From contig JALCDB010000004.1 of assembly GCA_022641095.1 (NCBI GenBank), positions 28,773 through 92,772 of the forward strand: a stretch of 64,000 bases of DNA. The letters are read 5' to 3'. Source of the stretch: Bacilli bacterium. Its GTDB lineage: Bacteria > Bacillota_I > Bacilli_A > RFN20 > CAG-826. The notes under the pieces are model-generated. The model was not told where the DNA came from. It saw only the letters and a program-made list of their open reading frames with translations, and did not search any database. A program made the position numbers and the translations under genes. Positions 1 to 64,000 of this stretch are shown in pieces. How positions within the stretch are numbered: position 1 is the first letter of the stretch; every line of letters begins with the position of its first letter.

Positions 1-546
1 AAATACGACGGAACCCGCCATAACATGGGTTTCAAGACTCTTGACAAATTTGCCGATATTTGTTCGGCCTCTTTTGATCGCAAAGGGTTCAACGGACTTT
101 ATGGCATCGTTAAGAACCCAGCCTTACCCGAACCGGTTATCATCGTCAAACCCCAGACATTCATGAACCTTTCCGGCGACTGCGTTCGCCCACTGGCCGA
201 TTATTTTAAAATCGGCATCGACGACATTGTCGTTATCTATGACGACATGGCTTTGCCCGAAGGAACGATTCGTTTGCGGGAAAACGGGTCTAGCGGTGGC
301 CACAAAGGGATGCAAAGCATCATCGAACGCTATGGGTCGGATGCCATTCGCCGCCTCAGAATCGGTATCGGCGAACCGGAATTCCACGACAGCATCGACT
401 ATGTCTTAGGGAAACCAAATGGCGACTCCCTAGCAAAGCTCGAAGAAGCGACGGATCGGGCGGCCAAGGCGTTGCGCGATGTTTTGCTGCGCGGTTTCCC
501 ATATACCATGAGCGTATACAACGCTCCCGAAGGAGGCGCTGTCTGA
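1..546 (+). CDS. pth: peptidyl-tRNA hydrolase (5-prime end upstream of window)
   Basis: The frame is open from nt 1 (KYDGTRHNMGF...). The GTRHN-GF, FMNLSG and GHKG-QSI motifs are typical of Pth, and the gene sits directly upstream of mfd. Confidence 0.9.
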   Translation, partial: KYDGTRHNMGFKTLDKFADICSASFDRKGFNGLYGIVKNPALPEPVIIVKPQTFMNLSGDCVRPLADYFKIGIDDIVVIYDDMALPEGTIRLRENGSSGGHKGMQSIIERYGSDAIRRLRIGIGEPEFHDSIDYVLGKPNGDSLAKLEEATDRAAKALRDVLLRGFPYTMSVYNAPEGGAV

Positions 547-593
547 GCAACTTATTCGATCGTCTTGCCAAAACCCTTCCGATCTCCCCCTTC

Positions 594-3500
594 TTGGACA
601 AAAAGGGGCATTTCGTCATAGATGACACGATAGGGACAGGCCTCCTTTTCGCTTATCTTTTTAGCGAGAGGAAAGACAACTACGCCATCATCAGCCCCAA
701 CCAATACAGCGCTCAAAGGACCTATGAGTTCCTACTCAATTTCTTTCCCGAGGAACAGGTGGTGTTTTTCCCGGCGGACGAGCTTCTCCGCGCCGAGAGC
801 CTGACCTCCAGCCGCGAACTTCTTTCGCAACGGCTATATGCGATGGGCCAATTACTGGAACCCGGTAAAAAGATTTTGGTTGCCCACCCGGCCTCTTTGC
901 TCCGCTTTTTGCCGGATCCCAAGGAATTTGCCTCCAAAGTGATAACGATAAGGAAGGGGTCCAGAAGCGACCTGAATCTCCTTAAATCCAAACTCAGTGA
1001 GCTCGGCTACCTTCGCGTCAATAAAATTGACCAATCTTTGGAGTTTGCTTCCCGAGGCGATGTTTTGGATGTTTTTTCCGTTAATAGTTTGGCTCCGATT
1101 CGCATTGAGTTTTTTGGCGATGAGGTTGATAGCATCCGCCAGTTCGATATCGCCACCCAGGCTTCAGGGGCCGATCTTGACGAGGTCACGATTTTGCCCG
1201 CCACCGAAATGTTGCTTTCCGAGGAAGAGCTGACTTCATTCGCTTCTCGGCTAAAGAAAACGGTCGATGACGATTGCGCCACCCTTCCTCCAACAGAGGC
1301 CGAAACACTGACTTCGAACGTCATGCGAGACCTTGAGGATTTCGTTTCCGGAAATCCGAAACCGACCCTTTACAAATACTATGGATATGCGATTGGATCG
1401 CCATTTTCGGTCCTCTCATATTTCGATCCGAAGATCGTCTTCGTGTCTGACAAAAACAAATTTGCGGAAGCGACTGACTTATTGATTGACGAGAGCCATT
1501 CCTTTTTCGCCGAACTTCATGAAAAACGGCTTTTGCCAACCCATCTTGAGCAATACATGAACGTCGCGAAGGCATTCCCGCAAAGGAGTCGCGTCTTCTA
1601 TGGGTTGAAGTTCGCCGAGAAGCCCGATGACGAGGTCTTCGTGGTGCGACCCATCGTCCCGGCCGGCTCTGGGGTTTCCTTTCTCCTCTTAACGGTGCAA
1701 AGCTATCTTTCGACGTGCGAGAAGATTGTTCTTTGTTTGCCTGACGCCCAATCCATGAAAGTGGCCAAAGATCTTTTTGACGACGCCAAAATACCTTATG
1801 AGGACGTCAAAGGATGGGATTTGCCAATTGGCCATATCGGATTCGCCAAAATCGCCTTAAGTTCGGGTTTTGAGGTTCCTTCTGCCAAAACCGCTTACCT
1901 TTCGGTTTCCGATCTTTTCGGCCGCCACCTTTCGACGAGCCGTTTCACTTCCCGCTTCAAAGACGCGACGATCCTTCGGAGCTTCGAGGATCTCAAGCCA
2001 GGCGATTACGTCGTTCACGAATATGACGGAATCGGCCAATTTCTCGGCATCAAGACATTGGAGATCGAGGGGGTCCATCGCGATTATCTTCAAGTCGCCT
2101 ATGCGGGGAACGAAAAACTGTACGTTCCTTTGGAACAATTCCGTTTGGTTCGAAAGTACGCCGCCCGAGAAGGGGCGGCCCCCCGCTTATCGCACCTATC
2201 GGGTTCCGATTGGAAAAAGAAGAAAGCCAAAATAAAGGAGCGGGTCAACGAGTTGGCCGATCGTTTGTTGGACCTTTATTCCAAACGATCGAAGATCGAT
2301 GGCTTTTCCTTTCCGCCCGACGACGATGAGCAGAGAAGATTCGAGGATGCTTTTCCGTACGAACTCACAAACGATCAGAAAACCTGCCTTGAGGAGATAA
2401 AAAAAGACATGGAAAGGCCCGTTGCTATGGATCGCCTCCTTTCCGGCGATGTGGGATTCGGGAAAACCGAGTTGGCTTTCCGGGCTTGCTACAAAGCTAT
2501 CCTCGGGGGCAAACAGGCCGCGATTCTTTGCCCGACGACTTTGCTCGCCAGGCAACATTATGAAGTGGCCATGGACCGTTTTAGGAATTTTGGCGTTCAG
2601 ATCGCCATTTTCTCCCGACTTGTTCCCGAGGAGATCCAACGGAAAGAAATGAAAGAGGTGCTGCTTGGCAAAATCGATTTGGTCATCGGGACGCATCGCC
2701 TATTAAGCAAAGAAATCAAGTTTCGCGATCTTGGTCTTCTCGTGGTGGATGAGGAGCAGCGTTTTGGGGTCGAGCAAAAGGAACGAATCAAGGAACTGAA
2801 GGCTAACGTGGATGTCTTGACGCTGAGCGCGACCCCGATTCCGCGGACCCTTCAGATGTCGCTCGTCGGTATCCGCCCTTTGAGTCAAATCAACACCGCG
2901 CCTGACAGTCGCATGCCGATTCAGACTTACGTGACTCCATATAAGCCTGATGTCGTTGCGGAACTGATTGGGCGTGAACTCGCCCGAGACGGGCAGGTCT
3001 TTTACGTTCATAACAAAGTCGAGACGATCTATGGGAAAGCCGATCAGATTTCGCGTGATGTCCCTGATGCCAAAATCGGGGTCGTGCATGGACGAATGGA
3101 GAAAAATGAGATCGAAGAGGTGATGGAACGCTTCTACTCAGGCGAAGTGAACGTTCTTGTTTGCACTTCCATAATCGAAAACGGAATCGATGTCCCCAAC
3201 GCGAATATGCTAATTGTGGAAGACGCCGACAAGTTCGGCCTTTCGCAGCTTTACCAAATCAAGGGGCGCGTCGGGCGTGGAGACAGAATCGCTTATGCGT
3301 ATTTGATGTACAAACCGCAAAAAAACATGAACGAGGAAGCCCAAAAGAGATTGCAGGCCATTCAGGAATTCACCGAACTCGGGAGTGGCTACAAAATCGC
3401 TCAACGGGATCTTTTGATTCGGGGGGCTGGCGATATTTTCGGTCCCGAGCAAGCCGGTTTCATTGACACGGTCGGGCTCGATCTTTACCTCAAAATGCTT

Positions 3501-4025
3501 CACGAGGCCGTCAAGGCCAAAACAACTGGCGTGGAGCCGGAGCCACCCAAGCCCAACAAACTGTTCGACATCGATGCCTATATCCCAAAAGAATACGCAA
3601 CCAACAGCGATAAAATCGAATTGTATCAAGACCTTGAGGAAATCAAGGATTCAAAAGGATTGGCCGCTTTTTCGAAACATATGCGGGATGTCTATGGCAA
3701 ACCGCCGCCAGAGGTCACCCTCCTTATCCAGAAAAAGCGAATCGATCTCGTCACCTCCTCCGATGAGTTCCTTTCAATCGATGAGGCGGAGAAGTACGTC
3801 GATATCCAAATGAGCGATTCCTTTACCCGCATTAACGGCATCGGCACCGATCTTTTCAACGAGATAGTGCCATATCTGGAGATTGTTACCATCACCTATT
3901 TAGAGAAGAAACTCCGTTTGCGGATGAGCAAGCGCGAAAAATGGCTCGACGATCTGGAAGCCATCGCCAATTTGATCCATCGGCTCTTTCTTACCGCGCA
4001 AGAAAGGACGCGTGTGCTAAACTAA
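594..4025 (+). CDS. mfd: transcription-repair coupling factor
   Basis: 1143 aa. It has a CarD/TRCF-like segment ([13 protein letters not shown]) and SF2 helicase motifs GDVGFGKTE and VVDEEQRFG, with a conserved C-terminal region. The start is TTG and the frame stays open upstream, so the start is uncertain. Confidence 0.93.
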
Positions 4026-4031
4026 ACGCTG

Positions 4032-4310
4032 ATGAGGATCGACAAATTTCTAAAAGTCACGCGATTGGTCAAGCGACGGGAGACCGCCAAAGAGCTTTGC
4101 GATGACAACGACGTTGCGATTAATGGCCGGCTTGCCAAACCGATGAGCGAGATAAAAGAGGGCGATGTTTTCTCTCTTGCGCTTGGGCGGCACAAAATCA
4201 AGGCTAAGGTCATATCCGTTCGCCCGTTCGCCAAAAAAGAAGAGGCGTCCAAGATGTATGAGATTATCACCGATGAGGTGGGAGTGAGGCGTCAATATGG
4301 GGATGATTGA
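4032..4310 (+). CDS. S4-domain RNA-binding protein (YabO/Hsp15-like)
   Basis: 92 aa. The N-terminus MRIDKFLKVTRLVKRR matches the S4 alpha-L motif, and the protein is small and basic. Confidence 0.75.
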   Translation: MRIDKFLKVTRLVKRRETAKELCDDNDVAINGRLAKPMSEIKEGDVFSLALGRHKIKAKVISVRPFAKKEEASKMYEIITDEVGVRRQYGDD

Positions 4311-5544
4311 TTTCAAAATCGATCCGGAAGCCAAATATTTGGAGGCGGTCAGTTATGGGCCGGATTCGATGGCTTTGCTCGACATGCTTCTTAAGAGCGG
4401 GGTCAAGCCCATCGTTTGCTTTATTCAATATCATTTAGGCGATGCGATGCTTGATAACGAAGAGAAACTACGCGTGTTTTGCAAGGATAAAGGGCTTATT
4501 TTTGAAGTTTGCGACACAACGGGGATTGAGCGTAAGCCCACCGATGACTATCATGCCTGGGCGCGGGAAGTCCGTTACTCGTTTTTTGAAAAGATGTACG
4601 CCAAATATGAGGCGGCCGCCCTTTTTATAGCCCATCAGCAGGATGATTTGATTGAGACCTATTTGCTTCAAAAGAAAGATCGCAGGAAGGTCAATTATTA
4701 TGGGCTCTCCAAAATCAACGCCTACCATGGCATGATCGTCGTTCGCCCGCTTTTGAATTTTTCCAAGGAAGACCTGAGGGAATACGATGTCGAGAATGCG
4801 GTCCCCTTCTCCGATGACACCAACAAGTTGGAGGACCGTTACACCAGAAACGAAATACGCGGGAGTCTTATCAGCAACATGAACGAGGTCGAGCGTGGTC
4901 AGATCCTCGACGAAATCGCTGGCACAAATAGCGATAAAATCGCTTTTATGAACCACATCAATAGCGAATCGACGAAAGAAAACGAACTTGAAATCCGGGC
5001 CATCATGGCGCTTTCTCACGACGAATTCGCCGAAACGCTGATTCGTTTCGTCAACAATTCACCCGTTCGCGTAACCCTTAATCCGGCGAAGATTCAAGCC
5101 ATTCGCAAGATGTGCCTCGATCAGGAACCGAACATGACTTATAAACTGAAGGACAAATTCTACTTGGTAAAGGAATATGACACTTTGACCATTGAAACCG
5201 ATCCGAGTGAATTGCCTTATACGTATATTCTCGAAAAACCGGGCAAACTCTCGAATGAAAACTTCGATTTGGACTTTTCTAGCGGAGCGGAGGATCGGGG
5301 AATCCACGCCGATGACTATCCACTTACGATTCGGACGGCCATACCTAGCGACGTTTATATCTATGGCGGTTATTTGGTTCCTGTTCGCAAGATGTTCAAG
5401 GAAGCTGGGCTTCCAGCGGAACTTCTAACAATTTGGCCGGTGTTCGTGAACAAAAGCGGGAAAATAGTTTATGTTCCCCGTTACCGAAAAGGATTCACGG
5501 AATACCATTCCTCGGTTTTGAACATTCACGTCAAAAAGGACTAA
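4297..5544 (+). CDS. tilS: tRNA(Ile)-lysidine synthetase-like PP-loop ATPase
   Basis: 415 aa. The N-terminal PP-loop region reads AVSYGPDSMALLDML, compared with the canonical SGGxDS. The gene lies before ftsH as in Bacillota and overlaps the S4 gene by 14 nt. Confidence 0.75.
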   Translation: MGMIDFKIDPEAKYLEAVSYGPDSMALLDMLLKSGVKPIVCFIQYHLGDAMLDNEEKLRVFCKDKGLIFEVCDTTGIERKPTDDYHAWAREVRYSFFEKMYAKYEAAALFIAHQQDDLIETYLLQKKDRRKVNYYGLSKINAYHGMIVVRPLLNFSKEDLREYDVENAVPFSDDTNKLEDRYTRNEIRGSLISNMNEVERGQILDEIAGTNSDKIAFMNHINSESTKENELEIRAIMALSHDEFAETLIRFVNNSPVRVTLNPAKIQAIRKMCLDQEPNMTYKLKDKFYLVKEYDTLTIETDPSELPYTYILEKPGKLSNENFDLDFSSGAEDRGIHADDYPLTIRTAIPSDVYIYGGYLVPVRKMFKEAGLPAELLTIWPVFVNKSGKIVYVPRYRKGFTEYHSSVLNIHVKKD

Positions 5545-5578
5545 AATGTTGCAAATTTGATTAAAACAGTCAAAAGTC

Positions 5579-5652
5579 GGAGCCTTTTGTTTGTTGTCGC
5601 TCTCGCGTGGGTGTATTGTGCGTGTATACGAGAGCGCCGACAAAACCGCTCC
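5579..5652 (+). other. long imperfect stem-loop in the tilS-ftsH spacer
   Basis: The left arm ggagc..ttttg..tcg..ctctcg pairs with the right arm cgagag..cga..caaaa..gctcc, about 19 bp in total around a 23-nt loop. No T-tract follows. Confidence 0.5.
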
Positions 5653-5687
5653 ATTAGGGGTTAATTAGAGACGAACGGGAGGAGAAC

Positions 5688-7859
5688 ATGAACGATAACA
5701 AGAACAAGCGAAGCGCTTTTGGGGCAATTTGGCCCTACCTATTCATCGCCATCGTGCTTTGCTTATTGGTCACTTACGCGATTGTCAATCTGACTGGTTC
5801 TGGAACCACCTGGACTGCCGATCAACTCGATACGATCCTTCGCGTTGACGGCAACTACGATAAGAACAGTTCGGTTTTTGTCAAGACCGCGAACGTCCAA
5901 GAGAGCCGTCGCACGGTCAAAGTCACCGGTCAGGCTTATATGTATGCCAATGCCGACAAAACCTATAGTTACACCGTCGAAATCGAACGCGAGAAATGGA
6001 ATTCGCCTTTCGATGTCACGAAAGTTGAGGAAGACGGCACCGTCACAGTCGTGACGGCCAACGGACACGCGAGTTGGTCCACGATTTTTTCGGCCCGAAT
6101 CGACGAATGGAACAACAACGCCACCTTGAAGCAAAATTATGGCTCCGGCTATTTCCAGGTGGTGGATATCTATGCGACCAATTGGTGGACCGAATGGGGC
6201 CCAACCATCATCTTGATTTTGGGCGTCACCATCATTGGCATCATTTTCTTCGTGCGTCTTAATGGTTCCGTCAATGGAGCCAATCGCCAAGCGATGGATT
6301 TCAACAAATCGCCGGCTCGTCGAGAAGACGCCAGCAAAATTCGTTTCACCGACGTCGCCGGATGCGATGAGGAAAAGGCTGAGATGGTCGAAATGGTCGA
6401 TTATCTCCGCCAGCCCAAGAAGTATTCCAAATTCGGCGCCAGACTTCCTAAAGGCGTCCTCCTTATCGGCCCTCCGGGCACCGGGAAAACCTTGCTCGCA
6501 AAGGCGGTAGCCGGCGAAGCCGGCGTCCCCTTCTATAGCATTTCCGGTTCCGATTTCGTCGAAATGTTCGTCGGCGTTGGCGCCGGACGTGTCCGCGACC
6601 TCTTCAAACGCGCTAAGCAAACCGCCCCTTGCATAGTTTTCATCGATGAAATCGATGCCGTTGGTCGCCAGCGTGGAGCCGGCATGGGCGGCGGGAATGA
6701 TGAGCGCGAGCAAACCCTCAATCAGTTGCTCGTCGAAATGGATGGATTCGAGTACAATTCCGGCATTCTCGTCATCGCCGCGACCAACCGCGACGATGTC
6801 CTTGACCCCGCCCTTCTCCGTCCGGGTCGTTTCGACCGCATCATCACCGTCTCTCTCCCCAACGCCGCCGGCCGTGAAGCCATTTTCAAAGTGCATGCCA
6901 GAAACAAGAAAATCGATCCGAGCGTCGACTTCAAGGCTTTGGCAAAGCGCACCGTCGGATTCTCTGGCGCCGATATTGAGAACATCCTTAACGAAGCCGC
7001 CATTTTGGCCGTTCGTTTCAATAAGGACGACGTTGGCATGTCCGAAATCGACGAGGCGATCGATCGCCGCATAGCCGGTCCGGCCAAGAGCGGCAAAGGC
7101 ATGAACGACCAAGAACGGAAGGAAGTGGCTTTCCACGAGGCCGGCCATGCCGTTATCGGCTTGGTTTTGCCTTATAGCGAGAAGGTCCAAAAAATCACCA
7201 TCATCCCGCGTGGGCGTACCGGTGGGCATGTCCTGATGGCCCCGGAGGACGATCGTTTCCTTTTGACCAAGAAAGAGTTGTTGGCTCAAATCACCGGCCT
7301 CTTGGGTGGGCGCGCTTCCGAGGAAATTTTCTTCGACGACATCTCAACGGGAGCCGAAAACGATATCCAGCAGGCGACTAAAATCGCTCGTATGATGGTC
7401 ACTTCGTTTGGCATGTCCGAGTTGGGTCCGATTCAGTATGAGAACGATCAGGGTTCGGTTTTCCTTGGTCGCGATTACACTAACGTTCAACGCAACTTCT
7501 CCTCGGAGGTGGCCTTTGAGATCGACAAGGCGGTTCGCCAGATCATCGACAACGCTCACGAACACGCCAAGAAGATCCTCACCGAACACAAGAAGGACGT
7601 TATTCTTATCGCCGATACTTTACTTGAGAAGGAGACCATCACCGCCGAGGAGATCGATTCCTTGGTCAAAATAGGCACCCTCCCCACCAAGAAGAAGGCC
7701 GAAGTTCGGGTCGTCGACAAAGAAGCTTCTCAGGTTTTCGATACTGATCCTCAAACTAAAAAAACACCTGCCAAGAAGCCCATCAAACCGAAGGTGACCC
7801 ATAAAGCCGCTCCCAAAACGCCAAAGGCCGACGATAGGGCCGACAAAGGAAGCAAATAA
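5688..7859 (+). CDS. ftsH: ATP-dependent zinc metalloprotease FtsH
   Basis: 723 aa. It has two TM segments, AAA+ Walker A GPPGTGKT, Walker B IVFIDEID, the SRH region and the zinc motif HEAGHA. The RBS gggagga lies upstream. Confidence 0.97.
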
Positions 7860-7890
7860 AAGAGGGCCGCAAGGCCTTCTTTCTTTATCC

Positions 7891-8883
7891 ATGGCAAACT
7901 TCCATGAATTTGACATAGGTGGCATTCGCATCGGGGGCCCTGTGGTTTTGGGTCCCATGGCGGGCGTAACGTCTTTGGCCTATCGGGATTTCATGAAGCC
8001 CTTTGGGGTCGCCTTGTCGTATTCGGAAATGATTTCGGATTATGGTTTGGTCTACGGTAACAAAGAAACCTTATCTTACTGCATGACCTCCAAAACCGAT
8101 CGACCGGTGGGGCTGCAACTTTTCGGCAATGACGTCGAAATAACCAAAAAGGCCATCTCCATCCTTGAAAAAGACTACGACTATGACATTCTTGATATCA
8201 ATTTAGGATGCCCGGTCTATAAAGTCACGAAAACGGGCGCCGGCAGCGCTTGGCTCAGAAACCCCGCTGGGCTTTACGAATATATGAGGGCGGTTGTGGG
8301 CGTCTCGCATAAGCCTGTTACGGCTAAAATTCGTTTGGGGTGGGACGAATCGTCGCTGAACTTTGAAACGGTTTGCGAAGTCCTCGAAAGAGCGGGCGTC
8401 AAAGCCATCTCGATTCATTCGCGAACCTCTAAGCAAGGCTATAGCGGGTCGGCCCGTCATGAACTTTTGGCCGGCTTAGGGGGACGACTATCGGTCCCTC
8501 TCGTCATCAGCGGCGACATCAACGATCCTCTTAAGGCGGGCCGGTGGATGGAACTCACCGGCGCCAAAGCCGTCATGGTCGCCCGGGGCGGAGTCGGCAA
8601 TCCATGGTTAGTCTCCGCGATAAACTCGCAAATTACGCGCGGATCAGCCATCAAGAGATTTTCGCTTGAGCGGCAAGTGGACTTCGCTTCCAGTTTTGCG
8701 GAGAGCCTCATCGCCGAAAAAGGGGAACGGGTCGCCATCATGCGACTTCGTGGCCTTTTGCCTCATTTTTTCGCTGGATACCCAGGTTCGAAACGCTTAT
8801 CGATCGAGGTTTCGCAAACCATGGCATCGGTTGAAGACCTTCATAAGACCATGGAAGGAATCCGCGTTCGCGGGCATCTTTGA
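7891..8883 (+). CDS. dus: tRNA-dihydrouridine synthase
   Basis: 330 aa. The LGPMAGVT, DINLGCP and K-IRLGWD motifs belong to the Dus family TIM barrel. Confidence 0.88.
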   Translation: MANFHEFDIGGIRIGGPVVLGPMAGVTSLAYRDFMKPFGVALSYSEMISDYGLVYGNKETLSYCMTSKTDRPVGLQLFGNDVEITKKAISILEKDYDYDILDINLGCPVYKVTKTGAGSAWLRNPAGLYEYMRAVVGVSHKPVTAKIRLGWDESSLNFETVCEVLERAGVKAISIHSRTSKQGYSGSARHELLAGLGGRLSVPLVISGDINDPLKAGRWMELTGAKAVMVARGGVGNPWLVSAINSQITRGSAIKRFSLERQVDFASSFAESLIAEKGERVAIMRLRGLLPHFFAGYPGSKRLSIEVSQTMASVEDLHKTMEGIRVRGHL

Positions 8884-8903
8884 TTTTTTTCGCGTTTTGC
8901 TGT

Positions 8904-8931
8904 TGCATTTATCCGATCTCAAAGTAGAATA
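8904..8931 (+). promoter_or_regulatory. candidate sigma-70 promoter of the marR-ABC operon
   Basis: TTGCAT, a 16-nt spacer, then TAGAAT. A 5-bp dyad (gttcg tacc cgaac) follows immediately and could be an operator. Confidence 0.4.
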
Positions 8932-8948
8932 GTTCGTACCCGAACGAA

Positions 8949-9416
8949 ATGTTCCGGGTTTTATTTATGAGGAAAGAAGAAAAACCATTAGGTGCGGAAA
9001 TCCGCGTAACCAATAATTTGATCAAGGCTTATATCGATCGAACCCTCAATACCCGACTTAAGGAAAACCTTACTGGCATCGAGGGGATGATCTTGGGCTT
9101 TCTTTTCCGTCACCCCGATTTGAAATTGACGTCCAAGGATATCATGGATCGAAGCCGGGGCAGCAAAGCCACTACGTCTCAATCCGTTAACGGATTGGTG
9201 AAGAAGGGGTATATCGAAATGGTCGTTTCCTCCGTTGATCACCGGAAGAAAATCATTCACCTAACGGAGAAGGGGATCGCGGTGGAAGGCGAATTCAAAG
9301 AGATCTTCAAAGGAATCACCGCCCAAATCAAAAACGGAGTCAGTTCCGAGGAAGAGGCGCTGGTCCGCCGGATTTTGGCTCGCATTAGGGACAACGTAAG
9401 CGGAGATAAGGATTGA
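8949..9416 (+). CDS. MarR-family transcriptional regulator
   Basis: 155 aa. A winged-HTH region (KATTSQSVNGLVKKGYIEM..DHRKK) is present, and the gene precedes two ABC exporter genes. The start may be the internal ATG at 8967. Confidence 0.8.
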   Translation: MFRVLFMRKEEKPLGAEIRVTNNLIKAYIDRTLNTRLKENLTGIEGMILGFLFRHPDLKLTSKDIMDRSRGSKATTSQSVNGLVKKGYIEMVVSSVDHRKKIIHLTEKGIAVEGEFKEIFKGITAQIKNGVSSEEEALVRRILARIRDNVSGDKD

Positions 9417-9417
9417 C

Positions 9418-11175
9418 ATGGTGACCTTTAAACGTTTGTTCTCATTTATCAGGAATTATTGGAAGGACACGATTCTCACTTGGGTTTTCGTTCTTTTCGA
9501 AAGCGCATGCGAGATTTTGGTGGTCTTTTTCACGCGTTACCTGATTGACGCGGTCGATCACGCGAGCGACGTCGACAGCCTTAATCGGATCTATCTCTAC
9601 TCCGGAATTATCGCCGGTTTAGCGATTTCCGCGGCGGTTTTTGGCATTTTGGCTGGTATTTTCTCGGCGTCGGCCTCCGTTGGTTTTGGCACGAACCTTC
9701 GCAAAGCGATGTTCGTTCAGATTCAGAAGTACTCTTTTAAGAATATCGACAAATTCTCCACGAGTTCCATCGTCACGAGAACGACGACCGACGTCACGAA
9801 CGTCCAAAACGCTTTTTTGCAGGCCATCCGCGCCGTTATCAGAGCTCCGTTCATGATGGTTTTCTCCCTTATCATGTGCTTCGTGATCGAATGGAAACTC
9901 GCATGGATTTTCCTTGTTATCGTGCCAGTTATTTTGGCGGGCCTGATTTACATTGCCAAAAAGGTTCACCCGATTTTCGTTCGCGTTTTCAATACCTACG
10001 ATAAACTGAATCAAAACGTCGAAGAATCGGTCGATGGCATCCGGACCGTCAAATCCTTTAATCGCGAGGACAAACAAGAAAGCGAGTTCCATGGCATCTC
10101 CGGTTTCATTTACAAGAATTTCGTCCGCGCCGAAAAAATCTTGGCCTTCAACGGCCCCCTTCTCAATTTCGCCATCTATACGGCGATTATTCTCATTTCG
10201 TGGCTTGGCGCCAAACTGATCGTCAGCACCGGCGGGGTGGAAATGAACGTCGGCGATTTTTCGTCCCTTATTACCTTCGTCATGGTCATCATGATGTCCC
10301 TCATGATGGTTTCGATGGTCTTCGTCATGCTCATGGTCGGCCGAAACAGCGCCGAACGCATCGTTGAAATCATCGATGAGCGACCAGACATCGTCAGTCC
10401 GAGGGACGCCGTTATGAAAATCAAAGATGGCTCGGTTGACTTTAACCATGTCTATTTTTCCTACGATGGGAAACATGACATTCTTCAGGATATCGATTTT
10501 CATTTTAAGAGTGGTGAAATGGTCGGCATCTTAGGTTCAACCGGTTCGGGTAAGTCAACGATGGTATCGCTTATTGCGCGCTTATATGACGCGACAAAAG
10601 GCCAAGTGGAGGTTGGAGGACTCGATGTCAGAAAGTACGATCTCGCCGCTTTGCGCGACTCTGTGGCGGTGGTCCTTCAAAAAAACACCCTTTTCACCGG
10701 TACCATTCGGGACAATCTCAAATGGGGCGATGCCGCTGCAAGCGACGACGAAATAATGAAAGCGTGCGGGGTGGCGCAAGTAACGCCGTTTCTCGAAGAT
10801 ATGCCAAAGGGCCTTGACACCATGATCGACGAGGGGGGCACGAACGTATCAGGCGGCCAAAAGCAGCGTCTTTGCATTGCCAGAGCCATTCTAAAGAATC
10901 CGAAGGTGCTGATTCTCGATGACAGCACTTCGGCTTGCGATACGCATACGGACGCGCTTATTAGGAGCGCGCTTCAAAGCGAGCGGGAGGATATAACGAA
11001 ATTTATCATCGCTCAGCGCGTTCTTTCGGTAAAGGACTGCGAGATCATTCTTGTCATGAACGAAGGCAGAATCGTCGCGTTTGGGTCGAGCCAAGAACTC
11101 TTAAGGACCTGCGCGGTCTACAAGGAACTGTATTTGTCGCAGTTGGGGGGAGGCGATTTCGATGCCGCGAATTAA
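9418..11175 (+). CDS. ABC exporter, fused permease/ATPase (heterodimer subunit 1)
   Basis: 585 aa. An N-terminal 6-TM domain is followed by Walker A GSTGSGKST, signature VSGGQKQR and Walker B LILDD. Confidence 0.9.
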   Translation: MVTFKRLFSFIRNYWKDTILTWVFVLFESACEILVVFFTRYLIDAVDHASDVDSLNRIYLYSGIIAGLAISAAVFGILAGIFSASASVGFGTNLRKAMFVQIQKYSFKNIDKFSTSSIVTRTTTDVTNVQNAFLQAIRAVIRAPFMMVFSLIMCFVIEWKLAWIFLVIVPVILAGLIYIAKKVHPIFVRVFNTYDKLNQNVEESVDGIRTVKSFNREDKQESEFHGISGFIYKNFVRAEKILAFNGPLLNFAIYTAIILISWLGAKLIVSTGGVEMNVGDFSSLITFVMVIMMSLMMVSMVFVMLMVGRNSAERIVEIIDERPDIVSPRDAVMKIKDGSVDFNHVYFSYDGKHDILQDIDFHFKSGEMVGILGSTGSGKSTMVSLIARLYDATKGQVEVGGLDVRKYDLAALRDSVAVVLQKNTLFTGTIRDNLKWGDAAASDDEIMKACGVAQVTPFLEDMPKGLDTMIDEGGTNVSGGQKQRLCIARAILKNPKVLILDDSTSACDTHTDALIRSALQSEREDITKFIIAQRVLSVKDCEIILVMNEGRIVAFGSSQELLRTCAVYKELYLSQLGGGDFDAAN

Positions 11176-13144
11176 TCTTCGCCCAAGCAAAAACGGGGTG
11201 AATATGGAAACCTTTTCCCGAAAGATGATGGCCCATACGACGGGCCGCCTCCTTAAGTACGTTTTCAAATACTATCCACGGCAATTCGCCCTCGTTCTAC
11301 TGTGCATCATAATCTCGAGCGCGACGGGGGCGGTCGGCTCCTTCTTCATCGGAACCGTTATCGTGGACTCCTATATTTCCCCAGCCGTCGAAGCGGGCTT
11401 GTCGAGTCTTGATTGGTTCGTGCCTTCGACCGGTATTTTCGCTGGCAAGCCCTTCTCGACCTGCATCGTGATCCTCATTTGCATCTACATAGCGGGTCTC
11501 ATCGCCACGTTTTTGTATAACATCATGATGGCGATCATCGGCCAAGGCGTTCAAAAACGGATCCGCGATGAGCTTTTTGACCATATGGAGACTCTGCCGA
11601 TCTCTTATTTCGATAGACGCGGGCATGGTGACATCATGTCGATTTACACCAACGACGTCGATGCTCTTCGCGAAATGCTTTCCCGGGCTCTCCCGATGAT
11701 GGCGAATTCCATCATGACGATGGTGGCTTGCTTTGTCATGATGATAATCACGGACATCGTTTTGAGTGCCGTCGTCGTTACTTTTGCCATCTTCATTTTT
11801 CTTATTTCCTCTTTCTACGCCAAGAAATCGGGCCGCTATTTCGTGAAGCAGCAGATTGAGCTTGGCAAAACGAATGGATATATCGAGGAAATGATCAATG
11901 GCCAAAGGGTCGTCAAAGTTTTCAACTACGAAACCCGCAACATTGAGGGGTTCGACAGCCACAACATGCGTCTTTTCCATTATTCCGTGAAAGCCAATCG
12001 CTTCGCCAACGTACTGATGCCAACCGTCAACCAAATTGGCAACCTTCAATACGCCCTGCTGGCTTTATTAGGCGGATATGCCGCCATCAACGGCATCAAT
12101 GGTTTCTCCGTGACCGGAGTTCATCCGCTCGATGTCGGACTTGTCGTTTCTTTTCTCATGTATAGCAAGGCTTTCACTCAACCGATCGGTCAGGTTTCGC
12201 AGCAGGTCAATCTCATCGCTCTCGCCTTGGCGGGCGCGACGCGTATTTTCGAGGTGATCGACGCCCCAAGCGAGACGGATGACGGCTACGTCGAACTCGT
12301 CAACGCCAGGGATGATGGAAGCGGCAAACCCGTCGAATGCCCAAACAGAACAGGCCGTTGGGCTTGGAAGCATCCTCACAAAAACGGAAGCGAAACCACC
12401 TATGTTTGGTTGCGCGGGAAGATTACGATCGATGACGTCGATTTCGCGTATGTCCCTGGCAGGACCGTCCTTCATCACATCACATTGTATGCTAAGCCGG
12501 GCCAGAAGGTCGCCTTTGTCGGCGCCACCGGAGCGGGTAAAACGACCATCACCAATTTACTGACCCGATTTTATGACATCGCAGACGGCAAAATTCGTTA
12601 TGACGATATCAATATCAACAAAATCAAAAAAGCCGATTTGCGGCGTTCGCTCGGAATGGTTCTTCAGGACAGCAAACTCTTTACCGGGACTGTTCGCGAC
12701 AATATTCGTTTCGGTAAACTCGATGCGACCGATGAAGAGATCGAGGAAGCTGCCAGACTCGCGAACGCGGATGCCTTCATTCGCAATCTGCCGCATGGTT
12801 ACGATACCGTCCTTGAGGCTGGCGGCGCTTCGCTTTCGCAAGGACAACGCCAACTCCTTTCCATCGCTCGATGCGCGGTTGCCGATCCTCCGGTCATGAT
12901 TCTCGACGAAGCCACGAGTTCCATCGATTCCAGGACCGAGAAGCTCGTTCAGCAAGGCATGGACGCCATCATGAAAGGGCGGACGGTCTTCGTCATCGCC
13001 CACCGTCTTAGCACGATTCAAAACGCTGATGTCATCATGGTTCTCGAACATGGAACCATAATCGAACGCGGCAGCCATGACGATTTGCTGAAACAAAAGG
13101 GTCGCTACTACCAACTCTTCACTGGCGGCAATGCTGTCGATTAA
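11162..13144 (+). CDS. ABC exporter, fused permease/ATPase (heterodimer subunit 2)
   Basis: 660 aa. A TM domain is followed by Walker A GATGAGKTT, signature LSQGQRQL and Walker B ILDEATS. It overlaps the upstream gene. An alternative start lies at 11204. Confidence 0.9.
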   Translation: MPRINLRPSKNGVNMETFSRKMMAHTTGRLLKYVFKYYPRQFALVLLCIIISSATGAVGSFFIGTVIVDSYISPAVEAGLSSLDWFVPSTGIFAGKPFSTCIVILICIYIAGLIATFLYNIMMAIIGQGVQKRIRDELFDHMETLPISYFDRRGHGDIMSIYTNDVDALREMLSRALPMMANSIMTMVACFVMMIITDIVLSAVVVTFAIFIFLISSFYAKKSGRYFVKQQIELGKTNGYIEEMINGQRVVKVFNYETRNIEGFDSHNMRLFHYSVKANRFANVLMPTVNQIGNLQYALLALLGGYAAINGINGFSVTGVHPLDVGLVVSFLMYSKAFTQPIGQVSQQVNLIALALAGATRIFEVIDAPSETDDGYVELVNARDDGSGKPVECPNRTGRWAWKHPHKNGSETTYVWLRGKITIDDVDFAYVPGRTVLHHITLYAKPGQKVAFVGATGAGKTTITNLLTRFYDIADGKIRYDDININKIKKADLRRSLGMVLQDSKLFTGTVRDNIRFGKLDATDEEIEEAARLANADAFIRNLPHGYDTVLEAGGASLSQGQRQLLSIARCAVADPPVMILDEATSSIDSRTEKLVQQGMDAIMKGRTVFVIAHRLSTIQNADVIMVLEHGTIIERGSHDDLLKQKGRYYQLFTGGNAVD

Positions 13145-13237
13145 CGATGTTCGTTAAGGCTTTTTGGCCTTCCGTCTCGTTTTTTGCCAATTTAAGAGAT
13201 AGACTATCAACGCGTCTTATGGCGTGAGGTGAAAACC

Positions 13238-14761
13238 ATGGAGAAAAAACAGCAAATGCCCACACAGGCTCCGTTGCTTAACGACCAAGAGCAAGCTCGT
13301 CGGGACAAACTCGCGAAATACGTCGAACTCGGAGTCGATCCTTTTGGCTCGCGTTACGAATGGAAAGACCAGATTCGCGACATTCGCGCCAAATATGGCA
13401 AAATGACTACCGATGAATTGTCGGCGGAACCCATAACCGTCAATGTTGCCGGTCGCTTAATGGCCATTCGCCGGATGGGCAAAGCTTCTTTCGTCAACCT
13501 CAAGGACGAATATGGCGCCATCCAGGCCTGGATTGGCATCAACGTCATTGGCGAACACGACTACGCTGTGTTCAAACTAGCCGATTTAGGCGACATCGTC
13601 GGACTCGAAGGAACCCTTATGGTCACCCGTACTGGCGAACTCACGATCCGAGTCGTTAAATACACCCATATCACCAAATGCCTGAAGCCTCTTCCGGAGA
13701 AATTCCATGGGCTTATCGATACCGAGGACCGCTATCGGAAACGTTACCTTGATCTTATCGTCAACGATGACTCCAGAAGAGTCGCTTTGATGCGCCCGCG
13801 GATTATCCGTGGTATCCAGAAATATTGCGATGAACTCGGATTCGTGGAGGTCGAAACGTCCATTTTCTCTCCGATTCTCGGCGGCGCTTCCGCGAAGCCC
13901 TTCATCACGCACTTCAACGCGCTTGACAAGGATTTCTATCTTCGCATCGCGACTGAGCTGAATCTCAAGAAATGCATGGTCGGCGGAATTGACCGCGTAT
14001 ATGAGATCGGACGCATTTTCCGCAACGAAGGAATAGACGCCAGACACAATCCGGAATTCACCACCATCGAGCTTTATCAGGCTTATGGGGACCTTTCCGA
14101 CATGCGAAAATGGTTTGAAGGTCTCTTTCGTTTTATCGCTAAGCAAGTCGTGGGAAAGAGCGTTTTCAAATTTGCGGGACACGAGATCGATATTTCAAAG
14201 CCGTTCGCTTGGATCGACCAAGCCGAAGCGATTAAGGAAAAAACCGGCGTCGATTTCAAAAAACAAATGGGCTTCGAAGAGGCGGTGGCTTTAGCCAAGC
14301 GATTCAAAGTGCCACTAGAGAAAAGTTGGAACAGCGTCGGTTACATTCAACAGGCTTTCTTCGACGCCTTCGTCGAAGGAACGTTGATTCAACCGACGTT
14401 CATTCACACTTATCCGATCGAGGTTTCCCCGCTTACAAAAAAGACCGCGGACCCTCGCTTTGTCGATCGTTTTGAGCTTTTTATCGCTGGATGCGAGTTC
14501 GGAAACGCCTACACCGAACTCAACAACCCGTTTGATCAAAAAGAGCGTTTCGAAGCTCAACTAGCCGCCAGGGAAAGAGGCGACGACGAGGCTAACGAGA
14601 TGGATGCCTCCTTCTTGGATGCCCTTAGTTACGGCATGCCGCCAGCCGGCGGCATCGGAGTCGGGGTCGATCGTTTCACCATGCTGTTCACGGAATCGGA
14701 CAATATCCGCGAAGTCTTGCTTTTCCCCACAATGAAAGACGATAAGCAAAATCCAAACTGA
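13238..14761 (+). CDS. lysS: lysine--tRNA ligase (class II)
   Basis: The sequence matches a class II LysRS throughout (RYRKRYLDLI, FRNEGID..HNPEFT, GGIGVGVDR). ATG 13238 has the RBS gaggtga 5 nt upstream. The ORF track starts at GTG 13229. Confidence 0.95.
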   Translation: MEKKQQMPTQAPLLNDQEQARRDKLAKYVELGVDPFGSRYEWKDQIRDIRAKYGKMTTDELSAEPITVNVAGRLMAIRRMGKASFVNLKDEYGAIQAWIGINVIGEHDYAVFKLADLGDIVGLEGTLMVTRTGELTIRVVKYTHITKCLKPLPEKFHGLIDTEDRYRKRYLDLIVNDDSRRVALMRPRIIRGIQKYCDELGFVEVETSIFSPILGGASAKPFITHFNALDKDFYLRIATELNLKKCMVGGIDRVYEIGRIFRNEGIDARHNPEFTTIELYQAYGDLSDMRKWFEGLFRFIAKQVVGKSVFKFAGHEIDISKPFAWIDQAEAIKEKTGVDFKKQMGFEEAVALAKRFKVPLEKSWNSVGYIQQAFFDAFVEGTLIQPTFIHTYPIEVSPLTKKTADPRFVDRFELFIAGCEFGNAYTELNNPFDQKERFEAQLAARERGDDEANEMDASFLDALSYGMPPAGGIGVGVDRFTMLFTESDNIREVLLFPTMKDDKQNPN

Positions 14762-14834
14762 AATTCGTATCATTTGGGCTGGTTTTCGGCAAATCTTTGG
14801 TCCTTTTTAAGGTTTCGAGGCTATATATGATTGA

Positions 14835-14854
14835 GGGGCACTTTCAAATGCCCC
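14835..14854 (+). terminator. hairpin downstream of lysS
   Basis: The hairpin is ggggca-ctttcaaa-tgcccc, and only a weak T tract follows. Confidence 0.45.
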
Positions 14855-14906
14855 TTCGCATTGAGGCTAACGCCTAAGGCCCCAAGTGGCGGAGCCGAGT
14901 TTCTTC

Positions 14907-14935
14907 ATTGCGCTTGCTGGGTTCTCATAATATAA
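14907..14935 (+). promoter_or_regulatory. candidate promoter of the rpsF-ssb-rpsR operon
   Basis: TTGCGC, a 17-nt spacer, then TATAAT. It leaves a roughly 95-nt leader before the rpsF ATG. Confidence 0.5.
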
Positions 14936-15033
14936 TTATGGCCGCCTCAAATGAAGGATTTGGGGCCACATACTCTTATGGTCGCACGCTTATGCGAGGC
15001 GATCCTAAGTCCAAAAATAGGAGGTGCAAGCGA

Positions 15034-15321
15034 ATGAAGAAGTACGAGATCATGTACATTCTTAAGGCCGATCTCGAAGAGACCGCCCGCAAGGATGAGA
15101 TCAGTAAGCTCCAAGGGATCCTTGAATCCAACAAAGCCAAGGTTACCAATGTCAACGAATGGGGCGTCAAAGATTTCGCTTACGAGATTAAGGGTGCCAA
15201 GAAAGGCTACTATGTCGTGCTCAAAGTGAGCGCTGACACGGAAGCCCTCAAGGAATTCTCGCGTCTCGCTAAGCTCGATCAAAACGTCATCCGTCACTTG
15301 ATCACTGTTGACCAAGACTAA
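15034..15321 (+). CDS. rpsF: 30S ribosomal protein S6
   Basis: The sequence MKKYEIMYILKADLEE... matches S6 and the RBS aggagg is upstream. The upstream part of ORF 14908..15321 is treated as non-coding. Confidence 0.93.
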   Translation: MKKYEIMYILKADLEETARKDEISKLQGILESNKAKVTNVNEWGVKDFAYEIKGAKKGYYVVLKVSADTEALKEFSRLAKLDQNVIRHLITVDQD

Positions 15322-15347
15322 CAGCAAGGCGATGGAGGTCATTTCAA

Positions 15348-15809
15348 ATGATTAATCGAGTAGTTCTTGTCGGTCGTCTAACCCGTGATCCGGAACTGCG
15401 CAGAACCGCGTCCGGACTTGCAGTCGCTTCCTTCACGATTGCCGTCGACGATTCCCGCAAAGGGCCTAATGGCGAAAAGCAAACCATCTTCATGCCGGTT
15501 TCCGTTTTCGGAAACGCCGGCGAGAATGTGGCTAAGTACACTCGCAAAGGTTCGCTTGTTGGCGTCGAAGGTCGCTTAACGCAACGCAAATATGTCCGTC
15601 GGACGGACAACGTGCAGGTCACTTCGACCGAAATCGTTGCCGATGGGGTTGAATTCCTCGAACCGAAAGGCACAAGCGCCGCGAGCGGTAACAATGGTTA
15701 TACTCCTGATAAGCCGGCCCCAGAAGCTCCCGCTTCTCAGGTGCAGCCAAAGCAGGAAGGCAAGAATCTGGATTCGATTGATGTCGTTGATGATGATCTT
15801 CCGTTCTAA
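15348..15809 (+). CDS. ssb: single-stranded DNA-binding protein
   Basis: The OB-fold N-terminus [18 protein letters not shown] is present, followed by a Gly/Pro/Gln-rich linker and the acidic tip DDDLPF. Confidence 0.95.
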
Positions 15810-15829
15810 CAAAGAAAGGATTCAATATC

Positions 15830-16057
15830 ATGTACAAGAAAATGAGATCTCGGAGAAAAGTCTGCTTCTTCAAAAAGAACCACATCAAATATGTGGACTA
15901 CAAAGACTTTGAGTTACTCTCCAGATTCATTAATCCGGATGGCAAAATCTCGCCACGCAGCGCGACTGGAACCTCTGCCAAGTATCAACGTGAATTAGCC
16001 CGTGCGGTTAAGAACGCCAGATATATGGGCATGCTTCCCTATCCCGGACAGCGTTAA
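15830..16057 (+). CDS. rpsR: 30S ribosomal protein S18
   Basis: 75 aa. The motifs [13 protein letters not shown] and [15 protein letters not shown] match S18. Confidence 0.95.
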
Positions 16058-16075
16058 TTATCATATCTCGAGAGC

Positions 16076-16103
16076 AAAGGAGCGGGCAACCGCTCCTTTT
16101 GTT
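16076..16103 (+). terminator. rho-independent terminator after rpsR
   Basis: The stem ggagcgg-gcaa-ccgctcc is followed by ttttgttgtt. Confidence 0.8.
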
Positions 16104-16613
16104 GTTCATAAAGCACGACGGCTTAAAAACTAAAATTTAGGCCCAATGTTCTTTTGCGACGTTTTTGGGTTCTGTGAATTACACAATTTTGCCTTCTCAA
16201 GGCGAAAAGAGCATCTGAAAAAGCGAGATGCAAAAATGTGGAATTTGTTTTAAAAGGTCATTATTCCATCTAGGTTTTGCCATATTATAAAATCGTCTCT
16301 AGCCATTAAAATGCAAAAAAATTAAAAGGACATGGCGACGTTTTCGTTAAAAATCCCTTCATAACTCATCGCGAATTGTTTATTTATGCCTTTTAGCGAT
16401 CTTTTATTTGAATAAAATGTTGGGACTTTGCAAAATGACCCCTTAAATAACACGCAAAACCCATTTGCATTGCGCACGCCCGCATTATGCGTGCAAGACT
16501 GTTTTTCTTATGTGGTAAAATATTAGTCATTCGATGAACGATAAATCATTTACGCTCTTCGAATATAGGGTCGGCTTTGGCTTCTTAGAATGCCTTGCCG
16601 ATATTGAGACGCA

Positions 16614-19028
16614 GTGGTTAAAGACACTAAATTCAACAAAAACCAATTGATGGTGTTGGGCATGGTTTTGGCCTTAGCCGTTGCTTTCGTTGTCCTTTGG
16701 TCAGTTATCAAAAGCGCGTTTTTGATTTATGGGCTGGCTTTTCTCGCCGCGTTCGTAATCGTTACGCTTCTTCTTGTTTTCGTTCCGCCTTTGTTCAAAG
16801 ACAGTCCTGTCAAAAAGCACAAGTGGAAATTAGTTAATCGTCTTTGCCAATATTTCTCTTCAAAAGAAACGAAGCGGGCTTTCTTCCGACAAGTGTTAGT
16901 GATCCTTCTCAACGTCTTCTTTATCGTTTGCTTCCTTTGGGGTCATGACTATCTTGAAGGGGTTGAAAAACTGACCAGTGATTTTATGTCTCCTTTTTCC
17001 GTTGCTATGGCAGCGCTTCTCAATTGTTGGAACGTTGCGGCCGTCATGCTTGTGATCGTGGCCCAATTCTTGCGCTCGGACGCAATGAGGGGGTGCGTTA
17101 AGTGGATCGCCTCCCCGATTTTGCTTCTTGAGGTTGCGTTTCTTCCATTTTGCCTCGAAGGTTATGGCGGCGATATCTTCGCCGAAGGCTTTGCGATCCG
17201 CTGCCTTCTCATCTCAGTTCAGATTGGCGTTTCGTTCTCGTTTGCCACTGAACAATGGTTTATCAACCCATCCCCGAAAATATCCAAGGGTCTTTCCCAT
17301 ATCATCCTCGTGGCATTGACTTTGATCCTTTTGTCGACCATTAATTGCTATTTGCCCAAAAACCTTTTTGGTTCGGTTATCGCCGGAACCACTTCCGTGG
17401 ATAAATTCACCCCATTTCACCGCTATTTCCTTTATACGGCTTTCATTTTGCCAATGCTGTATTACTACATAATCTATCCTTTCGATCTCAATCATCGCCG
17501 GGCTCTTCTCTTCATTCTTTCCAGCTGCGCCTTATTCTCTTACGCCGCGACATCGCGTATCGAGGTCTGGACATCTTTAAACAGAATGCCGCTGCACATT
17601 TGCAACACGGCAATGTACATAATGCCACTCACTTTGGGACTAAAGGCCACCAAACTTTTCTATTTCACGATCTTCATCAACGTCATAGGCGCTTTCTTCG
17701 CCATGCTCATGCCGAATTATGACTACGTTCCGATCTTCACCAATCGCATCATTCAATTTTGGACTAACCATTGGTATGCCTTCTTCATGCCGGTTCTCGT
17801 TCTTCTGCTTCGCATCTTCCCTCGACCGAAGATGAAGCATTTTGGCTATTCGATGATCGCTTTTCTCGTTTATTTCCTTTTCGTTTGGTCCGTGAATACT
17901 TATTACACCGTCACCGGCATCGATCCCGACATCAACATTTTTTTCCTCAACACGGATTGGATGGCGGACAAACTTGGCGAATGGGCTGAGAGAATATTCA
18001 ACGCCGATGTCGTTTTTAGGGCTGGAGGGTACACTTGGACCATCAGGCCTCTATATATTTCCATGTTCTATCTCGTTTACGTCGTTTTGGCTTTTGCGAT
18101 GTGGTTCGTTTATGAATTGCTCTTCAAAGTCGTGGATAGCCTCGATTGCATCCGCGATCGGAGCATTGCCTATCGCGCCGAGTCGTTAGAGTTCGCCAAA
18201 CTTCAGGAATCAAGGAGGGTTTGCCCAATGGAAAACGATGAGGGGAACGATCATTCGCCCCATTTGACGATTAAGCATTTCGCCAAGCGCTACGGAAGTG
18301 CCAGTCATAATGCCGTCGATGATTTCAGCATCGATTTAAGTGGTGGCAAGATTTATGGGTTCTTAGGAAAAAACGGCGCAGGCAAATCCACCATCATAAA
18401 AGCCATCGTTGGGATGCACGGCTTCAACGCCGGCTCCATCTCCGTCTGTGGCTATGATGTCGTTCACGAGTCGGTGAAAGCCAAAGAACAAATTGGCTTC
18501 GTTCCTGACAATTACGCTCTTTACGAAAACCTCACGGGACGCGAATATATTAACTACGTTTCGGACATTTATGGCGTGAGCAAGGAAGATCGCGAGAAGA
18601 GGATCGCCGATCTTTTGAAACGTTTGGAAATGACCGATCATTTCGATTCGCAGATGAAGACCTATTCTCACGGCATGAAACAGAAGATCACCATTATGGG
18701 CGCCCTGGTCCACGATCCGAAACTTTGGATTCTCGATGAGCCGATGACGGGCGTCGACCCCAATTCGATTTTTCAAATCAAGGAATGCATGCGCGATCAC
18801 GCTAAGCGTGGCAACATCGTTTTCTTCTCAAGCCACCTTATCGACGTCGTGCAGAACCTCTGCGACGAAATCATCATAATCAAGCACGGTCAACTCGTTA
18901 TGACCTCCATGATGACGGATTTGCAGAAGAAGGGCATCAACTTAGAGACCCTCTTCCTTGAGAAGACCGCCGATTCCGAATCCGAGGTCAAAACCCTTCT
19001 TCACGAAGAAAAGAAGTTTCAGAAATAA
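16614..19028 (+). CDS. polytopic membrane domain (about 530 aa) fused to a C-terminal ABC ATPase
   Basis: 804 aa. The first roughly 530 aa hold many hydrophobic helices, including an LHICNTAMYIMPL segment. The C-terminus has Walker A GKNGAGKST, the atypical signature YSHGMKQK and Walker B ILDEP. The start is GTG and is uncertain. Confidence 0.7.
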   Translation: MVKDTKFNKNQLMVLGMVLALAVAFVVLWSVIKSAFLIYGLAFLAAFVIVTLLLVFVPPLFKDSPVKKHKWKLVNRLCQYFSSKETKRAFFRQVLVILLNVFFIVCFLWGHDYLEGVEKLTSDFMSPFSVAMAALLNCWNVAAVMLVIVAQFLRSDAMRGCVKWIASPILLLEVAFLPFCLEGYGGDIFAEGFAIRCLLISVQIGVSFSFATEQWFINPSPKISKGLSHIILVALTLILLSTINCYLPKNLFGSVIAGTTSVDKFTPFHRYFLYTAFILPMLYYYIIYPFDLNHRRALLFILSSCALFSYAATSRIEVWTSLNRMPLHICNTAMYIMPLTLGLKATKLFYFTIFINVIGAFFAMLMPNYDYVPIFTNRIIQFWTNHWYAFFMPVLVLLLRIFPRPKMKHFGYSMIAFLVYFLFVWSVNTYYTVTGIDPDINIFFLNTDWMADKLGEWAERIFNADVVFRAGGYTWTIRPLYISMFYLVYVVLAFAMWFVYELLFKVVDSLDCIRDRSIAYRAESLEFAKLQESRRVCPMENDEGNDHSPHLTIKHFAKRYGSASHNAVDDFSIDLSGGKIYGFLGKNGAGKSTIIKAIVGMHGFNAGSISVCGYDVVHESVKAKEQIGFVPDNYALYENLTGREYINYVSDIYGVSKEDREKRIADLLKRLEMTDHFDSQMKTYSHGMKQKITIMGALVHDPKLWILDEPMTGVDPNSIFQIKECMRDHAKRGNIVFFSSHLIDVVQNLCDEIIIIKHGQLVMTSMMTDLQKKGINLETLFLEKTADSESEVKTLLHEEKKFQK

Positions 19029-19030
19029 CC

Positions 19031-20761
19031 ATGGAGCTTTCTCTCGCCCAAAAACAGATTAAAAAAGAGGAAAGAAAACGCGAATGCGCTGGTTTCTTTT
19101 CGCTTGTTCACATGCTTTTGAGCGATCGGATGAAGCTTTCCTTCAAGAGCAAGCCTAAGGATTCGATCCTTCGCTTGGTGCTTTCCGTTGTTCTCTTTGC
19201 CGCCCTCACGGCCATTTGCTATGGCATCTATTTCGTTTTTGGGACTTTCCACATCTTCAGTTTGCTGGGCTACACACCGCTCGAAGTGCCGTCCATTATC
19301 ACGAATATTGTGCTGGCTCTCACTTTCTTAGGAGCCATTTTCGGCCTTGTGAAAATGCTTTATCTCAGTCCCGACAATCGACTTATGATCACCTATCCGC
19401 TTCAGAATAGAACCATCTTCGCCGCCCGTATGTCGGTTTATTTCATTTCCGAATACGTGCGGGTTCTCACCACTGTTGGGCCGATTCTCCTGGCCTTCCT
19501 TTTGGGGCAAGGCTTCCCTTGGTACATGTGCCTATGGCTTTTCTTGGCTTTGCTCATTTTCACGATAGCGATAACTTTGGCCGCTGCGGCGCTATCCATT
19601 CCTGGATATTTCGTGGTTATATTTCTCAAGAAAAACAGCCTGGTGGCCTCCGTTTTCTACATTCTCATTTTCGCTGGGTTCATTGGCGTCGTGAGCTGGT
19701 TCATGAGCCTCATTCCGAACGAAATTGACATCTTTACCAATTGGGGCCCGTATTTCACGAAGCTTCAGTCAGGGCTCCATTGGTATCGTTCCAATATGGC
19801 AGCTTTCTATGATCTCACGGCATTCTTAACCGGCGATTTCGATGGTTTTCACGTTACCCCGTTCCCCTTATCTTCGCTCTACGTTCTTTTGACGCTTCTT
19901 GGAACCATCGCGGTTTTTGGCTTTTTGGCTTATTCGGTCGTCAACTCGATGTATCTCAGATTGGCTAGCCAGTCTTTTGAATTTGAGAACGACAAAGCCT
20001 TCTCCCGCCATCACAACCGCCCCCGAAAATGGTTTTTCGCCCAGATGGCCAAGGAAACGGTTCTCGTCGCCAAAAACCCCTCTTCCCTCATGTCAACGTT
20101 TGGCATTTTCGTGTTTTTGCCGATTCTTATCGCGCTTATGAACAAGATTTTCGGCGCGATGAGCACAAACACGCGTGGCAACCTCCTTATAAGCTGCGCG
20201 AACGTCCTCATTATCATGCTGGTTTCCCTTAACACCAATTCAGGGGTGGCGACAGCCTATAGCGAGGAAGGCCGAGCCTTCTCGCTTGATCGAGTCTACC
20301 CACGTCATCAAGGGGCCATTTTGACCTCAAAGCTTGTCATCCCAGCCCTTATCGGAGCCGTTTCTATCATCGTTTCTTGTTTGGCTTATGGAGACATAAA
20401 CGTTGGCAAAACGGATATTTATGGAAACGTTTGGACGGAGTTTGCCTATATACCGTTACTGGCAATCGGTCTCATCGCTTTCTATTTTGGGCACATGCTT
20501 TTCGCGGCCGGGCTTGATTTCACGGCTTCGGGGCGAAATTTCGCCGCCAAAACCGGCGAATCGAAAAATGAGCGGATTGTTTTTGCCACATCTTTTGTCC
20601 TTTCGGTTTTCGAAGTTCTCATTTTTTACATGATGCTGCAGGATTCCAGCAGCCGGTTCGCCGCCTATCTCAAGCTTATGTTGATTGGTATAGGCTTTTT
20701 GGCTCTCAACGTCGTCCTTTATCTCAAGAAGATCAAATACGTTTACAAGGAGGGCGACTGA
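19031..20761 (+). CDS. polytopic membrane protein, putative ABC-exporter permease partner
   Basis: 576 aa with at least 10 hydrophobic segments. It starts 3 nt after the ATPase-fusion gene. Confidence 0.6.
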   Translation: MELSLAQKQIKKEERKRECAGFFSLVHMLLSDRMKLSFKSKPKDSILRLVLSVVLFAALTAICYGIYFVFGTFHIFSLLGYTPLEVPSIITNIVLALTFLGAIFGLVKMLYLSPDNRLMITYPLQNRTIFAARMSVYFISEYVRVLTTVGPILLAFLLGQGFPWYMCLWLFLALLIFTIAITLAAAALSIPGYFVVIFLKKNSLVASVFYILIFAGFIGVVSWFMSLIPNEIDIFTNWGPYFTKLQSGLHWYRSNMAAFYDLTAFLTGDFDGFHVTPFPLSSLYVLLTLLGTIAVFGFLAYSVVNSMYLRLASQSFEFENDKAFSRHHNRPRKWFFAQMAKETVLVAKNPSSLMSTFGIFVFLPILIALMNKIFGAMSTNTRGNLLISCANVLIIMLVSLNTNSGVATAYSEEGRAFSLDRVYPRHQGAILTSKLVIPALIGAVSIIVSCLAYGDINVGKTDIYGNVWTEFAYIPLLAIGLIAFYFGHMLFAAGLDFTASGRNFAAKTGESKNERIVFATSFVLSVFEVLIFYMMLQDSSSRFAAYLKLMLIGIGFLALNVVLYLKKIKYVYKEGD

Positions 20762-20762
20762 C

Positions 20763-21278
20763 ATGAGGAAAATCGTCAATATCCTTGTCATGGTTATCGC
20801 CATGGTGGCCATTGTCATCGTGGCTATGTTCGGCGTTAGCGAAGCGGGCAATGAGAACTTCTATATCGATAGCCTCACCATAACGAACATGAGCGGCAAC
20901 GCTTTGGACTCCAATTCCGTCATTCAGGAAGGCTGGCCCGACAAGAAAATCCGCCTCACCTTCGATAAGCAAGGCGAGGATGATGAAGGCAACCCCGTCA
21001 TGGCCTATCTTTTCAACGTTTCGATTTTGCCCGAGATCGCCCAAGGCAATGCCGTGCGTTGGGACATGGCCGGCGACGAAGGCATGTTCTCCGTTCCTGA
21101 GGCGGGCACCGGACGTCTCATCGTCACCGAAACGGAATCGCATCCGGATTACGGTTGGTGCATCCTTTCGTGCAAGGCTAACGATGGTGGAACCAGCGCT
21201 GGCAATCACGACAGCGTGTTCATATTGGTTGGTTTTTCGTCAACCGAAGGAGGTGAATCGTCATCCAGCGAAGCATAG
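20763..21278 (+). CDS. N-terminally anchored extracytoplasmic protein with Ser/Gly/Glu-rich tail
   Basis: 171 aa. The TM helix ILVMVIAMVAIVIVAMFGV is followed by a soluble beta-rich domain. The gene starts 2 nt after the upstream stop. Confidence 0.55.
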   Translation: MRKIVNILVMVIAMVAIVIVAMFGVSEAGNENFYIDSLTITNMSGNALDSNSVIQEGWPDKKIRLTFDKQGEDDEGNPVMAYLFNVSILPEIAQGNAVRWDMAGDEGMFSVPEAGTGRLIVTETESHPDYGWCILSCKANDGGTSAGNHDSVFILVGFSSTEGGESSSSEA

Positions 21279-21342
21279 AGAAAACCACAAAGCAATTTTC
21301 CGGATCGATCCGGAGTCGTTTCGATAACATAGAAAGGAAAAA

Positions 21343-23646
21343 TTGATAATGACTAAAAGAAAAATGGCCATGAAAAGCCTCTTGGTTCTCAGCGTTTTGG
21401 GAACCGTCGCTTTGGCTTCTTGCCAGAAGGAATCTTCGTCTGGCACCTCTGGCGCTTCCAACGTTTCGACGAGCAACACCAGCGCCTCCTCAAGTTCATC
21501 CCAAGACCACTTTGTGGTGACGGGGTGGAGTTACGCTTCCGTCTATCAGGATTACGTCAACGCGACCAAAGACGACCAGATCACAACTGAGAAAAAGGAA
21601 CTGTATCAATTCATGACGAAGGATCCGTTCCATATCGGAAACCTGAATTCGCTTAACATGTTCCCCCTTATCGTCGCGGTTAATGTCGCTAACGGCGACG
21701 ATACGAAAATAATTACCGAATCCGATGATGTGAAAGTGAAGCTTTCTTCCTTAAGCGGAACCGAACTTGCCCTTGAGGATTATCTAGAGAACGTCGACGC
21801 GCTTAAAACCAAAGGCATAGTTAAATTCAAATCTGGGGTCTCGGGTGAATATTTGCTCACTTTCGCCTACACGGCAGCCACCTCTTTTATGCATGACATC
21901 GTCTATCACGTTGAAGTCGTTGACGGAGGTTACAACGTCACGACCGCCAACGAACTCGTGGCCATGAATAACCAAGTCGGGTCCGAGCCTAACCTTTATA
22001 TCGAGGCCAACGAAATCAAGAATTGGCTTAATGCCAAAGAAATCCCCGAAGTGGCCCAAAATGCCGATAAGTTCATCCTTCAGGGCGATTTTACCATCAA
22101 CAGCGAGAACATTCCCGATTGCTTTATGTGGGATCAGGCCGACCTTACGGCCAACGGCTGCACAAAAACCGATCTCATTGGCAGTCTGAAGGATAACGTC
22201 TACATCTATGAGCATGCCCTCAGCGAGGACAACCCCGATTTTGCCTTGTATGGCAATTTCCACCGAATCGTCCTCGGCACCCCAGGCATGGGCGAAGGCA
22301 AGTTCCCTTATATTATGTGGGACCGCAAATTCGTCACTGGCAGCCAGAAAGCCGATGGTCAGCCGACCGGAAAACTCATCAATTCGCACAGCACCCTCTT
22401 CGGAGAGGACCCCGACGGCAAAGGCTACCTTCTTTCCACGACGGCCGGAGACAATGTTTGCCAACCGTACACATCAACCATCAAAGACCTTTATTGCACG
22501 GGCAACGCCGGCAACGACACAACCTTCGATCCGACCTTATATGGTGGGCCTTCTTGGTTCAAGAGCCCCTTCAACTCCTTTATTGACAACTGCATAGTCA
22601 ACACGTTTTCTAGCGGCGTCGACAACAGCGGCCTTTCCGATTACAACTCCAGCAACGGCTACTATGAATTCCGTTGCCCGACTTGCGACATCGTGAATAC
22701 CCGCATGTACAATTCCTATTCGCTCATGATCCTTGGTTACCGAGCTGGCGAAACGAACATCAAGAATTGCGACATCCGCAACGCGGGTGGCCCGCTTCTT
22801 CTTGCGACCGCGCCTGACATCGACATGACCAAAAACGTGGGGCATCTTAACTACAGGCGCGTCGACATCAACGCCGACGCCAATTGCGGTCTTGAGAACT
22901 ACAGCGATGGCACAAAGGGATGGTTTGCTGAAAACGGCGCATCCGTGATGGTCGCTCAGTACAAGCTTTACAATAAATTCCTTTCCTACTCTCCAACCGC
23001 CTCGACTCCGGGTTTCAATGTGTCGTTCTTAAAAGATGATTCCGGTTCAGGCGATCCCTCGGTTGGCAAGATCGACTTCATTGGTCTCGTTCAGCCTGAC
23101 GCAAGCGACGCCGAAGGCGTTGCCGGCATTCCGGGCATCGGTCTTCCGCTTGGAAGCGTGAACGTTCAAACCATGGGCGAGGGCAAAATAATCAGCAACA
23201 TCGTCGACCAAGGCGCCGGCATGCAAACCGTTTCCGACGCTTTCTACGCCGCGGCGGCCGCTCCAAGCGATGCGAGCACCGCCGCTTACGTCAATTCGCT
23301 CAACACCACGGACTTCGGCGTTCTCTACGCCGCTCAGTTACAAGGCGCTTCAGTGACTGGCATGGGTGTCGTCATGCCACCGGTCTTCAAGGCCGTCGGT
23401 TCGGACGACGACGTCAATTTCATCGCTTCCGACGCGTCAACTTGCGCTTTCATGGCGGACAGGTTCACCGGCGGAACCGGCGGTTGGGACGCGAAGGCCC
23501 TCGCTCAGATTCAATCGGCTAAGATGGTTACCATTTATGGCTTTGGGCGTAGCGAGAACAACAATTGGCAGACAAGTTTCCCAACTTATAAGGGCGCTGC
23601 TCCTTATGGCGTCATCTTTGGTGGGCTTCATACTTATCTCGGCTAA
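21343..23646 (+). CDS. large lipoprotein (767 aa), unknown function
   Basis: The signal and lipobox read LSVLGTVALASC, followed by a Ser-rich linker. The body is Asn/Gly/Asp-rich. No catalytic motif was recognised. Confidence 0.7.
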   Translation: MIMTKRKMAMKSLLVLSVLGTVALASCQKESSSGTSGASNVSTSNTSASSSSSQDHFVVTGWSYASVYQDYVNATKDDQITTEKKELYQFMTKDPFHIGNLNSLNMFPLIVAVNVANGDDTKIITESDDVKVKLSSLSGTELALEDYLENVDALKTKGIVKFKSGVSGEYLLTFAYTAATSFMHDIVYHVEVVDGGYNVTTANELVAMNNQVGSEPNLYIEANEIKNWLNAKEIPEVAQNADKFILQGDFTINSENIPDCFMWDQADLTANGCTKTDLIGSLKDNVYIYEHALSEDNPDFALYGNFHRIVLGTPGMGEGKFPYIMWDRKFVTGSQKADGQPTGKLINSHSTLFGEDPDGKGYLLSTTAGDNVCQPYTSTIKDLYCTGNAGNDTTFDPTLYGGPSWFKSPFNSFIDNCIVNTFSSGVDNSGLSDYNSSNGYYEFRCPTCDIVNTRMYNSYSLMILGYRAGETNIKNCDIRNAGGPLLLATAPDIDMTKNVGHLNYRRVDINADANCGLENYSDGTKGWFAENGASVMVAQYKLYNKFLSYSPTASTPGFNVSFLKDDSGSGDPSVGKIDFIGLVQPDASDAEGVAGIPGIGLPLGSVNVQTMGEGKIISNIVDQGAGMQTVSDAFYAAAAAPSDASTAAYVNSLNTTDFGVLYAAQLQGASVTGMGVVMPPVFKAVGSDDDVNFIASDASTCAFMADRFTGGTGGWDAKALAQIQSAKMVTIYGFGRSENNNWQTSFPTYKGAAPYGVIFGGLHTYLG

Positions 23647-23665
23647 TTGCCGTTAGCGGCTTTCA

Positions 23666-23689
23666 GGGGCGGTCATCCGCCCCTTTTTT
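23666..23689 (+). terminator. rho-independent terminator
   Basis: The stem ggggcgg-tcat-ccgcccc is followed by tttttt. Confidence 0.85.
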
Positions 23690-23750
23690 CGCCTTCGGCG
23701 GAAATCCTTTGTTTTATAGCCGTATTCCGTAGGGCTATAATAAATCCACT

Positions 23751-25784
23751 ATGACCAACACTCTTCATCGGCTACGCGTTTGGACATTCGTCATTTTCAC
23801 CCTTGAGATCCTCATCACGGGGACTTTGGCGCTCTTTTGGTTTTTCGATTGGTATCATTTTCAGGAATACATGACCGTCGGTTATATCATCCTCATTTTC
23901 GCCGGCTTTCTCATTGTGGACGCTTTGTTTTGCTGGCTTAGTTTCGTCAAAATCGCCCTCGTTCGCCAGAAGAACGACCTTGAGGCCGCGGTGCTGGTTG
24001 GCAACGACGTCCAAGAAGCCTATGACTTTGGGCAGATTGGCTTGGCGGTGGTGGACGAAAACAATGTCGTCATGTGGGCCAATGGCCTTTTCAAGCAGCG
24101 TCAGATCGATCTCATCGACGCCGACTTATTCGAATTGATGCCCGATTTGAAAGATCTTGTCAACGCCCCCGTCAACAAGGTCGTGAAGATTGAGCTTAAG
24201 GGCCGCGATTACGAGGTCAAGTATCTGAGCGAGCCACGCCTATTCATCTTCAAGGACTGCACGGAGTACGATAACGTCGAGAGTTACAGCAAAGAGCAAG
24301 CCGGAGCCCTTGGCATCATCGTCATCGACAATTACAACGACTTCGCAAGCGAAACCGATGAGAGCGCCGACGTTGTCAACAAAGTCCGTAGCATCATTAC
24401 CGACTACTTTCGCGATTTCGGCGTACTTCTCCGGCGAGTCGGAAGCGACACGTACTTCGCCGTTTGCAATTACGCATCTCTGAAAAAACTTGAGGATGAC
24501 GAATTCTCCATCTTGGAGAAAGTCCGCCAGACTGGAAAGATCGGCGAAAAAGACACATCGCTCACCCTCTCCATAGGCTTTGCCCATGATTTCCCGGACG
24601 TTCACAAACTCAACGAAATGGCAACCGATGCCCTCAATATCGCGCATAGTCGTGGCGGAGATCAAGCCGTCGTGAGCCCTTACGGAGCCGAGTTGCGTTT
24701 CTTTGGTGGGAAAACCGCCGCGGTCGAGAGCGCGAGCAAAGTCAAGGTTCGTTCCGTCGCCGACTCCATTATTTCGCTCATCAAAGGCGCGTCGAACGTC
24801 TTCATCATGGGCCATACCGAGATGGACATGGACTCTTTGGGCGCTTCGCTCGGAATCATGGCCATGTGCGAGTGGTGCCATAAGTCAAGTCGGATCGTCT
24901 ATAACCCGAAACTTGCCGAGAAGAAGACCAGAATGGCTTTGCAGGACGCTTTCACGCGCGAAGCTTACGATCGCATGACTATCAGCCCCGATGATGCGCT
25001 TGGCCAAATCAGCGCTTCGTCTTTACTCGTCATCGTTGACATATCGCGCCCATCCATGGTCTTGGCCCCGAAGGTCCTTGAAGAAGCCTCCAAGGTCGTC
25101 GTCATCGATCACCATCGTCGGTCCGAGGAATTCATCGATCGGCCAGTCCTCGCCTCCATCGAGCCGAGCGCTTCCAGCGCTTCCGAACTTGTGGCCGAGA
25201 TGATTCGTTATGCGACCGCCAACCCGCGCATCGAACTGAAACCCACTTTTGCGACCATCATGCTCGCGGGTATTTTTCTTGACAGCAACTATTTTAAGAG
25301 CAAATCGACCGGCATGAAGACTTTCGAGGCCGCCGAAGTGCTTAAGGACTACGGGGCTGACAACAGCGTCGCCGACGATTACCTGAAAGACGAGTTTGAG
25401 GAATATAGCCTCATCACCAAGATTATCTCGACTATGCAGGTACCCTATTACGGCATCGTTTACTGCGTGGGCGACGAGCACGATATCATTGAACGGAGCA
25501 TGCTCGCGAAAGTCGCGAATCAGGTAATGCAGCTTAAAGGCATCAACGCTTGTTTCGTCGTCGGCAAGACGGAGGAGAAAGTCATTCGCATCTCAGCTCG
25601 CAGCGACGGTACGATCAACGTTCAGCTTTTGTGCGAGAAGATGGGGGGAGGCGGGCACTTCACGAGCGCGGCCGCCATCTTCCCGGGGCAAACGATCGAC
25701 AAAGTCGTCAAGACCATGACGGATACCCTCGATCAGTATCTCGACACGGCCCGCAATTCCGTTAATCAAGAAGGAGCAAATTAA
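23751..25784 (+). CDS. gdpP: GdpP/YybT-like DHH-DHHA1 phosphodiesterase (c-di-AMP)
   Basis: 677 aa. It has two N-terminal TM helices, a PAS-like region and a degenerate GGDEF-like region. DHH motifs (IMGHTEMDMDSLG, VVIDHH) and DHHA1 GGGGH are present. The gene sits upstream of rplI-dnaB as in Bacillus. Confidence 0.85.
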   Translation: MTNTLHRLRVWTFVIFTLEILITGTLALFWFFDWYHFQEYMTVGYIILIFAGFLIVDALFCWLSFVKIALVRQKNDLEAAVLVGNDVQEAYDFGQIGLAVVDENNVVMWANGLFKQRQIDLIDADLFELMPDLKDLVNAPVNKVVKIELKGRDYEVKYLSEPRLFIFKDCTEYDNVESYSKEQAGALGIIVIDNYNDFASETDESADVVNKVRSIITDYFRDFGVLLRRVGSDTYFAVCNYASLKKLEDDEFSILEKVRQTGKIGEKDTSLTLSIGFAHDFPDVHKLNEMATDALNIAHSRGGDQAVVSPYGAELRFFGGKTAAVESASKVKVRSVADSIISLIKGASNVFIMGHTEMDMDSLGASLGIMAMCEWCHKSSRIVYNPKLAEKKTRMALQDAFTREAYDRMTISPDDALGQISASSLLVIVDISRPSMVLAPKVLEEASKVVVIDHHRRSEEFIDRPVLASIEPSASSASELVAEMIRYATANPRIELKPTFATIMLAGIFLDSNYFKSKSTGMKTFEAAEVLKDYGADNSVADDYLKDEFEEYSLITKIISTMQVPYYGIVYCVGDEHDIIERSMLAKVANQVMQLKGINACFVVGKTEEKVIRISARSDGTINVQLLCEKMGGGGHFTSAAAIFPGQTIDKVVKTMTDTLDQYLDTARNSVNQEGAN

Positions 25785-25785
25785 T

Positions 25786-26247
25786 ATGAAGGTCATTCTT
25801 TTGGTCGATCAAGCCAAATTAGGCAAGAAAGGCGATATCATCGTCGTGAGCGACGGGTATGCCACGAACTATCTTATCCCGCACCGTCTGGCCGTCGTTT
25901 CGACGGCCGCCGCTCAGCAGAATCTCGCGAAGCAAAACGCCGAAGAGATAGCTCGCCAAACGGCTTTGAAGGCGAAAGCCGAGAAACTAGCGGCTCGCCT
26001 TGAGAGCCTCAATGTCGAGTTCACCGCCAAAGTTGGAAGCGACGGGCGCATGTTCGGCACCATCTCGCCAAAGCAGATCGAGGAGGGGCTCAAAAAGCAG
26101 TGGGGCATCGTGATCGACCGCCGCAAATTCATTGATAAGTATCCGGCTAACGGCCTTGGTTACACGCGCCTGAAAATCGAATTGTACAAGGGCAGCAAAG
26201 GCCAAGTCGTCGGTACGGTTAACGTTCACATCAGCGAGGATAAATAA
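25786..26247 (+). CDS. rplI: 50S ribosomal protein L9
   Basis: The sequence MKVILLVDQAKLGKKGDIIVVSDGYATNYLIP matches L9. Confidence 0.95.
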   Translation: MKVILLVDQAKLGKKGDIIVVSDGYATNYLIPHRLAVVSTAAAQQNLAKQNAEEIARQTALKAKAEKLAARLESLNVEFTAKVGSDGRMFGTISPKQIEEGLKKQWGIVIDRRKFIDKYPANGLGYTRLKIELYKGSKGQVVGTVNVHISEDK

Positions 26248-26248
26248 C

Positions 26249-27721
26249 ATGGCCGAAGTCGTTTTGCCGCATAACGAAGAAGCCGAGAAAGCCGTTTTGG
26301 GAGCCTTGCTGACCGACAGCGACGCCGCCGCGGTCGTTTTGGCTTCGCTCGTGGAGGACAATTTTTTTTCCGAAAAGAACAAACTTGTTTTCAAGGCGGG
26401 TTTGGAAATCTCCAACCAGCAGTCCATCATCGATCCGACCACGATGACGGCCGAACTCAAGAACATGAAAATTTTCGAGGATGTCGGCGGGGCCGATTAT
26501 CTCATGGAACTCGTCCAAAGTTGCATCAACCCCGACAACATCGATCACTATATCAAAATCGTCAAGGATCAGGCCGTTCTTCGCAATTATCTGCTTCGCA
26601 TGAAGTCCTTTGAGGACGCTTATGCGCAAGGCGGAATCGATGATATAGGCGCTTTTATCCAACAATCGACCGCCGAACTCACCCAAATCGCCGCCGGTCG
26701 CACCATCGGCGAGTTCAAGCCCGCCTCCGAGATCGCGGAGGCGGTGAGCAAGCAGATCGCCATGGCCTCCAATCAGGGCAACAAATCCCTTATCGGCGTG
26801 GACACGGGCTACACTCGCCTCAACAAGTTCACCCATGGTTGGCAGAAAGGCGATCTTATCGTTTTGGCCGCCCGGCCTTCCGTCGGCAAAACGGCTTTCG
26901 CGATCAACCTTGCTTTCAATGCCGCCAACCACGAGAAAAAGCCGGTCGCTTTCTTTTCTTGCGAGATGGACGGAGGCCAGATCATGCGCCGCCTTATCAG
27001 CAGCGAATCGATGGTCAATAGCGAGCATATTCAAACGGGCGATCTCCGCGGGCCTGAGATGGCCAAAATCGCCTCGGCGGTCGATAATCTTAAGAAAACC
27101 ACCCTTTATTTCGATGACACGGCCAACCCCAGACTCGGCGATTTGCTCGCCAAAACTCGTAAGCTCAAAAGCGCTCATCCGGATCTGTGCCTTATCGTCA
27201 TCGATTATTTGAATCTCATTAGTCCCGAAGGGAAATACAGTTCCCGCCAGGAAGAGGTTTCGCTCGTCACGAGAAGCCTCAAGCAATTGGCGCGCGACCT
27301 TAAGGTCCCAGTCATCGCCTTGGCCCAACTCAACCGCAACGTCGAGCAGAACGAAGGGCAGGTCCCGATGTTGAGTAACCTCAAGGAATCGGGTTCCATC
27401 GAACAGGACGCCGACATCGTCATCCTTATGTATCGCACTGATTATCAGCAGGCGATCGGCCTTAAGGGCAAGGAAAAGCCGGATCACAGCCCTTACGTTC
27501 AAAACCTCACCGATCATGTCAAAGAGGTCAAAGCGGCGGGGCAGGACAAGAACGGCATCTCGGTCGTCAATTTCTCAATCGCCAAGAACCGCAATGGCCG
27601 CATCGGCAACTTCGTTTTGATGTTTAGCAAAAATTTCTCCCGCTTCGACAATCCCCAACCCGGCTTTGAGCAAAAGGCCGCGGCCGCGAACGGCATCACG
27701 TTTTCCCCGGACGAGGAATAA
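26249..27721 (+). CDS. dnaB: replicative DNA helicase
   Basis: 490 aa. The N-terminal PHNEEAEKAVLGALL motif is present, with Walker A ARPSVGKT, Walker B IVIDYL, and LSNLKESGSIEQDAD. Confidence 0.96.
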   Translation: MAEVVLPHNEEAEKAVLGALLTDSDAAAVVLASLVEDNFFSEKNKLVFKAGLEISNQQSIIDPTTMTAELKNMKIFEDVGGADYLMELVQSCINPDNIDHYIKIVKDQAVLRNYLLRMKSFEDAYAQGGIDDIGAFIQQSTAELTQIAAGRTIGEFKPASEIAEAVSKQIAMASNQGNKSLIGVDTGYTRLNKFTHGWQKGDLIVLAARPSVGKTAFAINLAFNAANHEKKPVAFFSCEMDGGQIMRRLISSESMVNSEHIQTGDLRGPEMAKIASAVDNLKKTTLYFDDTANPRLGDLLAKTRKLKSAHPDLCLIVIDYLNLISPEGKYSSRQEEVSLVTRSLKQLARDLKVPVIALAQLNRNVEQNEGQVPMLSNLKESGSIEQDADIVILMYRTDYQQAIGLKGKEKPDHSPYVQNLTDHVKEVKAAGQDKNGISVVNFSIAKNRNGRIGNFVLMFSKNFSRFDNPQPGFEQKAAAANGITFSPDEE

Positions 27722-27722
27722 G

Positions 27723-28472
27723 ATGATTCGTTTCGATATTTTGGGATCGGGCTCCAAAGGCAACGCGACCCTCGTTTACGATGAGACCACCCTCTTCCAA
27801 ATCGATATGGGGATTTCTTTGAAGCGCGTCAAAATGGGCCTTCTCGACATTCATCGATCCCTTTCGGACATTAAGGGCGTTCTTATAACCCATGAGCACA
27901 GCGACCATATCGGAACGCTTGGGTTGCTGCCATCCTCAATTCCCGTCTACTCTGGGGAAGGAACGTTGAAGGGACACTACCGAACCATCGAAAACGAAAC
28001 GCCTTTTTCGATTGGGGATTTCACGATTTTCCCGTTATCGACGAGCCATGATGCCAAAAATCCGATGGGTTTCCTTGTTTCCCATGCCGACGAGAAGCTC
28101 GTTTACATAACCGACACCGGTTGCGTTCCTGAGGGGGACCTGCCCTTCATGCGGGACGCCGATTACTATATTTTCGAGAGCAACCATGACTATCGGATGC
28201 TCATGGAAAGTTCGCGTCCGCCCGTTTTGAAACGCCGGATCCATGGCGATCATGGGCATCTATCCAACGCCGAGAGCGCCCTCTGCCTGTCTTCCCTTGT
28301 GGGCTCGGGCACGAAAGCCATCTATTTGGCTCACATCAGCGAGGAGTGCAACAGCGAGAAGATAGCTTTCGAGACGTACCGCAAAGTCTTTTCGCGTCGC
28401 CATAAAAGCCTGGAAGGAATTCGTCTTGTTTGCGCTAAACAATGGGAGCCCACGAAAGGCGGCGACGAATGA
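27723..28472 (+). CDS. MBL-fold metallo-hydrolase (YycJ/WalJ-like)
   Basis: The HEHSDH zinc motif is present. The ATG at 27723 lies just after the dnaB stop, and the upstream ORF extension overlaps dnaB. Confidence 0.8.
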   Translation: MIRFDILGSGSKGNATLVYDETTLFQIDMGISLKRVKMGLLDIHRSLSDIKGVLITHEHSDHIGTLGLLPSSIPVYSGEGTLKGHYRTIENETPFSIGDFTIFPLSTSHDAKNPMGFLVSHADEKLVYITDTGCVPEGDLPFMRDADYYIFESNHDYRMLMESSRPPVLKRRIHGDHGHLSNAESALCLSSLVGSGTKAIYLAHISEECNSEKIAFETYRKVFSRRHKSLEGIRLVCAKQWEPTKGGDE

Positions 28473-28948
28473 ATATCACCATTTTGTGCGTCGGCCGCCT
28501 TAAGGAAGCCTATTGGAAGGAAGCCGAGGCCGAATACCTAAAAAGGCTAAGCGCTTATGCGCGCGTGAAAGTGATCGAACTCGATGACCTCCCCACCAAA
28601 GGGAAGGCTTCCTTAAAAGAAGAAGCAATTACGAAGGAAAAGGAAGGCGAAAAAGTGCTTTCGCGTCTTAAGCCTTCCGACTTCGTGTGTCTGCTCGATT
28701 TGGGAAAGAAAGAGCCAACCTCGCCCGAGTTCGCCCTCCAAATGAGGGAAATGATCGTCCGCGGAGGGGCTTCCCTCACGTTCGTTATCGGAGGTTCGCT
28801 CGGATTGGGCGAAAACCTCAAACGCCGTGGGAATGCGTCGGTTTCCCTTTCTAAGCTCACGTTTCCCCATCAACTCGCCCGAATCGTTTTGCTGGAGCAA
28901 ATCTATCGCAACTTCAAAATCTTAGCGGGCGAACCCTATCACAAATAA
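28469..28948 (+). CDS. rlmH: 23S rRNA (pseudouridine1915-N3)-methyltransferase
   Basis: 159 aa. The sequence MNITILCVGRLKEAYW... and the C-terminal SPOUT knot GGSLG..LSKLTFPHQL match RlmH. Its ATG overlaps the upstream TGA. Confidence 0.9.
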   Translation: MNITILCVGRLKEAYWKEAEAEYLKRLSAYARVKVIELDDLPTKGKASLKEEAITKEKEGEKVLSRLKPSDFVCLLDLGKKEPTSPEFALQMREMIVRGGASLTFVIGGSLGLGENLKRRGNASVSLSKLTFPHQLARIVLLEQIYRNFKILAGEPYHK

Positions 28949-28960
28949 AAGGCGACCCCA

Positions 28961-29770
28961 TCAATCGATGAGGTCGAAATGACGTACCGCTTTCGCCCAT
29001 CCGTCGTCATCGATGTCGGCTGTGACGTAGTCGGCGATCCCCTTGACTTCGGGAAGGGCGTTGCCCATCGCGATCGAGGTTCCGGTGAAGAGCAGCATTT
29101 CGGTATCGTTGAGCGCGTCTCCTAAGGACAAGGCGTTTCGCTGAGCCCAGCCATAGTATTCAAGGACCGCCATGATGCCTTTGGCTTTGTCGCTGTCCTT
29201 GGGCATAATATCGACCGCGTATTCATCCCAACGGGCCGCTTTGCAACTCTGGAGGTGGGGCAGGAAGAGACTCTCGTCGAACTCGTCGCAGAAGGCGATC
29301 ATTTGGTAGACCATGCGATCGTAGGGAATCGGGAATTTTCGGGGTTGTGGGAAACGGGTGCCGTATTTGGCATGGGCATCGATGACTCGGTCATCGATCA
29401 TGTTGATGTGCCCCTCTTTCTCTTCGATGAGGGTAAGGCCGAATTTGAGGCGATAGGAAAATTTGATCATGGCGTTCACGACGCTGTTGGGTATCGGATA
29501 TTTGTAGATGACGTGATCGCCGACCGCGGAAGCCGCGCCGTTCATCATGACGATGCCGTCGGGATGGACGATGTCGAGGATGCCGGTTTTGCGGATAAGG
29601 TAGTAGTTGCGGCCCGAACTCAGGAACACCTTGATGCCTTTCCTTTGCATTTCCTTAATGGCCGCGACGGCGCTTGGGGGGACCTGATTCGTCTTATGCG
29701 AAAACAGCGTCCCATCGATGTCGGTGAAGACGATTTTGATGTCTTTTTTCGCCGTTTCCGCTTTTCCCAT
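28961..29770 (-). CDS. Cof-type HAD-IIB phosphatase
   Basis: Motif I is FTDIDGTLF and the C-terminal motif is GDALNDTEML. The start may be TTG 29797 or ATG 29770. Confidence 0.85.
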   Translation of the reverse strand: MGKAETAKKDIKIVFTDIDGTLFSHKTNQVPPSAVAAIKEMQRKGIKVFLSSGRNYYLIRKTGILDIVHPDGIVMMNGAASAVGDHVIYKYPIPNSVVNAMIKFSYRLKFGLTLIEEKEGHINMIDDRVIDAHAKYGTRFPQPRKFPIPYDRMVYQMIAFCDEFDESLFLPHLQSCKAARWDEYAVDIMPKDSDKAKGIMAVLEYYGWAQRNALSLGDALNDTEMLLFTGTSIAMGNALPEVKGIADYVTADIDDDGWAKAVRHFDLID

Positions 29771-29826
29771 CGTTCCGTTGATTCCTTTAATCCCCAATCT
29801 GGTCTATTATTTATTTCGATAACTCT

Positions 29827-30165
29827 ATGCTCTACCCCGAATTTAAGCAATACAAATCGTTCTACGACAAGTCTAACCCCCTTTGCAACGCTTACCAAAG
29901 CGAAACGGGAGCCGTTTTCTACGTCGAGCCATCTTTTTATGCGGGTTTGCGCGGGTTTGAGGAAAAGCGTCCGAATGATTTTCCGGCCATAATGAAGCGA
30001 ATCGGCGAAATCGTCGAAAGCAACCGCGAAGTCGTCTTCGTAGGCGATTTTGAACACCCTTTCGTGAACAAGGATGGTTTCGTTTATCGGGAGATCGGCG
30101 ATATCGCCGATCAGTTAGGCGTTTTCGTCGAGGATAAAAACCGTCCTAGCGACTATGGGGATTAA
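29827..30165 (+). CDS. hypothetical protein (112 aa)
   Basis: The ORF has no overlap with neighbouring genes and is co-directional with ugd. No motif was recognised. Confidence 0.45.
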   Translation: MLYPEFKQYKSFYDKSNPLCNAYQSETGAVFYVEPSFYAGLRGFEEKRPNDFPAIMKRIGEIVESNREVVFVGDFEHPFVNKDGFVYREIGDIADQLGVFVEDKNRPSDYGD

Positions 30166-30166
30166 G

Positions 30167-31480
30167 ATGAAAGTCACCGTTATCGCTTTAGGCTATGTCG
30201 GACTCGCCAATGCGGTCGTTTTGTCTGAGCGCGGATTTGACGTCGTGGCCTACGACAATGACGCCGCGAAAATCGCCGAGTTGAAGAAAGGCAAAGCGCC
30301 TTTTGACGAGGCGGGTTTAAGCGTCGCTCTCTATAAGAACCGGAAGCGTATTTCTTTCACGAACGACGAGAAGGAAGCCTATACCTCAAGCAATGTTTTC
30401 TTCGTCGCGGTGGATACGCCGGCTTTGCCGGATGGGGGTTCGAATCTCACCCATCTTAACGAAGTCGTCTCCTGCGTCGAGAAATACGTTAAAGAAGAAT
30501 CGTTTCTCGTTATCCGAAGCACCGTCCCCGTGGGGACGAACGGAAAACTGTCGGCTTCCGTGAAATCCCTTTCCGGGGCTCGAATCCACATCGTTTCGAA
30601 CCCGGAGTTCTTGGCCGAAGGGCGCGCCTTGCTTGAGGAACGCTCGCCTTCGCGGATCGTCATCGGTTCGAACGAGAAGGCAAGTCGTGACTTGTTAAGG
30701 GTCCTTTACCGGAAAGCCATATCTTCCGGCGTCCCTTATTATGAGATGGATCCCGCTTCGGCCGAATTCGTCAAATACGCGAGCAATCTGTTTTTGGCTC
30801 TTAAGATTTCCTATGTGAATGAGTTGGCGCGCTTAGCCGAACCGCTCGGGGCCGATATCGGCGCGGTGACTTTGGCGATGGGCGCCGATCCGCGGATCGG
30901 CCACTCGATGACCAAAGCCGGCGTCGGTTATGGCGGGGCGTGTCTTCCTAAAGACGGCTCAGCCCTTCAGCGGGAAGCCAAAGAACTTGGCTTCCGTCTG
31001 TCGCTTGTGGAAGATGCTTCGCTCGTCAATCAGACTCAGCCTTTCTTCTTTTATCAGAAAATCGTGAAGAGACTTGGCCCCCTTTCCAACAAGAAAGTCG
31101 CGGTTCTTGGCTTATCTTTCAAGGCAGGAACCTCCGATGTCCGCCACACGGTGGCCGACTATTTCGTGAAAAGCTTGTTGAAGGACGGGGCGGAAGTCCG
31201 TTCATACGATCCGTCCGCGAAAGCCAGAAAAGCCTTCTCCGGCCTCGTTGCCGTCTCACATAAGCACATCATTGCCTCAACGCTCGAAGCAGCTCTCACG
31301 GGCGCGGACGCGATTCTGATTCTCACGGAAGACGAGGCTTTTGCCTCGTTGGACGAAAACAAACTTCTTCGTGCGATGTCGGGACGTTTCATTTTCGATG
31401 GACGCAATCTTTATGACACCAGGCACTTCCGCTATTTTGACTACGTGTCCGTCGGACGCGCTGAGCATAAGCCTCGATGA
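30167..31480 (+). CDS. ugd: UDP-glucose 6-dehydrogenase
   Basis: The Rossmann motif MKVTVIALGYVGL is present with catalytic region GYGGACLPKD. Length is typical of the UDPGDH family. Confidence 0.9.
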   Translation: MKVTVIALGYVGLANAVVLSERGFDVVAYDNDAAKIAELKKGKAPFDEAGLSVALYKNRKRISFTNDEKEAYTSSNVFFVAVDTPALPDGGSNLTHLNEVVSCVEKYVKEESFLVIRSTVPVGTNGKLSASVKSLSGARIHIVSNPEFLAEGRALLEERSPSRIVIGSNEKASRDLLRVLYRKAISSGVPYYEMDPASAEFVKYASNLFLALKISYVNELARLAEPLGADIGAVTLAMGADPRIGHSMTKAGVGYGGACLPKDGSALQREAKELGFRLSLVEDASLVNQTQPFFFYQKIVKRLGPLSNKKVAVLGLSFKAGTSDVRHTVADYFVKSLLKDGAEVRSYDPSAKARKAFSGLVAVSHKHIIASTLEAALTGADAILILTEDEAFASLDENKLLRAMSGRFIFDGRNLYDTRHFRYFDYVSVGRAEHKPR

Positions 31481-31489
31481 CGTCGAAAG

Positions 31490-31526
31490 AAAAAACCATT
31501 GGCATTGACCAATGGTTTTCTTTTTG
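31490..31526. terminator. bidirectional terminator between convergent genes
   Basis: The stem aaccattgg-cattga-ccaatggtt is flanked by A-runs and T-runs. Confidence 0.75.
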
Positions 31527-31528
31527 CT

Positions 31529-32662
31529 TCAGTTGCCCGACTGGTAATTTGGCGAAAGGCTGTGCATGCTCATCCACATGGTACGCATGCCATAGAGGAA
31601 GAGGAAGAAGAAGAGCGAATACGAGTTGTTCAAGGCAAAACCGATGATTAGTGCGAGCAAAGCCGGCGCAAGCGCGGCCCAGTAAGCGATTTTTTGGGTT
31701 TGCCAAAAAGTGTAGATGCGATATGGGTTGCTCTTGCCACGGGTCATGAGGAACAGCATGAGGCCCATTAAGAAGACGAGAGCGACGTCGATGGCCCAAG
31801 CGATGCCGGTTCCAACCCAACCGTTCATGTAGATGGTACTGTTATAGGAATAGGTCATGAACTTGACCCACGCCGCTTTGGCCTGGCTGTAATAAGAGCC
31901 GTAGGTACTTTCGGTGAAGTCGTCGGCGGTGACCGTGAAGGCTTTGCCATCCGGATCTTGCTTGGTCATGTCCTTAAGGCTGAAGGACTCCCCAAAACCG
32001 TCGTATTTGCCAATCAAAGCGGCCTTTGCGCTTGAAGAGCCCGATGGTTTCTCGACAAGATAGAACTCGTTGATGCCGAGGAAGAGGGTACTTACGGAAT
32101 AAGTTTCGTTTCCATTGGCGTCCGATCCGCCGAGGATGGTTTTGAAAGTCGATTGGAAAGTTTCGTTAAGCGAAGGGATGTAATAGACCGAGAAACGGAC
32201 TTCGGTTACGGTTTCCTTGCCATATGTAGTCGCGGTGGTACCATCGCTGTTCTCGCTTGTGGTGACCGTCTCCTTCTCATAAGTGGCGATGTAATTGAAT
32301 GTGTTCGATAAGTTTTTGTAGGCGTCGTTCCAGCCGTTGACGGAGAGGGTGTCGGTATCCGCGTCGATATGGATGTCGGTGAGCGCGGTTTGCTTGGCCG
32401 CGTCTTCCGCGAAGGCGATTAAGCCCTCATTGATGCCATAGGTCGGCTCGTTCAAGATGTCGCCGCCTTTGGTTTTCCAGTTGTAGTAACTATAAGGGGA
32501 TACGGCTATCATGATGCTGATAAGGAACACGATGATGGCGCTCCACCAATGGCTCTCGCGTTTATCGACGCAAGCGTCGTTGCTGATAAGGGTTCTTAGA
32601 AAGCTTTTCGTGGCTGTCCAGATTTTTTTGGCCGAATTTTTGTTTTTCTTGTTTTTTGACAT
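31529..32662 (-). CDS. membrane protein (377 aa), unknown function
   Basis: A Lys-rich N-terminus is followed by one TM, a roughly 200-aa extracytoplasmic domain and four C-terminal TM helices. Confidence 0.6.
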   Translation of the reverse strand: MSKNKKNKNSAKKIWTATKSFLRTLISNDACVDKRESHWWSAIIVFLISIMIAVSPYSYYNWKTKGGDILNEPTYGINEGLIAFAEDAAKQTALTDIHIDADTDTLSVNGWNDAYKNLSNTFNYIATYEKETVTTSENSDGTTATTYGKETVTEVRFSVYYIPSLNETFQSTFKTILGGSDANGNETYSVSTLFLGINEFYLVEKPSGSSSAKAALIGKYDGFGESFSLKDMTKQDPDGKAFTVTADDFTESTYGSYYSQAKAAWVKFMTYSYNSTIYMNGWVGTGIAWAIDVALVFLMGLMLFLMTRGKSNPYRIYTFWQTQKIAYWAALAPALLALIIGFALNNSYSLFFFLFLYGMRTMWMSMHSLSPNYQSGN

Positions 32663-32784
32663 GTGGTTTCTCTTTGCTTAGGCAAAGAAACTCTATTACA
32701 AACTCGCCCAACTAGCAAAGGAAAGCGGACCCCATCACCCCACTAAGGCCCTTTTCTTTATTTCTTGGCTCTTTTTGTCTTGTT

Positions 32785-32812
32785 TTGACATTGGCCTCGT
32801 TTCGTCTATAAT
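32785..32812 (+). promoter_or_regulatory. near-consensus promoter of ssrA
   Basis: TTGACA, a 16-nt spacer, then TATAAT. It lies about 33 nt upstream of the mature tmRNA 5-prime end. Confidence 0.65.
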
Positions 32813-32844
32813 GCCTTTGCCTAACACTAATTAGGCATCGCTCT

Positions 32845-33243
32845 GGGGTCGTCCTGGTTTTGACGGGGAAATGACTCGGCTTTGACTGCAGTGGCGCGGT
32901 GAGCTTAAACACCAAACCAAAATAACTGATAACAGTTATGCTTATAGGAACGTTAACCACGTCTCCTATGCTTGCGCCTAATTAGGTAACCTACGGATTC
33001 CTTCCCTTCGCGGAAGGGCAGCACGTCCTCGATCCGATTCGTGTCTCTCGGGTCCTTCGGGCGTCATATCAAGACACTAAGCGGCGGTTCTTGGCTAAGG
33101 GCTTCCGACGAAAACGCGTTAGCCTCGCCATGGGGACTTGACTGTGTCTTGCCCCGTGGTCAAATTCGATGCAGTCTAAACTGTAGGCGTCATTGATGAG
33201 TCTTCTTCGGACAGGGGTTCGATTCCCCTCGACTCCACCACCA
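32845..33243 (+). ncRNA. ssrA: transfer-messenger RNA (tmRNA)
   Basis: The 5-prime end GGGGUCGUCCUGGUUUUGACGGGG and the 3-prime T-arm and acceptor GGGGUUCGAUUCCCCUCGACUCCACCA match tmRNA. An internal tag frame reads gat aac agt ... tat gct tgc gcc TAA, preceded by aaauaacu as in the Bacillus tmRNA. Confidence 0.93.
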
Positions 33244-33244
33244 A
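33225..33244 (+). repeat. attL core (cccctcgactccaccaccaa), part of the ssrA 3-prime end
   Basis: An identical 20-mer occurs at 46253-46272. Confidence 0.9.
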
Positions 33245-33252
33245 ATCAAAAA

Positions 33253-33276
33253 AGCCTAGACAAAATCTAGGCTTTT
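33253..33276 (+). terminator. ssrA terminator (element-borne copy)
   Basis: The stem agcctaga-caaaa-tctaggct is followed by ttt. Confidence 0.7.
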
Positions 33277-33319
33277 CTTAATTCATAACCGATTTTTTGA
33301 CAACACTTTTGACAACAAA

Positions 33320-34411
33320 TCATTTTTGCTTATTAAACGACAAATCTTTAGGATCGGTGGCCCAAAAATCGGAAATGACGGTTTTCTCGTCGGGAAGGAG
33401 ATCGGCGTAATACTTTTGAGTGGTGGCTTCGGAAGCGTGGCCAAGCCATCTTGACACATAGCGGGTGGAAACGCCGTGAGAGATAAGAGCGACGGAACAG
33501 GAATCGCGGAACTCATGGTTCTTGATGGCGGGAAGCCCGGCGGCTTCCGCGTACCTCTTCCTAAGCCGGTCAACCTCGGTTTGGCCCAAAAGCCTGTGGC
33601 GATAAAACGCGGAAGGAAAAAGGAACCCGTCGCCATGGGGATATTCCTTCAAAAGGGCCTGGACCTGCGGAACGGGAGGCAAACGGCGGATTGACGAGGA
33701 CGTCTTCGGGGTGGTGATGATCTGATGGCCTTCCGAGTTTTTTGCGTTAAGGCCGCGGGAAACGGAAAGCCAGCCGCCCTTGAAGTCAGAGCCCTTCAAA
33801 GCTAGGGCCTCCGAAATCCGAAGACCGTAATAAAAGAGAACCCCGAACAAAAGGCGGTCGCGCGGGCTGGCGATCGCCGACATGAAAACACGGAACTGGC
33901 CGATGGTGTAGAAGTGATAGACGTGAGGGGCCGGAACGTCTTTCTTGAAAGCGAAAACCCTCTCATAATCAAGAATCGCGTTATAGCGCTTCAAAAATTT
34001 AACCCAATGGCGGGAAACGGAAACAGCGCGACCCATGGATTTATTGCCACACCTGTTGAGCTTCAAATTGAAAACGTCAAGGAAGTTATTGTCCAACTTA
34101 TAAACATCAACACCACTAAAAACAGGAGCAATATAGCGAAGAAAGAACTTCCGGAAACCATAAACGGTCGAACCCTTCAAAGTCTCGAAAAGAGAACCGA
34201 AATAAACCCCGTAAAGATCATCGCAAAGAATAGGCTTAGCAAAAGCCGAAGACTTGCCGGAAAGAGAAGCGACGAAAACGGGCTCAAACGAAAGCGCAGC
34301 CTTCCTAGTCAAAAAAGGGCGTTCCGAAGTCGAATAGCAGTAAAAAAGCTTTCCTTTCCAGGAGTAACGGATAAACCAACTCTTCCGAGACTTTGAATAA
34401 TAAACGGCCAT
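33320..34411 (-). CDS. int: tyrosine recombinase / integrase
   Basis: 363 aa. Box I is GLRISEALAL. The C-terminus HEFRDSCSVALISHG...WLGHAS...TQKYY carries the H-x-x-R, GH and catalytic Tyr pattern. The gene is adjacent to attL. Confidence 0.9.
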   Translation of the reverse strand: MAVYYSKSRKSWFIRYSWKGKLFYCYSTSERPFLTRKAALSFEPVFVASLSGKSSAFAKPILCDDLYGVYFGSLFETLKGSTVYGFRKFFLRYIAPVFSGVDVYKLDNNFLDVFNLKLNRCGNKSMGRAVSVSRHWVKFLKRYNAILDYERVFAFKKDVPAPHVYHFYTIGQFRVFMSAIASPRDRLLFGVLFYYGLRISEALALKGSDFKGGWLSVSRGLNAKNSEGHQIITTPKTSSSIRRLPPVPQVQALLKEYPHGDGFLFPSAFYRHRLLGQTEVDRLRKRYAEAAGLPAIKNHEFRDSCSVALISHGVSTRYVSRWLGHASEATTQKYYADLLPDEKTVISDFWATDPKDLSFNKQK

Positions 34412-34503
34412 GAGACGCCTCCCTCTTTGAAAAACGGAAAAGAAATGCGATAATATAAATATCCAGTTGGCTAAGCGCGGCGACGCCGCGTGCGACTGGC
34501 TTT

Positions 34504-35742
34504 TTATTTGCCTTTTCCCGTCTTGGCTATCAACTTATCTTCAATGAACCGCATGACGGCATCGACGATGCCGCGAGGGGTATCGGTCGCGAACAGAGAC
34601 TTCCCGCCCCCATCGATGCCAACCATCATAAGACTTTGGATTTTGCCTTCGACATAAAGGCCATAAATCCGAAACGGAACATCGTCAAAGCCGTTCTTGC
34701 CGAAATAAAAGGTCTCCTCGGTGAGAAGGGACAAACCGTCTTGGCCAACCTCGGCATCACGATTAAGAAGGAAGAAAACCGGATCGCCTTTGTCCGCGCC
34801 GTCGAGGATCCTCTCCTTCGAGACGGACTCGAGTTTCTTCACTAAAGACAGATCGTACCAAACCTTCCAAGCGGGAACCTTCGCGGAGGCGGATTCAACG
34901 GAACCCCTTTTCGAGACGGCCTTCCCATCCTCGCGCTCCCTGAGCTTCTTGCGGAGGAAAGCGGCGAGCTTCCCGGAAAGGAGGGAGGGGGTCTTCGCCG
35001 ACTCGTAGACGTACAGGCTTTTCTTGCCAACCCAGAAAATGCCGTGGCAGGCGAACTCCTTCTTGGCCTTGTCGAAGCAAACGTCGAAACTCACCTTGAC
35101 CAATCCGGCGTCCGAGGAGAAGGATCCGGAGACTGTCTTGGAGCCCTCGGAACCGTAATGATCCTTCGGCGTTTCGGAAAGCGCGGGCGCGGCGAGAAAC
35201 GAACCGCAAAGAAGGAAAGCCCGCCCAAGGTACTCGTCGAAGCTTTTGGACTCAGCCTTAACCTTGTCGAGAAGCTTCTGGTCCCGGATCGCCTGAACGG
35301 TCATGTCGGGCCTGTAACCATCGATGCCGTCCTTTACGGGCAAAAGCTCGACGAGCTGCGTGAAGGAGTAATCCTTGTACTTCCCGCCCCAGGAAAGCCC
35401 CTTGCCGAACCTCTCGAAGACGGAGATGAAATTCTTGGTGCTCGTGCGTTTGAAGCCCAAGACCTTCTCGGAATAGTCATAGATGTCAGCATAGCCGCAG
35501 GCGGCGAGAACCCCCTTGTCATCGCGGAGGGCGGCGAGCTCCCGGCCGATATCGACGAAGCAGGAGGCGACTTGACGAGAGGCGGAAACAAGCCGCTGCG
35601 TGTGCTCGCCCAACTTAGTGGTCATATCCAAAAGAGATCTATCAGGAGCGACGAGAGCCCGGTCAGTCAACTGACCAACGGGCCTGCTTTCGACGACGAC
35701 GGGCGAAGCGGCTTTGGCAACCGCCTTTGCAACTTTTTTCAT
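34504..35742 (-). CDS. hypothetical protein (412 aa), element-encoded
   Basis: The ATG has a good context and the gene is tightly packed behind the upstream gene. The N-terminal third loosely resembles DUF3102/KorB-like helical regions. No firm motif was found. Confidence 0.55.
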   Translation of the reverse strand: MKKVAKAVAKAASPVVVESRPVGQLTDRALVAPDRSLLDMTTKLGEHTQRLVSASRQVASCFVDIGRELAALRDDKGVLAACGYADIYDYSEKVLGFKRTSTKNFISVFERFGKGLSWGGKYKDYSFTQLVELLPVKDGIDGYRPDMTVQAIRDQKLLDKVKAESKSFDEYLGRAFLLCGSFLAAPALSETPKDHYGSEGSKTVSGSFSSDAGLVKVSFDVCFDKAKKEFACHGIFWVGKKSLYVYESAKTPSLLSGKLAAFLRKKLREREDGKAVSKRGSVESASAKVPAWKVWYDLSLVKKLESVSKERILDGADKGDPVFFLLNRDAEVGQDGLSLLTEETFYFGKNGFDDVPFRIYGLYVEGKIQSLMMVGIDGGGKSLFATDTPRGIVDAVMRFIEDKLIAKTGKGK

Positions 35743-35746
35743 TTTG

Positions 35747-36397
35747 CTATTTTCCTTTATTTGTTTTTTCCGAATCTAAAGAGACATCAACTCTAGTAAT
35801 CCTCAAATCCGCAAAACGCTTATTCGCTTCCTCATCTTTCTTAAAAAAGCCGGACCAACGGCGGTAATCCCAGGAATAGAAACGGCCGGGAAAGGAGCAA
35901 ACAAATTCGCCGGAAGCCCTGCAAAGCCCCATGCGATGATCCGCGTAAAAAAAGAACAGCCGATCACCCTTTCGAACCTGAACGACGTCCAGTCCGTCGG
36001 GCTCCTCGCCGGCCACCTCCGAATAATCGGCAAGAACCAAACCGGCCGGATCCCGGAAATCTCGATAGAAATCGGCGACGGCGACAATGACAACGAACGA
36101 TGAACGGAAAACCTTTGCGAAATAAGTTTTTCTGACGACGTCGGACGCAGAGCGAAAAAGGTCTTTCTCTCTCTCTATGTCACGCGGAGTCTTCCCAAGG
36201 GAAAAACCGGCAAAAACAATCTCCTCGTAACGGTCAAAGCCGAGATCATCAAGGTTCTCGGTGCCGGAATAGTAATCAAGCAAGACCTTTTGGGCCTCTT
36301 TGATTCCCTTATAAAAAAGAGAAACGAAGAAAGTAAAAAACAAAAACAAAAACAAAACGCAATCGAAGACCAGCTGAACGACCTCAAACACATTCAT
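35747..36397 (-). CDS. hypothetical membrane-anchored protein (216 aa)
   Basis: The N-terminal TM helix is VFDCVLFLFLFFTFFVSLF and the RBS aaggaggg is upstream. Confidence 0.55.
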   Translation of the reverse strand: MNVFEVVQLVFDCVLFLFLFFTFFVSLFYKGIKEAQKVLLDYYSGTENLDDLGFDRYEEIVFAGFSLGKTPRDIEREKDLFRSASDVVRKTYFAKVFRSSFVVIVAVADFYRDFRDPAGLVLADYSEVAGEEPDGLDVVQVRKGDRLFFFYADHRMGLCRASGEFVCSFPGRFYSWDYRRWSGFFKKDEEANKRFADLRITRVDVSLDSEKTNKGK

Positions 36398-36491
36398 AAT
36401 TTACCCTCCTTGGATAAAAACTTTTTGTTATCAAACATCAACATCGCGTCCAACAGCCTTTAACGGAGCTAACGAAACCAATCACATACCA

Positions 36492-37865
36492 TCAGTTCCC
36501 CTCCTTCCTTCCTTTGAAGGATTCCGAATCGTATTTAGCGGAACCAAGCTTCAAGGCTTGCTTCCCGAAAAGGCTCTCGACTTCGGCCGGAATATCACGG
36601 AAAACATCAAACCATCCGGAAGCGTTTTTAAGACACTCTTCCTTGCTCGAGTAAACGGGAAGACCCTTCTCTTTGCGATAGTTGTTAACAACGATAAGGT
36701 CCTTTGACCCAAAACGGGAGAAACCCGAATTAAGCAAATAAATAAAGGAAGCCTCGGCGTTTTCCGGAGAGGCAAAAGCAAAACGGGAAAGAGCTTTCCC
36801 GGCATCGCGATTCAACCATTTTGCGTTGGAGCTAACGGTGGATTCCGCGCGAACCTGGCAGATGATCTTATGGGAAGAAACGCCCTTCAGGAACCGCTCC
36901 CACGGCCTCCAGACGGGATAACGCGACAAATGAGCCCGATCCGGATTACTAGAAAGAGAACGAAACGAAACGATACCGCCAAGCAAACCGGCGGCGAAGG
37001 CCGGAAACCGGTTCTCTTTCAGAGCCGCGGAAACCTCCGGAGCGCAAGCGACGGCATACCGGTCGTGATAACGCAACTCCCAACGGGTCCACGAAGGAAT
37101 GTCAACGACACAAGCCTTGGATTCGCGTTCCGCTTTCTTGTTATAAACGTTCAGCATCACGCAGGACTTGGACCCGATGTAATAGCTGACGGACTCGCCT
37201 ATGCCCTGCTTCTCGACGAGGGGGTCCTCAAGGGTCCCGTCGCGACCGCGGGAACGCAAAGAAGAAAGATAAGAACGGGATTCGATCTTCTTGATGACAC
37301 CGGAATAGGGAACGCGACCAGAGAAATCATCAACGGCAACGTCAATACGGGTGACATGGCCGCCGAAAAGCAAAGCCGTATCTATAACCAAGGCCCATTG
37401 CAAAGCGGTTGCCTTATCAAGCTCGGATTCAGGGACCCCTTCCGAATGCATTTCCAAATACCGATCAACAAACCGCCGCTCAAACGCGCGGCAACCAGAA
37501 CCGGAGACCTCAATAATCCACGTATGAGAAGAAGACAGACTAGCATTGCGGTCACCGCCCCATATCACGCAGGTTTCCTCATCGTAAAACCTCTTAGTCG
37601 TGTAGCCGTAACGGCCCTTTTCGTCGTCCACTTCGGCCCCGAAATCGAGGCAAAGCGGACCCGCGAGGTTTTTTGCAACTTCACAATCGGGCGAAAAGTC
37701 CCCGTCAAACCTGATAGTTAGATAGTCAATTAGCGTATTGAAATGTGGAGAACTACGGGGGGTGTTACCTACCCCCCGCGCGTGTGCGCCCGCACGCTGA
37801 TCCACGGAAACGGCTTCATTAGTGGCAACGACCTCGGAGGCCCGGGCGATCCCTTTCCCGCTCAT
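36492..37865 (-). CDS. rolling-circle replication initiator / relaxase of the Rep_trans family
   Basis: 457 aa. The motifs HVTRIDVAVDDF, YYIGSKSCVMLNVYNKKAE and WTRWELRYHD match the conserved blocks of pT181 RepC, CTXphi RstA and Tn916 Orf20-type proteins. The start overlaps the upstream stop as ATGA. Confidence 0.8.
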   Translation of the reverse strand: MSGKGIARASEVVATNEAVSVDQRAGAHARGVGNTPRSSPHFNTLIDYLTIRFDGDFSPDCEVAKNLAGPLCLDFGAEVDDEKGRYGYTTKRFYDEETCVIWGGDRNASLSSSHTWIIEVSGSGCRAFERRFVDRYLEMHSEGVPESELDKATALQWALVIDTALLFGGHVTRIDVAVDDFSGRVPYSGVIKKIESRSYLSSLRSRGRDGTLEDPLVEKQGIGESVSYYIGSKSCVMLNVYNKKAERESKACVVDIPSWTRWELRYHDRYAVACAPEVSAALKENRFPAFAAGLLGGIVSFRSLSSNPDRAHLSRYPVWRPWERFLKGVSSHKIICQVRAESTVSSNAKWLNRDAGKALSRFAFASPENAEASFIYLLNSGFSRFGSKDLIVVNNYRKEKGLPVYSSKEECLKNASGWFDVFRDIPAEVESLFGKQALKLGSAKYDSESFKGRKEGN

Positions 37866-40138
37866 CGGCCAAACCTCCTTCCACCACCGACGGAGGCACG
37901 GCCCTTTGCCGAACGTGCAGGCCGCCCGGCCTTTGCACGTCCGGCTATACGGGCCTTAGCGCCCAAAACGCTGCTTGCAGAGGAAGAAAGACGGTTTGCC
38001 GACAAATCGGCCACAACGTAGCTTCCCTGGGCTTCCCATTCGGCTCTAGTGTTTTCGACACCGGAGAACTTAGGCAATTCATTAAAGCCGCAAACAGCGA
38101 GGTTTTTCCCATCGTTCAAGAATCCGCTCATGCAGTTTGACTGATAACGATCGGAATAAGCCAAGAAGTAAGGAGCGTAGAAATCAACCTCGTCACCTTC
38201 GACCAAATCGCCGGAAGACGTGCAGGAAGCGGATTTAAGGCCGATTTTGTCATAACCATAACGATTGCGAACGAAATCAGAAACGGCGGAAGCATAGAAA
38301 GACAGGCGAGAAACGAGCCATGACAGCAACGTCGAATCCTCACGGGCAAAGCGGTAATTCCGATAGAAGCGGTCGCAAAAGGCCAAAGCCTTCTCAATGA
38401 TGACCGGCTCGATCCACCAAAACGGAACCGCGTTCCTTTCGGAGATGTTCTTAGGATCAACCGTGAAAATGCTCTGGGCAACACTAACGTCAGTCAAACT
38501 CAAAGCACCGGAATACTGCATATCCCCGAAAATCTTAAAGAAATTGACATTATCAATCGAAGCGATGTGGCCACCCAATTTGATGGAATAGCCGAAAAAA
38601 TCATTTTTTGGGTTGGCCACATCGTCGGAAACCTTCAAAGAAGAATTAGAATCGCGGTTGCCGCGTTCCTTGTCCTCTTCCGTAATGACATAAACGCCAG
38701 GCCCCGCAGAGGCGTTGAAAGCGTTGTTGGGATCGACGCGCAAACCAAGACGAAGCGAATCAAACCGGATAATGTGGGAGAAAGTGGAAAAACCCAGCAT
38801 ATCCCGGTTATCACGATGGAAAATATCGTCATTCCACAAGAACAAATGGCCTTGATCCATCCTGATTTCATCAGTACGAATAGAATAGTTTGAAGAGATG
38901 TAGGTATCGTAACGCGCATAAACGTAATAAGCCTGGGCATAGCATTTCAGCGCATGGGCGAGAGTGACGATTTTGCACCCATCGTAATAAGTGACCCTTT
39001 CGCTTCCGAGGTCGTAATGATAATGACGAAACCGAAAATACCTATAGATCAGACCGGCAAAAGAGCCGGCTTGCTCGATATTGAAAATCCTTCGACGATG
39101 GCCAGGACTCCAAGAAGAATACCAAAGGATCTCATTCTCGAACGCCTGCCAAGGAAAATCCGGAAACATCCTGGAATACTTCCGCATGATCCGATAGGAA
39201 TCTTGCCTATCGTTAAGACTTTGGAAAATAGCGAACAAAGTCATGAGCTTCGTCTTGCCGGCCCTCATCTTGCCCAGGATCAAGGTGAAAACGCCCGTGC
39301 AGGCCCTTAGGACGGCCTGACAAGCCGGAATGAGCCTTCGGGTTATGAACCTGTCGGCGCGGCGGAAGCAAAGCCAACGGAACGCAAAATAGCCGAGAAT
39401 GAGAAGCAGCCAAGCAGGAAGGAAAGACAACGAGAAGAAGAAACTCGTCAGAGTGGCCAAGACGAAATCGGCCAGGGAGAGAAGATCCATCGAGGCGAAG
39501 AAATAGAAGAAAAGCCCCACGAAATCCAAAACGTAGGAATAGGCGTTAAGGCCGTACAAAAGGAACAAGACAAGAGGCAAGCCCCAAAACGAGCGGAAAA
39601 GCCAGCCAACATAGCCAGAAACGCGTTTCAGGGCCTTCCCGACGAAGCCAAGGCCGGCCTTGAAACGGACGAGCTCTCGCGAACTAGCGAACCAAGGCAA
39701 GCCGGATTCCTCATAGTAAGAGCCAAGCAAAAGCTTCCCGATGAGCAAGGCGACGACCAAAAGCATAAGAAGCCTAACGACAAAATAGAGAAAAGAGGAT
39801 CCGCTAACCAAAAACCCCAAGAATTGCCCCTTGGTAAACAAAAGCCGGAAATAAACCAGAACGGAGGAAAAAAACGCCTTGGGATCGGGCGAGGCGATCC
39901 ACGACGGCAGCTCGCCCATGGAGGTTACATAGGAAAGCAAATAAGGAGAAGACGGTTTCCGGCCAAAGAACAGGGTAACGAAAGAGAAAAGCCTCTCAAT
40001 GAGAACAATGAAAGAAGAAAGCAGTCTAGGAAAAGCCCACGGTTCTACGAACACGACGAAAGCGAACGCGCCGCAGAAAATAAGAACGGCCAAGAAGTGC
40101 GGCCAAAGGACTTGAAGATAAGTGATAAACCTTTTCAT
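37862..40138 (-). CDS. polytopic membrane protein with cytoplasmic P-loop NTPase domain (Zot/pI-like or FtsK/TcpA-like)
   Basis: 758 aa. The N-terminal roughly 270 aa hold about 7 hydrophobic helices. Walker A is LILGKMRAGKT, a candidate Walker B is VYVITEED, and the C-terminal tail is Arg/Gly/Ala-rich. Confidence 0.65.
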   Translation of the reverse strand: MKRFITYLQVLWPHFLAVLIFCGAFAFVVFVEPWAFPRLLSSFIVLIERLFSFVTLFFGRKPSSPYLLSYVTSMGELPSWIASPDPKAFFSSVLVYFRLLFTKGQFLGFLVSGSSFLYFVVRLLMLLVVALLIGKLLLGSYYEESGLPWFASSRELVRFKAGLGFVGKALKRVSGYVGWLFRSFWGLPLVLFLLYGLNAYSYVLDFVGLFFYFFASMDLLSLADFVLATLTSFFFSLSFLPAWLLLILGYFAFRWLCFRRADRFITRRLIPACQAVLRACTGVFTLILGKMRAGKTKLMTLFAIFQSLNDRQDSYRIMRKYSRMFPDFPWQAFENEILWYSSWSPGHRRRIFNIEQAGSFAGLIYRYFRFRHYHYDLGSERVTYYDGCKIVTLAHALKCYAQAYYVYARYDTYISSNYSIRTDEIRMDQGHLFLWNDDIFHRDNRDMLGFSTFSHIIRFDSLRLGLRVDPNNAFNASAGPGVYVITEEDKERGNRDSNSSLKVSDDVANPKNDFFGYSIKLGGHIASIDNVNFFKIFGDMQYSGALSLTDVSVAQSIFTVDPKNISERNAVPFWWIEPVIIEKALAFCDRFYRNYRFAREDSTLLSWLVSRLSFYASAVSDFVRNRYGYDKIGLKSASCTSSGDLVEGDEVDFYAPYFLAYSDRYQSNCMSGFLNDGKNLAVCGFNELPKFSGVENTRAEWEAQGSYVVADLSANRLSSSASSVLGAKARIAGRAKAGRPARSAKGRASVGGGRRFGR

Positions 40139-40509
40139 CGTTCGACCCCTCTCTTGAACAAGTAGGAAAAGTCATAAAGGGAATAGAAATCGCCGTTGCC
40201 GAGAACGCGGATAACGAAATCCGTCTCGCCGTCGCAGTCCAAAGCTCCGGAGGAATACTCATAGGAGAAATCGAAGGAGACCTTCCCGGAAACGAGCCGG
40301 CCAGAAGAACCGTCGCGAATGAGGACGTAATGATCGGAAGCCGAAACATAAACGCCGGGCAAAGCATCGGCGGAGACGCCCGCGCCTTTTTCCAGAGACG
40401 CGCAGGCGGAAACGCAATAGACGGCGAAAACGGTTGTCAGGGCAACCGTCAAGACCTTCCAAAACCGGAAGGATTTGTTCGGATCGGAACTTCGGCCGAA
40501 ATGAAGCAT
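40135..40509 (-). CDS. small lipoprotein (124 aa)
   Basis: The signal and lipobox read TVFAVYCVSAC, and the RBS aggagg lies 6 nt upstream. An ATGA overlap links it to the NTPase gene. Confidence 0.65.
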   Translation of the reverse strand: MLHFGRSSDPNKSFRFWKVLTVALTTVFAVYCVSACASLEKGAGVSADALPGVYVSASDHYVLIRDGSSGRLVSGKVSFDFSYEYSSGALDCDGETDFVIRVLGNGDFYSLYDFSYLFKRGVER

Positions 40510-40527
40510 GAGACACCTCCTTTAGTG

Positions 40528-42210
40528 TCAGCGTTTGCGGATCTTCTTAGTTTTGGCCTCCAATTTCCTAATTCGCCGGCCGTTCCTCAACGAAGAAAGG
40601 CCGAACGCAAAGCCAAAAGCTTTGTAAAGCAGACAGCAAACGCCGACGAAGCCAAGAACGCCGCCGGCGATCTTCAAAGCGGCCAAGACCTTATCCCATG
40701 CGGAAGCCAGGTTATCGACGACCCCGTTGACGTGAATAGTGTAGGGATGCGTGATGTGGGCCACGGTCGTGTCAACGGGCGTGTCGACGCAAGAAAAAGT
40801 GATATCACCCCCGAGGAGATCGTTGTGGAACGTGAGAGTCAGAAGCCGGACCGAGTCTATCTGGTGGCATGAGGTGTTGGTGTAGTAGCCTTCGGCGCAG
40901 AAGCCGCCGCCGACGACATGGCGCTCATAAGGCCTATCGTTGAGAAGGATCGCGTAGTCGTAGGATCCGGAACCTTCGGAATCGGAGTAGTCGCGGTATT
41001 CCCGGCAAAGATCGACGAAGGGCTTAACGCGCGCCCCATTGGTCTCCTTGAAGGACTCCTCGGCGCTCAAGGCGGCCAAGGAGGCGTCGTCGAGCCTCTG
41101 GATCGAATCGAAGGCGTAAACGAGATCGTCGTGGCCGAGAAGCCATTTGTTGACGGGGTCGCCGCCGTCGGGGGCGGTAACGACGGTAACGCCGGAAGAC
41201 ACAACATCATAAACAGTTGGCTTGGAAGCGACCGAGTACGATTCATAGGTAATGCCGGAAACCGCTTTGGCGGGATAAGAAGGGAAGGGCCCGGAAAACT
41301 CGCGCCACTTATCGCCCAGATAATCAAGATAATCCGAAGGATCGCCATAAAGGCCGCCGTAAACATGGCCTTCATTCAGGTTCCGCCAATCGCAAAACAA
41401 AGGGCGGTGCTCGCTGGCGACATAAGAGGAAACGAAATATGAAACGCGAACGCTTTTGAGCAAATCAAGGCCGGTGATAGCGGAAGAAGAATCGCCCAGC
41501 TTGAAAAAACACCAGAAGTTCTCCAAAGCTGAGGCCGGGAAGTTCCCGGACCGGGGAACGAGAACGCAATCCAAAACCGCTAATTTCCTTTTTATCACCA
41601 CGTAATCGTCCGAGAAGCTTCGGGCGATTGGGTCAACGCCATCGGCCACGTCCTGCCAGCAGATCTCGAAATCGGAGCAAGCGCGAAAGAAAGGGACGTA
41701 GAAAGAAGAAAGGCCGCCCAACAGGGAAACCGCGACGCGATGACAGGAGCCGACGACGTACGGATAAGCGTTCCTGATAACCGACTTCCGGAAGCACCCG
41801 AAATCGGCCGGGGCGGTGCTGATGGCGAAGTTGGAGAAGGAGTCGTGATACGTGCCGTCGTCTGAAACGGCGGAGACGAAACTCAAAGAGGCGAAGCCAA
41901 AAAGGTCGGAATCGCCGGAAACGCTGGAATAATAATAGAAATAGAGGTCGCCTTTGCAAGGAACGATCTGGAAGAACCGGAAATCCGAATATGGGTCCGC
42001 CTCGGAGCCGGAACGGACCGAGGAACGAGGAAGGAGCCATGCCAGAGTCTGGCCCTCACAACCGGCTTCCTTGGCCTTCTCATCGAACATGGTCTGAAGA
42101 TCCACGGCGGCGTTGGAGGTCTCGATCTCGATATTGGGAACCGAGGCAAGGCAAGGAACCGACAATGAAGCGATAAGAGCAACGGTGGCAGCGAAAAGTG
42201 ACAAACTCAT
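40528..42210 (-). CDS. secreted protein with C-terminal membrane anchor (560 aa)
   Basis: Starting at ATG 42210 gives the signal peptide MSLSLFAATVALIASLSVPCLA. The C-terminal TM is GVLGFVGVCCLLYKAFGFAFGL, followed by a basic tail. The Arg-rich upstream ORF extension overlaps the preceding gene. Confidence 0.65.
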   Translation of the reverse strand: MSLSLFAATVALIASLSVPCLASVPNIEIETSNAAVDLQTMFDEKAKEAGCEGQTLAWLLPRSSVRSGSEADPYSDFRFFQIVPCKGDLYFYYYSSVSGDSDLFGFASLSFVSAVSDDGTYHDSFSNFAISTAPADFGCFRKSVIRNAYPYVVGSCHRVAVSLLGGLSSFYVPFFRACSDFEICWQDVADGVDPIARSFSDDYVVIKRKLAVLDCVLVPRSGNFPASALENFWCFFKLGDSSSAITGLDLLKSVRVSYFVSSYVASEHRPLFCDWRNLNEGHVYGGLYGDPSDYLDYLGDKWREFSGPFPSYPAKAVSGITYESYSVASKPTVYDVVSSGVTVVTAPDGGDPVNKWLLGHDDLVYAFDSIQRLDDASLAALSAEESFKETNGARVKPFVDLCREYRDYSDSEGSGSYDYAILLNDRPYERHVVGGGFCAEGYYTNTSCHQIDSVRLLTLTFHNDLLGGDITFSCVDTPVDTTVAHITHPYTIHVNGVVDNLASAWDKVLAALKIAGGVLGFVGVCCLLYKAFGFAFGLSSLRNGRRIRKLEAKTKKIRKR

Positions 42211-42695
42211 AACTGACCTCCCACGACGTAGCAAGGCTGATAAGTCGAATCGGAGGACGGGTCGAACCCATAGGGGGCCTCGCCGTCTTGCATAGCGGCC
42301 GAGACGAACCAAACGCCGGCCTTCGAAATAGAAACCGGGGAACTGACCACAAGGCCACCCAAGGCGGAAGTCGTGGCGGTCAAGGAGTTCTGCGGATCCC
42401 CGAGCCAAGCCCCGAAGGCGAGATCGCCGACCCCATCCCCGAAGGAGGACCAAAAAGCGAGATCGAGGAAACGGGCCGACTGGTCCTGACCGTCAAGGGC
42501 GACCAAATCCTCTGACGAGAAAGAGGCCGAGACCGCCGAAGCGGAGCCGGCCTTGTAAGTCAGCTCAAGGACGACCGGAAACCCGTCAACGACGGCCGGG
42601 ACGCCGATAAGCAACTTAGACGGGTCAACCGACTTAACGGACGCGGAACAGGAGCACAAAGCCAGACAGGCAAGGACGACAAGTCTCTTTTTCAT
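42207..42695 (-). CDS. lipoprotein (162 aa)
   Basis: Starting at ATG 42695, the sequence MKKRLVVLACLALCSC carries a lipobox, and the RBS gggagg is upstream. An ATGA overlap links it to the downstream gene. Confidence 0.65.
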   Translation of the reverse strand: MKKRLVVLACLALCSCSASVKSVDPSKLLIGVPAVVDGFPVVLELTYKAGSASAVSASFSSEDLVALDGQDQSARFLDLAFWSSFGDGVGDLAFGAWLGDPQNSLTATTSALGGLVVSSPVSISKAGVWFVSAAMQDGEAPYGFDPSSDSTYQPCYVVGGQL

Positions 42696-42704
42696 AAAGC
42701 CTCC

Positions 42705-42763
42705 CTCGTTCCTTCTGAAACAGGAAGAACGAGCGAAGCCCCTCCCCAAGGGCGGGGGAGGGG
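42705..42763 (-). other. two tandem hairpins between cistrons
   Basis: One stem is cccctcccc/ggggagggg (9 bp, 42739-42763). The other is ctcgttccttc/gaagaacgag (42705-42733). Neither is followed by a U-tract. Confidence 0.5.
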
Positions 42764-42775
42764 CGGGCACAGGGA

Positions 42776-43756
42776 TCAGCTGAACTGGACGGAAGAGGAG
42801 TCGGCGGAAAGCGAGGTCGGCGGGACGTAGGCCCCGACGAGGAAAGAGTAGGAGGCCTCCTCGAAGACGACGGACTCGGGGGAGGCGGCGGAGGAATACC
42901 CGCCCAGCTCCTTGGCGTTCCCGTACCAAATAAGGACGGAATGGCCGTCGGAGGCGTCCAGGCGCCTATCGAAGGAGGTCCCGTCCGGGCCCTTCGTGGC
43001 CGAGGGGAGGGCGGACGGATCGCTCGCGGTGACCTCGAAGATCAAAGTCAGATAGAGAGGGCGCGAGTCGTCGAACGACCAAGTGACGGTCTTGGTCGGG
43101 AAGTCCCAGGCGAGGCAGCAGAACGGGGACGACTGGGATTGGAAATCGGAGCCGGCGAAATTGACGAAGGAGAGGAGATCCGGAGAAGAAAGATCGCCAG
43201 TTCCGTACGAAGAGTAAAGATCGTCGGCGAGGGTCATCCTGACGAGGCTGAGCTTGGTGACGAAGTTGTAGACGGTGACCGGGATGGTGACGACGTCGGA
43301 GGCTAGGGCCTCAGGATGGGCGGTGACGTTCACGGTCCCGCTGAACTCGCCAGCGGCCAAAGTCAGAGTGACGGCCGAGCCGGAAAGGACCCTGCCGGCG
43401 CTGACGGCGATTTTCGCGGGATCGGAAGACTCAACCAGGACGTACTTGTCGGTGGCGTTCGCCGGCTCGATGGTGAAGACGACGGTCTTAGTGGCGCCGA
43501 CCTGAACGGATTTCTGAATACCTCCGGCGCCGAAGACGGTTCCGCCGTAGACCTTGGCGGAGAGAGAGCCGGACGAAAGAGTAGTCGTCGGAGCGTCGCC
43601 GTCGGTAGAACCGGAAGTTGCCGGGATAATCTTCCCGATCTCCGAATCGACCCAATCGCGAACCGTCTTGTTAAGCGAGTAAACGGCGGCGGCGGCCCCG
43701 GCGATAAGGGCCACGGAAGCAAAGATGGAGAGCCAAACACGACCACGTTTCTTCAT
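42776..43756 (-). CDS. N-terminally anchored surface protein with bacterial Ig-like (Big_2-type) region
   Basis: 326 aa. The TM helix is WLSIFASVALIAGAAAAVY. The segment VQVGATKTVVFTIEPANATDKYVLVESSDPAKIAVS..VTLT..GTVNVTA resembles a Big_2 domain. The RBS aggagg is upstream. Confidence 0.6.
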   Translation of the reverse strand: MKKRGRVWLSIFASVALIAGAAAAVYSLNKTVRDWVDSEIGKIIPATSGSTDGDAPTTTLSSGSLSAKVYGGTVFGAGGIQKSVQVGATKTVVFTIEPANATDKYVLVESSDPAKIAVSAGRVLSGSAVTLTLAAGEFSGTVNVTAHPEALASDVVTIPVTVYNFVTKLSLVRMTLADDLYSSYGTGDLSSPDLLSFVNFAGSDFQSQSSPFCCLAWDFPTKTVTWSFDDSRPLYLTLIFEVTASDPSALPSATKGPDGTSFDRRLDASDGHSVLIWYGNAKELGGYSSAASPESVVFEEASYSFLVGAYVPPTSLSADSSSVQFS

Positions 43757-43858
43757 ATAAAATACCTCCTAGGTATCAGGGCATGAACGCCCTTGGGAAG
43801 CCCCCCAAGGAAAGGGGGCCTCGCAAGGGAGCCTTGGTCTCCCAAGGCCCCGAACGGA

Positions 43859-44404
43859 TCAGACAGCGGGTCCGACGGGCGAATCGGATTCGGCTTTCAG
43901 AGACTCGTCGAACGAATCGTCGGCGGCGGTCCCATCAAACGGGATCGGCGCGTATTCCTTCCCAATAAGGCCCTTGGAAAGGCGCAGAAGAAGAAGCTGA
44001 ACGAACGGATCGGAGGGTTGGAGCCGATAGGAGAGGATAAGAAGCCTGTCGAAGTAGAGCTCGACCATGTAGGAAGACCGTTCCTTGCCTTGATCGTTTT
44101 GGCCCCAAACAAACTTCGTGATCCGAACCTTCGCCTTGGCGCGGAACTGCTCGGGAACGAACTTCCCGTTTTGGATAGTCACGAGAAGGCCGTACTGGTT
44201 ACCAGTCAATACGATGTGATACTTGGTGATGAAGTCGAAAATGACGTCGGCGGAATAGTTGTCGTTGACGGTCTTGGTGCGCCTGTCTGTGCGGCTCGAC
44301 TTCGTGATCAGAACGTCAATAGTTGGCAACTTGGCAAGCGACGTAGTATCGAGAGAACGCAGACCGACGAACTTAGCAGCCTCGGATTTTTCTTGGTTTT
44401 CCAT
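43859..44404 (-). CDS. hypothetical protein (181 aa) with acidic C-terminal tail, possible ssDNA-binding protein
   Basis: ATG 44404 is preferred over GTG 44440. The C-terminus is PIPFDGTAADDSFDESLKAESDS. No firm motif was found. Confidence 0.45.
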   Translation of the reverse strand: MENQEKSEAAKFVGLRSLDTTSLAKLPTIDVLITKSSRTDRRTKTVNDNYSADVIFDFITKYHIVLTGNQYGLLVTIQNGKFVPEQFRAKAKVRITKFVWGQNDQGKERSSYMVELYFDRLLILSYRLQPSDPFVQLLLLRLSKGLIGKEYAPIPFDGTAADDSFDESLKAESDSPVGPAV

Positions 44405-44448
44405 TTTGGAAACCTCTTTTCTGGCGCGTAGGTGCGCCACCCCTTTAT

Positions 44449-44464
44449 GCTTAGGGCCCTAAGC
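44449..44464. repeat. perfect 16-bp palindrome gcttagggccctaagc
   Basis: The palindrome was read directly. It lies in the only sizeable non-coding gap of the long operon, near a 6-bp-arm dyad at 44422-44439 and a 10-bp palindrome at 44527-44536. Confidence 0.9.
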
Positions 44465-44494
44465 CCATGAAGCCGTGCGGAACCAAGCGGAAAC

Positions 44495-44522
44495 TTGACA
44501 AACGCGCACGATAAGCGATAAT
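44495..44522 (+). promoter_or_regulatory. candidate promoter pointing antisense to the element operon
   Basis: TTGACA, a 16-nt spacer, then GATAAT on the + strand. No credible + strand CDS lies downstream. Confidence 0.35.
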
Positions 44523-44563
44523 GGGATCGCTAGCGAGAATGAGCCGCCCAAACGCGGACGTCG

Positions 44564-44869
44564 CTAGTTTTTCTTTCGCCTTTTGCCCGAAACGAACGAA
44601 TCGACATAAGCCTCGTCGGCCTTGCCCAACCGCCAACCGGGAATCGGCTTTCTGAACGAATGGTGGGAATCGGAGCGAAGCTCTCTCCTCAAATAGCTCT
44701 TGCGCGGATCCCGGGGATCGGGATTGGACGACAGCTCGTGGCATTTGTGACCGCCGGAGTAAGGGGAATGCGTGAGCCCGATGAAGTCGTAGGCGCGGCC
44801 ATCGTCGCCGACGATCAGAGAAGGGTGATTGGACTTCCGGTATTTGCGGAAATGCTTTTTGAAAGGCAT
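44564..44869 (-). CDS. small basic protein (101 aa)
   Basis: The ORF is tightly packed, Lys/Arg-rich at both ends and has a His-rich centre (THSPYSGGHKCHE). Its function is unknown. Confidence 0.5.
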   Translation of the reverse strand: MPFKKHFRKYRKSNHPSLIVGDDGRAYDFIGLTHSPYSGGHKCHELSSNPDPRDPRKSYLRRELRSDSHHSFRKPIPGWRLGKADEAYVDSFVSGKRRKKN

Positions 44870-44882
44870 GGCGGCGGCCCGA

Positions 44883-45116
44883 TCACCGAACGGCTTTCTT
44901 CCTGGCGGCGGCCCACTTGGCGCGCTGCTCCCCGAAGTACTCGCACATAGCCCTCCAGGCAGGAGTGCGGCTGTCCAAGCCCTTTCGGAGGGGGATCCCG
45001 TAATTGTGGTAATGGCCGTCCTCCGGGGTCGATGCGACCATGTAGAAGGCGCCTTTGCCGAGGCGGCCGACGTTCTCGACCCTGAACCTCTTCCTACCGT
45101 CCGTGAAGTAAGCCAC
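44883..45116 (-). CDS. small protein (77 aa)
   Basis: The ORF is tightly packed in the operon and no motif was recognised. Confidence 0.45.
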   Translation of the reverse strand: MAYFTDGRKRFRVENVGRLGKGAFYMVASTPEDGHYHNYGIPLRKGLDSRTPAWRAMCEYFGEQRAKWAAARKKAVR

Positions 45117-45118
45117 GG

Positions 45119-45355
45119 TCAGCGCCGCCTTTCCCTGAAATAGGCGCGGGCGGCCTTCAGGACATCCTCGTTCTGCCTATGGCCGGCGGGGCTTTCGCGG
45201 ACGCCTTCGCAGCGGAGGAACGAAACGTCGTAGGCCGTGCCTTTGCGGTCGCCCTCCACCCAAAGCGTGAAATTGTGGCAACCTTTCGGGGCCGCGGGGT
45301 TGTCCTCGAAATTTGTCACTTTCCTTTTCTTGCCTTTGAACCAAATCCAGGCCAT
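45119..45355 (-). CDS. small protein (78 aa)
   Basis: The ORF is tightly packed in the operon and no motif was recognised. Confidence 0.45.
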   Translation of the reverse strand: MAWIWFKGKKRKVTNFEDNPAAPKGCHNFTLWVEGDRKGTAYDVSFLRCEGVRESPAGHRQNEDVLKAARAYFRERRR

Positions 45356-45356
45356 A

Positions 45357-45491
45357 TCAGCGGACCCCTTTCCTGCAGTCGATCAGAGCCGAATCTTTGT
45401 AGCCAAGGCGATGAAGGACGGCCCGATAGCCGTTCCAATAGACCTTCTTCCGGAGAATCGACTCAAACGAACGCTTTTTAGATAACTTCAT
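45357..45491 (-). CDS. possible 44-aa basic peptide at the head of the operon (Cro/Xis-like position)
   Basis: The sequence is my own translation: MKLSKKRSFESILRKKVYWNGYRAVLHRLGYKDSALIDCRKGVR. The stop lies 1 nt before the next ATG. The gggagg RBS is 12 nt away, across a small hairpin. Confidence 0.3.
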   Translation of the reverse strand: MKLSKKRSFESILRKKVYWNGYRAVLHRLGYKDSALIDCRKGVR

Positions 45492-45633
45492 AGGTCTTTT
45501 TGACCTCCCAAACCTGTTTCAGACAACGAATCTCTAAGAAAGAAATGTAATCTACCTCGTAACATTAACTAAAGTTTGCAACACAAAAACTAACAAATCA
45601 ACAAAAAAGTTATGCAAAACGTACAATTTAGAC

Positions 45634-45903
45634 GTGAAATGGGAACGTTTAGCCGAATTAAGAAAAGAAAAAGGATTAACCCAAGAAGAGCTGGGCAATA
45701 CCTTTAACGTAACCAGACACACGGTGACAATGTGGGAAACCGGAAACACGGAACCGGATTACGCGACACTGATCAAACTTGCCGATTTTTTAGAAGTGTC
45801 GACTGACTATCTTCTAGGCCACCAAGCAAAAATCTCTTTAACCAAAGAGCAAAAAGAAACTCTAAAAAAAGCAGAAGAGATAATCAATGAAATAACCAAA
45901 TAG
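45634..45903 (+). CDS. XRE-family HTH regulator (cI-like repressor candidate)
   Basis: 89 aa. The HTH LRKEKGLTQEELGNTFNVTRHTVTMWETG is present. The gene is divergent from the long operon. The start is GTG. Confidence 0.8.
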   Translation: MKWERLAELRKEKGLTQEELGNTFNVTRHTVTMWETGNTEPDYATLIKLADFLEVSTDYLLGHQAKISLTKEQKETLKKAEEIINEITK

Positions 45904-45914
45904 AAAGGAAAACA

Positions 45915-46136
45915 ATGATCATCGATTACATTTTATCAGCCTCAGAATCAACAAACGACAGCATGGTAGGGCACATCACCACCCCGGAAACGACTCACAC
46001 ACCAGGGCTAATAGACGTGCCTTGGGCAATACCAGTTTTCGTAGGAATGGCGATAACGATAGTTGTTTTACTTGTCATCATCATAGTCAGGAAACAAAAC
46101 CAAAACTTTTTGAAAAAAGAAAAAAAAGACAAATAA
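45915..46136 (+). CDS. single-pass membrane protein (73 aa) with basic C-terminal tail
   Basis: The TM helix is WAIPVFVGMAITIVVLLVIIIV and the tail is RKQNQNFLKKEKKDK. The RBS aaaggaaa is upstream and the gene is co-directional with the XRE gene. Confidence 0.5.
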   Translation: MIIDYILSASESTNDSMVGHITTPETTHTPGLIDVPWAIPVFVGMAITIVVLLVIIIVRKQNQNFLKKEKKDK

Positions 46137-46252
46137 AGCCATACCACACTTTGACAACGAATCCATTCTTTAAGAATGAAAAAAGCTAACAAAACAATAA
46201 CAATAAGAAAACCAAAGATAGCAACTGAATAACATAAAAACAAGTGAGTAAT

Positions 46253-46272
46253 CCCCCTCGACTCCACCACCA
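46253..46272 (+). repeat. attR core (displaced copy of the ssrA 3-prime end)
   Basis: The 20-mer is identical to 33225-33244. Confidence 0.9.
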
Positions 46273-46280
46273 AGCAAAAA

Positions 46281-46303
46281 GCCTAGATTACATCTAGGTT
46301 TTT
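46281..46303 (+). terminator. presumed original ssrA terminator
   Basis: The stem cctagat-tac-atctagg is followed by tttttt. Confidence 0.7.
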
Positions 46304-46467
46304 TATTTTTCAATACCACAGTTTTGCCACATGTTTATCCGTGTTTTCCCGATTTTTGGCCATTGATCTTGGATTGGAAATCAAAGGTTTTTTGAAGCGG
46401 TTTCTCTTTTTTGTCTTTCCTTGTCATATCGTTTTCCATCGTTCAAACGGTTTTCTTGTTCCTTGCG

Positions 46468-46851
46468 ATGAGCGATGCCAAGAAAGGCGGACGCAACGAA
46501 ATACGCGATGGGGTTATCGCCGTTTCTTTCTCGCTTGGGGCCACGCTTCTGTCGGGTTTTGCCAACATCGTGTTTTGCTCAGCCTCCAGCAGAATAACCG
46601 ACCATGTCATCTCGCTTTGGATATCAAGCGCGTTAGGCGCTCTTTATATTCTCTATTTCGTTAAGTTGAAAGACATGGATTCGGCCGTTGACATAGATAT
46701 CCCGACCAGCTCGATCAAAATCGATCTAGACAAAGCCGACGCTCTTAAGAAATACAAAGATTTGCTTGATGCCGGCGCAATAAGCCAAGACGAATACGAC
46801 AAAAAGAAAAAGCGATTTATTGAAATGGGTTATTTTTTCGTTTTCCGATAG
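46468..46851 (+). CDS. membrane protein with C-terminal SHOCT-like domain
   Basis: Two TM helices are followed by DKADALKKYKDLLDAGAISQDEYDKKKKRFIE, the SHOCT pattern. ATG 46468 is preferred over TTG 46411. Confidence 0.55.
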   Translation: MSDAKKGGRNEIRDGVIAVSFSLGATLLSGFANIVFCSASSRITDHVISLWISSALGALYILYFVKLKDMDSAVDIDIPTSSIKIDLDKADALKKYKDLLDAGAISQDEYDKKKKRFIEMGYFFVFR

Positions 46852-47119
46852 CGAGGAATTTAAAGCGAAGCCACGGAAAAGGACTTCTTTCGGTCCGGAT
46901 CGAAGACGAGGGGCATTATGCTTGGCGATTGGCCTTGCGTTGGTTTCGGTCATCAATGCGCAGGTATCATCCATCTCCTCGATAGCTCTCGCCTTCGTCT
47001 CCTATTCCTTTGGCACGTCCATGCTCTGTTTGGCCATTATTGTCGTCTCGTGTTTCGTTTCTTCTCTTATTCCCTCCATGTCTATTTCAAAACGGAGTCT
47101 TTCCACCCTTTTGGGGTAA
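46820..47119 (+). CDS. possible small membrane protein (99 aa)
   Basis: The start is TTG and two hydrophobic segments are present. There is no other support. Confidence 0.25.
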   Translation: MKWVIFSFSDSEEFKAKPRKRTSFGPDRRRGALCLAIGLALVSVINAQVSSISSIALAFVSYSFGTSMLCLAIIVVSCFVSSLIPSMSISKRSLSTLLG

Positions 47120-47156
47120 GAATAAAAAAGGCATTGTCTTCCTGAAAGGCTAATCC

Positions 47157-47948
47157 CTATTTTCCGTTCCGTTTCGGATGGAGTTTCCGATACTCGACGA
47201 ACCGCTCGTCGAACGCGGCGACGAAGGAACTGCGCATCGGAGTGACGAGATGAACGTAACCGACGAGCTTGGTTGGCTTAAGGATGGCGTAGGAGAGCAG
47301 AAAGTCATTCTCTTCCGCCGTGCCTTTTTCGATATCGATTTGGTTTCCGGATCCAAGGATGATCATTTTGCTATTTTCGCCAATGCGGGTGACCGCGGTT
47401 TGAAGCTCTGCCAAAGACATGTTTTGGGCTTCGTCGACTATAAGGAGACAGTCCTCAAAGCTACGGCCGCGGATGTATTCCGGAGGAATGGGGATGATGT
47501 CGCTTGGAAGGTGGCTATAGACGATGGATCCCGCCTGTGGTGCGTTGTCGTCTTTGTTTTTCTCGTAGCGGCGCAAGCGCGGAGGAATGATCCCGGCGGC
47601 CCTTGCGAAGGCCATAAGGTGATTGTAGTTGTCGAGGAGCGGCCCGAGGTAGGGAGCGAATTTGTCGTCTTCGGTGCCTTTTAGATAGCCAAGGTGATGG
47701 CCTACCTCGACGGGTTCGCGAAGGTAATATAGATTCTTATAGCGTCGTTTCTTGTCCCCATGGGCGCGAATGAGGGACAGGCAGGCCGCGAGAGCGGTGA
47801 AAGTCTTGCCCGTTCCGGCATCCCCGTCGCAATAGACAAGAGGCCGTCTTGAAGGATCCTCGCGAATCAGGCGAATTAGTTCTTTCTGCTCGGGGTTGTC
47901 GGCGAAATCGACGCCGAAAATAGTGTATGGCGACGCGCAGTCTTTCAC
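47157..47948 (-). CDS. PhoH-like ATPase
   Basis: Walker A is GDAGTGKTF, and the sequence LLIVDEAQNMS...ILGSGNQID is typical of the PhoH family. Confidence 0.85.
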   Translation of the reverse strand: MKDCASPYTIFGVDFADNPEQKELIRLIREDPSRRPLVYCDGDAGTGKTFTALAACLSLIRAHGDKKRRYKNLYYLREPVEVGHHLGYLKGTEDDKFAPYLGPLLDNYNHLMAFARAAGIIPPRLRRYEKNKDDNAPQAGSIVYSHLPSDIIPIPPEYIRGRSFEDCLLIVDEAQNMSLAELQTAVTRIGENSKMIILGSGNQIDIEKGTAEENDFLLSYAILKPTKLVGYVHLVTPMRSSFVAAFDERFVEYRKLHPKRNGK

Positions 47949-48021
47949 TGGTCCATTTCCTTATTCACTGAAAAGATTGTAGCACAGGCCAACAAACTGG
48001 AGGGTCCATTATGGTCGCCCA

Positions 48022-49863
48022 TCATTGGTAATACTGAGCTTGGGCGTCCCACATTTTCTTGTAGAGCCCGTTTTTCTTGATGAGTTCATCGTGCCTGCCC
48101 TCTTCGGCGATCTTGCCGGCGTCTACGACGATGACGTCGTCGCAGAACTTGGTGCTGCTCATACGGTGGCTGATGAAAACGGCGGTTTTGCCTTTGACGA
48201 GGGAGCCGAACCGCTCATAAATATCGGCTTCGCTCTTAGGGTCGAGGGCTGAGGTCGGCTCATCGAGGATGACAAGGGGGCTATCCTTATAGAGGGCGCG
48301 CGCAATGGCGATTTTTTGGGCTTCTCCCCCCGAGACCTCAACGCCGTTTTTCTCGTTCTTGTTATAAAGAACCGTGTTGATTCCGTTGGGCCACGAAAGA
48401 ACCTTTTCGGCGATTCCCGCCTGAGTGAGACAGAAAATGACGCTCTTTTCGTTGGCTTGATCGCTTGCGGCCACGTTCTCCTTAAGCGGGAAGCTGAAGA
48501 GTTTGTAGTCCTGGAAAACGATTGAGTAAAGACGGTAGGCGCTTCTTGCATTGTAACTATCAAGGGGCTTTCCGTTAACGTAGATGGTTCCGGAATCGGG
48601 TTCATAGAACCGGCAAATGAGCTTCATGAGAGTGGTCTTTCCGGCCCCATTGACGCCCACGATGGCAAGTTTCTCGCCGCTATGGATCGACAAAGAAACG
48701 TCATCGAGCGCTTTTTCGCTTTGGTTGGGATAGGTGAAGGAAACGTGGTCGAAATCAATGCTCAGCGGCGCTTTTTCGTCGAGTTCTTCGTTTCCGAAGC
48801 GGAGTTTGCTCGGCAGCGACATGTAGATGAAATAGTTTTGCAGGTAGTTGGCGTTGAGCCCGGCGCCGATGGTCCCTTGGATAATGGTTCGGAAGCCGTC
48901 TGACATTAAAGTAACCGCTCCGGCATAGGAGACAGCGGTGCCGATGCTGATGAGCCCGTAAAGCGCTTTGAGGCCTAAGAAACCATAAGCGATGAAAGAA
49001 AGGAATCCGTAAAAGAAAGCGATCAGAATGGAGAAAAACGTATCGAAATTGACATAGCCGGCCCATGTTTTGTTGATGCTGTACTTCTCTTCTTTTTGCA
49101 TTCCTAGGATCAGGCGGTCAAGACGAAAGAGGCGGATATCCTTACCATAGAGGTAATTGACGCTGGTTTCGTAGAAATATTCGTACTGCCGGTTGTTTTC
49201 GACGTTTTTGACCATCGTGTTGTAAGAAGCCTTCTGGCTGATGCTTGCCAAGGGTATGGCCAAGGCGACCACCAAGAGGACGGATCCGAAGATGATGAGG
49301 GCGCTCCAGGGGTTTGATAGAAGCGGCGTCCAGGCGTCATTCCTGGTTGCGAGTCCGCTTACGAAGAGCCCGCTGAGAAGCACGCAGGAGTAGATGAGGT
49401 TCGACAAGCCCGAAATAGCTGTGCCGATATTGTTCATGAAGGCGCCTAGCCCGCCGCTTCCGTTGCTGCCTTCGCGCGCCATTTCGATGAGGCGCATTGT
49501 TTTTTGGTCTTCGATTTGGGCGTAGGAGAGGGAGTACGTTTTCTCGCTTAGAAGACGGCTGATCTTGATATCGGCCTTTGAACGGCATGAATTGGCCAAC
49601 TGCAGCGTTAAATTCATGAGAACCCCGACCACGAAGTCGACCCCAACCATCCAATAGACGATGACCATAATCGATGAGGCTCCCTCCCCGGCGACAATCG
49701 CGTCGATGATGCGGGCCGAGCAAAAGATGACGACGTAAGGGAAGAACGATTTGAGCAAGAAATAGGCGATGTTCAAAAGGACGAACGCCGGGGAGATTCG
49801 CCAAGCGAAACGGAAAACGCGGAAAACCCGCTTAAAGTACGGAGTCGATGACTGGTTGTCCAT
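48022..49863 (-). CDS. ABC exporter, fused permease/ATPase
   Basis: 613 aa. A TM domain is followed by Walker A GVNGAGKTT, signature VSGGEAQK and Walker B ILDEPTS. Confidence 0.9.
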   Translation of the reverse strand: MDNQSSTPYFKRVFRVFRFAWRISPAFVLLNIAYFLLKSFFPYVVIFCSARIIDAIVAGEGASSIMVIVYWMVGVDFVVGVLMNLTLQLANSCRSKADIKISRLLSEKTYSLSYAQIEDQKTMRLIEMAREGSNGSGGLGAFMNNIGTAISGLSNLIYSCVLLSGLFVSGLATRNDAWTPLLSNPWSALIIFGSVLLVVALAIPLASISQKASYNTMVKNVENNRQYEYFYETSVNYLYGKDIRLFRLDRLILGMQKEEKYSINKTWAGYVNFDTFFSILIAFFYGFLSFIAYGFLGLKALYGLISIGTAVSYAGAVTLMSDGFRTIIQGTIGAGLNANYLQNYFIYMSLPSKLRFGNEELDEKAPLSIDFDHVSFTYPNQSEKALDDVSLSIHSGEKLAIVGVNGAGKTTLMKLICRFYEPDSGTIYVNGKPLDSYNARSAYRLYSIVFQDYKLFSFPLKENVAASDQANEKSVIFCLTQAGIAEKVLSWPNGINTVLYNKNEKNGVEVSGGEAQKIAIARALYKDSPLVILDEPTSALDPKSEADIYERFGSLVKGKTAVFISHRMSSTKFCDDVIVVDAGKIAEEGRHDELIKKNGLYKKMWDAQAQYYQ

Positions 49864-51670
49864 TTATTTCCCCTTCCCTGCCGTCACGGTAGTATTTGGC
49901 CTGCAAATCAAACATCTCGCGGTAGTCAGCGTCGCTCTTCAATAGCGAAGCGTGTGTGCCGATATCTTTGATCGTGCCTTCGCCCATGAAGACGATGCGG
50001 TCGCAGAAACGAGTCGAAGCGAGTCGATGCGATATGAAAACCGAAGTGTTTCCCTCGGCGAAGGACAGGTATTTTTTGTACATCGCCTCTTCGCTTAAAG
50101 GATCGAGGGCGGCTGTAGGCTCATCCAAAATGAGAAGCGGCGCATTCTTGTAGATGGCGCGGGCCAGAAGCAGCTTTTGGGTTTCCCCGCCGGAAAGCTG
50201 AATCCCAGAAAGGTTGAAAGCCTGGGTGATGAAAGTGTTTTCTTTCTTCGGAAGGGATTCGATTTTCTTGGCGAGGCCGGCTTTCTCAATGGCGCTTCTG
50301 AACCTTGCTTCGTCAACGTCTTTGTCAAGGCAGCAAGTCACGTTCATTTTAATGGTGAACGCCAAAGGATGAACGTCTTGGAACAGGGCGCTTATGAGGG
50401 TCATGTAGTCTTCGTTGTTGAACTCGGTGATGCTATGGCCGTTGATCGTGATGGTGCCTTTAGTTGGCTTATAGAGTCCGCATATGAGTTTGATCAGGGT
50501 GGTCTTTCCGGCTCCATTGTTGCCGATTACGGCGATTTTTTCACCCGGCTTAATATTGAGGTTGATGTCATGAAGGGCATCCTTGCTGGCGCCTGGGTAG
50601 CGGAAGGAAACGTGCTTCATAGAGATCTCAAGGGGTCTTGTCAGCGACTTTACATCCAAACCGGGCCCATGGTTGAATTCGTCCTTGATGATGAGGGCGT
50701 TTCGGTAATCGGTGACGAGCGGGGATTGGAGGTTGCAGTTATTGATCGCTGCGACGAAAGTGTTCACCCAAATCGAGAAGCCGGCGACGATGCCGATAAG
50801 GAAAGTGAAGGTGGATAGATCGATTTTCCCGCTTATGACCATCGGCAAAAGCAAGAGATAGGCGACCACGTCGCGTATCAAGACGAAAACGCAGTTATTG
50901 GCCTCAAAGACAAAATTGTGGAACTGGGTTTTGAACTCGAGGTTGAATACTTTCCGCGACAGAACCTCATACGCTTTGTCAAACCATGGTTTCATGTCAT
51001 AAGCCCGGATGTCTTTGGCGTTATCCAAAGTGGTGGTGTCTTTGGTGAGCATGTCGCCCATCGTGTAATTCTTTTCGCTTTCGGGGCGTTTTTTCTTAAC
51101 GTAGAGATAGGACCAGCGCGCCCATAGCGCGCTCGTGATGATCATGGCGGTCATGACGAGAAGGATCCATGGGACGTAAATGGTGGATATGGTGGCGTAG
51201 GCGACGATGCCAAGGGCCCCAATCAGAAGATCGGGCCATTGGCGCATCATCATTTCGGTGCCAATCCAGTTGCTGCCAAGGGACTGGAAGCCATTCATAA
51301 GGGCGGAGCGTTTTTCGCGGGGTTCGACGTTAAGATAATCGGTTCTCAGGATTTTTTCGTTGATGCGGATCCAGGAAGTGGTGCAACGGGCGAAAGTGCA
51401 CCGCCAAAGGTAATAGTTGCCACTCCAGATTTGAAGGCCCGTTGAAACGAAAACCGCGGCGGTCAATATAGCTATAAGGGACAAATAAGAGGAAGCGCCC
51501 GCTCCGCTTGTGAGCGCGCTCACGACGAAATAAGATAGCAAAACCCCAAGCACGGCCGTGGCGATCGTGGAGAGAACGTCCAAGACCAAAGCGACGATGG
51601 CCAACTTACTGTAATCGGCGACGTCTTTGATGACGTAGCATAGATTGTTGATCCAGGAGTGCTTTTGCAT
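49832..51670 (-). CDS. ABC exporter, fused permease/ATPase
   Basis: 612 aa. Walker A is GNNGAGKTT, signature LSGGETQK and Walker B ILDEPTA. It overlaps the downstream partner by 32 nt. Confidence 0.9.
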   Translation of the reverse strand: MQKHSWINNLCYVIKDVADYSKLAIVALVLDVLSTIATAVLGVLLSYFVVSALTSGAGASSYLSLIAILTAAVFVSTGLQIWSGNYYLWRCTFARCTTSWIRINEKILRTDYLNVEPREKRSALMNGFQSLGSNWIGTEMMMRQWPDLLIGALGIVAYATISTIYVPWILLVMTAMIITSALWARWSYLYVKKKRPESEKNYTMGDMLTKDTTTLDNAKDIRAYDMKPWFDKAYEVLSRKVFNLEFKTQFHNFVFEANNCVFVLIRDVVAYLLLLPMVISGKIDLSTFTFLIGIVAGFSIWVNTFVAAINNCNLQSPLVTDYRNALIIKDEFNHGPGLDVKSLTRPLEISMKHVSFRYPGASKDALHDINLNIKPGEKIAVIGNNGAGKTTLIKLICGLYKPTKGTITINGHSITEFNNEDYMTLISALFQDVHPLAFTIKMNVTCCLDKDVDEARFRSAIEKAGLAKKIESLPKKENTFITQAFNLSGIQLSGGETQKLLLARAIYKNAPLLILDEPTAALDPLSEEAMYKKYLSFAEGNTSVFISHRLASTRFCDRIVFMGEGTIKDIGTHASLLKSDADYREMFDLQAKYYRDGREGEINGQPVIDSVL

Positions 51671-52005
51671 GGAAATAGGATAATCTCTTCGTCGAATGAT
51701 GCCAGCAATTATGAGTTGCCGAAACCAAACGCAAACTAAAATTGCTGATTTTGGTTTTGGTCGTTTTTAACGTTTTAACTTCGTTGCGGAGAAAATTTAC
51801 AATTATTGCCTAGTATGTGCTTTTATTAATAATAAGCATTGATAAAAGTGGCTTATAAACTATATATTTCCTGTTTTTAAACGATATCGTTAATGTTGTT
51901 ATGATTTAATTTTCATCCTATGTTTATCGGCTGAGTTCAATTGTTTTATCAATTTGATAAAATTAAGAAAACAAAACCACATATTAGTGGCAGGGGTATA
52001 AACAA

Positions 52006-52392
52006 ATGGGTATTTTCGTTATCGACAAAAATGAAGCCGGTCTTTATTTCGTCTTGATGACAGGCAATGGCGAGGTCGTCGGGTCTTCCGACGAGATGAG
52101 TTCAAACGAGGAATGCCTTCGAGGCATCGAAGACGTGAAAAAAGCCTCCGCTGCCGCGATAATCGAAGATCGGACGGAAAAGGGATGCGACGAGACGAAA
52201 AATCCGAAGTTCGTAATCGATAATGCGGAGAACAGAAGGGTTTGCTGGAAACTGCAGGCGAGCGATGGGCGAGTCATTCTGTCCAGCAAGACTTATTTAA
52301 GCGTCAAAAACGCCCTCAAGGGTATTGCCAGCGTGAAACGCAATGGTCCTATTGGTACCATTGAGAATCTTCCGATCCCTAAGCAAAAATAG
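52006..52392 (+). CDS. YegP-like protein (two DUF1508 repeats)
   Basis: 128 aa. The repeats FVLMTGNGEVVGSSDEMSSNEECLRGIEDVKK and WKLQASDGRVILSSKTYLSVKNALKGIASVKR match the DUF1508 pattern. Confidence 0.75.
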   Translation: MGIFVIDKNEAGLYFVLMTGNGEVVGSSDEMSSNEECLRGIEDVKKASAAAIIEDRTEKGCDETKNPKFVIDNAENRRVCWKLQASDGRVILSSKTYLSVKNALKGIASVKRNGPIGTIENLPIPKQK

Positions 52393-52514
52393 TTAACGTC
52401 TTTCTCGTCGGCTTTCTTTTCCTCAAGGCCGGGACCGACGCAAACTCGCTCTTTCCATAAAAAACCGCCCACCTTTTAGATGAGCGGCTTTTAAAAGAAA
52501 GGTCAGGCGCTTGG

Positions 52515-54963
<2,449 letters not shown>

Positions 54964-54970
<7 letters not shown>

Positions 54971-56442
54971 TGGAAGACTCGGCAAAGGCAAAAGGCCAGA
55001 TTCAATGGAATAGGATTTTCGCGTATTTGATCATTCTTTTGCTGTCTCTTGTCGCATTCGGTTTCGGCGGAAGTTCCTTCATGAACGTTTACCTGATGAT
55101 CGGATTCCTTTTCGCCATCTCGGTTTTCGTGTTTTCCGATCATAAGATCGACAAAGCCAAGGCGCACGAATTGCTTGGTTTTTGCATTCCGTTGATCGTG
55201 GTCGCCGTTTTCGGCTCCGTTTCTTATTTTTGGCTCTCATATAGTGGCAATTCTGTGTCCGGCGATCTTATTTCGATGTTTGGCGTCATAAGTTTCTTCG
55301 CTCTTGGATACGGGATTTACCGCTGCAAGGATATCAAAATATCGTATGTCATTTTCGCCATTCTTGGCGGGATGGCCCTGATGGTTCTCATTTCGACCGT
55401 CTATAGCCTATCCCGTTATGGGTTTTTCTATGTCACGAAGTACGCCGGCAATACATATTTCTATGATGGCGTTTATTACGGGATCGCAACCGAAACCCAG
55501 ATTCTCCAAGGCTTCTCCTTCGCCAGGGTCACCCTCAACTATGCCAGCGTGTATCCCTTTGTTTTGGCGGCGACCCTTTTTGGTCTCCTCTATATCAGTC
55601 CGAAAAGAAACCCGCTCCTTTTCTGCCTCGTGCTCATCGAGGGTTCGATCGGTCTCTTGGCCTTTGTTTTATTAGGCAATTTCAAGCCTTTGCCGTTCCT
55701 CGTTCCCGTTGCCATCGTCGCTTTATGGATCAAATTTGTGAAGTACAATCCGAATCACGAGAAAGCCAATCGCATTGTTGGTTGGTCCGTTTTCGGGTTG
55801 TTCGCGGCCCTTCTCCTCATTATGTTCGTCAACGCGATCGGCGGAACCAATTTCTTCGCTGACAGCGTTTTCTTAAACAAGGTTTTCAACAATGGCCGCC
55901 TTACGATGAAGATCAACCAAATAATCAATCTTACGGCCAACGATTATTCCACCGGTTCGTTCAGTCTTGTCACGTTCCTATTTGGCGCGAGCAGCGCCGG
56001 GAAAACGGCATGGGGTACCCTTTATTCCAATCCGGTTGGCCTTGTTTCCATCGGGCCTAACATGATTGAGTTCATCATGCTTTACGAAGGCGGTTTTCTT
56101 GCCTTCGGGGGCTTATGCGCATTCATGCTCTTTATGATTTGGGCCATTCGCCGATGGCTTCATGAAGACGCTTCCGTAAGCGGCGAGAAAGCCATCATCG
56201 TCCTTTTCTTACTCGCTTGGATCGTTTATATGTCTTTCAGATCCTCGGTTTTCCCATACATTTTCTCCACCAACGAATACGTTTCGCCGTTTAGGCGCAA
56301 TGGGCTCTTCTATTTGTCGCTTTTGTTCTGCGGTTATGCCTATCGCCCAATTTGGAATAGAGCCAAAGCGGTCGATACCGCAACCGTCAGGCCGGTCAAG
56401 CAAAACAAAAAGGAGGGGAATGACGATGAAATCTCGCTTTAA
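54964..56442 (+). CDS. polytopic membrane protein, O-antigen ligase/polymerase (Wzy/WaaL)-like
   Basis: 492 aa with at least 10 TM helices, located in a glycosyltransferase locus. Confidence 0.5.
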
Positions 56443-57349
56443 CAAGAAAATTCTTCTCGTTTTGCCCCTGATGGCCATGTCTTTGGCCTCGTGCCGAGAG
56501 GACGTTTCCGAACTTTATGGGGCCAACCCTTACGATACCGAAAGCTTCGTCGGGAATTACTTCGCGGGTCGCGATGACTTCTTGGGTAAACGCGGGGCCA
56601 GCCAGTCCGTTTCGTTATCAAGCGAAGCCATCTTCGCGGGGCTCAACGACTCCACGCCATACGATGGTTTTGCGACGCCCAGAGCGAAATATCCGAGTAT
56701 GTTCGTCGATAAAAACGGAAACGCTTTGTCGCTCAGTTATTCGACTCAGTATGCGGAATGGAACGCCCAAAACCACGACGACACGAATTATATCGGCGTT
56801 TCTTTTGGTCGAACGCTTTGCTTGGCCAGAACCGATGACGCGTTTAAGCGTGGGATCATGAGCAAACTCTATGATGGGCAAATCCATTGCGATGGCGCTT
56901 ATTCCAAATCACGCGTCCAACTTCCGGAAGATGGGTATTCCGCCTTATTCCCAAAAACTCTCGTTTCAGCGGATTATTTCGTCATGTTTGGTCGTTGGGC
57001 GGATGATTCCATCGCTGGAAGTGGCGATGTGACGGCAAACATCAAATTGTCTTTCTATAAACTTAACGGGGACGTTTACGATTCATACGACATAACCATG
57101 GGTGGCATTCCGTTCAAAAAGAACGCCGGGGGATCCTCCACGACGATGCTGGGTTTCAAATTCAAAGACGCCTTAGCCGATTACGATCTTGATGGAATCG
57201 TGGGCATCGGCGTCTCCTATTCAAACGTCGTGGATGAGGATTATCCCTCCAACGCCGGCGTCACCTACGAAGCCACCGAAACGCCGGGCGTCGCCAACAG
57301 CGCTTTCATGCTTTATGAAACGATGCTGATCGGTTCGTCTTGGAACTAG
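56426..57349 (+). CDS. lipoprotein (about 307 aa)
   Basis: The sequence MKSRFNKKILLVLPLMAMSLASC carries a lipobox, and the RBS aggagggg lies 7 nt upstream. The upstream ORF extension overlaps the preceding gene. Confidence 0.65.
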   Translation: MKSRFNKKILLVLPLMAMSLASCREDVSELYGANPYDTESFVGNYFAGRDDFLGKRGASQSVSLSSEAIFAGLNDSTPYDGFATPRAKYPSMFVDKNGNALSLSYSTQYAEWNAQNHDDTNYIGVSFGRTLCLARTDDAFKRGIMSKLYDGQIHCDGAYSKSRVQLPEDGYSALFPKTLVSADYFVMFGRWADDSIAGSGDVTANIKLSFYKLNGDVYDSYDITMGGIPFKKNAGGSSTTMLGFKFKDALADYDLDGIVGIGVSYSNVVDEDYPSNAGVTYEATETPGVANSAFMLYETMLIGSSWN

Positions 57350-57350
57350 G

Positions 57351-58262
57351 CTATTTTTTCGTGAATTTGCTGATGTCAAGCCACGCACCCTGCTCAAAAT
57401 CGGCCCGTTCATCGTCAAAGATGAGCGTGCCCTTCGCGGGAGTGAAGGTGAGTTCGCCGAAATAGATTTTCCCTTTGATGTCATATAAATCGACGCGGAC
57501 GAAGGGGAATGGTTTCGCGAGGTCCTCCGCCATCTTGACCATTTGATTCCAGTTTTTGGGTTTTTCTATGGATTTTTCGCTCGTGAGCCAACCATTGAAT
57601 TGGCTGCCTGGGAAGGGCGTCCAATCGGAATAGAAATTGGTGTAGCGGATTTCTTTTCCGCGGCCAGTCACGACATAAAGGTTCTTGGCCACTCCGTTGA
57701 AGCAGTGGATTTTGTATTCGGTTGGCAAGCGGGAAAGGCTTCCGATGTACTCCTCGATTATTATTTGCGGCTTTATGGGAGAGTAGTGGCGTTCAAGGGT
57801 CATTTCGCCATAGTTCGTGGCAAGCCACTTGTCGAATTTCCGTTTGGCTTTTTCTCTGTCAAAGGCCTTTTTGTCCTTCACGATCATATTGAACCCCGAC
57901 GCGTGGGTGCATTTCAGAACAAAGGAATCGGGCAACTTTGCGAAGTCGATGTCATCGAACCTGTCGTAGACGCCATAAGAGTTGATGAGTTTGTCCTCGT
58001 ATCCGGTTTCCTTGACGTATGCGCGGGCCCCGACCCGTCCGGCTGCCCGAACGACCAAGGGGTCATTCGGATAGACGTAGAGACGGAGATATTGAAGTTT
58101 CTCCGTGTAACGCACCGGATTCTTAAGATTCAATTTCCGATGGGTGATGTATCTATATTGGAGTTTGACGTAAAGGGTGGGCGACAGGGTCTTGACGATG
58201 GGTCGAAAAGGGCTCACGAGAGCCCGCTTCAATTTGTTTTCCTTGAGGCGTGGATTAAGCAT
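57351..58262 (-). CDS. ATP-grasp fold amidoligase (TupA-like)
   Basis: 303 aa from ATG 58262. The segments NPVRYTEKLQYLRLY, FVLKCTHASG and VRVDLYDIKGKIYFGELTF are typical of TupA-like ATP-grasp proteins. The longer ORF overlaps the divergent GT gene. Confidence 0.65.
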   Translation of the reverse strand: MLNPRLKENKLKRALVSPFRPIVKTLSPTLYVKLQYRYITHRKLNLKNPVRYTEKLQYLRLYVYPNDPLVVRAAGRVGARAYVKETGYEDKLINSYGVYDRFDDIDFAKLPDSFVLKCTHASGFNMIVKDKKAFDREKAKRKFDKWLATNYGEMTLERHYSPIKPQIIIEEYIGSLSRLPTEYKIHCFNGVAKNLYVVTGRGKEIRYTNFYSDWTPFPGSQFNGWLTSEKSIEKPKNWNQMVKMAEDLAKPFPFVRVDLYDIKGKIYFGELTFTPAKGTLIFDDERADFEQGAWLDISKFTKK

Positions 58263-58328
58263 TTCGACAAGAATTATTATAACTGATAGTAAAAGAAAAA
58301 TGTTTTCGCGTGTGCAATAATACAAAAG

Positions 58329-59522
58329 ATGCGAATTCTGGTTGTTTGCCAGTACTATTATCCTGAAAACGTGGTCATCACTTCGATATGTCAGGAATTG
58401 GTCCGTCGCGGCCACAGTGTTTTGGTGGTGACTGGCAAACCAAATTACGGATTTGGGGAGATTCTTCCGGAGTATGACAACATAAGCGACGAAACTATCC
58501 ATGGCGTCCGCGTTCATAGGTGCAATCTCAAGCCCCGTGGGGAAAGCAAGCGTTCTTTGGCGAAAAATTACCTCTCGTTCTATTTCAGCAGCAAAAGGTA
58601 CCTCAAGCGACTCAACGAGGAGTTCGACCTCGTTTATTCGATGGAAATGAGTCCGATCACCGCCGTCGCGGGAGCTAACGTTTACGCAAAGCGGCATCAT
58701 GTCCCCCACCTGTTGCATTGTTTGGATCTTTGGCCCGAGAGTGTGGTCGTGACAGGGGCTTTCAAACGTGGTTCGCTGCCATTCCGCCTTCTTTATTCCT
58801 GGTCGCGCCGAATTTATTCCGGAGCGAGCAAAATCCTTATTTCCTCGCCCTCTTTCGCGCGTTATTTCTCCGATTGCCTGCACTTAAGGAAGGACGTTTC
58901 CTTCATCGCTCAACCGCCTCTTATCCCGGAAGCGGGGAGCCTTCCGATCGTTTTCCCCGCCAAATACAATTTCGTTTATGCCGGCAACGTTGGTCGTCTT
59001 CAGTTGATAGAGAATTTCGTCAAAGCCTGCGAGCCGTTTAAAAGCCAAAAGGACTTCGCCTTTTACGTTATCGGCAACGGAAGTCGCGTCATGGAGGTGA
59101 AATCGCTCATTGACAAGTTGGGCCTCCAAAAGACGGTTCATTATCGTCCGACGATGGCAAGCGCTGAAGCGGCTGCCTATTTCCCGAATGCCACGGCTCT
59201 GATCGTGCCCTTGCTCAATACGAATTCGCCGGTTTCCAAAACCATTCCCAATAAACTCATTTCCTCGCTTTATTACGCTCGGCCGATCTTAGGCTGCATC
59301 AAAGGAGACGGCGCCACGGTCTTAAAGCGGGCTGGCGGCACCGTTTTCGCGGCAAATTACCCGGCGGATATTTCCAAAGCCTTTAAAGAAATAATGAGCC
59401 TAAGCGAAAAGAAACGGTCCCAGATGGGGGCCAATAATCGGAAGTACTTCGACGCGAACTTCCGTTTTGACAAGATAATCGATCAGTTAATTGATGAGTT
59501 CAAGGCCGCGATTAAGCGCTGA
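58329..59522 (+). CDS. glycosyltransferase (GT-B fold, GT4-like)
   Basis: 397 aa. The N-terminus MRILVVCQYYYPE and the overall layout resemble WcaI-like GT4 enzymes. Confidence 0.75.
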   Translation: MRILVVCQYYYPENVVITSICQELVRRGHSVLVVTGKPNYGFGEILPEYDNISDETIHGVRVHRCNLKPRGESKRSLAKNYLSFYFSSKRYLKRLNEEFDLVYSMEMSPITAVAGANVYAKRHHVPHLLHCLDLWPESVVVTGAFKRGSLPFRLLYSWSRRIYSGASKILISSPSFARYFSDCLHLRKDVSFIAQPPLIPEAGSLPIVFPAKYNFVYAGNVGRLQLIENFVKACEPFKSQKDFAFYVIGNGSRVMEVKSLIDKLGLQKTVHYRPTMASAEAAAYFPNATALIVPLLNTNSPVSKTIPNKLISSLYYARPILGCIKGDGATVLKRAGGTVFAANYPADISKAFKEIMSLSEKKRSQMGANNRKYFDANFRFDKIIDQLIDEFKAAIKR

Positions 59523-60613
59523 ATCTTCCCTTCTGTGGCATCAAGCCCAAATTCTTTTATGGCCTTCTCGCTTGCGTGGTTAGGCAAAATGTCGATTAGT
59601 TTACCGTTCGGATCCAAATGGTCCAAAAGGAACATTTCGAGAGCTTTTTCGCCTGAATTGGGCAGCCAATTGACGTCATTGGGGTATTCGTCGAGAAAAT
59701 AGGGGCTCGGGGTGCTGACGATGGGTCGGCCTGAAACGAGATATTCGAACATTTTGGATGGGATCGACTCCAAATCAAGCTTTCGCTCATTGCGGCGAGG
59801 GTTAATGAGAAGGGCCGCGCCCTTTTCGTAAGCGGCATTCTCTTCGGCGCTTAATTGCCCAAGGAATCTGATCCGTTCATTCGCTTTCGCGGCTTCAAGG
59901 ATGGCCTCCTTCATTGGTCCGTGGCCGGCGAGCAAGAGATCGTAATCCAATTTTGACTTAATGTAGGCATGGAGCAGGTCCCCTATTCCATAACGTTCAT
60001 AAAGAGCCCCGCCGAAATAGATGTAAGGACGGTTGGGTTTGATTGGTTCGCTTTCGCTTTTGACGGCAATGCCAAAAATTTGGGCATAGGGTTTCTTTAT
60101 AAGGCCATAGGCAATGACGAGCGATTTGAGGAGCGCGATGGAGCCATCGGCTCTCTTTGTATGCCGAAAAACCAATTTAGCGTATATTTGCCGAGATTTT
60201 GATATGTTTTCTGGATTGTCGGTAAGAATTGCCAAACGTTTTGCCCCCCGTGCCTTGGCAAGATTTTCCGAGCCTTTGGCCAAGGCGATGTTGAGTGGGT
60301 CGAAAACGATGATCGGTGTGCTTCCCGTGAATAATTCCATGCCTATTTTCCTGATTTGCCGCGGCTTGGCGAAGAAAGCGGAGACAAGGCCGTGCGAGTA
60401 AGGCAAATAATGGAATTTGCCCTCGTCTTTTAATGCATATGAAGACCGTACCGGCGGAAGCGAAATGACTTCAACCTCATTGTGAAGCGATAAAACCTCA
60501 ATGAGACGAAGGTGAAAATTCTGATTTGAGGGATTGGGAAGAAACGGCGCGTTTTTGGCGAAAGACTCATATGCCTTTCCTTCGACGGCGGTAGTCAAAT
60601 AAATGATTTTCAT
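59483..60613 (-). CDS. glycosyltransferase (GT-B fold)
   Basis: 376 aa. The C-terminal E-x7-E-like region is SKMFEYLVSGRPIV. Confidence 0.7.
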   Translation of the reverse strand: MKIIYLTTAVEGKAYESFAKNAPFLPNPSNQNFHLRLIEVLSLHNEVEVISLPPVRSSYALKDEGKFHYLPYSHGLVSAFFAKPRQIRKIGMELFTGSTPIIVFDPLNIALAKGSENLAKARGAKRLAILTDNPENISKSRQIYAKLVFRHTKRADGSIALLKSLVIAYGLIKKPYAQIFGIAVKSESEPIKPNRPYIYFGGALYERYGIGDLLHAYIKSKLDYDLLLAGHGPMKEAILEAAKANERIRFLGQLSAEENAAYEKGAALLINPRRNERKLDLESIPSKMFEYLVSGRPIVSTPSPYFLDEYPNDVNWLPNSGEKALEMFLLDHLDPNGKLIDILPNHASEKAIKEFGLDATEGKIQRLIAALNSSIN

Positions 60614-61707
60614 TTGCCCAAAAGCTCCTTAAAAATCTCTAAGTGTCGTTCCGCCATGGCTTCAATGGTGTTCTTTTTGGCGGTCGCGATGGCGCCGTTT
60701 CTAAGTTCTTCGGTCGATGGGCTCATTAGGCGCTTCACGATCGCTTTCGGTTCGTTTAGGTTCACTAGGTAGCCGTTCTTGCCGTTCTCAATAAGATTAA
60801 GGGCGCTGTTGGCGTTCTGGTTGGATATGACCGGCGTTCCTTGGGAAAGCGATTCGTTGACGACGTGGCCATAGATGTCTTCCTTTGTAAGGAAAAGGGA
60901 AAAATCGGCTAAACGGAAAAGCCCTAGAATTTTCGTATGCGGCTCATAGTCCATTATCGTCACGTTCGTTAAGCCGTTTTCGGTGACGTACTTGGCATAG
61001 TTGTCCTTTTCCGGCCCGTTTCCAATTAAGAGCAAGCGGCTGGTTTTGGGCATTTCCTTCCAGATTGAGAGCAACGCGAAATTGTTTTTGCGGCGAATGA
61101 ACTGCCCAACGGATACATAAAACCGCTTTCCATCGATATGAAGACCGTCACGGAGTCTTTTTTGGGTTGCTGGATCGGAAGGTTTGGAAAGAACCTCATA
61201 GGCATAGACGGTGCTATAAGGATAAAGTCTTATTTTGCTTTCTTCGGCCCCGTAGAATTTCAGATATTCCGCCGAACGGGGATCGGGAGCCAGGTAAAGG
61301 GAGGCATGGGATATGTATTTTCGTTTTAGTACTCTACGGGCCCAACTTTCTTTTTCACGGATGATTCCTCCGTTGATTGCGAAAATATAAGGAATCCGGT
61401 GGCGATGGAGGTAGCGGATGAGTTTCATTTCGGTAAAAGTGCTGTATCCGTTGACGACGATGAGGTCATAATGGTTGCCCTTGATCTCGTTTACCGCCTT
61501 GCCTGTGTAGTTGTTATGCGGCCCCAAGTGAATTGATTTCAGAATTTTGCACGAGAAATTCGTAACCTTTTCGCAATAGAACCCTGGGTTGCGATCGGCC
61601 TCGCTTGGCCGTTCGAAAAGAACGGTAAGTTCGCATTTTTTGCCTAACTCGTTGAAGAAATCGACCTTGTACGGGGCGGGATGGTTGAATATCCACAACG
61701 CTTTCAT
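60610..61707 (-). CDS. glycosyltransferase (GT4-like)
   Basis: 365 aa. The C-terminal motif EDIYGHVVNESLSQGTPVI is present. A 4-nt overlap links it to the downstream GT gene. Confidence 0.75.
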   Translation of the reverse strand: MKALWIFNHPAPYKVDFFNELGKKCELTVLFERPSEADRNPGFYCEKVTNFSCKILKSIHLGPHNNYTGKAVNEIKGNHYDLIVVNGYSTFTEMKLIRYLHRHRIPYIFAINGGIIREKESWARRVLKRKYISHASLYLAPDPRSAEYLKFYGAEESKIRLYPYSTVYAYEVLSKPSDPATQKRLRDGLHIDGKRFYVSVGQFIRRKNNFALLSIWKEMPKTSRLLLIGNGPEKDNYAKYVTENGLTNVTIMDYEPHTKILGLFRLADFSLFLTKEDIYGHVVNESLSQGTPVISNQNANSALNLIENGKNGYLVNLNEPKAIVKRLMSPSTEELRNGAIATAKKNTIEAMAERHLEIFKELLGK

Positions 61708-61760
61708 GGTGCAACTAGTATAACTTCCTCTCCTTTTCTTTTCGACATACGAAGTATAAT

Positions 61761-62432
61761 TTGCTTATGCTAAGCGATTGGAAAGATCTTTTTCTTTCGA
61801 TAAAGAGCAAGGAGTACGCGAAAACTCTGCACGCTTTCTTGGACGAGGAGTATCGAAACGAAACGATTTACCCACCGCGAGACATGGTTTATCAAGCGTT
61901 TAAACTGACTAAGCCAAAAGATCTCAAAGTCGTTATCATTGGTCAAGATCCGTATCATAATCCAGGTCAAGCCATGGGCATGTCTTTCTCCGTTCCGCGA
62001 GGCATTGAACCACCTCCTTCCCTCATTAACATCTATAAAGAGATTGAGGATGATTTGGGGGTTGAAATGGATTTTGGCAATGGCGATTTGACTCCTTGGG
62101 CCATGCAAGGCGTTCTTTTGCTCAACGCTTATCTAACCGTTAGGGCTGGTCTTCCTTTATCTCACAAACGGGTGGAATACGATCAGTTCATTAACGATGT
62201 GATGGTCTACCTAGACACACTTGATCAGCCTATCGTTTTCATGCTTTGGGGTGGTTTCGCGAAGAAATTCGAACCTCTCATAAAAAACCCGAAACATCTG
62301 ATTCTTAAAGCCGTTCACCCTTCGCCTTTGTCCGCTAACCACGGCGGATGGTTTGGGCGGCATCTCTTCAGTCAATGCAACCACTATCTCACCGACCAGG
62401 GAGTAAAATCGATTGACTGGCGAATAAAGTAG
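61761..62432 (+). CDS. ung: uracil-DNA glycosylase
   Basis: The motifs VIIGQDPYH, LLLN and HPSPLSA define family 1 UDG. Confidence 0.95.
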   Translation: MLMLSDWKDLFLSIKSKEYAKTLHAFLDEEYRNETIYPPRDMVYQAFKLTKPKDLKVVIIGQDPYHNPGQAMGMSFSVPRGIEPPPSLINIYKEIEDDLGVEMDFGNGDLTPWAMQGVLLLNAYLTVRAGLPLSHKRVEYDQFINDVMVYLDTLDQPIVFMLWGGFAKKFEPLIKNPKHLILKAVHPSPLSANHGGWFGRHLFSQCNHYLTDQGVKSIDWRIK

Positions 62433-62447
62433 GCTAAACTAGTTGAC

Positions 62448-62535
62448 GTTCGGAGCTCACCAAAGTGGGCTGAGAGGGACTGTGTGCCAGTCCGACGGGA
62501 CCTGATCCAGGCAATGCTGGCGGAGGTAAGGCATT
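62448..62535 (+). promoter_or_regulatory. TPP (THI-box) riboswitch aptamer
   Basis: The core sequence gggCUGAGAgg ... ACCUGAUCcaGgcAAUGCugGCGgAGG matches the conserved TPP riboswitch core. A thiamine transporter-like gene lies downstream. Confidence 0.85.
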
Positions 62536-62540
62536 TATTG

Positions 62541-62572
62541 TCCTCCGTGTTCAGGCATGGAGGATATTTTTT
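62541..62572 (+). terminator. riboswitch expression platform hairpin
   Basis: The stem tcctcc-gtgttcaggcat-ggagga is followed by tatttttt. The 3-prime arm is also the RBS for ATG 62573. Confidence 0.7.
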
Positions 62573-63718
62573 ATGGCAGAAGCGAAAACGGAATCCGTTC
62601 AGGCGAAAAGAATCGAGAGTTGGATCAAAGGGCATCTTTGGCTCATCGCCATTGTCGTTGGGGCTCTGGTTTTCATTGGATTGTGCGGTCCGCTCGTGAG
62701 CACCCACGGGGCCACATCTGCCCTTGTTGGCGAAGGCGATGATGCCTACTACGAATTCTCTGAGGCGTCCAGCCGCTATTCCGTTTGGGCCAATGGCGTT
62801 TTTGGCGTCGCTAACATGAGTTGGCCGTTCATTGCGCTTTATGCGCTGGCCTTTGTGGCCTTTGTCTTTGTCATTTTGGGGAAGAAGTGGAACGATTGCT
62901 ATGTCGCGGCGCTTCTTCTTTACGTTTGTCTTGGCATTATTTTCTTCACTGGCAACACGCTTTACGATTTCACGGCTTGCTCCTCGCTCATTGGCGTCAA
63001 AGCGGCCGCCGATAATTTGGCGTATTATTCGACTGCGGCCGGAACGAAACTCGCTTTCGGTTGCGTCATTTCCGGCGTCGTATCGTTCGTGGCAGCCTTC
63101 TTTTGCCTTGGAGCCGCGAACGCCAAGGATTCCTTTAACGTGTTGGATCTTACTGAAATAGGCCTTCTTTCAGCTATGGCCATCGGCTTGCAGTTCATCA
63201 AAATCGAAATTGGATCGACCGGCGGTTCTATAAACCTTGGGCTTATTCCGCTCTTCGTCATCGCTCTTCGCCATGGTCCGACCAAAGGTTTTATCGCCTC
63301 GGCTTTCGTTTTCGGCCTTGTGACGTGCCTCACCGATGGATATGGGCTTTTTACCTACCCGCTTGATTATTTGGTGGGATTTGGCGGTTGCGCCGCCTTG
63401 GGGTTCTTCCGGAGACTCGTATTCACAAAGAACGAAAAAGGCTATTCTGGCTGGGGTTTTCTTTGGATCAGCCTTGGCGTGATCATCGCTTCGCTCGTCC
63501 GCTTCGTCGGTTCCAGCATGAGCTCGATCGTCAATTACGGCTATTCGTTTCAAGGCGCCATCGTTTACAACTCCGTCTACATCCCGGTTACCGGCGCCGT
63601 TTCCCTTGCCGCGATGCTGCTCCTCTACATTCCGATGGCCCGTTTGCAAAAAATCTTCCCTCCTAAGGAAACTTCCTTCAACAAACCCGTAGAAGCTGCT
63701 CAGCGATCTGGCGAATAA
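62573..63718 (+). CDS. thiT: ThiT-like thiamine transporter S-component with an extra N-terminal membrane domain
   Basis: 381 aa. The C-terminal half (LTEIGLLSAMAIGLQFI...IPLFVIALRHGPTKGF...) resembles ThiT. The N-terminal roughly 190 aa add about 5 more TM helices. Confidence 0.65.
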   Translation: MAEAKTESVQAKRIESWIKGHLWLIAIVVGALVFIGLCGPLVSTHGATSALVGEGDDAYYEFSEASSRYSVWANGVFGVANMSWPFIALYALAFVAFVFVILGKKWNDCYVAALLLYVCLGIIFFTGNTLYDFTACSSLIGVKAAADNLAYYSTAAGTKLAFGCVISGVVSFVAAFFCLGAANAKDSFNVLDLTEIGLLSAMAIGLQFIKIEIGSTGGSINLGLIPLFVIALRHGPTKGFIASAFVFGLVTCLTDGYGLFTYPLDYLVGFGGCAALGFFRRLVFTKNEKGYSGWGFLWISLGVIIASLVRFVGSSMSSIVNYGYSFQGAIVYNSVYIPVTGAVSLAAMLLLYIPMARLQKIFPPKETSFNKPVEAAQRSGE

Positions 63719-63770
63719 GTTTTAACTTATGGGTTTGCATGCTATAGTTCAAGAGCACTGAGGTAAATCC

Positions 63771-64000
63771 ATGAGCGAAGAAAAGAAAGACATCATATCC
63801 GAAGGGAAAGCCATCGTCGAAAATAGCGATTTCGCCGACGAGGAAAAGCCCCTTCCGGTTCCGAAAGAGCCGAAGGTCGAGGAAAAGGAAACTCCTAAAG
63901 TTGATGAGAAGCCGACTAACGAATCGGAAGTGAACCTCCATAAGGAAGAGCCGGCTATCTTGGCGGGTGAGGAAGCCAAAGAGGAAAAGAATCCCAACGA
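63771..64000 (+). CDS. Glu/Lys-rich protein, 3-prime end beyond window
   Basis: My own translation reads MSEEKKDIISEGKAIVENSDFADEEKPLPVPKEPKVEEKE... and stays open to the window end. A gagg lies 8 nt upstream. This ORF is not in the ORF track. Confidence 0.45.
   Translation, partial: MSEEKKDIISEGKAIVENSDFADEEKPLPVPKEPKVEEKETPKVDEKPTNESEVNLHKEEPAILAGEEAKEEKNPN

Follow-up and report, generated by a model that had tools for sequence, protein, structure and literature searches.

Inoviruses commonly integrate into their hosts and are released without lysis (PMC6813254). In gut inoviruses and in the pleolipovirus HRPV-1 the same gene order is found, comprising a C-terminally anchored exported protein, a small membrane protein, an NTPase, a Rep protein and a divergently oriented repressor. 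Plasmavirus L2 shows a comparable arrangement, in which genes for envelope proteins, the P-loop protein ORF3, the integrase and attP follow one another with other genes in between. This order recurs in a 13,029-bp temperate mobile element integrated at the 3' end of the tmRNA gene in the window analysed here (the whole stretch of 64,000 nucleotides from a Bacilli bacterium). Its 560-aa exported protein has the same topology as L2 ORF13/14 and HRPV-1 VP4. However, the integrase is the only gene that plasmavirus L2 shares with the element and, as regards virion proteins, no protein of the element is demonstrably homologous to one of any known virus. With moderate confidence, we favour the explanation that the element represents a new family of temperate viruses that have no tail and do not lyse the cell, either plasmavirus- or pleolipovirus-like or aberrant inoviruses. 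The features of the element are compiled in Table 1.

Table 1. Features of the integrated element and its target site (window coordinates)
Feature	Position	Strand	Basis or remark
ssrA (tmRNA), integration target	32845-33240	+	ARAGORN; Rfam RF00023, 108.5 bits, full length
attL core, last 16 nt of tmRNA plus CCAA	33225-33244		Exact 20-mer, two copies, 0 expected by chance
Element-borne hairpin, A-run before and T-run after	33250-33276		Perfect 11-bp inverted repeat
Two direct TTTTGACAAC repeats, putative arm-type integrase sites (P' arm)	33295-33316		Binding presumed from the repeats
Tyrosine integrase, 363 aa	33320-34411	-	PF00589, 1.6e-17; phrog_1 integrase, 1.4e-37
Accessory protein, 412 aa, particular to this element	34504-35742	-	N-terminal region alone matches phrog_15077 (unknown function)
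216-aa protein, one N-terminal membrane helix (hydropathy)	35747-36397	-	Displaced paralogue of a sister structural-module gene
Rolling-circle initiator, Rep_trans and Rol_Rep_N, 457 aa	36492-37865	-	PF02486, 6.7e-24; PF18106; phrog_453
Hallmark membrane NTPase, 758 aa	37862-40138	-	Alignments A1 and A4; hydropathy; AF2 model
Predicted lipoprotein, 124 aa, lipobox VSAC	40135-40509	-	Read from sequence
Exported protein, 560 aa: signal peptide, C-terminal membrane anchor, basic tail	40528-42210	-	Segments at residues 3-21 and 508-526
Predicted lipoprotein, 162 aa, lipobox VLAC	42207-42695	-	Read from sequence; 71-84% identical in sisters
326-aa protein, N-terminal membrane anchor/signal and Ig-like (Big_2-type) domain	42776-43756	-	Membrane segment 7-25
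Soluble beta-rich protein, 181 aa (193 aa if start at 44440)	43859-44404	-	Homologues; conserved in near clade
Strongly basic protein, 101 aa, net charge +12	44564-44869	-	hhalign, 99.2% probability to family 11 of distant loci
Three small basic early ORFs, 77, 78 and 44 aa	44883-45491	-	ORFs, gene calls, translation
Divergent control region between long leftward operon and repressor operon	45492-45633		Gene layout
XRE/RstR-like repressor, 89 aa	45634-45903	+	PF01381, 1.6e-15; NCBIfam phage_RstR, 66 bits (cut-off 80)
Single-pass membrane protein, 73 aa, basic C-tail	45915-46136	+	Membrane segment 39-57; co-oriented with repressor
ACCACACTTTGACAAC, putative arm-type site (P arm)	46143-46158		Sequence repeat near element end
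attR core, displaced original 3' end of ssrA	46254-46273		Host flank of the empty-site contig comes next

The window contains just two copies of the 20-mer CCCCTCGACTCCACCACCAA, which bracket 13,029 bp; in 100 dinucleotide-preserving shuffles it occurred 0 times. A preliminary description of this DNA had recognised an integrative element in the 3' end of ssrA between two copies of this repeat, and that is confirmed. It had placed the right copy at 46253-46272, off by one position, and had taken the repeat as 19 nt of the tmRNA plus one base, when it consists of the last 16 nt plus four downstream bases. The spacing of 76 nt given for the integrase gene is correct as the distance to the repeat, but it is the stop codon of this minus-strand gene that lies there and not its start. 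The higher GC content reported for the segment applies only in part: the element as a whole has 52.7% as compared with 50.3% and 49.2% in the flanks, and a local peak of 60-61% is reached at 42-44 kb. ssrA is intact, because its 3' end is re-supplied by the element. Downstream of the core, the two copies resemble each other further in a terminator hairpin (AAAAAGCCTAGA...TCTAGG) and the T-run behind it. The element-borne hairpin, which is also present on the integrase-proximal arm of all sister elements, likely acts as a terminator in both directions, at present for ssrA and the integrase operon alike. TTGACAAC is found four times in the 64-kb window, three of these no farther than about 110 bp from an end of the element, and the analogous ACCACACTTTTACCACA is present at both ends of sister elements.

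The element can be absent from the same ssrA site in the same species. On metagenome contig L093 (JGI Ga0172378_10271831), the 25 tmRNA-specific nucleotides of window positions 33200-33224 are followed by the core and then directly by the right flank, 46274-47543, with 99.85% identity to the latter. This is the empty site for which the preliminary description had advised a search. At least nine contigs, which come from several samples, carry the identical element at this very site, and a 100% identical copy of 13,069 bp was present in another sample. In two assemblies with k=31, the contig ends lie precisely 10 nt beyond the core on either side, a k-1 break at both cores, as would be expected from a mixture of sites with and without the element. 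For sister elements, closed circles of 12.7 kb are on record. One of them (NTPase 77% identical) was assembled from two independent samples as an identical circle of 12,673 bp, with 0 mismatches; one contig has a terminal overlap of 141 bp, the other is broken at the 19-bp core CTCTTACGCTCCACCAAAC, and the junction between integrase and repressor carries a core resembling a tRNA/tmRNA 3' end. Another sister occupies the 3' end of tRNA-Thr; the two copies of its 16-bp repeat are 13,636 bp apart, and it has matching arm repeats as well. A circular form had also been proposed as a check; it is established for the sister element, but no closed circle of the exact element was found among the contigs. 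Most of the proposed checks were thus favourable, and the interpretation as a mobile element is supported. We regard it as well supported that recombination by the tyrosine integrase takes place between the 20-bp core of the circular form and the identical sequence at the 3' end of ssrA, and that on insertion the tmRNA end is restored from the copy carried by the element, with the element-borne terminator placed behind it.

The gene content had been called unusual, which is correct and constitutes the more interesting half of the finding. In agreement with the preliminary description, integrase and Rep_trans are recognised by Pfam, while capsid, portal, terminase, tail, lysis, VirB4 and MOB relaxase proteins gave no match in Pfam, PHROGs or NCBIfam. 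All ORFs of the element are intact. The Rep protein matches PDB 4cij, a Rep_trans plasmid initiator (2.6e-9), and its nearest relatives among 50,697 phage records are Reps of gut Inoviridae. The 412-aa protein has no match in PADLOC, and sister elements have a 148-aa gene at its position. The 216-aa protein is 35-41% identical to the product of a 146-164 aa gene that, in sister loci L002, L004 and L005, has the lipoprotein gene on one side and the gene of the 560-aa protein on the other.

The membrane NTPase consists of six to seven N-terminal membrane helices (approximately residues 1-280), a P-loop domain and an Arg/Gly-rich tail. It contains the P-loop GKMRAGKT and the Walker-B-like motif VITEEDKE, and K295 and E487 are invariant in both alignments. 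It has no match in Pfam, PHROGs, NCBIfam, PADLOC or PDB. Its AF2 model (pLDDT 73) yielded weak fold matches to HerA, B204, Zot and plasmavirus L2 ORF3, the last being second-best in BFVD (probability 0.96, E = 0.024); none was at E <= 0.001 and TM-scores were low. When the NTPase profile was compared by hhalign with L2 ORF3, HRPV-1 VP8 and two inovirus Zot proteins, little was aligned beyond the Walker A loop.

The 124-aa lipoprotein is kept in every sister element immediately upstream of the NTPase gene. The start of the 560-aa protein was set at MSLSLFAAT, following gene calls and homologues; the protein matches no family in Pfam or PHROGs and is a candidate spike or adsorption protein. The 326-aa protein matches phrog_215, a structural protein with Ig domain (2.8e-9), and its homologue in L002 and L003 shows a faint match to Big_2. 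For the 181-aa protein, a low-confidence AF2 model (pLDDT 64) gave no Foldseek match. The 101-aa basic protein, which has no family match, is found by tblastn in 11 distant loci. This protein and the NTPase are the only ones in common with a distant Clostridia group, and it is a candidate for binding or condensing DNA. The 77-, 78- and 44-aa ORFs, likewise without family matches, are candidate Cro- or Xis-like regulators, and the control region next to them contains weak promoter-like matches only. The 73-aa membrane protein is 56% identical in L002-L004 and may serve in superinfection exclusion. A role as coat protein is unlikely, since it is transcribed with the repressor and swapped for a different, 186-aa gene in L100.

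The family to which the element belongs is large, has not previously been described and consists of small integrated elements of gut-type Bacillota. The NTPase family comprises about 1,200 clusters at 50% identity, and 345 loci are present in GTDB species genomes. In these loci the NTPase, membrane-anchored Ig-like proteins and the basic protein occur in constant order, whereas other genes are exchanged: Rep_trans for HUH Rep, the tyrosine integrase for an IS30-like DDE enzyme and the XRE for a LexA-like repressor. Virus families usually show this pattern, in which the structural module is conserved and the replication modules are swapped. Only two relatives are contained in IMG/VR and only one, resembling a chromosomal scaffold, in INPHARED, so the elements go unrecognised by virus-detection pipelines.

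In the tail-less temperate virus that we favour, the excised circle would be copied by the Rep_trans initiator through rolling-circle replication. The XRE/RstR-type repressor, divergently oriented and co-transcribed with the small membrane protein, would silence one long operon, which appears to run from small basic proteins through the 181-aa protein, four exported or membrane-anchored proteins and the membrane NTPase to Rep and integrase. Most likely the conserved module serves for morphogenesis and export in a non-lytic virus without tail or icosahedral capsid. The basic proteins may coat the DNA; lipoproteins, Ig-domain protein and the type-I membrane protein of 560 aa would be displayed on the cell membrane, with a role in envelope or adsorption; and the polytopic P-loop NTPase could be the motor that moves the genome into the membrane or across it. 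Such particles would consist of nucleoprotein bounded by a membrane, like those of plasmavirus L2 or the pleolipoviruses, a filament being less likely. Against this reading, many carriers (Christensenellaceae, Oscillospiraceae) are presumably walled and neither lysin nor holin is encoded, so that the release of an enveloped particle through the wall is not accounted for.

It is barely credible that the segment is a remnant without mobility and that its repeat arose by coincidence or through faulty assembly: the missing circle of the exact element would fit, but the empty site effectively refutes this reading, and the shuffles, the identical copy in another sample, the intact ORFs and the circles of sister elements all speak against it. 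An integrative rolling-circle plasmid or mobilizable island, lacking its own transfer apparatus, moving only with the aid of helpers and carrying the exported proteins and NTPase as cargo, e.g., a surface or secretion system of benefit to the host, is improbable. Most genes are indeed of unknown function, recognisable functions are limited to excision, integration and replication, and loci L010 and L011 have no recognisable integrase. However, the ordered module persists over hundreds of loci while replication and integration genes are swapped, which argues that it is the core function of the element and not cargo. The module also lies in one repressor-controlled operon with Rep and integrase, and some genomes carry several copies (three loci in MGBC157066).

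The main rival, which we consider unlikely, is a conjugation-like element without T4SS that operates in the manner of actinomycete integrative conjugative elements (AICEs, pSAM2 type), with the NTPase acting as a single-protein DNA translocase into an attached recipient. Excision and rolling-circle replication would then precede transfer, and Ig-domain proteins and lipoproteins would be adhesins or entry-exclusion factors. Integrase, rolling-circle Rep, a single membrane NTPase, small membrane proteins, repressor, the size of 11-14 kb and tRNA-type att sites resemble AICEs as generally described. Capsid, lysis and small coat proteins were not detected, many carrier lineages are presumably walled, and the NTPase joins a polytopic membrane domain to a motor, has a basic tail that could bind DNA and has HerA/FtsK-superfamily translocases among its weak fold matches. 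Nevertheless, FtsK_SpoIIIE, TraB, VirD4, TcpA and VirB4 domains were found neither in 22 members, even at E <= 1, nor by sequence-profile searches against PDB; relatives of the NTPase are absent from 72,556 plasmids; and Rep, at 32 bits, is far under the MobT relaxase cut-off of 600. To our knowledge, TraB-type transfer is limited to mycelial actinomycetes. Quite unlikely, too, is a highly divergent filamentous, Tubulavirales-like phage, in which Rep would produce single-stranded DNA for extrusion as a filament, with the NTPase as derived pI/Zot assembly ATPase, the 560-aa protein as pIII-like adsorption protein and the 124-aa protein as pVI analogue. The Inoviridae affinity of Rep, the best score of the repressor (RstR family of CTXphi), the order of pIII-like protein, small protein, ATPase, Rep and repressor shared with Dulem viruses 64 and 68, and Zot among the fold matches are in line with it. 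Yet, of the features by which inoviruses are recognised (PMC6813254), Zot is not the closest Pfam domain, no Pfam domain being matched, and the NTPase has six to seven membrane helices instead of one or two. The late operon lacks a single-helix protein of 30-90 aa and leaves no space for one (p73, the sole protein of this kind, is co-transcribed with the repressor and gives way to a different gene in L100), the comparison with two inovirus Zot proteins was negative, and no small hydrophobic proteins are among the conserved neighbours in the distant group. A strongly T-rich coding strand, as in ssDNA phages, speaks both for this reading and for the favoured virus. T is in excess and A scarce in this clade, with an AT skew of -0.21 overall and -0.59 at third codon positions, a stronger skew than in two inovirus genomes (-0.10); against the favoured reading, the more distant family members have no T-over-A skew.

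The element occupies the 3' end of the only tmRNA gene (ssrA) in the window and is delimited by the 20-mer CCCCTCGACTCCACCACCAA, which is present in exactly two copies in the 64-kb window (see the table) and recurred in none of 100 dinucleotide-preserving shuffles. The direct 20-bp repeat that the preliminary description had claimed for the ssrA end is thus exact, while two of its details had to be corrected: the right copy had been placed one base too low, at 46253-46272, and the repeat comprises the last 16 nt of the tmRNA and four further bases, not 19 nt plus one. Since mismatches border both copies on either side, the exact core is 20 bp long, and one unit (element plus one core) amounts to 13,029 bp. 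Behind each core lies a similar hairpin (AAAAAGCCTAGA...TCTAGG) with a T-run after it. The protein encoded next to attL is a tyrosine recombinase according to its matches to PF00589 and phrog_1. Its gene had been described as starting 76 nt from the tmRNA end; it is located on the minus strand, and it is therefore the stop codon that lies 76 nt from the attL core. With a GC content of 52.7%, the element lies slightly above its flanks (50.3% and 49.2%) and peaks locally at 60-61% at 42-44 kb, so the segment does exceed its surroundings as first described, though not strongly so overall. The arrangement is that of islands and prophages at ssrA 3' ends, which likewise have a tyrosine integrase beside ssrA, a repeat duplicating the tmRNA 3' end and a displaced copy at the far end. 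The integration mechanism is the same and is ordinary, textbook biology; the cargo differs and cannot be placed in any phage, ICE or island family described so far. What matters here is what is integrated, not the integration into ssrA.

Coordinates and properties of the features in and around the element; genes of the element are listed in order of transcription
Feature	Position	Strand	Remarks
mfd, tilS, ftsH	594-7859		mfd directly before tilS, then ftsH
767-aa ORF	21343-23646		in housekeeping region; no Pfam or NCBIfam match
tmRNA gene (ssrA)	32845-33240	+	ARAGORN; full length at 108.5 bits (Rfam)
tmRNA tag frame	32928-32981		tag peptide DNSYAYRNVNHVSYACA (ARAGORN)
attL core	33225-33244		20 bp
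Putative arm-type sites	33295-33316		two TTTTGACAAC repeats
Three small ORFs		-	44, 78 and 77 aa; basic; start of array
101-aa protein (p101)		-	net charge +12
181-aa protein		-	soluble
326-aa protein (p326)		-	N-terminal anchor, Ig-like domain, phrog_215
162-aa lipoprotein (p162)		-	next after p326 gene
560-aa protein (p560)		-	signal peptide, C-terminal anchor, basic tail
124-aa lipoprotein (p124)		-	between p560 gene and NTPase gene
NTPase	37862-40138	-	758 aa; followed by Rep
Rep		-	PF02486 and PF18106
216-aa and 412-aa genes	34504-36397	-	element-specific; between Rep and integrase
Integrase	33320-34411	-	last of minus-strand array
XRE repressor		+	best NCBIfam match RstR
73-aa protein (p73)		+	single-pass membrane protein, with repressor
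Putative arm-type site	46143-46158		ACCACACTTTGACAAC
attR core	46254-46273		20 bp
Terminator module	46276-46331		about 60 nt; terminator hairpin, then ACCACAGTTTTGCCACA
SHOCT-domain membrane protein and short PhoH-like ATPase	46411-47948		between attR and two ABC-transporter genes

When metagenome contigs were scanned for the core, four matches came up, two of them informative. One of these contigs (L093, Ga0172378_10271831, 1,315 bp) is 99.85% identical to window positions 46251-47543 (1,293 bp), and on the far side of the core it carries 25 nt that equal tmRNA positions 33200-33224 and not the sequence to the left of attR. It is an empty site in the same species, in which the tmRNA end is joined to position 46274 onward. 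The other (L092) stems from a related species (81% identity for the tmRNA end, 77% for the ABC transporter) and carries ordinary genes after its ssrA. Exact-protein look-ups showed that at least nine contigs, derived from several samples, carry the identical element at the very same site. One of them (L097) matches window positions 33215-46283 at 100% identity and ends exactly 10 nt outside each core, and two contigs from another run (L110 and L113) have the same two end points, such that three contigs from two sequencing runs end 10 nt beyond the 20-bp core. If the respective assemblies were built with k = 31, as we presume, a break at the core plus 10 nt (k-1 = 30) is expected of a graph with two continuations, and we infer that occupied and empty sites coexist in these samples. 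Contigs spanning attP of the exact element were found neither in core scans of metagenome and viral contigs nor in exact-protein look-ups for the integrase, p560 and p73, all of which returned integrated or att-broken contigs only. The preliminary description had interpreted the segment as an ssrA-integrated mobile element and had proposed the search for an empty site as a check. The unoccupied attB in L093 answers this check and, together with the att structure, supports the interpretation. The window element is a clean, apparently active example of its kind: identical copies occur in several samples, the empty site is known, and att and arm sites are defined.

All genes of the element but two form one tight array on the minus strand. 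Families for capsid, portal, terminase, tail, lysin, holin, VirB4, coupling protein or MOB were not detected with Pfam, PHROGs and NCBIfam; the gene content reported from first reading, a Rep_trans initiator without capsid, portal, terminase, tail, lysis, VirB4 or MOB signatures, is thereby confirmed. PADLOC recognized no defence family among the element proteins. A convincing conserved hairpin that could serve as a double-strand origin or nick site was not found. Hydropathy analysis predicts no hydrophobic helix for the 44-, 77-, 78- and 101-aa proteins. For the 181-aa protein only five homologues were found (model pLDDT 64, the other four models below 40); considered as a possible SSB or capsid protein, it gave no meaningful Foldseek match. 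A search of 5.8 billion sequences yielded only four homologues of the 560-aa protein, a number too small for modelling to be useful. The sole protein of 30-90 aa with a single helix is p73. Its gene lies on the repressor strand, and a different gene takes its place in L100, a relative described below. This placement fits superinfection exclusion better than a function as coat protein. Sister elements carry a single 148-aa gene at the position of the 412-aa and 216-aa genes. The 216-aa protein is 35-41% identical to the product of a 146-164 aa gene that resides within the structural block of the sisters and is missing from this block in the window, and the 216-aa gene may therefore be a displaced copy of that structural-block gene.

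The hallmark of the element is its NTPase. Hydropathy and an AF2 model agree on 6-7 membrane helices within the first ~280-287 residues and a P-loop domain thereafter, in which K295 (GKMRAGKT) and E487 (ITEEDKE) are invariant in 86 sequences. The protein has no match in Pfam, PHROGs, NCBIfam or PADLOC, and PDB profile searches with 22 and with 86 family sequences yielded no match either. When the model (pLDDT 73) was compared with PDB and BFVD by Foldseek, nothing was retrieved at E ≤ 0.001. The best matches were HerA (E = 0.08) in PDB and, in BFVD, the unnamed protein A0A894JLK1 (E = 4.8e-3), followed in second place by ORF3 of Acholeplasma virus L2 (probability 0.96, E = 0.024); the fold matches in PDB (HerA, clamp loader, B204, Zot) were all weak. 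A word-indexed search returned only 23 relatives, and an exhaustive profile search returned 1,242 clusters at 50% identity, 623 of them at E ≤ 1e-30; most of the best 150 clusters listed comprise proteins of 700-800 aa. Scanning one genome per GTDB species, we found 345 loci, mostly in Clostridia from gut and rumen (Christensenellaceae, Oscillospiraceae and others) and in Bacilli MAGs; some genomes contain several of them. The gene always resides in the same kind of repressor-controlled cassette of 12-14 kb, and the carriers are mostly uncultured. The family is absent from the 72,556 plasmids of PLSDB. Two contigs in IMG/VR and one INPHARED record, an unannotated 57-kb scaffold that appears to carry host flanks, are its only representatives there, and virus-detection resources thus miss such cassettes almost entirely. 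With a large unannotated family and a hallmark protein without known relative, this type of element is out of the ordinary. A literature search of incomplete coverage did not uncover a description of the family, and an earlier one may exist.

Close relatives of the NTPase (70-82% identity) are encoded on contigs of 11-12.8 kb. One of these (L002, from ENA) has a terminal overlap of 141 bp and closes to 12,673 bp. Another (L003, from JGI and a different sample) closes to 12,673 bp through an overlap of 19 bp and has no mismatches to L002 after rotation. In L002 and a further contig, L004, the integrase gene and the repressor end are connected without a break. Their junction holds CTCTTACGCTCCACCAAAC, which looks like a tRNA or tmRNA 3' end, and then the same hairpin; L003 breaks exactly at this 19-mer. 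A circular form is therefore documented by L002, with L003 and L004 in agreement, for a sister element and not for the window element itself. L100, located in an 834-kb contig, is inserted in the 3' end of tRNA-Thr(GGT). It has a 16-bp repeat, the copies of which are separated by 13,636 bp, and GTGTGGTAAAAGTGTGGTAT occurs as a motif close to either end; the putative arm-type sites of the window element correspond to this motif. Two loci from Bacilli MAGs of sheep rumen (L010 and L011) adjoin tRNA-Ala(CGC) and contain the same structural block, NTPase and Rep_trans protein as their relatives; an integrase was not recognizable in them, and a gene for an AlwI-type restriction endonuclease lies at the border opposite the tRNA gene. 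Taken together, the circles and the sites at tRNA-Thr, tRNA-Ala and tmRNA genes indicate that members of the family insert into 3' ends of the tRNA type and also occur in circular form. Note that the terminator module on the host side of attR, i.e., in the flank of the empty site, equals the integrase-proximal arm of every sister element, including the one at tRNA-Thr (L100:18527-18594; L002:7110-7190). It is also present in L093 and downstream of ssrA in the related, element-free species (L092:82-160). On account of this sharing, the native ssrA terminator has the appearance of a relic arm from an earlier member of the same family.

Among the nearest genomic relatives (L009-L012 and L006, 37-40% identity), the gene order p193, p326, lipoprotein, p560-like, p124-like, NTPase and Rep_trans is kept. 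For a remote group (25-29% identity), the neighbouring ORFs were clustered. Here, the NTPase gene is preceded by genes for several paralogous, Ig-like N-anchored proteins, a 200-aa anchored protein and small basic proteins, of which family 11 is homologous to p101 (hhalign 99.2%). Apart from this pair and a weak match of p124 with family 3, hhalign detected no homology when surface proteins of the near group were compared with those of the distant one. The NTPase gene of the remote group is followed by one for a HUH-type Rep with the motifs FVTLTY, HFHGLF and YIIKYLEK (weak match to phrog_3419), often next by one for an IS30-like DDE enzyme, and a LexA-like repressor is encoded at the far end. 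The IS30-like DDE transposase gene follows those for NTPase and HUH-Rep in 22 of 80 loci (L020, L054, L057, L061 and about 20 other distant loci) and occupies the position at which the window element has its tyrosine integrase. From the comparison of near and remote groups it follows that conservation extends to the NTPase and the membrane-protein block, and that the genes for replication, integration and repression are exchanged.

The closest clade (window element, L003-L005 and L100) stands out by an AT skew of -0.21 to -0.23 on the coding strand. In the window element (33320-45355, minus strand) the skew at third codon positions reaches -0.59, with A making up only 7%. For comparison, the values are 0.00 for host genes (-0.22 at third positions), -0.10 for two inovirus genomes and +0.05 for L2. 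Such a skew would suit a replicon that spends time single-stranded, and the genome in the closest clade may be single-stranded, although the skew is a property of this clade and not proof. The bias of T over A is absent in L006, L009, L011 and the Clostridia group, and as a family-wide signature of single-stranded DNA it was rejected.

The nearest Reps in phage records are those of small gut Inoviridae (Dulem virus 64/68 and bajarodino viruses, 23-27% identity), and the rolling-circle initiator expected of an inovirus is present in the form of the Rep_trans protein. The gene order of these inoviruses (small ORFs, exported protein of ~520 aa, small protein, Zot, Rep, reversed repressor) parallels the element's own succession of p560, p124, NTPase, Rep and a repressor that is RstR-like as in RstA/RstR modules of the CTXphi type. 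The genomes of these inoviruses measure 5.7-6.5 kb, with Zot proteins of 199-254 aa and several ORFs of 50-85 aa, whereas the element has 13 kb. Working criteria for inoviruses include a Zot-like pI protein with one or two membrane helices and structural proteins of 30-90 aa with a single TMD (PMC6813254). Pfam detected no Zot domain in the window NTPase and none in 22 family members at E ≤ 1, the NTPase has 6-7 helices instead of one or two, and the late operon contains no short single-TMD structural proteins and has no room for such genes. Lacking a pI protein closest to Zot and small coat-like late ORFs, the element does not qualify as an inovirus by these criteria. The main rival explanation is a conjugation-like translocase system, which would better account for the presumed cell walls of many carriers and for the absence of an encoded exit function. 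Actinomycete integrative and conjugative elements (AICEs) of the pSAM2 type and the MobT IMEs and ICEs of Firmicutes have a tyrosine integrase at a tRNA-type site, a rolling-circle Rep or a relaxase of Rep_trans fold, one membrane-associated NTPase, a repressor and a size of 10-14 kb, an inventory that the element resembles in all these points. It differs from them in that its NTPase family is missing from PLSDB, and markers of T4SS conjugation or of TraB-type transfer did not emerge: Pfam and NCBIfam revealed no MOB or MobT relaxase, coupling protein or VirB4, and Rep scores 32 bits for MobT against a cut-off of 600. FtsK_SpoIIIE, the domain of the TraB-like AICE translocase, is not found in 22 members of the NTPase family, for which PDB profile searches were also negative, and the element contains no TcpA, VirD4, VirB4 or cell-wall hydrolase domain. 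We regard a conjugation-like system as improbable; a transfer system devoid of a T4SS would constitute a new conjugation-like mechanism in Firmicutes.

The host of Acholeplasma virus L2 (Plasmaviridae, L13696) is the wall-less Acholeplasma. The virus is a temperate ~12-kb circle with non-lytic release, and its relatives integrate in tRNA genes (PMC12662186). The element is similar to L2 in having a tyrosine integrase next to attP, a size in the ~12-kb class and a tRNA-type att site; that all L2 genes lie on one strand is a further likeness. The L2 envelope proteins ORF13 and ORF14 exhibit a signal peptide, a C-terminal anchor and a basic tail just as p560 does, and ORF13 is also Ig-like. The L2 genes are arranged in the order small ORFs, ORF13/14, ORF1-2, P-loop ORF3, ORF4, integrase and attP, which puts ORF3 between envelope genes and integrase; with 312 aa, it lacks the long polytopic domain of the NTPase. 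When 11 protein families of the element were compared with 14 L2 ORFs by hhalign, the integrase was the sole homologue. For its replication, L2 relies on DnaA-box origins and on the replisome of its host (PMC12662186), unlike the element with its Rep_trans initiator, and L2 has 32% GC and no strand skew. The alphapleolipovirus HRPV-1 (FJ685651), like the element, combines a small circular genome and an RCR Rep with the lack of a capsid protein, and its order of VP3 membrane protein, VP4 spike (signal peptide), small ORFs, putative NTPase VP8 and Rep is similar. In PMC7547991, pleolipovirus relatives are described as keeping the structural module and the NTPase while replication genes vary. Pleolipovirus hosts are archaeal, and VP8 has 343 aa and no membrane domain, in contrast to the NTPase of the element. 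Core homology to Pleolipoviridae was assessed through VP8 alone, where hhalign of the NTPase family alignment against HRPV-1 VP8 aligned the Walker A loop only. Likewise, the NTPase profile aligned with L2 ORF3 and two inovirus Zot proteins over little more than this loop. This weighs against the resemblances, as do the weak fold matches in PDB and the fact that L2 has no more than the integrase in common with the element.

With the pI-like and coat-like features of inoviruses as well as T4SS and TraB markers absent, one is left with a cassette that unites basic proteins that look DNA-binding, membrane-anchored surface proteins and a membrane-embedded motor, under lysogeny-type control and with exchangeable replication modules. 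The most economical explanation is a non-lytic virus without protein capsid, for which a membrane-bounded particle resembling those of L2 and pleolipoviruses is favoured over a filament; we consider the chances of this to be about even. Most plausibly, the element belongs to tail-less temperate viruses of Bacillota that form a so far unrecognised group. Our more far-reaching proposal, that the element and several hundred relatives are proviruses of an unrecognised family or higher taxon of tail-less, capsid-less and non-lytic viruses of Bacillota, is a tentative one and rather less probable. Under this proposal, the particle would consist of a nucleoprotein bounded by a membrane, from which lipoproteins and glycoprotein-like spikes with Ig domains would protrude, and the polytopic-membrane P-loop NTPase of a new type would assemble or load the particle. 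If it holds true, these proviruses would be a bacterial counterpart of the archaeal pleolipoviruses and would extend the plasmavirus lifestyle far beyond Acholeplasma. Temperate, non-lytic phages without a capsid would then be a common but overlooked class in gut Bacillota, and Plasmaviridae would no longer be an isolated curiosity.

The host side of the window deserves a few remarks. The order of its housekeeping genes (mfd-tilS-ftsH...lysS...dnaB) points to Bacillota. In many Firmicutes, intervening genes are expected among mfd, tilS and ftsH, and their adjacency here hints at a compact genome. To the right of the element, L092 has different genes in the interval that matches the one for the SHOCT-domain protein and the PhoH-like ATPase. 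As regards ssrA itself, tmRNA tags normally end with hydrophobic residues (LAA, YAFA), and the YACA ending is unusual.

Follow-up and report, generated by a model that had tools for sequence, protein, structure and literature searches.

The 64,000-nucleotide stretch of DNA analyzed here (the window) contains a 13.0-kb element that is integrated in the tmRNA gene, at its 3′ end, and houses the genes for both a 758-amino-acid membrane ATPase and a Rep_trans protein. The initial annotation had proposed two readings of this gene pair, an inovirus- or plectrovirus-type prophage and an ICE or IME with a NicK-type relaxase and an FtsK/TcpA-type coupling protein. On balance, we favor a filamentous-phage-type element that is virus-like, temperate, nonlytic, and nontailed and has an export ATPase resembling pI; we consider a minimal ICE/IME rather unlikely. 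The prophage reading drew support from the integrated state of the element, the circular form of a relative, the inovirus gene order, the structural likeness of the ATPase to L2 ORF3 and Zot, and a profile match to plectrovirus ORF2; its weak part is that a small hydrophobic coat protein was not found.

The tmRNA gene (ssrA; positions 32845 to 33240, plus strand) was located with ARAGORN and scored 108.5 bits against Rfam RF00023 (gathering score, 47). The attL site (33222 to 33302) comprises the tmRNA 3′ end and terminator hairpin and is directly repeated at 46251 to 46329, where attR is a displaced copy of both. The core common to attL and attR reads AT(T/C)CCCCTCGACTCCACCACCAA, then AAAAAGCCTAGA..ATCTAGG. 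Adjoining attL is a gene for a 363-amino-acid tyrosine integrase (33320 to 34411, minus strand; PF00589, E = 1.6e-17; phrog_1 integrase, E = 1.4e-37). The attR site matched the attP regions of two related loci, L089 and L090, at 87 to 89%. L089 and another locus, L088, were assembled independently and are 100% identical circular permutations of each other; with their terminal overlaps of 141 nt and 19 nt they give the same 12,673-bp circle, closed exactly at an att site that matches that of the window element. The window element is collinear with this circle by blastn, and the two ATPases are 77% identical. Coding DNA is only 66 to 84% identical; a noncoding block at 45479 to 45545 is 91% identical and is a candidate operator/promoter or origin. 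A circular form is equally expected of an excised ICE/IME or a plasmid.

The ATPase gene (37862 to 40138, minus strand) encodes a polytopic membrane domain followed by a P-loop domain. Residues 1 to 279 (39302 to 40138, minus strand) form nine helices in the AlphaFold model, six or seven of which are hydrophobic enough to span the membrane, so the original count of about seven was reasonable; this domain is conserved family-wide. Residues 280 to 758 (37865 to 39301, minus strand) form a cytoplasmic NTPase domain, as judged from alignments, AlphaFold, Foldseek, and hhalign. The two motifs first noted in it lie at residues 289 to 296 (GKMRAGKT, Walker A) and 482 to 489 (VYVITEED, Walker B). K295 and E487 are 192 residues apart, and the earlier figure of about 200 amino acids for the spacing was thus correct. 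The region between them holds a conserved insertion of ~190 amino acids that bears SNYSIRTD. Further motifs are ITEEDKERGN (485 to 494), NPKND (509 to 513), H524, and FKIFGDMQ (533 to 541; family consensus, F.K...D.QR), and K295, R421, R463, E487, K490, and N494 are invariant across the family alignment. As originally described, the ATPase stop overlaps the Rep start, at a cgATGAgc junction with GGAGG 10 nt upstream. The ATPase start is overlapped by an upstream 124-codon gene, again in ATGA fashion. Both open reading frames are real rather than chance, given the Rep_trans domain match and the full-length homologues of the ATPase in 1,242 protein clusters.

Those 1,242 clusters (at 50% identity) make up a family for which 345 loci were found in species-representative genomes, nearly all of gut or rumen Bacillota. 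The closest clade occurs in metagenome-assembled genomes (MAGs) of Bacilli, e.g., Ca. Enteromonas, and a single MAG can hold several copies. The 758-amino-acid protein had no match in Pfam, PHROGs, or NCBIfam, which supports the suspicion in the initial annotation that the NTPase belongs to an undescribed family. We conclude that this membrane ATPase family is large, frequent among Bacillota of the gut and rumen, and previously unnamed. Hardly any virus or plasmid catalogue includes it: in virus collections it is carried by two IMG/VR loci and one UNVERIFIED GenBank record, and none of the 72,556 plasmids in PLSDB carries it. Its near-absence from virus collections could mean either that the elements are not packaged or that virus-finding tools overlook the family.

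To place the ATPase among known proteins, we used structure and profile searches. The AlphaFold model of residues 262 to 720 had a pLDDT of 94.8. In BFVD, the best Foldseek match of the ATPase domain was ORF3 of Acholeplasma phage L2 (E = 4.4e-5; prob, 1.0; TM-scores of just 0.27 to 0.38; rmsd, 9.9), and Zot of an Inoviridae sp. was also among the best (E = 5e-3; prob, 0.99). In the PDB, Foldseek gave no significant match; the top entry was the STIV2 B204 packaging ATPase (E = 0.04), HerA was also among the neighbors, Zot (2r2a) had an E value of 0.15 (prob, 0.69), and neither FtsK nor TrwB appeared among the top 50 matches. By hhalign, the ATPase matched the plectrovirus ORF2 family over the RH..QR region (prob, 80%; E = 1.3e-5), and removal of the insertion gave 165 collinear columns (prob, 89%; E = 2e-6), with the Walker B strands not superposed in the hhalign comparison. 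M13 pI was matched by hhalign at the P-loop alone. The likeness to L2 ORF3 is structural only, as sequence and profile comparisons detected nothing in common outside the P-loop. At E values of ≤1, none of 66 family members matched the Zot profile (PF05707), and none matched FtsK_SpoIIIE, TraG, or TcpA-type profiles. We conclude that the protein joins a membrane domain of six or seven helices to a P-loop ATPase of divergent ASCE type and that, in structure and profile, it is closest to the pI/Zot-type ATPases found in Mollicutes phages and inoviruses. The earlier objection that a membrane-first topology is unlike Zot falls for the pI versions of Mollicutes phages, e.g., SpV1 ORF2 and L2 ORF3.

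The 457-amino-acid Rep_trans rolling-circle initiator (36492 to 37865, minus strand) matched PF02486 (E = 6.7e-24) and Rol_Rep_N (E = 3.4e-5), and TRIDVAVDDF, YYIGSK, VYNK, and WTRWEL are all present, in agreement with its first assignment. Aligned to PDB 4cij (E = 2.6e-9), TRIDVAVDDF falls on ITRLDVAVDDF and the tyrosine of YYIGSK on YFGAPSS. The catalytic tyrosine, for which an alignment had been proposed as a check, is retained together with the acidic metal-binding motif. The closest annotated relatives of this protein are replicative Reps of small rolling-circle (RCR) plasmids and inoviruses; the phages among them are gut inoviruses, including Dulem virus 68. Its match to MobT was weak (E = 4.6e-8; 32 bits versus a cutoff of 600), and its score against the phage replication family phrog_453 was higher (75 bits; E = 1.3e-20). 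Of the 79 loci analyzed for their gene neighborhoods, most have a Rep after the ATPase. It is of the Rep_trans type in the near clade, but an HUH Rep (PF23343, ORF2/G2P type) replaces Rep_trans in 52 loci; 22 loci have IS30-like transposases. In distant relatives the Rep type is swapped, while the ATPase and most neighboring membrane proteins are kept. We know of no relaxase role for a PF23343-type HUH Rep. The replacements seen in these loci, HUH Reps and IS30-like transposases included, are the same set that has been reported for filamentous phages (PMC13595969).

These Rep data bear directly on the possibility of a minimal ICE/IME or AICE-like element, in which Rep_trans would act at oriT as a MobT/NicK-type relaxase, the membrane ATPase would be a coupling protein or translocase driving DNA transfer to a recipient, and the surface proteins would provide cell contact. 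The order of the ATPase and Rep_trans genes, which matches that of Tn916 orf21-orf20, is consistent with such an element, as are the MobT match, the integrase and excised circle, the presence of HerA and B204 (both known FtsK-HerA-superfamily members) among the structural neighbors, the scarcity of the family in virus catalogues, the few membrane proteins of reduced variants, and the lack of a detectable coat protein. However, the Rep is closer to replicative proteins than to MobT and is interchangeable with an HUH type, none of the 66 family ATPases matched a conjugative coupling-protein profile, FtsK and TrwB were outside the top structural matches, PLSDB plasmids lack the ATPase, and the gene layout is collinear with that of an inovirus. 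Moreover, domain and PHROGs profile searches of all open reading frames of the element revealed no terminase, capsid, tail, lysin, VirB4, FtsK, or TraG domains, and profile searches found no cell wall hydrolase or other type IV secretion system (T4SS) parts among its genes. The conjugative reading is only weakened by these results, and we keep it as a less probable alternative.

The remaining genes lie mostly in a single minus-strand main operon. The gene order is that of a repressor (−; divergent from the operon), small proteins, a large protein with a signal peptide and C-terminal anchor, a small membrane protein, the ATPase, and Rep_trans. An XRE/Cro-C1-type HTH repressor (45634 to 45903, plus strand; HTH_3, E = 1.6e-15; Phage_CI_repr, E = 6e-4) shares an operon with a 73-amino-acid single-pass membrane protein (45915 to 46136, plus strand; full length in L089 at 56% identity, E = 2.8e-26). 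The latter, the only small single-pass protein of the element and located outside the main operon, is a candidate immunity or exclusion protein. On the minus strand are three small basic proteins of 77, 78, and 44 amino acids (44883 to 45491; net charges, +9, +7, and +10; counterparts in L089) and a very basic 101-amino-acid protein (44564 to 44869; net charge, +12; family F9). The latter has tblastn matches in 10 loci, its relatives lie close to the ATPase in distantly related loci as well, and it is a candidate DNA-coating protein. A 181-amino-acid soluble protein (43859 to 44404, minus strand, refined start) had no family match in profile searches and is conserved in L001, L003, L089, and L090. 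Next to it is a 326-amino-acid protein (42776 to 43756, minus strand) with an N-terminal helix anchor and an Ig-like ectodomain (weak Big_2 match), which matched phrog_215, “structural protein with Ig domain” (E = 2.8e-9). A 162-amino-acid lipoprotein (MKKRLVVLACLALCSCSAS...; 42207 to 42695, minus strand, refined start; 166 amino acids in L089) has an ATGA overlap with the next gene. The 560-amino-acid protein (40528 to 42210, minus strand, refined start; 558 amino acids in L089) has a pIII-like architecture of signal peptide, C-terminal membrane anchor, and basic tail. The 124-amino-acid lipoprotein-like membrane protein (40135 to 40509, minus strand), ATGA coupled to the ATPase, occupies the pVI slot; its N-terminal hydrophobic segment carries ..VSAC, and it is conserved in L001 to L003, L089, and L090. 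Between the integrase and Rep_trans genes are a 412-amino-acid protein (34504 to 35742, minus strand), the sole match of which was phrog_15077 (unknown function; E = 3e-13), and a 216-amino-acid protein (35747 to 36397, minus strand) with an N-terminal membrane helix, as judged from its sequence and hydrophobicity. By eye, the 216-amino-acid protein resembles the product of a 146-codon gene of L089, which has a different genome position.

The main operon of this clade yielded no coat protein of the small, hydrophobic, alpha-helical kind, and its small proteins are instead soluble and basic; in this respect the element fails one hallmark of filamentous phages. The particle could accordingly be either a filament without an envelope or a nucleoprotein with one. 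An enveloped pleomorphic virus of the plasmavirus L2 type is a subcase of the favored reading with a different particle, and a fairly improbable one. In such a virus the DNA would be compacted by the basic proteins and the genome loaded or released by the ATPase, and budding through the membrane would give a particle that carries the anchored ectodomain proteins and lipoproteins. The four or five small basic proteins in place of a detectable hydrophobic coat protein, the presence of several Ig-like proteins and lipoproteins anchored in the membrane, the top structural match of the ATPase domain to L2 ORF3, the local order of large C-anchored protein, small two-helix protein, and ATPase shared with L2, and the occurrence of the closest clade in Bacilli all point toward it. 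Against it stand the low TM-scores and high rmsd of that match, the finding that, the P-loop aside, no L2 protein is similar in sequence or profile, and an L2 record without an annotated rolling-circle Rep.

Under the favored reading of a filamentous-phage-type virus, relief of the XRE repressor would switch on the minus-strand operon, and Rep_trans would nick the origin and drive rolling-circle replication to circular single strands, which the small basic proteins may coat. The ATPase, probably oligomeric and held in the membrane by its own polytopic domain, would act with two partners, the small membrane protein to which it is translationally coupled and the signal-peptide/C-terminal-anchor protein, to pass the DNA through the single membrane of a monoderm host, where the particle would be assembled without lysis. 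In such a host a secretin would be unnecessary, and the enlarged membrane domain may serve as a conduit. Loci L096 to L099, which have no large surface protein beside the ATPase, count against this reading, as do the failure of all 66 family members to match the Zot profile, the lack of a significant PDB match, the purely structural likeness to L2 ORF3, and the scarcity of the family in virus collections. Such reduced variants, the lack of a recognizable capsid gene, the several copies in one MAG, and the kinship of Rep to small RCR plasmid Reps would also suit a satellite or integrative rolling-circle plasmid without its own particle, dependent on a helper phage or vesicles, whose ATPase does other membrane work, e.g., exclusion, surface protein secretion, or partition. 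We regard this as the least probable reading. The ATPase, the upstream small membrane protein, and the downstream Rep stay together across >1,000 protein clusters despite changes of Rep type, which argues for a self-contained module; moreover, the closest relatives of the ATPase are virion morphogenesis ATPases, and the ATPase is absent from PLSDB plasmids.

Among known systems, Tn916 (orf21-orf20), ICESt3, and ICEBs1 likewise have a membrane-anchored P-loop ATPase followed by Rep_trans in a tyrosine integrase element; in them the two proteins are an FtsK-like coupling protein and a MobT/NicK relaxase. Unlike them, the window element has no FtsK_SpoIIIE similarity or T4SS genes, and HUH Reps of phage type can take the place of its Rep. 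Dehalococcoides IME1 elements, proposed as a new lineage of nonlytic, probably filamentous viruses, resemble it in being integrative, with a pI-like ATPase and no tailed-phage hallmarks; by description they are set apart by their size (21 to 28 kb), their restriction to Chloroflexota, and their small hydrophobic candidate capsid proteins (bioRxiv 10.64898/2026.09.15.751708). The f1/M13 pI protein and Vibrio Zot (PF05707) resemble the window ATPase in their Walker A, in a presumed morphogenesis role, and in having pIII-like and pVI-like genes as neighbors, and the M13 order gIII-gVI-gI equals that of the large anchor protein, small membrane protein, and ATPase genes here. In pI, however, the ATPase comes first and a single membrane helix after it, the reverse of the window protein.

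Dulem virus 68 (PP511664.1, Inoviridae; gut, Gram-positive type) has a circular genome with a gene order equal to that of the element, and its Rep is among the closest annotated phage relatives of the window Rep. Its genome is 5.7 kb and lacks an integrase, whereas the element is 13 kb and has one; it encodes three small hydrophobic coat-type proteins, in contrast to the basic, soluble small proteins of the element. Its ATPase is a canonical Zot of 199 amino acids with a DEC Walker B and one C-terminal membrane helix, unlike the 758-amino-acid window protein with its six or seven N-terminal helices and ~190-amino-acid insertion, and the two share no sequence likeness beyond the P-loop. Plectroviridae ORF2 (337 amino acids in Spiroplasma phage SpV1-R8A2B) has membrane helices first and the ATPase second, as here; its Walker A is GKLGTGKT (GKMRAGKT in the window protein), and its ARHF..TAQRE corresponds to GGH/RH..D.QR of the family. 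It differs in having two membrane helices, no Walker A-B insertion, and DES rather than (I/V)TE at Walker B, and other plectrovirus proteins are unrelated to those of the element. Finally, plasmavirus L2 ORF3, although only 312 amino acids long, has an N-terminal hydrophobic region and then a P-loop and is encoded after a large C-anchored and a small membrane protein, like the window ATPase, and L2 itself is, like the element, temperate; its 12-kb genome encodes a tyrosine recombinase and has almost every gene on the same strand.

The two ORFs described in the initial annotation are real and lie on the minus strand, at 37862..40138 (758 aa) and 36492..37865 (457 aa), and every motif quoted for the encoded polytopic P-loop ATPase and Rep_trans protein was found. 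The stop codon of the ATPase gene overlaps the ATG of the rep gene as claimed (cgATGAgc), with GGAGG upstream. Upstream, the 124-aa gene is joined to the ATPase start by a like overlap (ATGA), and the 560-aa gene, with its start refined, overlaps the preceding lipoprotein gene. Successive genes of the operon are thus coupled in a chain.

A tmRNA gene is located at 32845-33240 (ARAGORN; Rfam, 108.5 bits). Its last ~20 nt, together with the terminator hairpin, are repeated 13 kb away (33222-33302 and 46251-46329), and a tyrosine integrase gene adjoins the first att copy. An integrase beside a tmRNA 3' end that recurs at the far end is the arrangement produced by site-specific integration with a tyrosine recombinase. 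At the far end of the element, two genes run divergently from all the others; they encode an XRE/CI-type repressor and a 73-aa membrane protein that is conserved. The att repeats and the integrase/repressor surroundings thus identify the ATPase/Rep pair as the core of a 13.0-kb integrated element. Read from the repressor toward the integrase, the minus-strand genes start with four that encode small basic proteins and one for a protein of 181 aa. Next come the genes for an N-terminally anchored Ig-like protein, a lipoprotein, a signal-peptide protein of 560 aa that is anchored at its C terminus, and a lipoprotein-like protein of 124 aa. The ATPase and Rep genes follow, then two genes for proteins without assigned function, and last the integrase gene. 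Pfam, PHROGs, and NCBIfam searches detected no terminase, capsid, tail, lysin, VirB4, FtsK, or TraG domain in any ORF of the element.

The surface-protein genes of the element (41000-45000) have a GC content of 58 to 61%, compared with ~50% elsewhere in the element and in its flanks, and the AT skew is strongly positive from 33 to 44 kb of the window. A GC-rich hairpin (43790-43829; 16-nt arms, 88% complementary, with an 8-nt loop) lies between the 181-aa and Ig-like genes. Just outside attR are genes for a membrane protein with a SHOCT domain (46411-46851) and a PhoH-like ATPase (47157-47948; PF02562, E = 4.5e-35), both presumably host genes. Elsewhere, positions 15000 to 21000 have lower GC content (43 to 48%) and a strongly negative AT skew (-0.12 to -0.18), and may represent another foreign segment or a strand switch.

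Two contigs that were assembled independently encode P0002, a homologue of the ATPase with 77% identity: L088 (k141 assembly) is 12,814 bp long with ends that overlap by 141 nt, and L089 is 12,692 bp long with ends that overlap by 19 nt. The samples behind them are ENA ERZ27250303 and JGI 3300016722. These contigs are 100% identical circular permutations of one 12,673-bp molecule. The circle closes between the integrase and the repressor, at sequence matching the att region in the window, and the integrated element is collinear with it at 66 to 91% nucleotide identity. Circularity was sought in all 80 listed genome loci encoding ATPase relatives and in 10 further contigs, and none of these was circular; L088 and L089 are the only circular ones. 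Conservation relative to L089 was highest (91%) in a 67-nt noncoding block at 45479-45545, in the gap between repressor and operon, compared with 66 to 84% in coding DNA. This block is a candidate operator/promoter or replication origin. Positions 794-2026 of L089 encode five successive small, very basic proteins (71 to 91 aa; net charge, +6 to +15), three of which end in GGR and two of which have Cys/His clusters; the tail of Rep ends in a similar Gly-Gly-Lys.

The Rep_trans assignment was borne out by a profile search (PF02486; E = 6.7e-24; 85 bits, with a cutoff of 29.6), and Rep also matched Rol_Rep_N (24.4 bits; cutoff, 23.7). In an alignment to PDB 4cij (E = 2.6e-9), TRIDVAVDDF fell on ITRLDVAVDDF and the Tyr of YYIGSK fell on YFGAPSS, such that Rep keeps both the Tyr and the acidic metal-binding motif. 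By comparison with pT181-family Reps, we take the Tyr of YYIGSK to be the catalytic residue. Loss of that residue on alignment had been named as grounds for abandoning the initial annotation; the Tyr is retained, and this objection therefore fails. The closest annotated phage relatives of Rep are Dulem virus 64 and Dulem virus 68 (Inoviridae; lemur faeces), and the next closest are small rolling-circle plasmids of Bacillota. We consider it quite improbable that the element is helper dependent or plasmid-like; PLSDB contains no locus encoding the ATPase.

ORFs from the 80 loci were clustered into families. A distant clade (26 to 29% identity) has a recurring gene order. It starts with small basic proteins, a protein of ~115 aa, two or three N-terminally anchored proteins, and another anchored protein of ~195 aa; these are followed by a 475- to 700-aa protein with a signal peptide and C-terminal anchor, a single-pass protein of 47 to 75 aa, the ATPase, and a protein of ~340 aa. 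Instead of being Rep_trans, the last of these belongs to the HUH Reps (Pfam PF23343, “Replication-associated protein ORF2/G2P”). The ATPase is followed by an HUH Rep in 52 loci and by Rep_trans in the 5 closest. In 10 loci, mainly ones of the distant clade, a relative of the 101-aa basic protein is encoded close to the ATPase, and 22 loci have IS30-like DDE transposases along with the module. In filamentous phages, Rep is replaced nonhomologously beside a constant ATPase/membrane module, with Rep_trans, HUH Reps, RepL, and IS3/IS30 transposases serving as the alternatives (PMC13595969). By analogy, replacement of Rep beside the constant ATPase module matches what is seen in filamentous phages.

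Several loci depart from this organization. Some include a LexA-like repressor or sigma-like regulators. Family F25 (L029, 4008-5108, and other loci) is a third Rep type, with an HUH-like HYHIY motif and a helicase-like P-loop (GKGGTGKT), encoded upstream of the module. A reduced variant (L096-L099) has two genes for extremely basic proteins, one of 82 aa (net +29) and one of 120 aa (net +19), alongside genes for an HTH protein, small acidic proteins, and an anchored protein of 126 aa. The ATPase gene is accompanied there by those for an HUH Rep and an rve transposase, and no large surface protein is encoded beside it. In two sheep-rumen Bacilli MAGs, the element ends by a tRNA-Ala gene (L002, 5809-5884; L003, 13914-13989) and no integrase was detected after Rep, so the integration route differs from that in the window.

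These data bear on the second reading offered by the initial annotation, in which the element is a minimal ICE or IME, with Rep as a NicK-type relaxase and the ATPase as an FtsK/TcpA-type coupling protein. Against the MobT relaxases (NF041493, which includes the Tn916 Orf20 and ICEBs1 NicK type), Rep scores 32.2 bits, well short of the NCBIfam equivalog cutoff of 600. Replacement of Rep is not expected for a relaxase/coupling-protein pair. Moreover, no ORF of the element had a relaxase or coupling-protein domain or encoded parts of a type IV secretion system (VirB4 or a cell wall hydrolase), and a coupling-protein role for the ATPase is disfavored by the finding that FtsK_SpoIIIE and TraG-type Pfam profiles matched 0 of 66 family members at an E value of ≤1. 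We consider an ICE, IME, or AICE-like element unlikely.

The initial annotation had placed a membrane-spanning region ahead of the P-loop domain, and AlphaFold and hydrophobicity analysis agreed on 6 or 7 membrane helices within residues 1 to 279 of the ATPase. The full-length model (pLDDT, 73) gave uninformative Foldseek results. The soluble domain was remodeled with 146 sequences, giving a model of residues 262 to 720 with a pLDDT of 94.8 and a pTM of 0.91. Against the PDB, this domain had no significant match; the best was the STIV2 B204 packaging NTPase (E = 0.04), other top neighbors included HerA and the Zot N-terminal domain (2r2a; E = 0.15; probability, 0.69), and neither FtsK nor TrwB was among the best 50. 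Against BFVD, the best match was the “37.2 kDa protein” (ORF3) of Acholeplasma phage L2 (E = 4.4e-5; probability, 1.0), and the others included an unnamed viral protein (E = 1.7e-4), two matches to “Zonular occludens toxin” of Inoviridae sp. (E = 5e-3 and probability of 0.99; E = 2.5e-2 and probability of 0.94), and, more weakly, A32-like packaging ATPases. TM-scores of the Foldseek matches were low (0.2 to 0.5).

We compared the ATPase with the Zot/pI proteins at the level of profiles and motifs. The Zot profile (PF05707) did not match the window protein or any of the 66 family members at an E value of ≤1, the alignment with M13 pI was confined to the P-loop, and the family profile gave only P-loop matches among PDB sequences. 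Zot/pI proteins have been defined as having one or two membrane helices, N or C terminal (Roux et al. 2019; PMC6813254); the ATPase, with its 6 or 7, falls outside that definition. It does lie near a replication initiator and short same-strand genes, as Zot/pI proteins do. Relative to the Zot/pI motif set (Walker A, hhhhDE, and RH..G..hhhhTQ), Walker A is present with an invariant K295, and Walker B is (I/V)TE, with an invariant E487 and Thr in place of the Asp of hhhhDE. The RH..D.QR motif aligns with plectrovirus ARHF..TAQRE (hhalign probability, 80%).

In the hhalign comparison with the plectrovirus ORF2 family (probability, 80%; E = 1.3e-5), residues 508 to 558 (NPKND..GGH..FKIFGDMQ) fell on ORF2 residues 158 to 201 (..ARHF..TAQRE), and the single SpV1 ORF2 sequence aligned to the last membrane helices and P-loop (probability, 60%; E = 8.7e-5). 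With the insertion at 313-473 excised from the family alignment by our own edit, the comparison gave a single collinear alignment of 165 columns (probability, 89%; E = 2e-6) in which the Walker B strands were not superposed. L2 ORF3 and SpV1-R8A2B ORF2 each have a hydrophobic N terminus followed by Walker A (GKLGTGKT in SpV1), a DE Walker B, and RH..(S/T)Q. The membrane-first order, previously thought to be incompatible with Zot, thus occurs in both of these phage proteins. The L2 ORF3 family profile aligned with the ATPase family at the P-loop only, with or without the insertion, and no sequence link to ORF3 emerged. Other candidate counterparts were rejected: L2 ORF13 (738 aa) and ORF1 (591 aa) gave nothing by hhalign; and SpV1 ORF1 (715 aa), although similar in size, is a signal-peptide/C-anchor protein unrelated to the ATPase. 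The combined fold, profile, and motif comparisons therefore indicate that the ATPase is a new, strongly derived family. It is outside PF05707; taking fold, motifs, topology, and context together, we put it close to the pI/Zot-type ATPases of Mollicutes phages.

A word-indexed search had returned only 23 ATPase relatives, all named “hypothetical protein” and none with a Pfam domain. An exhaustive profile search returned 1,242 clusters at 50% identity; 623 had an E value below 1e-30, and nearly all were full length. Among 185,579 species-representative genomes (one per species), there were 345 ATPase loci; the 80 listed come almost entirely from gut or rumen MAGs, assigned either to Clostridia (Christensenellaceae, Oscillospiraceae, and others) or to Bacilli (“Ca. 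Enteromonas,” Onthoplasma, and Scatosoma). One Christensenellaceae MAG, MGBC157066, has three separate copies of the ATPase module (L033, L052, and L056), and two further MAGs have two copies each. IMG/VR contains 2 ATPase loci, and the GenBank phages include one record, an UNVERIFIED 57-kb scaffold. In this record (MT835493.1, “UNVERIFIED: Bacteriophage sp.,” from human faeces), the ATPase is 80% identical to that of locus L034. A large family of abundant gut and rumen Clostridia and Bacilli is thus essentially missing from virus and plasmid catalogues.

That the 758-aa protein represents an undescribed family, as first suggested, held for Pfam and NCBIfam, which gave no match; PHROGs gave one weak, uninformative match. 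None of the three databases has a model for the family, and our literature search found no description of it. We conclude that the ATPase family, its polytopic fusion with a conserved 190-aa insertion, and the set of basic proteins are undescribed in the literature and databases that we searched; the Rep_trans protein, tyrosine integrase, tmRNA integration, and pI-like ATPase are of known kinds. Conceivably, it could have been sighted already under a different name, as infant gut viromes have yielded seven candidate families of inoviruses (PMC10159846). For another phylum, a similar case is argued in a 2026 preprint on Dehalococcoides IME1 (bioRxiv 10.64898/2026.09.15.751708).

On balance, we favor the view that the element is a temperate, nonlytic, nontailed virus of the filamentous-phage type. 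Rep_trans would act as the rolling-circle initiator and produce single-stranded progeny DNA, which the basic proteins may coat, and the membrane ATPase, probably oligomeric, would serve as a pI-like motor for assembly and for export without lysis. No lysis genes were seen in the element. Its gene order is that of the filamentous phages (Tubulavirales; realm Efunaviria): an adsorption-type protein, a small membrane protein, the ATPase, and replication by Rep_trans, HUH Rep, or transposase. The main weak point of this reading is the missing hydrophobic coat protein. By size and hydrophobicity, no small hydrophobic alpha-helical coat protein was found in the main operon of the window element or its circular relative; the small ORFs there are basic and have no membrane segment. 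The 73-aa single-pass protein (45915..46136, plus strand) was rejected as a candidate coat protein because it belongs to the repressor operon. Distant relatives have only the 47- to 75-aa single-pass protein, which is in the pVI position.

A particle consisting of an enveloped nucleoprotein, as in L2, would be a subcase of the virus reading, and we regard it as doubtful. The likeness to Plasmaviridae is at the fold level, between the ATPase and ORF3, with no sequence homology in the structural or ATPase genes. HMMs of the accessory families gave nothing significant against all proteins of L2, SpV1, M13, and Dulem virus, and PHROGs searches with the small and membrane proteins of two relatives turned up nothing beyond phrog_3136, whose function is unknown, and a weak match of MazF type. 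A FETDGIT(Y/H) motif before the C-terminal anchor, shared by an L034 protein (8311-9744) and L2 ORF1 (246-2021), was discarded as not significant (hhalign, 16 columns; probability, 0.5%).

If these elements are indeed chronic, nonlytic viruses, they constitute a blind spot in gut virome surveys. The ATPase elements also provide a new way into the mobile DNA of Christensenellales, Oscillospirales, and related orders. The means by which DNA or particles cross the membrane of monoderm hosts, which lack a secretin, could be revealed by an ATPase that carries a polytopic membrane domain of its own. More tentatively, the elements could possibly form a family- or order-level lineage of nontailed, chronically released viruses, widespread in gut and rumen Bacillota and missed by virus-finding tools, in which small basic DNA-condensing proteins have replaced the hydrophobic helical coat and a pI-type ATPase is fused to a 6- or 7-helix membrane channel.

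The gene order of the element is the same as that of Dulem virus 68, whose 5,680-bp circular genome encodes, in order, ZOT, Rep_trans, a hypothetical protein, a repressor (opposite strand), an 85-aa protein, three small hydrophobic proteins, a 512-aa C-anchored protein, and an 85-aa membrane protein, leading back to ZOT. However, the ATPase is 758 aa in the element and 199 aa in Dulem virus 68, the small proteins are basic and soluble rather than hydrophobic, and the element has extra surface proteins and an integrase. Its local triplet is also that of gIII-gVI-gI in M13 and ORF1-ORF2-ORF3 in L2. Through the element, plasmavirus L2, an orphan, and the plectroviruses may be joined with a wider group; were the tentative lineage real, it would bridge the gap from Plectroviridae to Plasmaviridae and be a bacterial equivalent of budding archaeal viruses.

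Follow-up and report, generated by a model that had tools for sequence, protein, structure and literature searches.

Four consecutive membrane-protein genes, designated P1 to P4, in the 64,000-nt stretch of Bacilli DNA analysed here (the window) are genes of an integrated mobile element of 13,029 bp and not of its host. Judged from the genes alone, they are tentatively read, with slightly less than an even chance of being right, as the particle-surface module of a new ssDNA virus that is temperate, non-lytic and assembled at the membrane and that would stand closer to plasmavirus L2, L172 and the pleolipoviruses than to a filament. Envelope proteins of a pleomorphic budding-type virus would fit the locus at least as well as the two readings offered in an initial annotation, namely a filamentous virion and a conjugative apparatus. 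The element and its integration site comprise the following features:

32845-33240, plus strand: tmRNA gene (ssrA), the integration target (ARAGORN; Rfam RF00023)
33225-33244: attL core, 20-nt direct repeat CCCCTCGACTCCACCACCAA at the 3' end of the tmRNA gene (repeat search, direct reading)
33320-34411, minus strand: tyrosine integrase, 363 aa (Pfam Phage_integrase, 1.6e-17)
34504-35742, minus strand: 412-aa cytoplasmic protein matching PHROG 15077 (3e-13; listed as function unknown)
35747-36397, minus strand: 216-aa N-terminally anchored membrane protein (TM residues 1-33)
36492-37865, minus strand: rolling-circle initiator, Rol_Rep_N plus Rep_trans (Pfam, PHROG 453)
37862-40138, minus strand: orphan membrane NTPase, 758 aa (alignment, AF2 model)
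40135-40509, minus strand: P4, small N-terminally anchored membrane protein, 124 aa (hydropathy, conservation)
40528-42210, minus strand: P3, type-I membrane protein, 560 aa (signal peptide, C-terminal TM, basic tail)
42207-42695, minus strand: P2, lipoprotein, 162 aa (lipobox LCSC, Cys16)
42776-43756, minus strand: P1, N-anchored Ig-like protein, 326 aa (hydropathy, Pfam, PHROG)
43859-44404, minus strand: 181-aa cytoplasmic protein just upstream of the membrane genes (conserved in window-clade relatives)
44564-45491, minus strand: four small ORFs (101, 77, 78 and 44 aa) at the head of the long operon (gene calls on contigs L001 and L002)
45634-45903, plus strand: XRE/CI-type repressor-like gene, divergently transcribed (Pfam HTH_3, 1.6e-15; Phage_CI_repr, 6e-4)
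45915-46136, plus strand: 73-aa single-TM protein (ORF and comparison with relatives)
46254-46273: attR core, second copy of the 20-nt repeat (repeat search, direct reading)

The assignment of P1-P4 to a mobile element follows from the direct repeats, from a contig ending at these repeats and from circular relatives. A repeat search and direct reading placed the 13,029 bp between two 20-nt direct repeats at the tmRNA 3' end; the tmRNA gene stays full length (Rfam RF00023, 108.5 bits, model positions 1-374 of 374), and a diverged copy of its terminator hairpin lies directly after the attR core. Contigs L001 and L002, identical to the element, served for the gene calls; L002, a Logan contig that comes from a different sample, stops precisely at the two repeats. 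Circular assemblies of 12.5-12.7 kb are seen in close relatives: L092 and L093, 100% identical and differently permuted, have terminal overlaps of 141 nt and 19 nt that yield a 12,673-bp circle, and L008 yields a 12,511-bp circle through a 36-nt terminal overlap.

Beside the membrane genes, the element carries an integrase, an XRE/CI-like regulator and a Rep_trans initiator, a predicted gene set resembling that of temperate viruses; capsid, terminase, tail, lysis and T4SS genes were not found in it by Pfam, NCBIfam and PHROG searches. Homologs of the 412-aa protein are present in L004, L045 and L028. The 181-aa protein is kept in all window-clade relatives down to L009-L012 and has no family match in Pfam, NCBIfam or PHROG; its position makes it a candidate DNA-binding protein or nucleoprotein. 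The four small ORFs at the operon head have no Pfam match. The 73-aa protein, acidic at its N-terminus and basic at its C-terminus, has a coat-protein-like layout and is kept in the closest relatives only.

The four consecutive open reading frames reported earlier at 40135-43756 were all found, on the minus strand and each with a Shine-Dalgarno-like sequence, and their topologies were derived from hydropathy, motif search and conservation. P1 had been described as N-anchored with a Big_2-like Ig region: its single N-terminal hydrophobic segment (residues 5-29) and its Ig-like region (81-161) stand, the latter through a clear match to PHROG 215, 'structural protein with Ig domain' (2.8e-9), while Pfam Big_2 itself stays below threshold (E 0.022, 15 bits versus a cut-off of 22.8). 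Among the core proteins P1 has diverged most: it shares 55-56% identity with close relatives, where P2, P3, P4, the NTPase and Rep share 70-83%. P2 begins with MKKRLVVLACLALCSC, and its lipobox Cys16 (LCSC) aligns with the canonical LASC of L004 and is kept in the close clade, which supports its designation as a lipoprotein; more distant relatives have a plain TM anchor in its place. Hydropathy and motif search also bore out the signal peptide, C-terminal TM and basic tail ascribed to P3, which has a signal-peptide-like N-terminus, a Cys-rich ectodomain, a TM segment at about residues 507-539 and a tail of 20 residues, 10 of them K or R. Only three close homologs of P3 occur among 5.8 billion proteins. 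Its C-terminal 165 columns correspond to a signal-peptide and C-TM protein of about 480 aa in the distant clade (hhalign 95%, E 2.7e-8), and its N-terminal two-thirds vary across the family; the predicted structure, with a pLDDT of 34, lends no structural support to a fusion or receptor-binding role. In P4 a basic N-terminus and a TM segment occur together with the motif VSAC, whose Cys is not conserved (VSAG in L004; no Cys in L009-L012), so that the earlier lipoprotein call (CVSAC) is dropped and the protein is better called an N-terminally anchored small membrane protein.

No LPXTG motif was found in P1-P4 by motif search, and ATGA overlaps were confirmed between P2 and P3, P4 and the NTPase, and the NTPase and Rep. 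P2, P3 and P4 have no informative match in Pfam, NCBIfam, PHROG or PDB sequences; as the initial annotation held, none of the four has an informative virion or secretion homolog, nor do they belong to ordinary host solute-binding or lipoprotein families. Its description of a dedicated surface module likewise holds: this membrane module belongs to a mobile element, and translational coupling links it to an NTPase and a rolling-circle initiator. The arrangement is not due to chance, since N-anchored proteins, a signal-peptide plus C-TM protein and the NTPase are syntenic in at least 50 of 83 related loci. Homologs of the 216-aa protein sit between P2 and P3 in L007, L008 and L093, and this protein is thus a fifth member of the module, relocated in the window element. 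That P1-P4 are accessory surface cargo (lysogenic-conversion proteins such as adhesins or exclusion factors) of an integrative rolling-circle plasmid, with no role in transmission, is very improbable: cargo genes normally vary, whereas this block stays syntenic across a family diverged to 25% NTPase identity, lies in one operon with P1-P4 genes overlap-coupled to the NTPase and rep genes and, counted with the NTPase, fills about half of the 13-kb element, where no other candidate transmission genes are found. Compatible with cargo are the lack of homologs of known function, the fast evolution of P1 and the frequency of Ig-like and lipoprotein features among host surface proteins.

The NTPase consists of a polytopic, helical N-domain of about 280 aa (six or so helices), followed by the P-loop, with Walker A GKMRAGKT (289-296) and, by alignment, Walker B VYVITEE and then KERGN. 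It has no Pfam match at E<=10. Structural comparison of its AF2 model (pLDDT 70) with the PDB gave nothing significant (best E about 1), which counts against a virus, and nothing of FtsK or TrwB type. Among viral structural matches, L2 ORF3 ranks second (Foldseek E 0.035, probability 0.97); this borderline match (TM-score 0.43 by target length, rmsd 23 A) is without sequence-profile support and is counted in favour of an enveloped virus. No protein named Zot or pI occurs among the top 50 BFVD structural matches, and hhalign against a 7-sequence Zot alignment gave 2.3% across 16 columns of the P-loop, a value not above that of host ABC/FtsH controls.

These results bear on the proposal that the four proteins are adsorption and minor-coat proteins of a filamentous virion, of which the surface-module part holds and the virion part is weakened, as the NTPase is not Zot/pI-like and no coat-protein-like ORF is kept. 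Such an atypical inovirus- or plectrovirus-like phage would extrude ssDNA made by Rep through membrane and wall, with P3 acting as pIII (adsorption and cap), P4 as pVI, the NTPase as a far-diverged export ATPase of pI type, with its polytopic N-domain standing in for the missing secretin or channel, and a coat protein either unrecognised or among the larger anchored proteins. The element does resemble the Inoviridae and Plectroviridae (Tubulavirales) in its order of pIII-like protein, pVI-like protein, NTPase and Rep, where P3 has pIII topology and is followed, as in Ff, by a small membrane protein and the NTPase; the Rep gene directly after the NTPase recalls the Zot-Rep succession of gut inoviruses, bajarodino virus 74 among them. 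Both Rep types of the family, Rep_trans and REP_ORF2-G2P, are filamentous-phage types, and among these viruses are non-lytic, temperate members that encode integrases, some of which insert at tRNA or tmRNA sites. No route of non-lytic exit from walled Gram-positive hosts other than thin filaments is known, which would suit a family found mostly in Clostridia. The window's clade also shows a T-rich coding strand; this bias is limited to that clade, reflects A depletion at third codon positions and is mirrored in two opposite-strand genes, and thus hints only weakly at a single-stranded genome. A filament is nevertheless unlikely. Zot/pI signal is absent from the NTPase in Pfam, hhalign and the top 50 BFVD matches, and its domain order, membrane domain first and ATPase second, is opposite to that of pI. 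No conserved hydrophobic ORF of 30-120 aa exists in the window, L004, L007, L008, L009, L011 or L012, and no major coat protein is recognisable; the sole coat-like ORF (73 aa, 45915-46136) belongs to the regulatory module, and most relatives lack it. Furthermore, the membrane proteins upstream of P3 measure 326 and 162 aa instead of 30-80 aa, and the element, at 12.5-13 kb, has roughly double the length of the gut inoviruses compared (5.9-10 kb). The missing small coat-protein-like ORF and Zot-like ATPase argue against a filament, and we think a pleomorphic vesicle-type particle likelier.

The other initial proposal, a mating or adhesion apparatus, fared similarly: the surface module stands, and the conjugative part is weakened by the lack of T4SS or coupling signal, the lack of plasmid homologs and the initiator-type Rep. 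A minimal integrative conjugative or mobilisable element would pass DNA by cell contact with no particle, using Rep_trans as a MOBT-like relaxase, P1-P4 as mating adhesins (a role open to Ig-like surface proteins) or pore components, and the NTPase, in the manner of Tn916 Orf21-Orf20 or Streptomyces TraB, as a coupling protein or DNA translocase. In Firmicutes ICE/IME transfer modules an NTPase gene lies just upstream of that of a Rep_trans protein, with a tyrosine integrase, and the element shares this layout, its membrane-anchored P-loop NTPase being coupled to Rep, as well as site-specific insertion. MOBT relaxases moreover derive from Rep_trans (PMC11389934), Rep weakly matches NCBIfam MobT (4.6e-8), and viral catalogues are nearly devoid of the family. 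Conjugation nonetheless appears improbable. The MobT match reaches 32 bits against a cut-off of 600; Rep matches Pfam Rep_trans (6.7e-24), Rol_Rep_N (3.4e-5) and PHROG 453, replication initiation (1.3e-20), and carries the Rol_Rep_N initiator domain where MOBT relaxases are described with a helix-turn-helix domain (PMC11389934), an architecture predicted for an initiator and not for MobT. Profile searches gave no FtsK_SpoIIIE, TraG/VirD4, VirB4, VirB6 or cell-wall hydrolase signal in any element protein, which, with the absence of FtsK- or TrwB-like structural matches, sets the NTPase apart from the TcpA/FtsK-type coupling proteins that accompany MOBT relaxases. No NTPase homolog occurs among 72,556 PLSDB plasmids, the distant-clade partner is a phage-type G2P Rep, and what stays constant across the family is the block of membrane proteins, not a relaxase.

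Known enveloped viruses also provide parallels. The gene order of a type-I membrane protein, small membrane protein(s), a P-loop NTPase and, further on, a rolling-circle Rep favours a viral reading and matches HRPV-1 (VP4, ORF5-7, VP8), L2 (ORF13/14, ORF1/2, ORF3) and Ff phage (gIII, gVI, gI). Acholeplasma virus L2 (Plasmaviridae) is temperate, its circular genome of about 12 kb encoding an integrase, and related Acholeplasma proviruses integrate into tRNA genes (PMC12662186), sites comparable to the tmRNA end used here. L2 likewise has one-strand genes with overlapping, translationally coupled ORFs (all but two genes in the element), envelope proteins ORF13 and ORF14 with a signal peptide and C-terminal anchor, Ig-like domains in ORF13, and small membrane proteins followed by ORF3, a P-loop protein with Walker A and B and a hydrophobic N-terminus. 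No element protein has sequence or profile similarity to any L2 protein. ORF3 measures 312 aa, versus 758 aa for the NTPase, and is Zot-like by profile comparison (74%), which the NTPase is not; L2 also replicates bidirectionally from DnaA-box origins via host enzymes and packages dsDNA (PMC12662186), whereas the element encodes a rolling-circle initiator. L172 is an enveloped, pleomorphic, non-lytic Mollicute virus with circular ssDNA of about 14 kb (PMC13375369); this unclassified, unsequenced virus is likened by description, as a lead only, its genome size, presumed ssDNA replication and envelope-type proteins being what the element would predict.

Pleolipoviruses combine a membrane-protein/ATPase core with interchangeable, non-orthologous rolling-circle Reps, have ssDNA or dsDNA genomes and include integrated proviruses (PMC10599561). 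As in HRPV-1, with its membrane protein(s), spike (signal peptide and C-terminal TM, about 520 aa), two to three small membrane proteins and ATPase, the element's constant membrane/NTPase block goes with exchanged Rep and integrase, which favours the virus-like reading. Their hosts, however, are archaeal only; P3 and VP4, or the NTPase and VP8, lack profile similarity (probability 0.1%), PHROG hits are lacking as well, and VP8 is a soluble 343-aa ATPase, in contrast to an NTPase with a membrane domain of approximately 280 aa.

Module exchange is evident across the NTPase family, which is absent from PHROGs and Pfam and comprises 1,236 clusters (50% identity, representative library), mostly from gut Bacillota. 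As to the possibly wall-less host suggested initially, the nearest relatives are in Mollicutes-like Bacilli MAGs, including Ca. Enteromonas, but the wider family is mostly in MAGs of Clostridia and Christensenellales. Rep_trans is replaced by the plectrovirus/inovirus type PF23343 REP_ORF2-G2P (6e-11) in a distant clade, L095-L097 carry a DDE (rve) gene beside Rep in place of the integrase, and distant relatives carry LexA-like repressors; what is conserved as the family's hallmark is the block of membrane proteins and NTPase. The near-absence of the family from IMG/VR (two loci in 2.9 million contigs) counts against a virus. Clostridia and Christensenellales are expected to possess cell walls, which counts against an enveloped one, as we know of no budding enveloped virus from walled bacteria.

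Under the preferred reading of a membrane-assembled virus, the tyrosine integrase would insert the element into the ssrA 3' end, and excision would yield the circle, to be replicated by the rolling-circle mode through Rep_trans. The DNA, probably single-stranded, would pass to the NTPase embedded in the membrane (its gene and rep being translationally coupled), and particles would assemble at and leave through a cytoplasmic membrane loaded with P1-P4 and the 216-aa protein. P3, with its large variable ectodomain, conserved membrane-proximal region and C-terminal anchor, is the candidate spike or adsorption protein, whose basic tail may touch the packaged DNA; P1, Ig-like and fastest-evolving, may be an accessory adhesin, and the lipoprotein P2 and the small anchor P4 minor membrane components. 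The divergence of P1 and the variable N-terminal two-thirds of P3 agree with roles in host recognition. The element is a member of a large undescribed family found in gut Firmicutes, matching no known virus or conjugation system, that appears to be organised like a capsid-less virus, enveloped or filamentous.

The candidate surface module lies in a 13,029-bp island of the window that is bounded by 20-nt direct repeats and in which all but two of the genes are on the minus strand. One repeat is formed by the last 20 nt of the tmRNA gene (CCCCTCGACTCCACCACCAA, 33225-33244), and the other, at 46254-46273, is accompanied by a diverged copy of the terminator hairpin. The genes between the repeats, including those of the four consecutive membrane proteins P1-P4, are arranged as follows.

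The tmRNA gene and the genes of the att-bounded island, minus-strand genes in order
32845-33240, tmRNA gene (Rfam 108.5 bits, full length)
minus strand, tyrosine integrase
minus strand, 412-aa protein
minus strand, 216-aa N-anchored protein
36492-37865, minus strand, Rep, rolling-circle initiator
37862-40138, minus strand, NTPase, orphan 758-aa membrane protein
40135-40509, minus strand, P4, 124 aa; basic N-terminus, TM segment containing VSAC
40528-42210, minus strand, P3, 560 aa; signal-peptide-like N-terminus, C-terminal TM (~507-539), 20-residue tail with ten K/R
42207-42695, minus strand, P2, 162 aa; N-terminus MKKRLVVLACLALCSC; lipobox
42776-43756, minus strand, P1, 326 aa; single N-terminal hydrophobic segment (residues 5-29), Ig-like region
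minus strand, conserved 181-aa cytoplasmic protein
minus strand, four small ORFs
divergently transcribed pair, XRE/CI-like regulator and 73-aa single-TM protein (the latter at 45915-46136, plus strand)

Rep is an initiator of the Rol_Rep_N plus Rep_trans type (Rep_trans 6.7e-24). None of the element's proteins could be assigned to a capsid, terminase, portal, tail, lysis, T4SS or relaxase family, whole-element megablast against phages gave no match, and a promoter and terminator scan returned counts at chance level. The flanks encode the bacterial proteins Mfd, TilS, FtsH and DnaB; apart from housekeeping genes, only a polysaccharide cluster was seen there. This (57351-61707 and 30155-31480), a surface-polysaccharide cluster with three glycosyltransferases, a TupA-like ATP-grasp protein and a UDP-glucose dehydrogenase, could be a source of receptors for the element. 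Directly outside attR, a plus-strand gene (46411-46851) encodes a 146-aa SHOCT-domain membrane protein (Pfam), either a host gene or a remnant of an earlier insertion. The tag peptide predicted by ARAGORN for the tmRNA (32845-33240), DNSYAYRNVNHVSYACA, ends in YACA; tmRNA tags usually have an end of the ...ALAA type, and the YACA end reflects either an unusual host lineage or a mis-set reading frame.

A related element (L004) is likewise integrated, on an 834-kb contig, and other relatives are circular. Two independent assemblies, ENA k141_209541 (12,814 bp, 141-nt terminal overlap) and JGI Ga0183100_1001347 (12,692 bp, 19-nt overlap), are 100% identical in different permutation and yield a circle of 12,673 bp, while a further relative (L008) closes to a circle of 12,511 bp. 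The junction of the circular form is the reverse complement of ...GCTCCACCA, a tRNA/tmRNA-like 3' end. The element type therefore exists both integrated and as an episome. In addition, the two ends of L002, a contig of 13,069 bp that was assembled from another run and is 100% identical to the window, fall precisely within the two repeats, which implies an assembly-graph branch at the att sites. Past the integrase end of the L004 element (L004:18992-21701) lie a gene for a 364-aa reverse transcriptase (RVT_1), three small ORFs and the beginning of an ORF of 1,045 aa, which may represent a retron, DGR or defence locus adjoining the attachment site.

The genes of P1-P4 (40135-43756), all within the island, were borne out as four consecutive ORFs for exported or surface proteins, each preceded by a Shine-Dalgarno-like sequence, and the ATGA coupling described in the initial annotation is present as overlaps at P2/P3, P4/NTPase and NTPase/Rep. 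P1 has the N-terminal anchor and Big_2-like Ig region attributed to it, the latter matching PHROG 215 ('structural protein with Ig domain') at 2.8e-9 and Pfam Big_2 below threshold (E 0.022); it is also the most diverged core protein, with 55-56% identity versus 70-83% for P2, P3, P4, NTPase and Rep. Of the two lipoproteins proposed, P2 stood: its second Cys matches the position of a canonical LASC lipobox in one relative and is retained across the close clade, a plain TM anchor taking the place of the lipobox in more distant relatives. The VSAC Cys of P4 is not conserved (VSAG in L004, missing in L009-L012), and P4 is therefore better called a small N-anchored membrane protein. P3 has the signal-peptide-like N-terminus, C-terminal TM and basic tail that had been assigned to it. 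Its frame is open for 243 nt 5' of the ATG (a TTG at 42453 would give 641 aa) and there overlaps P2 (40528-42453); translation probably begins at the ATG at 42210, since the signal peptide starts there and homologs have 562-566 aa.

Only three close homologs of P3 were found among 5.8 billion proteins, all of them in syntenic elements; a repeated search with a 12-sequence alignment returned the same four proteins and an alignment no deeper, and structure prediction from four sequences reached a pLDDT of 34, too low for the model to be of use. No match to P3 was obtained by tblastn against phages and plasmids. P2, P3 and P4 had no informative match in Pfam, NCBIfam, PHROG or PDB sequences, and P1-P4 contain no LPXTG motif, as first reported. 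Nor do the four proteins belong to ordinary host families, the case that the initial annotation named as refuting it: no solute-binding, metabolic or other housekeeping lipoprotein family was matched in Pfam, NCBIfam or PDB. In the window's clade, homologs of the 216-aa N-anchored protein are placed between P2 and P3, and the membrane module thus comprises five proteins.

The synteny of the wider family was derived from the clustered ORFs of 83 loci. Regularly located 5' of the NTPase gene are one or two ~360-aa N-anchored proteins (some Big_2-like), together with a ~197-aa N-anchored protein, a ~480-aa protein with signal peptide, C-terminal TM and basic tail, and sometimes a 50-75-aa single-TM protein. 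The ~480-aa protein of the distant clade is homologous to P3 over the C-terminal 165 columns (hhalign 95%, E 2.7e-8), and the N-terminal parts of both are variable, with large insertions. Downstream of the NTPase, the distant clade encodes a 345-aa HUH protein of Pfam REP_ORF2-G2P (6e-11), the Rep family of plectroviruses and inoviruses, in place of Rep_trans. In L095 (8967-11448), L096 and L097, the NTPase and REP_ORF2-G2P Rep genes are followed by a DDE (rve) gene where the window's clade has a tyrosine integrase, and one of these loci has a Y1 transposase as well, in place of a tyrosine integrase; one morphogenesis core is thus joined to different integration chemistries. Since Rep and integrase types differ between clades, the invariant core consists of the membrane-protein block and the NTPase, with the replication and integration modules being swapped; that P1-P4 are cargo is very unlikely.

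The NTPase has a helical, polytopic N-terminal domain of ~280 aa and carries the motifs GKMRAGKT (Walker A) and VYVITEE (Walker B) and an invariant KERGN. Its family comprises 1,236 clusters (50% identity, E<=1e-3) among 1.84 billion protein representatives, nearly all of 700-760 aa, with 222 loci in GTDB species representatives and two in IMG/VR. No homolog was found in PLSDB plasmids or in Pfam, even with the NTPase domain alone, and tblastn against INPHARED phages gave one match, to an unannotated 57-kb 'Bacteriophage sp.' record. The closest GTDB relatives (37-40%) belong to Bacilli MAGs, including Ca. Enteromonas, and the other loci mostly to Clostridia and Christensenellaceae, with a few in Anaeroplasmataceae and Coproplasma. 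Several copies of the element often occur in a single MAG; three each were present in MGBC157066 (L029, L044, L046) and Ca. Gallimonas merdae (L026, L043, L051), often on short contigs, which suggests polylysogeny or active proliferation. Foldseek comparison of the NTPase model with PDB gave nothing significant, the top matches being STIV B204, Vps4 and HerA (all E >1).

Filamentous phages (Inoviridae and Plectroviridae) share with the element the order type-I membrane protein, small membrane protein, NTPase and Rep, as well as both Rep families (Rep_trans, and REP_ORF2-G2P in the distant clade); in gut inoviruses, Rep directly follows Zot. The filamentous virion first suggested thus finds support in gene order and replication proteins, but not in the ATPase or the coat. 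The Zot/pI-type ATPase family (PF05707) gave no Pfam match at E<=10 with the full NTPase, its domain alone or six family members; alignment of the NTPase domain with seven Zot/pI sequences scored 2.3% in hhalign over 16 P-loop columns only, which does not exceed the host controls (ABC 7.5%, FtsH 2.5%), and no Zot-named protein was among the best 50 BFVD structural matches. In these phages a gene for a hydrophobic major coat protein of about 30-90 aa precedes that of the adsorption protein; by hydropathy, no conserved coat-like small hydrophobic ORF was found among the element's ORFs of 25-130 aa or those of 28-120 aa in six relatives. An atypical inovirus is considered unlikely. The 73-aa ORF (45915-46136) sits with the repressor gene and is missing from most relatives. 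With its acidic N-terminus, strong TM helix and Lys-rich C-terminus, it has charges arranged as in the major coat proteins of inoviruses, and its GC content (40%) is below that of the rest of the element; as its conservation does not extend beyond the closest relatives (L008, L093), it may instead serve in exclusion.

The position of the NTPase gene 5' of a Rep_trans gene also recalls the pairs of coupling protein and MOBT relaxase (PMC11389934), and to this extent the conjugative element considered as the other original option is supported. On the other hand, Rep scored 32 bits with NCBIfam MobT against a cut-off of 600 and has an N-domain of the Rol_Rep_N initiator type; no FtsK/TcpA/VirD4-type coupling protein was matched in Pfam or NCBIfam, the PDB structural matches (all E >1) included neither FtsK nor TrwB, and no VirB4, TraG or other T4SS part was found among all element ORFs of at least 73 aa. 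PLSDB plasmids also lack an NTPase homolog. A minimal conjugation system is considered unlikely.

The Acholeplasma plasmavirus L2 is, like the element, a temperate circle of ~12 kb with one coding strand and overlapping ORFs, in which envelope proteins with signal peptide and C-terminal TM are followed by small TM proteins, a P-loop protein with hydrophobic N-terminus and an integrase. L2 ORF3 was the second-best viral structural match to the NTPase model (E 0.035, probability 0.97, TM-score 0.43 by target), a borderline similarity that is the sole link to L2 proteins: tblastn gave no match, and the NTPase-family HMM and hhalign of P3, P4 and NTPase with L2 ORFs reached at most 1% probability. 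Unlike L2, which has no Rep, the element encodes its own rolling-circle initiator, whereas plasmaviruses are dsDNA viruses with host-dependent bidirectional replication from DnaA-box origins. L2 ORF3 itself (L089:2278-3216; Walker A ALPGGGKS, Walker B LILDE) aligned with the seven Zot/pI sequences (hhalign 74%, E 2.7e-5, 126 columns) and had no Pfam Zot match. According to the ICTV profile, the integrase is the only gene that plasmaviruses share with other viruses; the similarity of ORF3 to Zot may point to an overlooked connection between the morphogenesis ATPases of plasmaviruses and those of inoviruses.

The mycoplasma virus L172 is enveloped, with circular ssDNA of ~14 kb whose sequence was never determined (PMC13375369). 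Among archaeal pleolipoviruses, HRPV-1 encodes VP3 (2 TM), VP4 (signal peptide and C-terminal TM, 518 aa), ORF5-7 (TM), the ATPase VP8 and an RCR Rep, and in this group the structural core is known to be stable while Reps that are not orthologous are exchanged (PMC10599561), the same logic as in the element family. Alignments of P3 with VP4 and of NTPase with VP8 gave 0.1% probability in hhalign, and no relevant match was obtained in PHROGs, a resource on bacterial as well as archaeal viruses. In contrast to these archaeal viruses, relatives of the element are found in Bacillota MAGs and its flanks are bacterial.

On the main coding strand of the element, A occupies 3-11% of third codon positions versus 13-16% in host genes, and the two opposite-strand genes show the mirror bias. 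The third-position AT skew of the NTPase gene is -0.56 to -0.72 in the window's clade, with a host-like median of -0.12 for the family, the bias being confined to this clade; over the window's 36000-44000 and the NTPase genes of L004, L007 and L008 the skew is -0.5 to -0.7. Such A depletion is what strand-specific mutation in an ssDNA or RCR replicon would lead to, and it lends this origin weak support; the composition argument for ssDNA, strong within the window's clade, was downgraded as most of the family lacks the bias. The depletion could stem from ssDNA deamination in the window's clade only, or from the codon usage of an unsampled former host.

Going beyond these sequence data, we infer that the element may be a temperate, non-lytic, capsid-less virus. 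It would be excised from ssrA and then replicated by the rolling-circle mechanism; at the membrane, the NTPase would receive its DNA, perhaps using the polytopic domain as the conduit, and the element would exit wrapped in, or attached to, membrane bearing P1-P4. P3 would be the spike or adsorption protein, variable in its distal part and conserved in its anchor and the part near the membrane, with its basic tail turned towards the DNA; P1 would be an Ig-like adhesin, and P2 and P4 minor components. The assignment of P1-P4 to a virion surface is given slightly less than an even chance. Since neither a coat protein nor a Zot ATPase was found, a vesicle-type particle comparable to those of L2, L172 and pleolipoviruses is preferred over a filament, a choice that is itself tentative within this assignment; its main difficulty is that most family members occur in hosts that probably have cell walls.

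In kind, the element resembles known capsid-less, membrane-extruded viruses, with none of its morphogenesis proteins homologous to theirs, and there is a real chance that the family is a new virus lineage. The non-tailed, membrane-extruded viruses so far known from bacteria comprise filamentous phages and one plasmavirus with a determined sequence. The present family numbers over 1,200 protein clusters. In layout it corresponds to such viruses, but their hallmark proteins are all lacking; it is practically absent from databases of viruses (IMG/VR, PHROGs), plasmids (PLSDB) and domains (Pfam, NCBIfam), and a non-exhaustive literature search found no paper describing it. Taken jointly, it is conceivable, if rather doubtful, that these elements are a large, hitherto unrecognised lineage of Bacillota viruses with ssDNA and an envelope of the membrane-vesicle type, the counterpart in sequence of L172 and a bacterial analogue of pleolipoviruses, with P3 as a new prokaryotic spike or fusion class and the NTPase as a new packaging or export motor, widespread in human and animal gut bacteria and invisible to current virus-detection pipelines. 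If particles are formed, a sizeable chronic-infection virome of gut Firmicutes would have been overlooked, a sequence handle for L172-type enveloped ssDNA phages would be available, and a spike and a membrane NTPase, both of them new protein machines, could be tested. If transfer occurs by cell contact instead, the element would represent a minimal conjugation apparatus with no need of a T4SS. In both cases the biology would be new, and circles of 12.5-13 kb are experimentally tractable.
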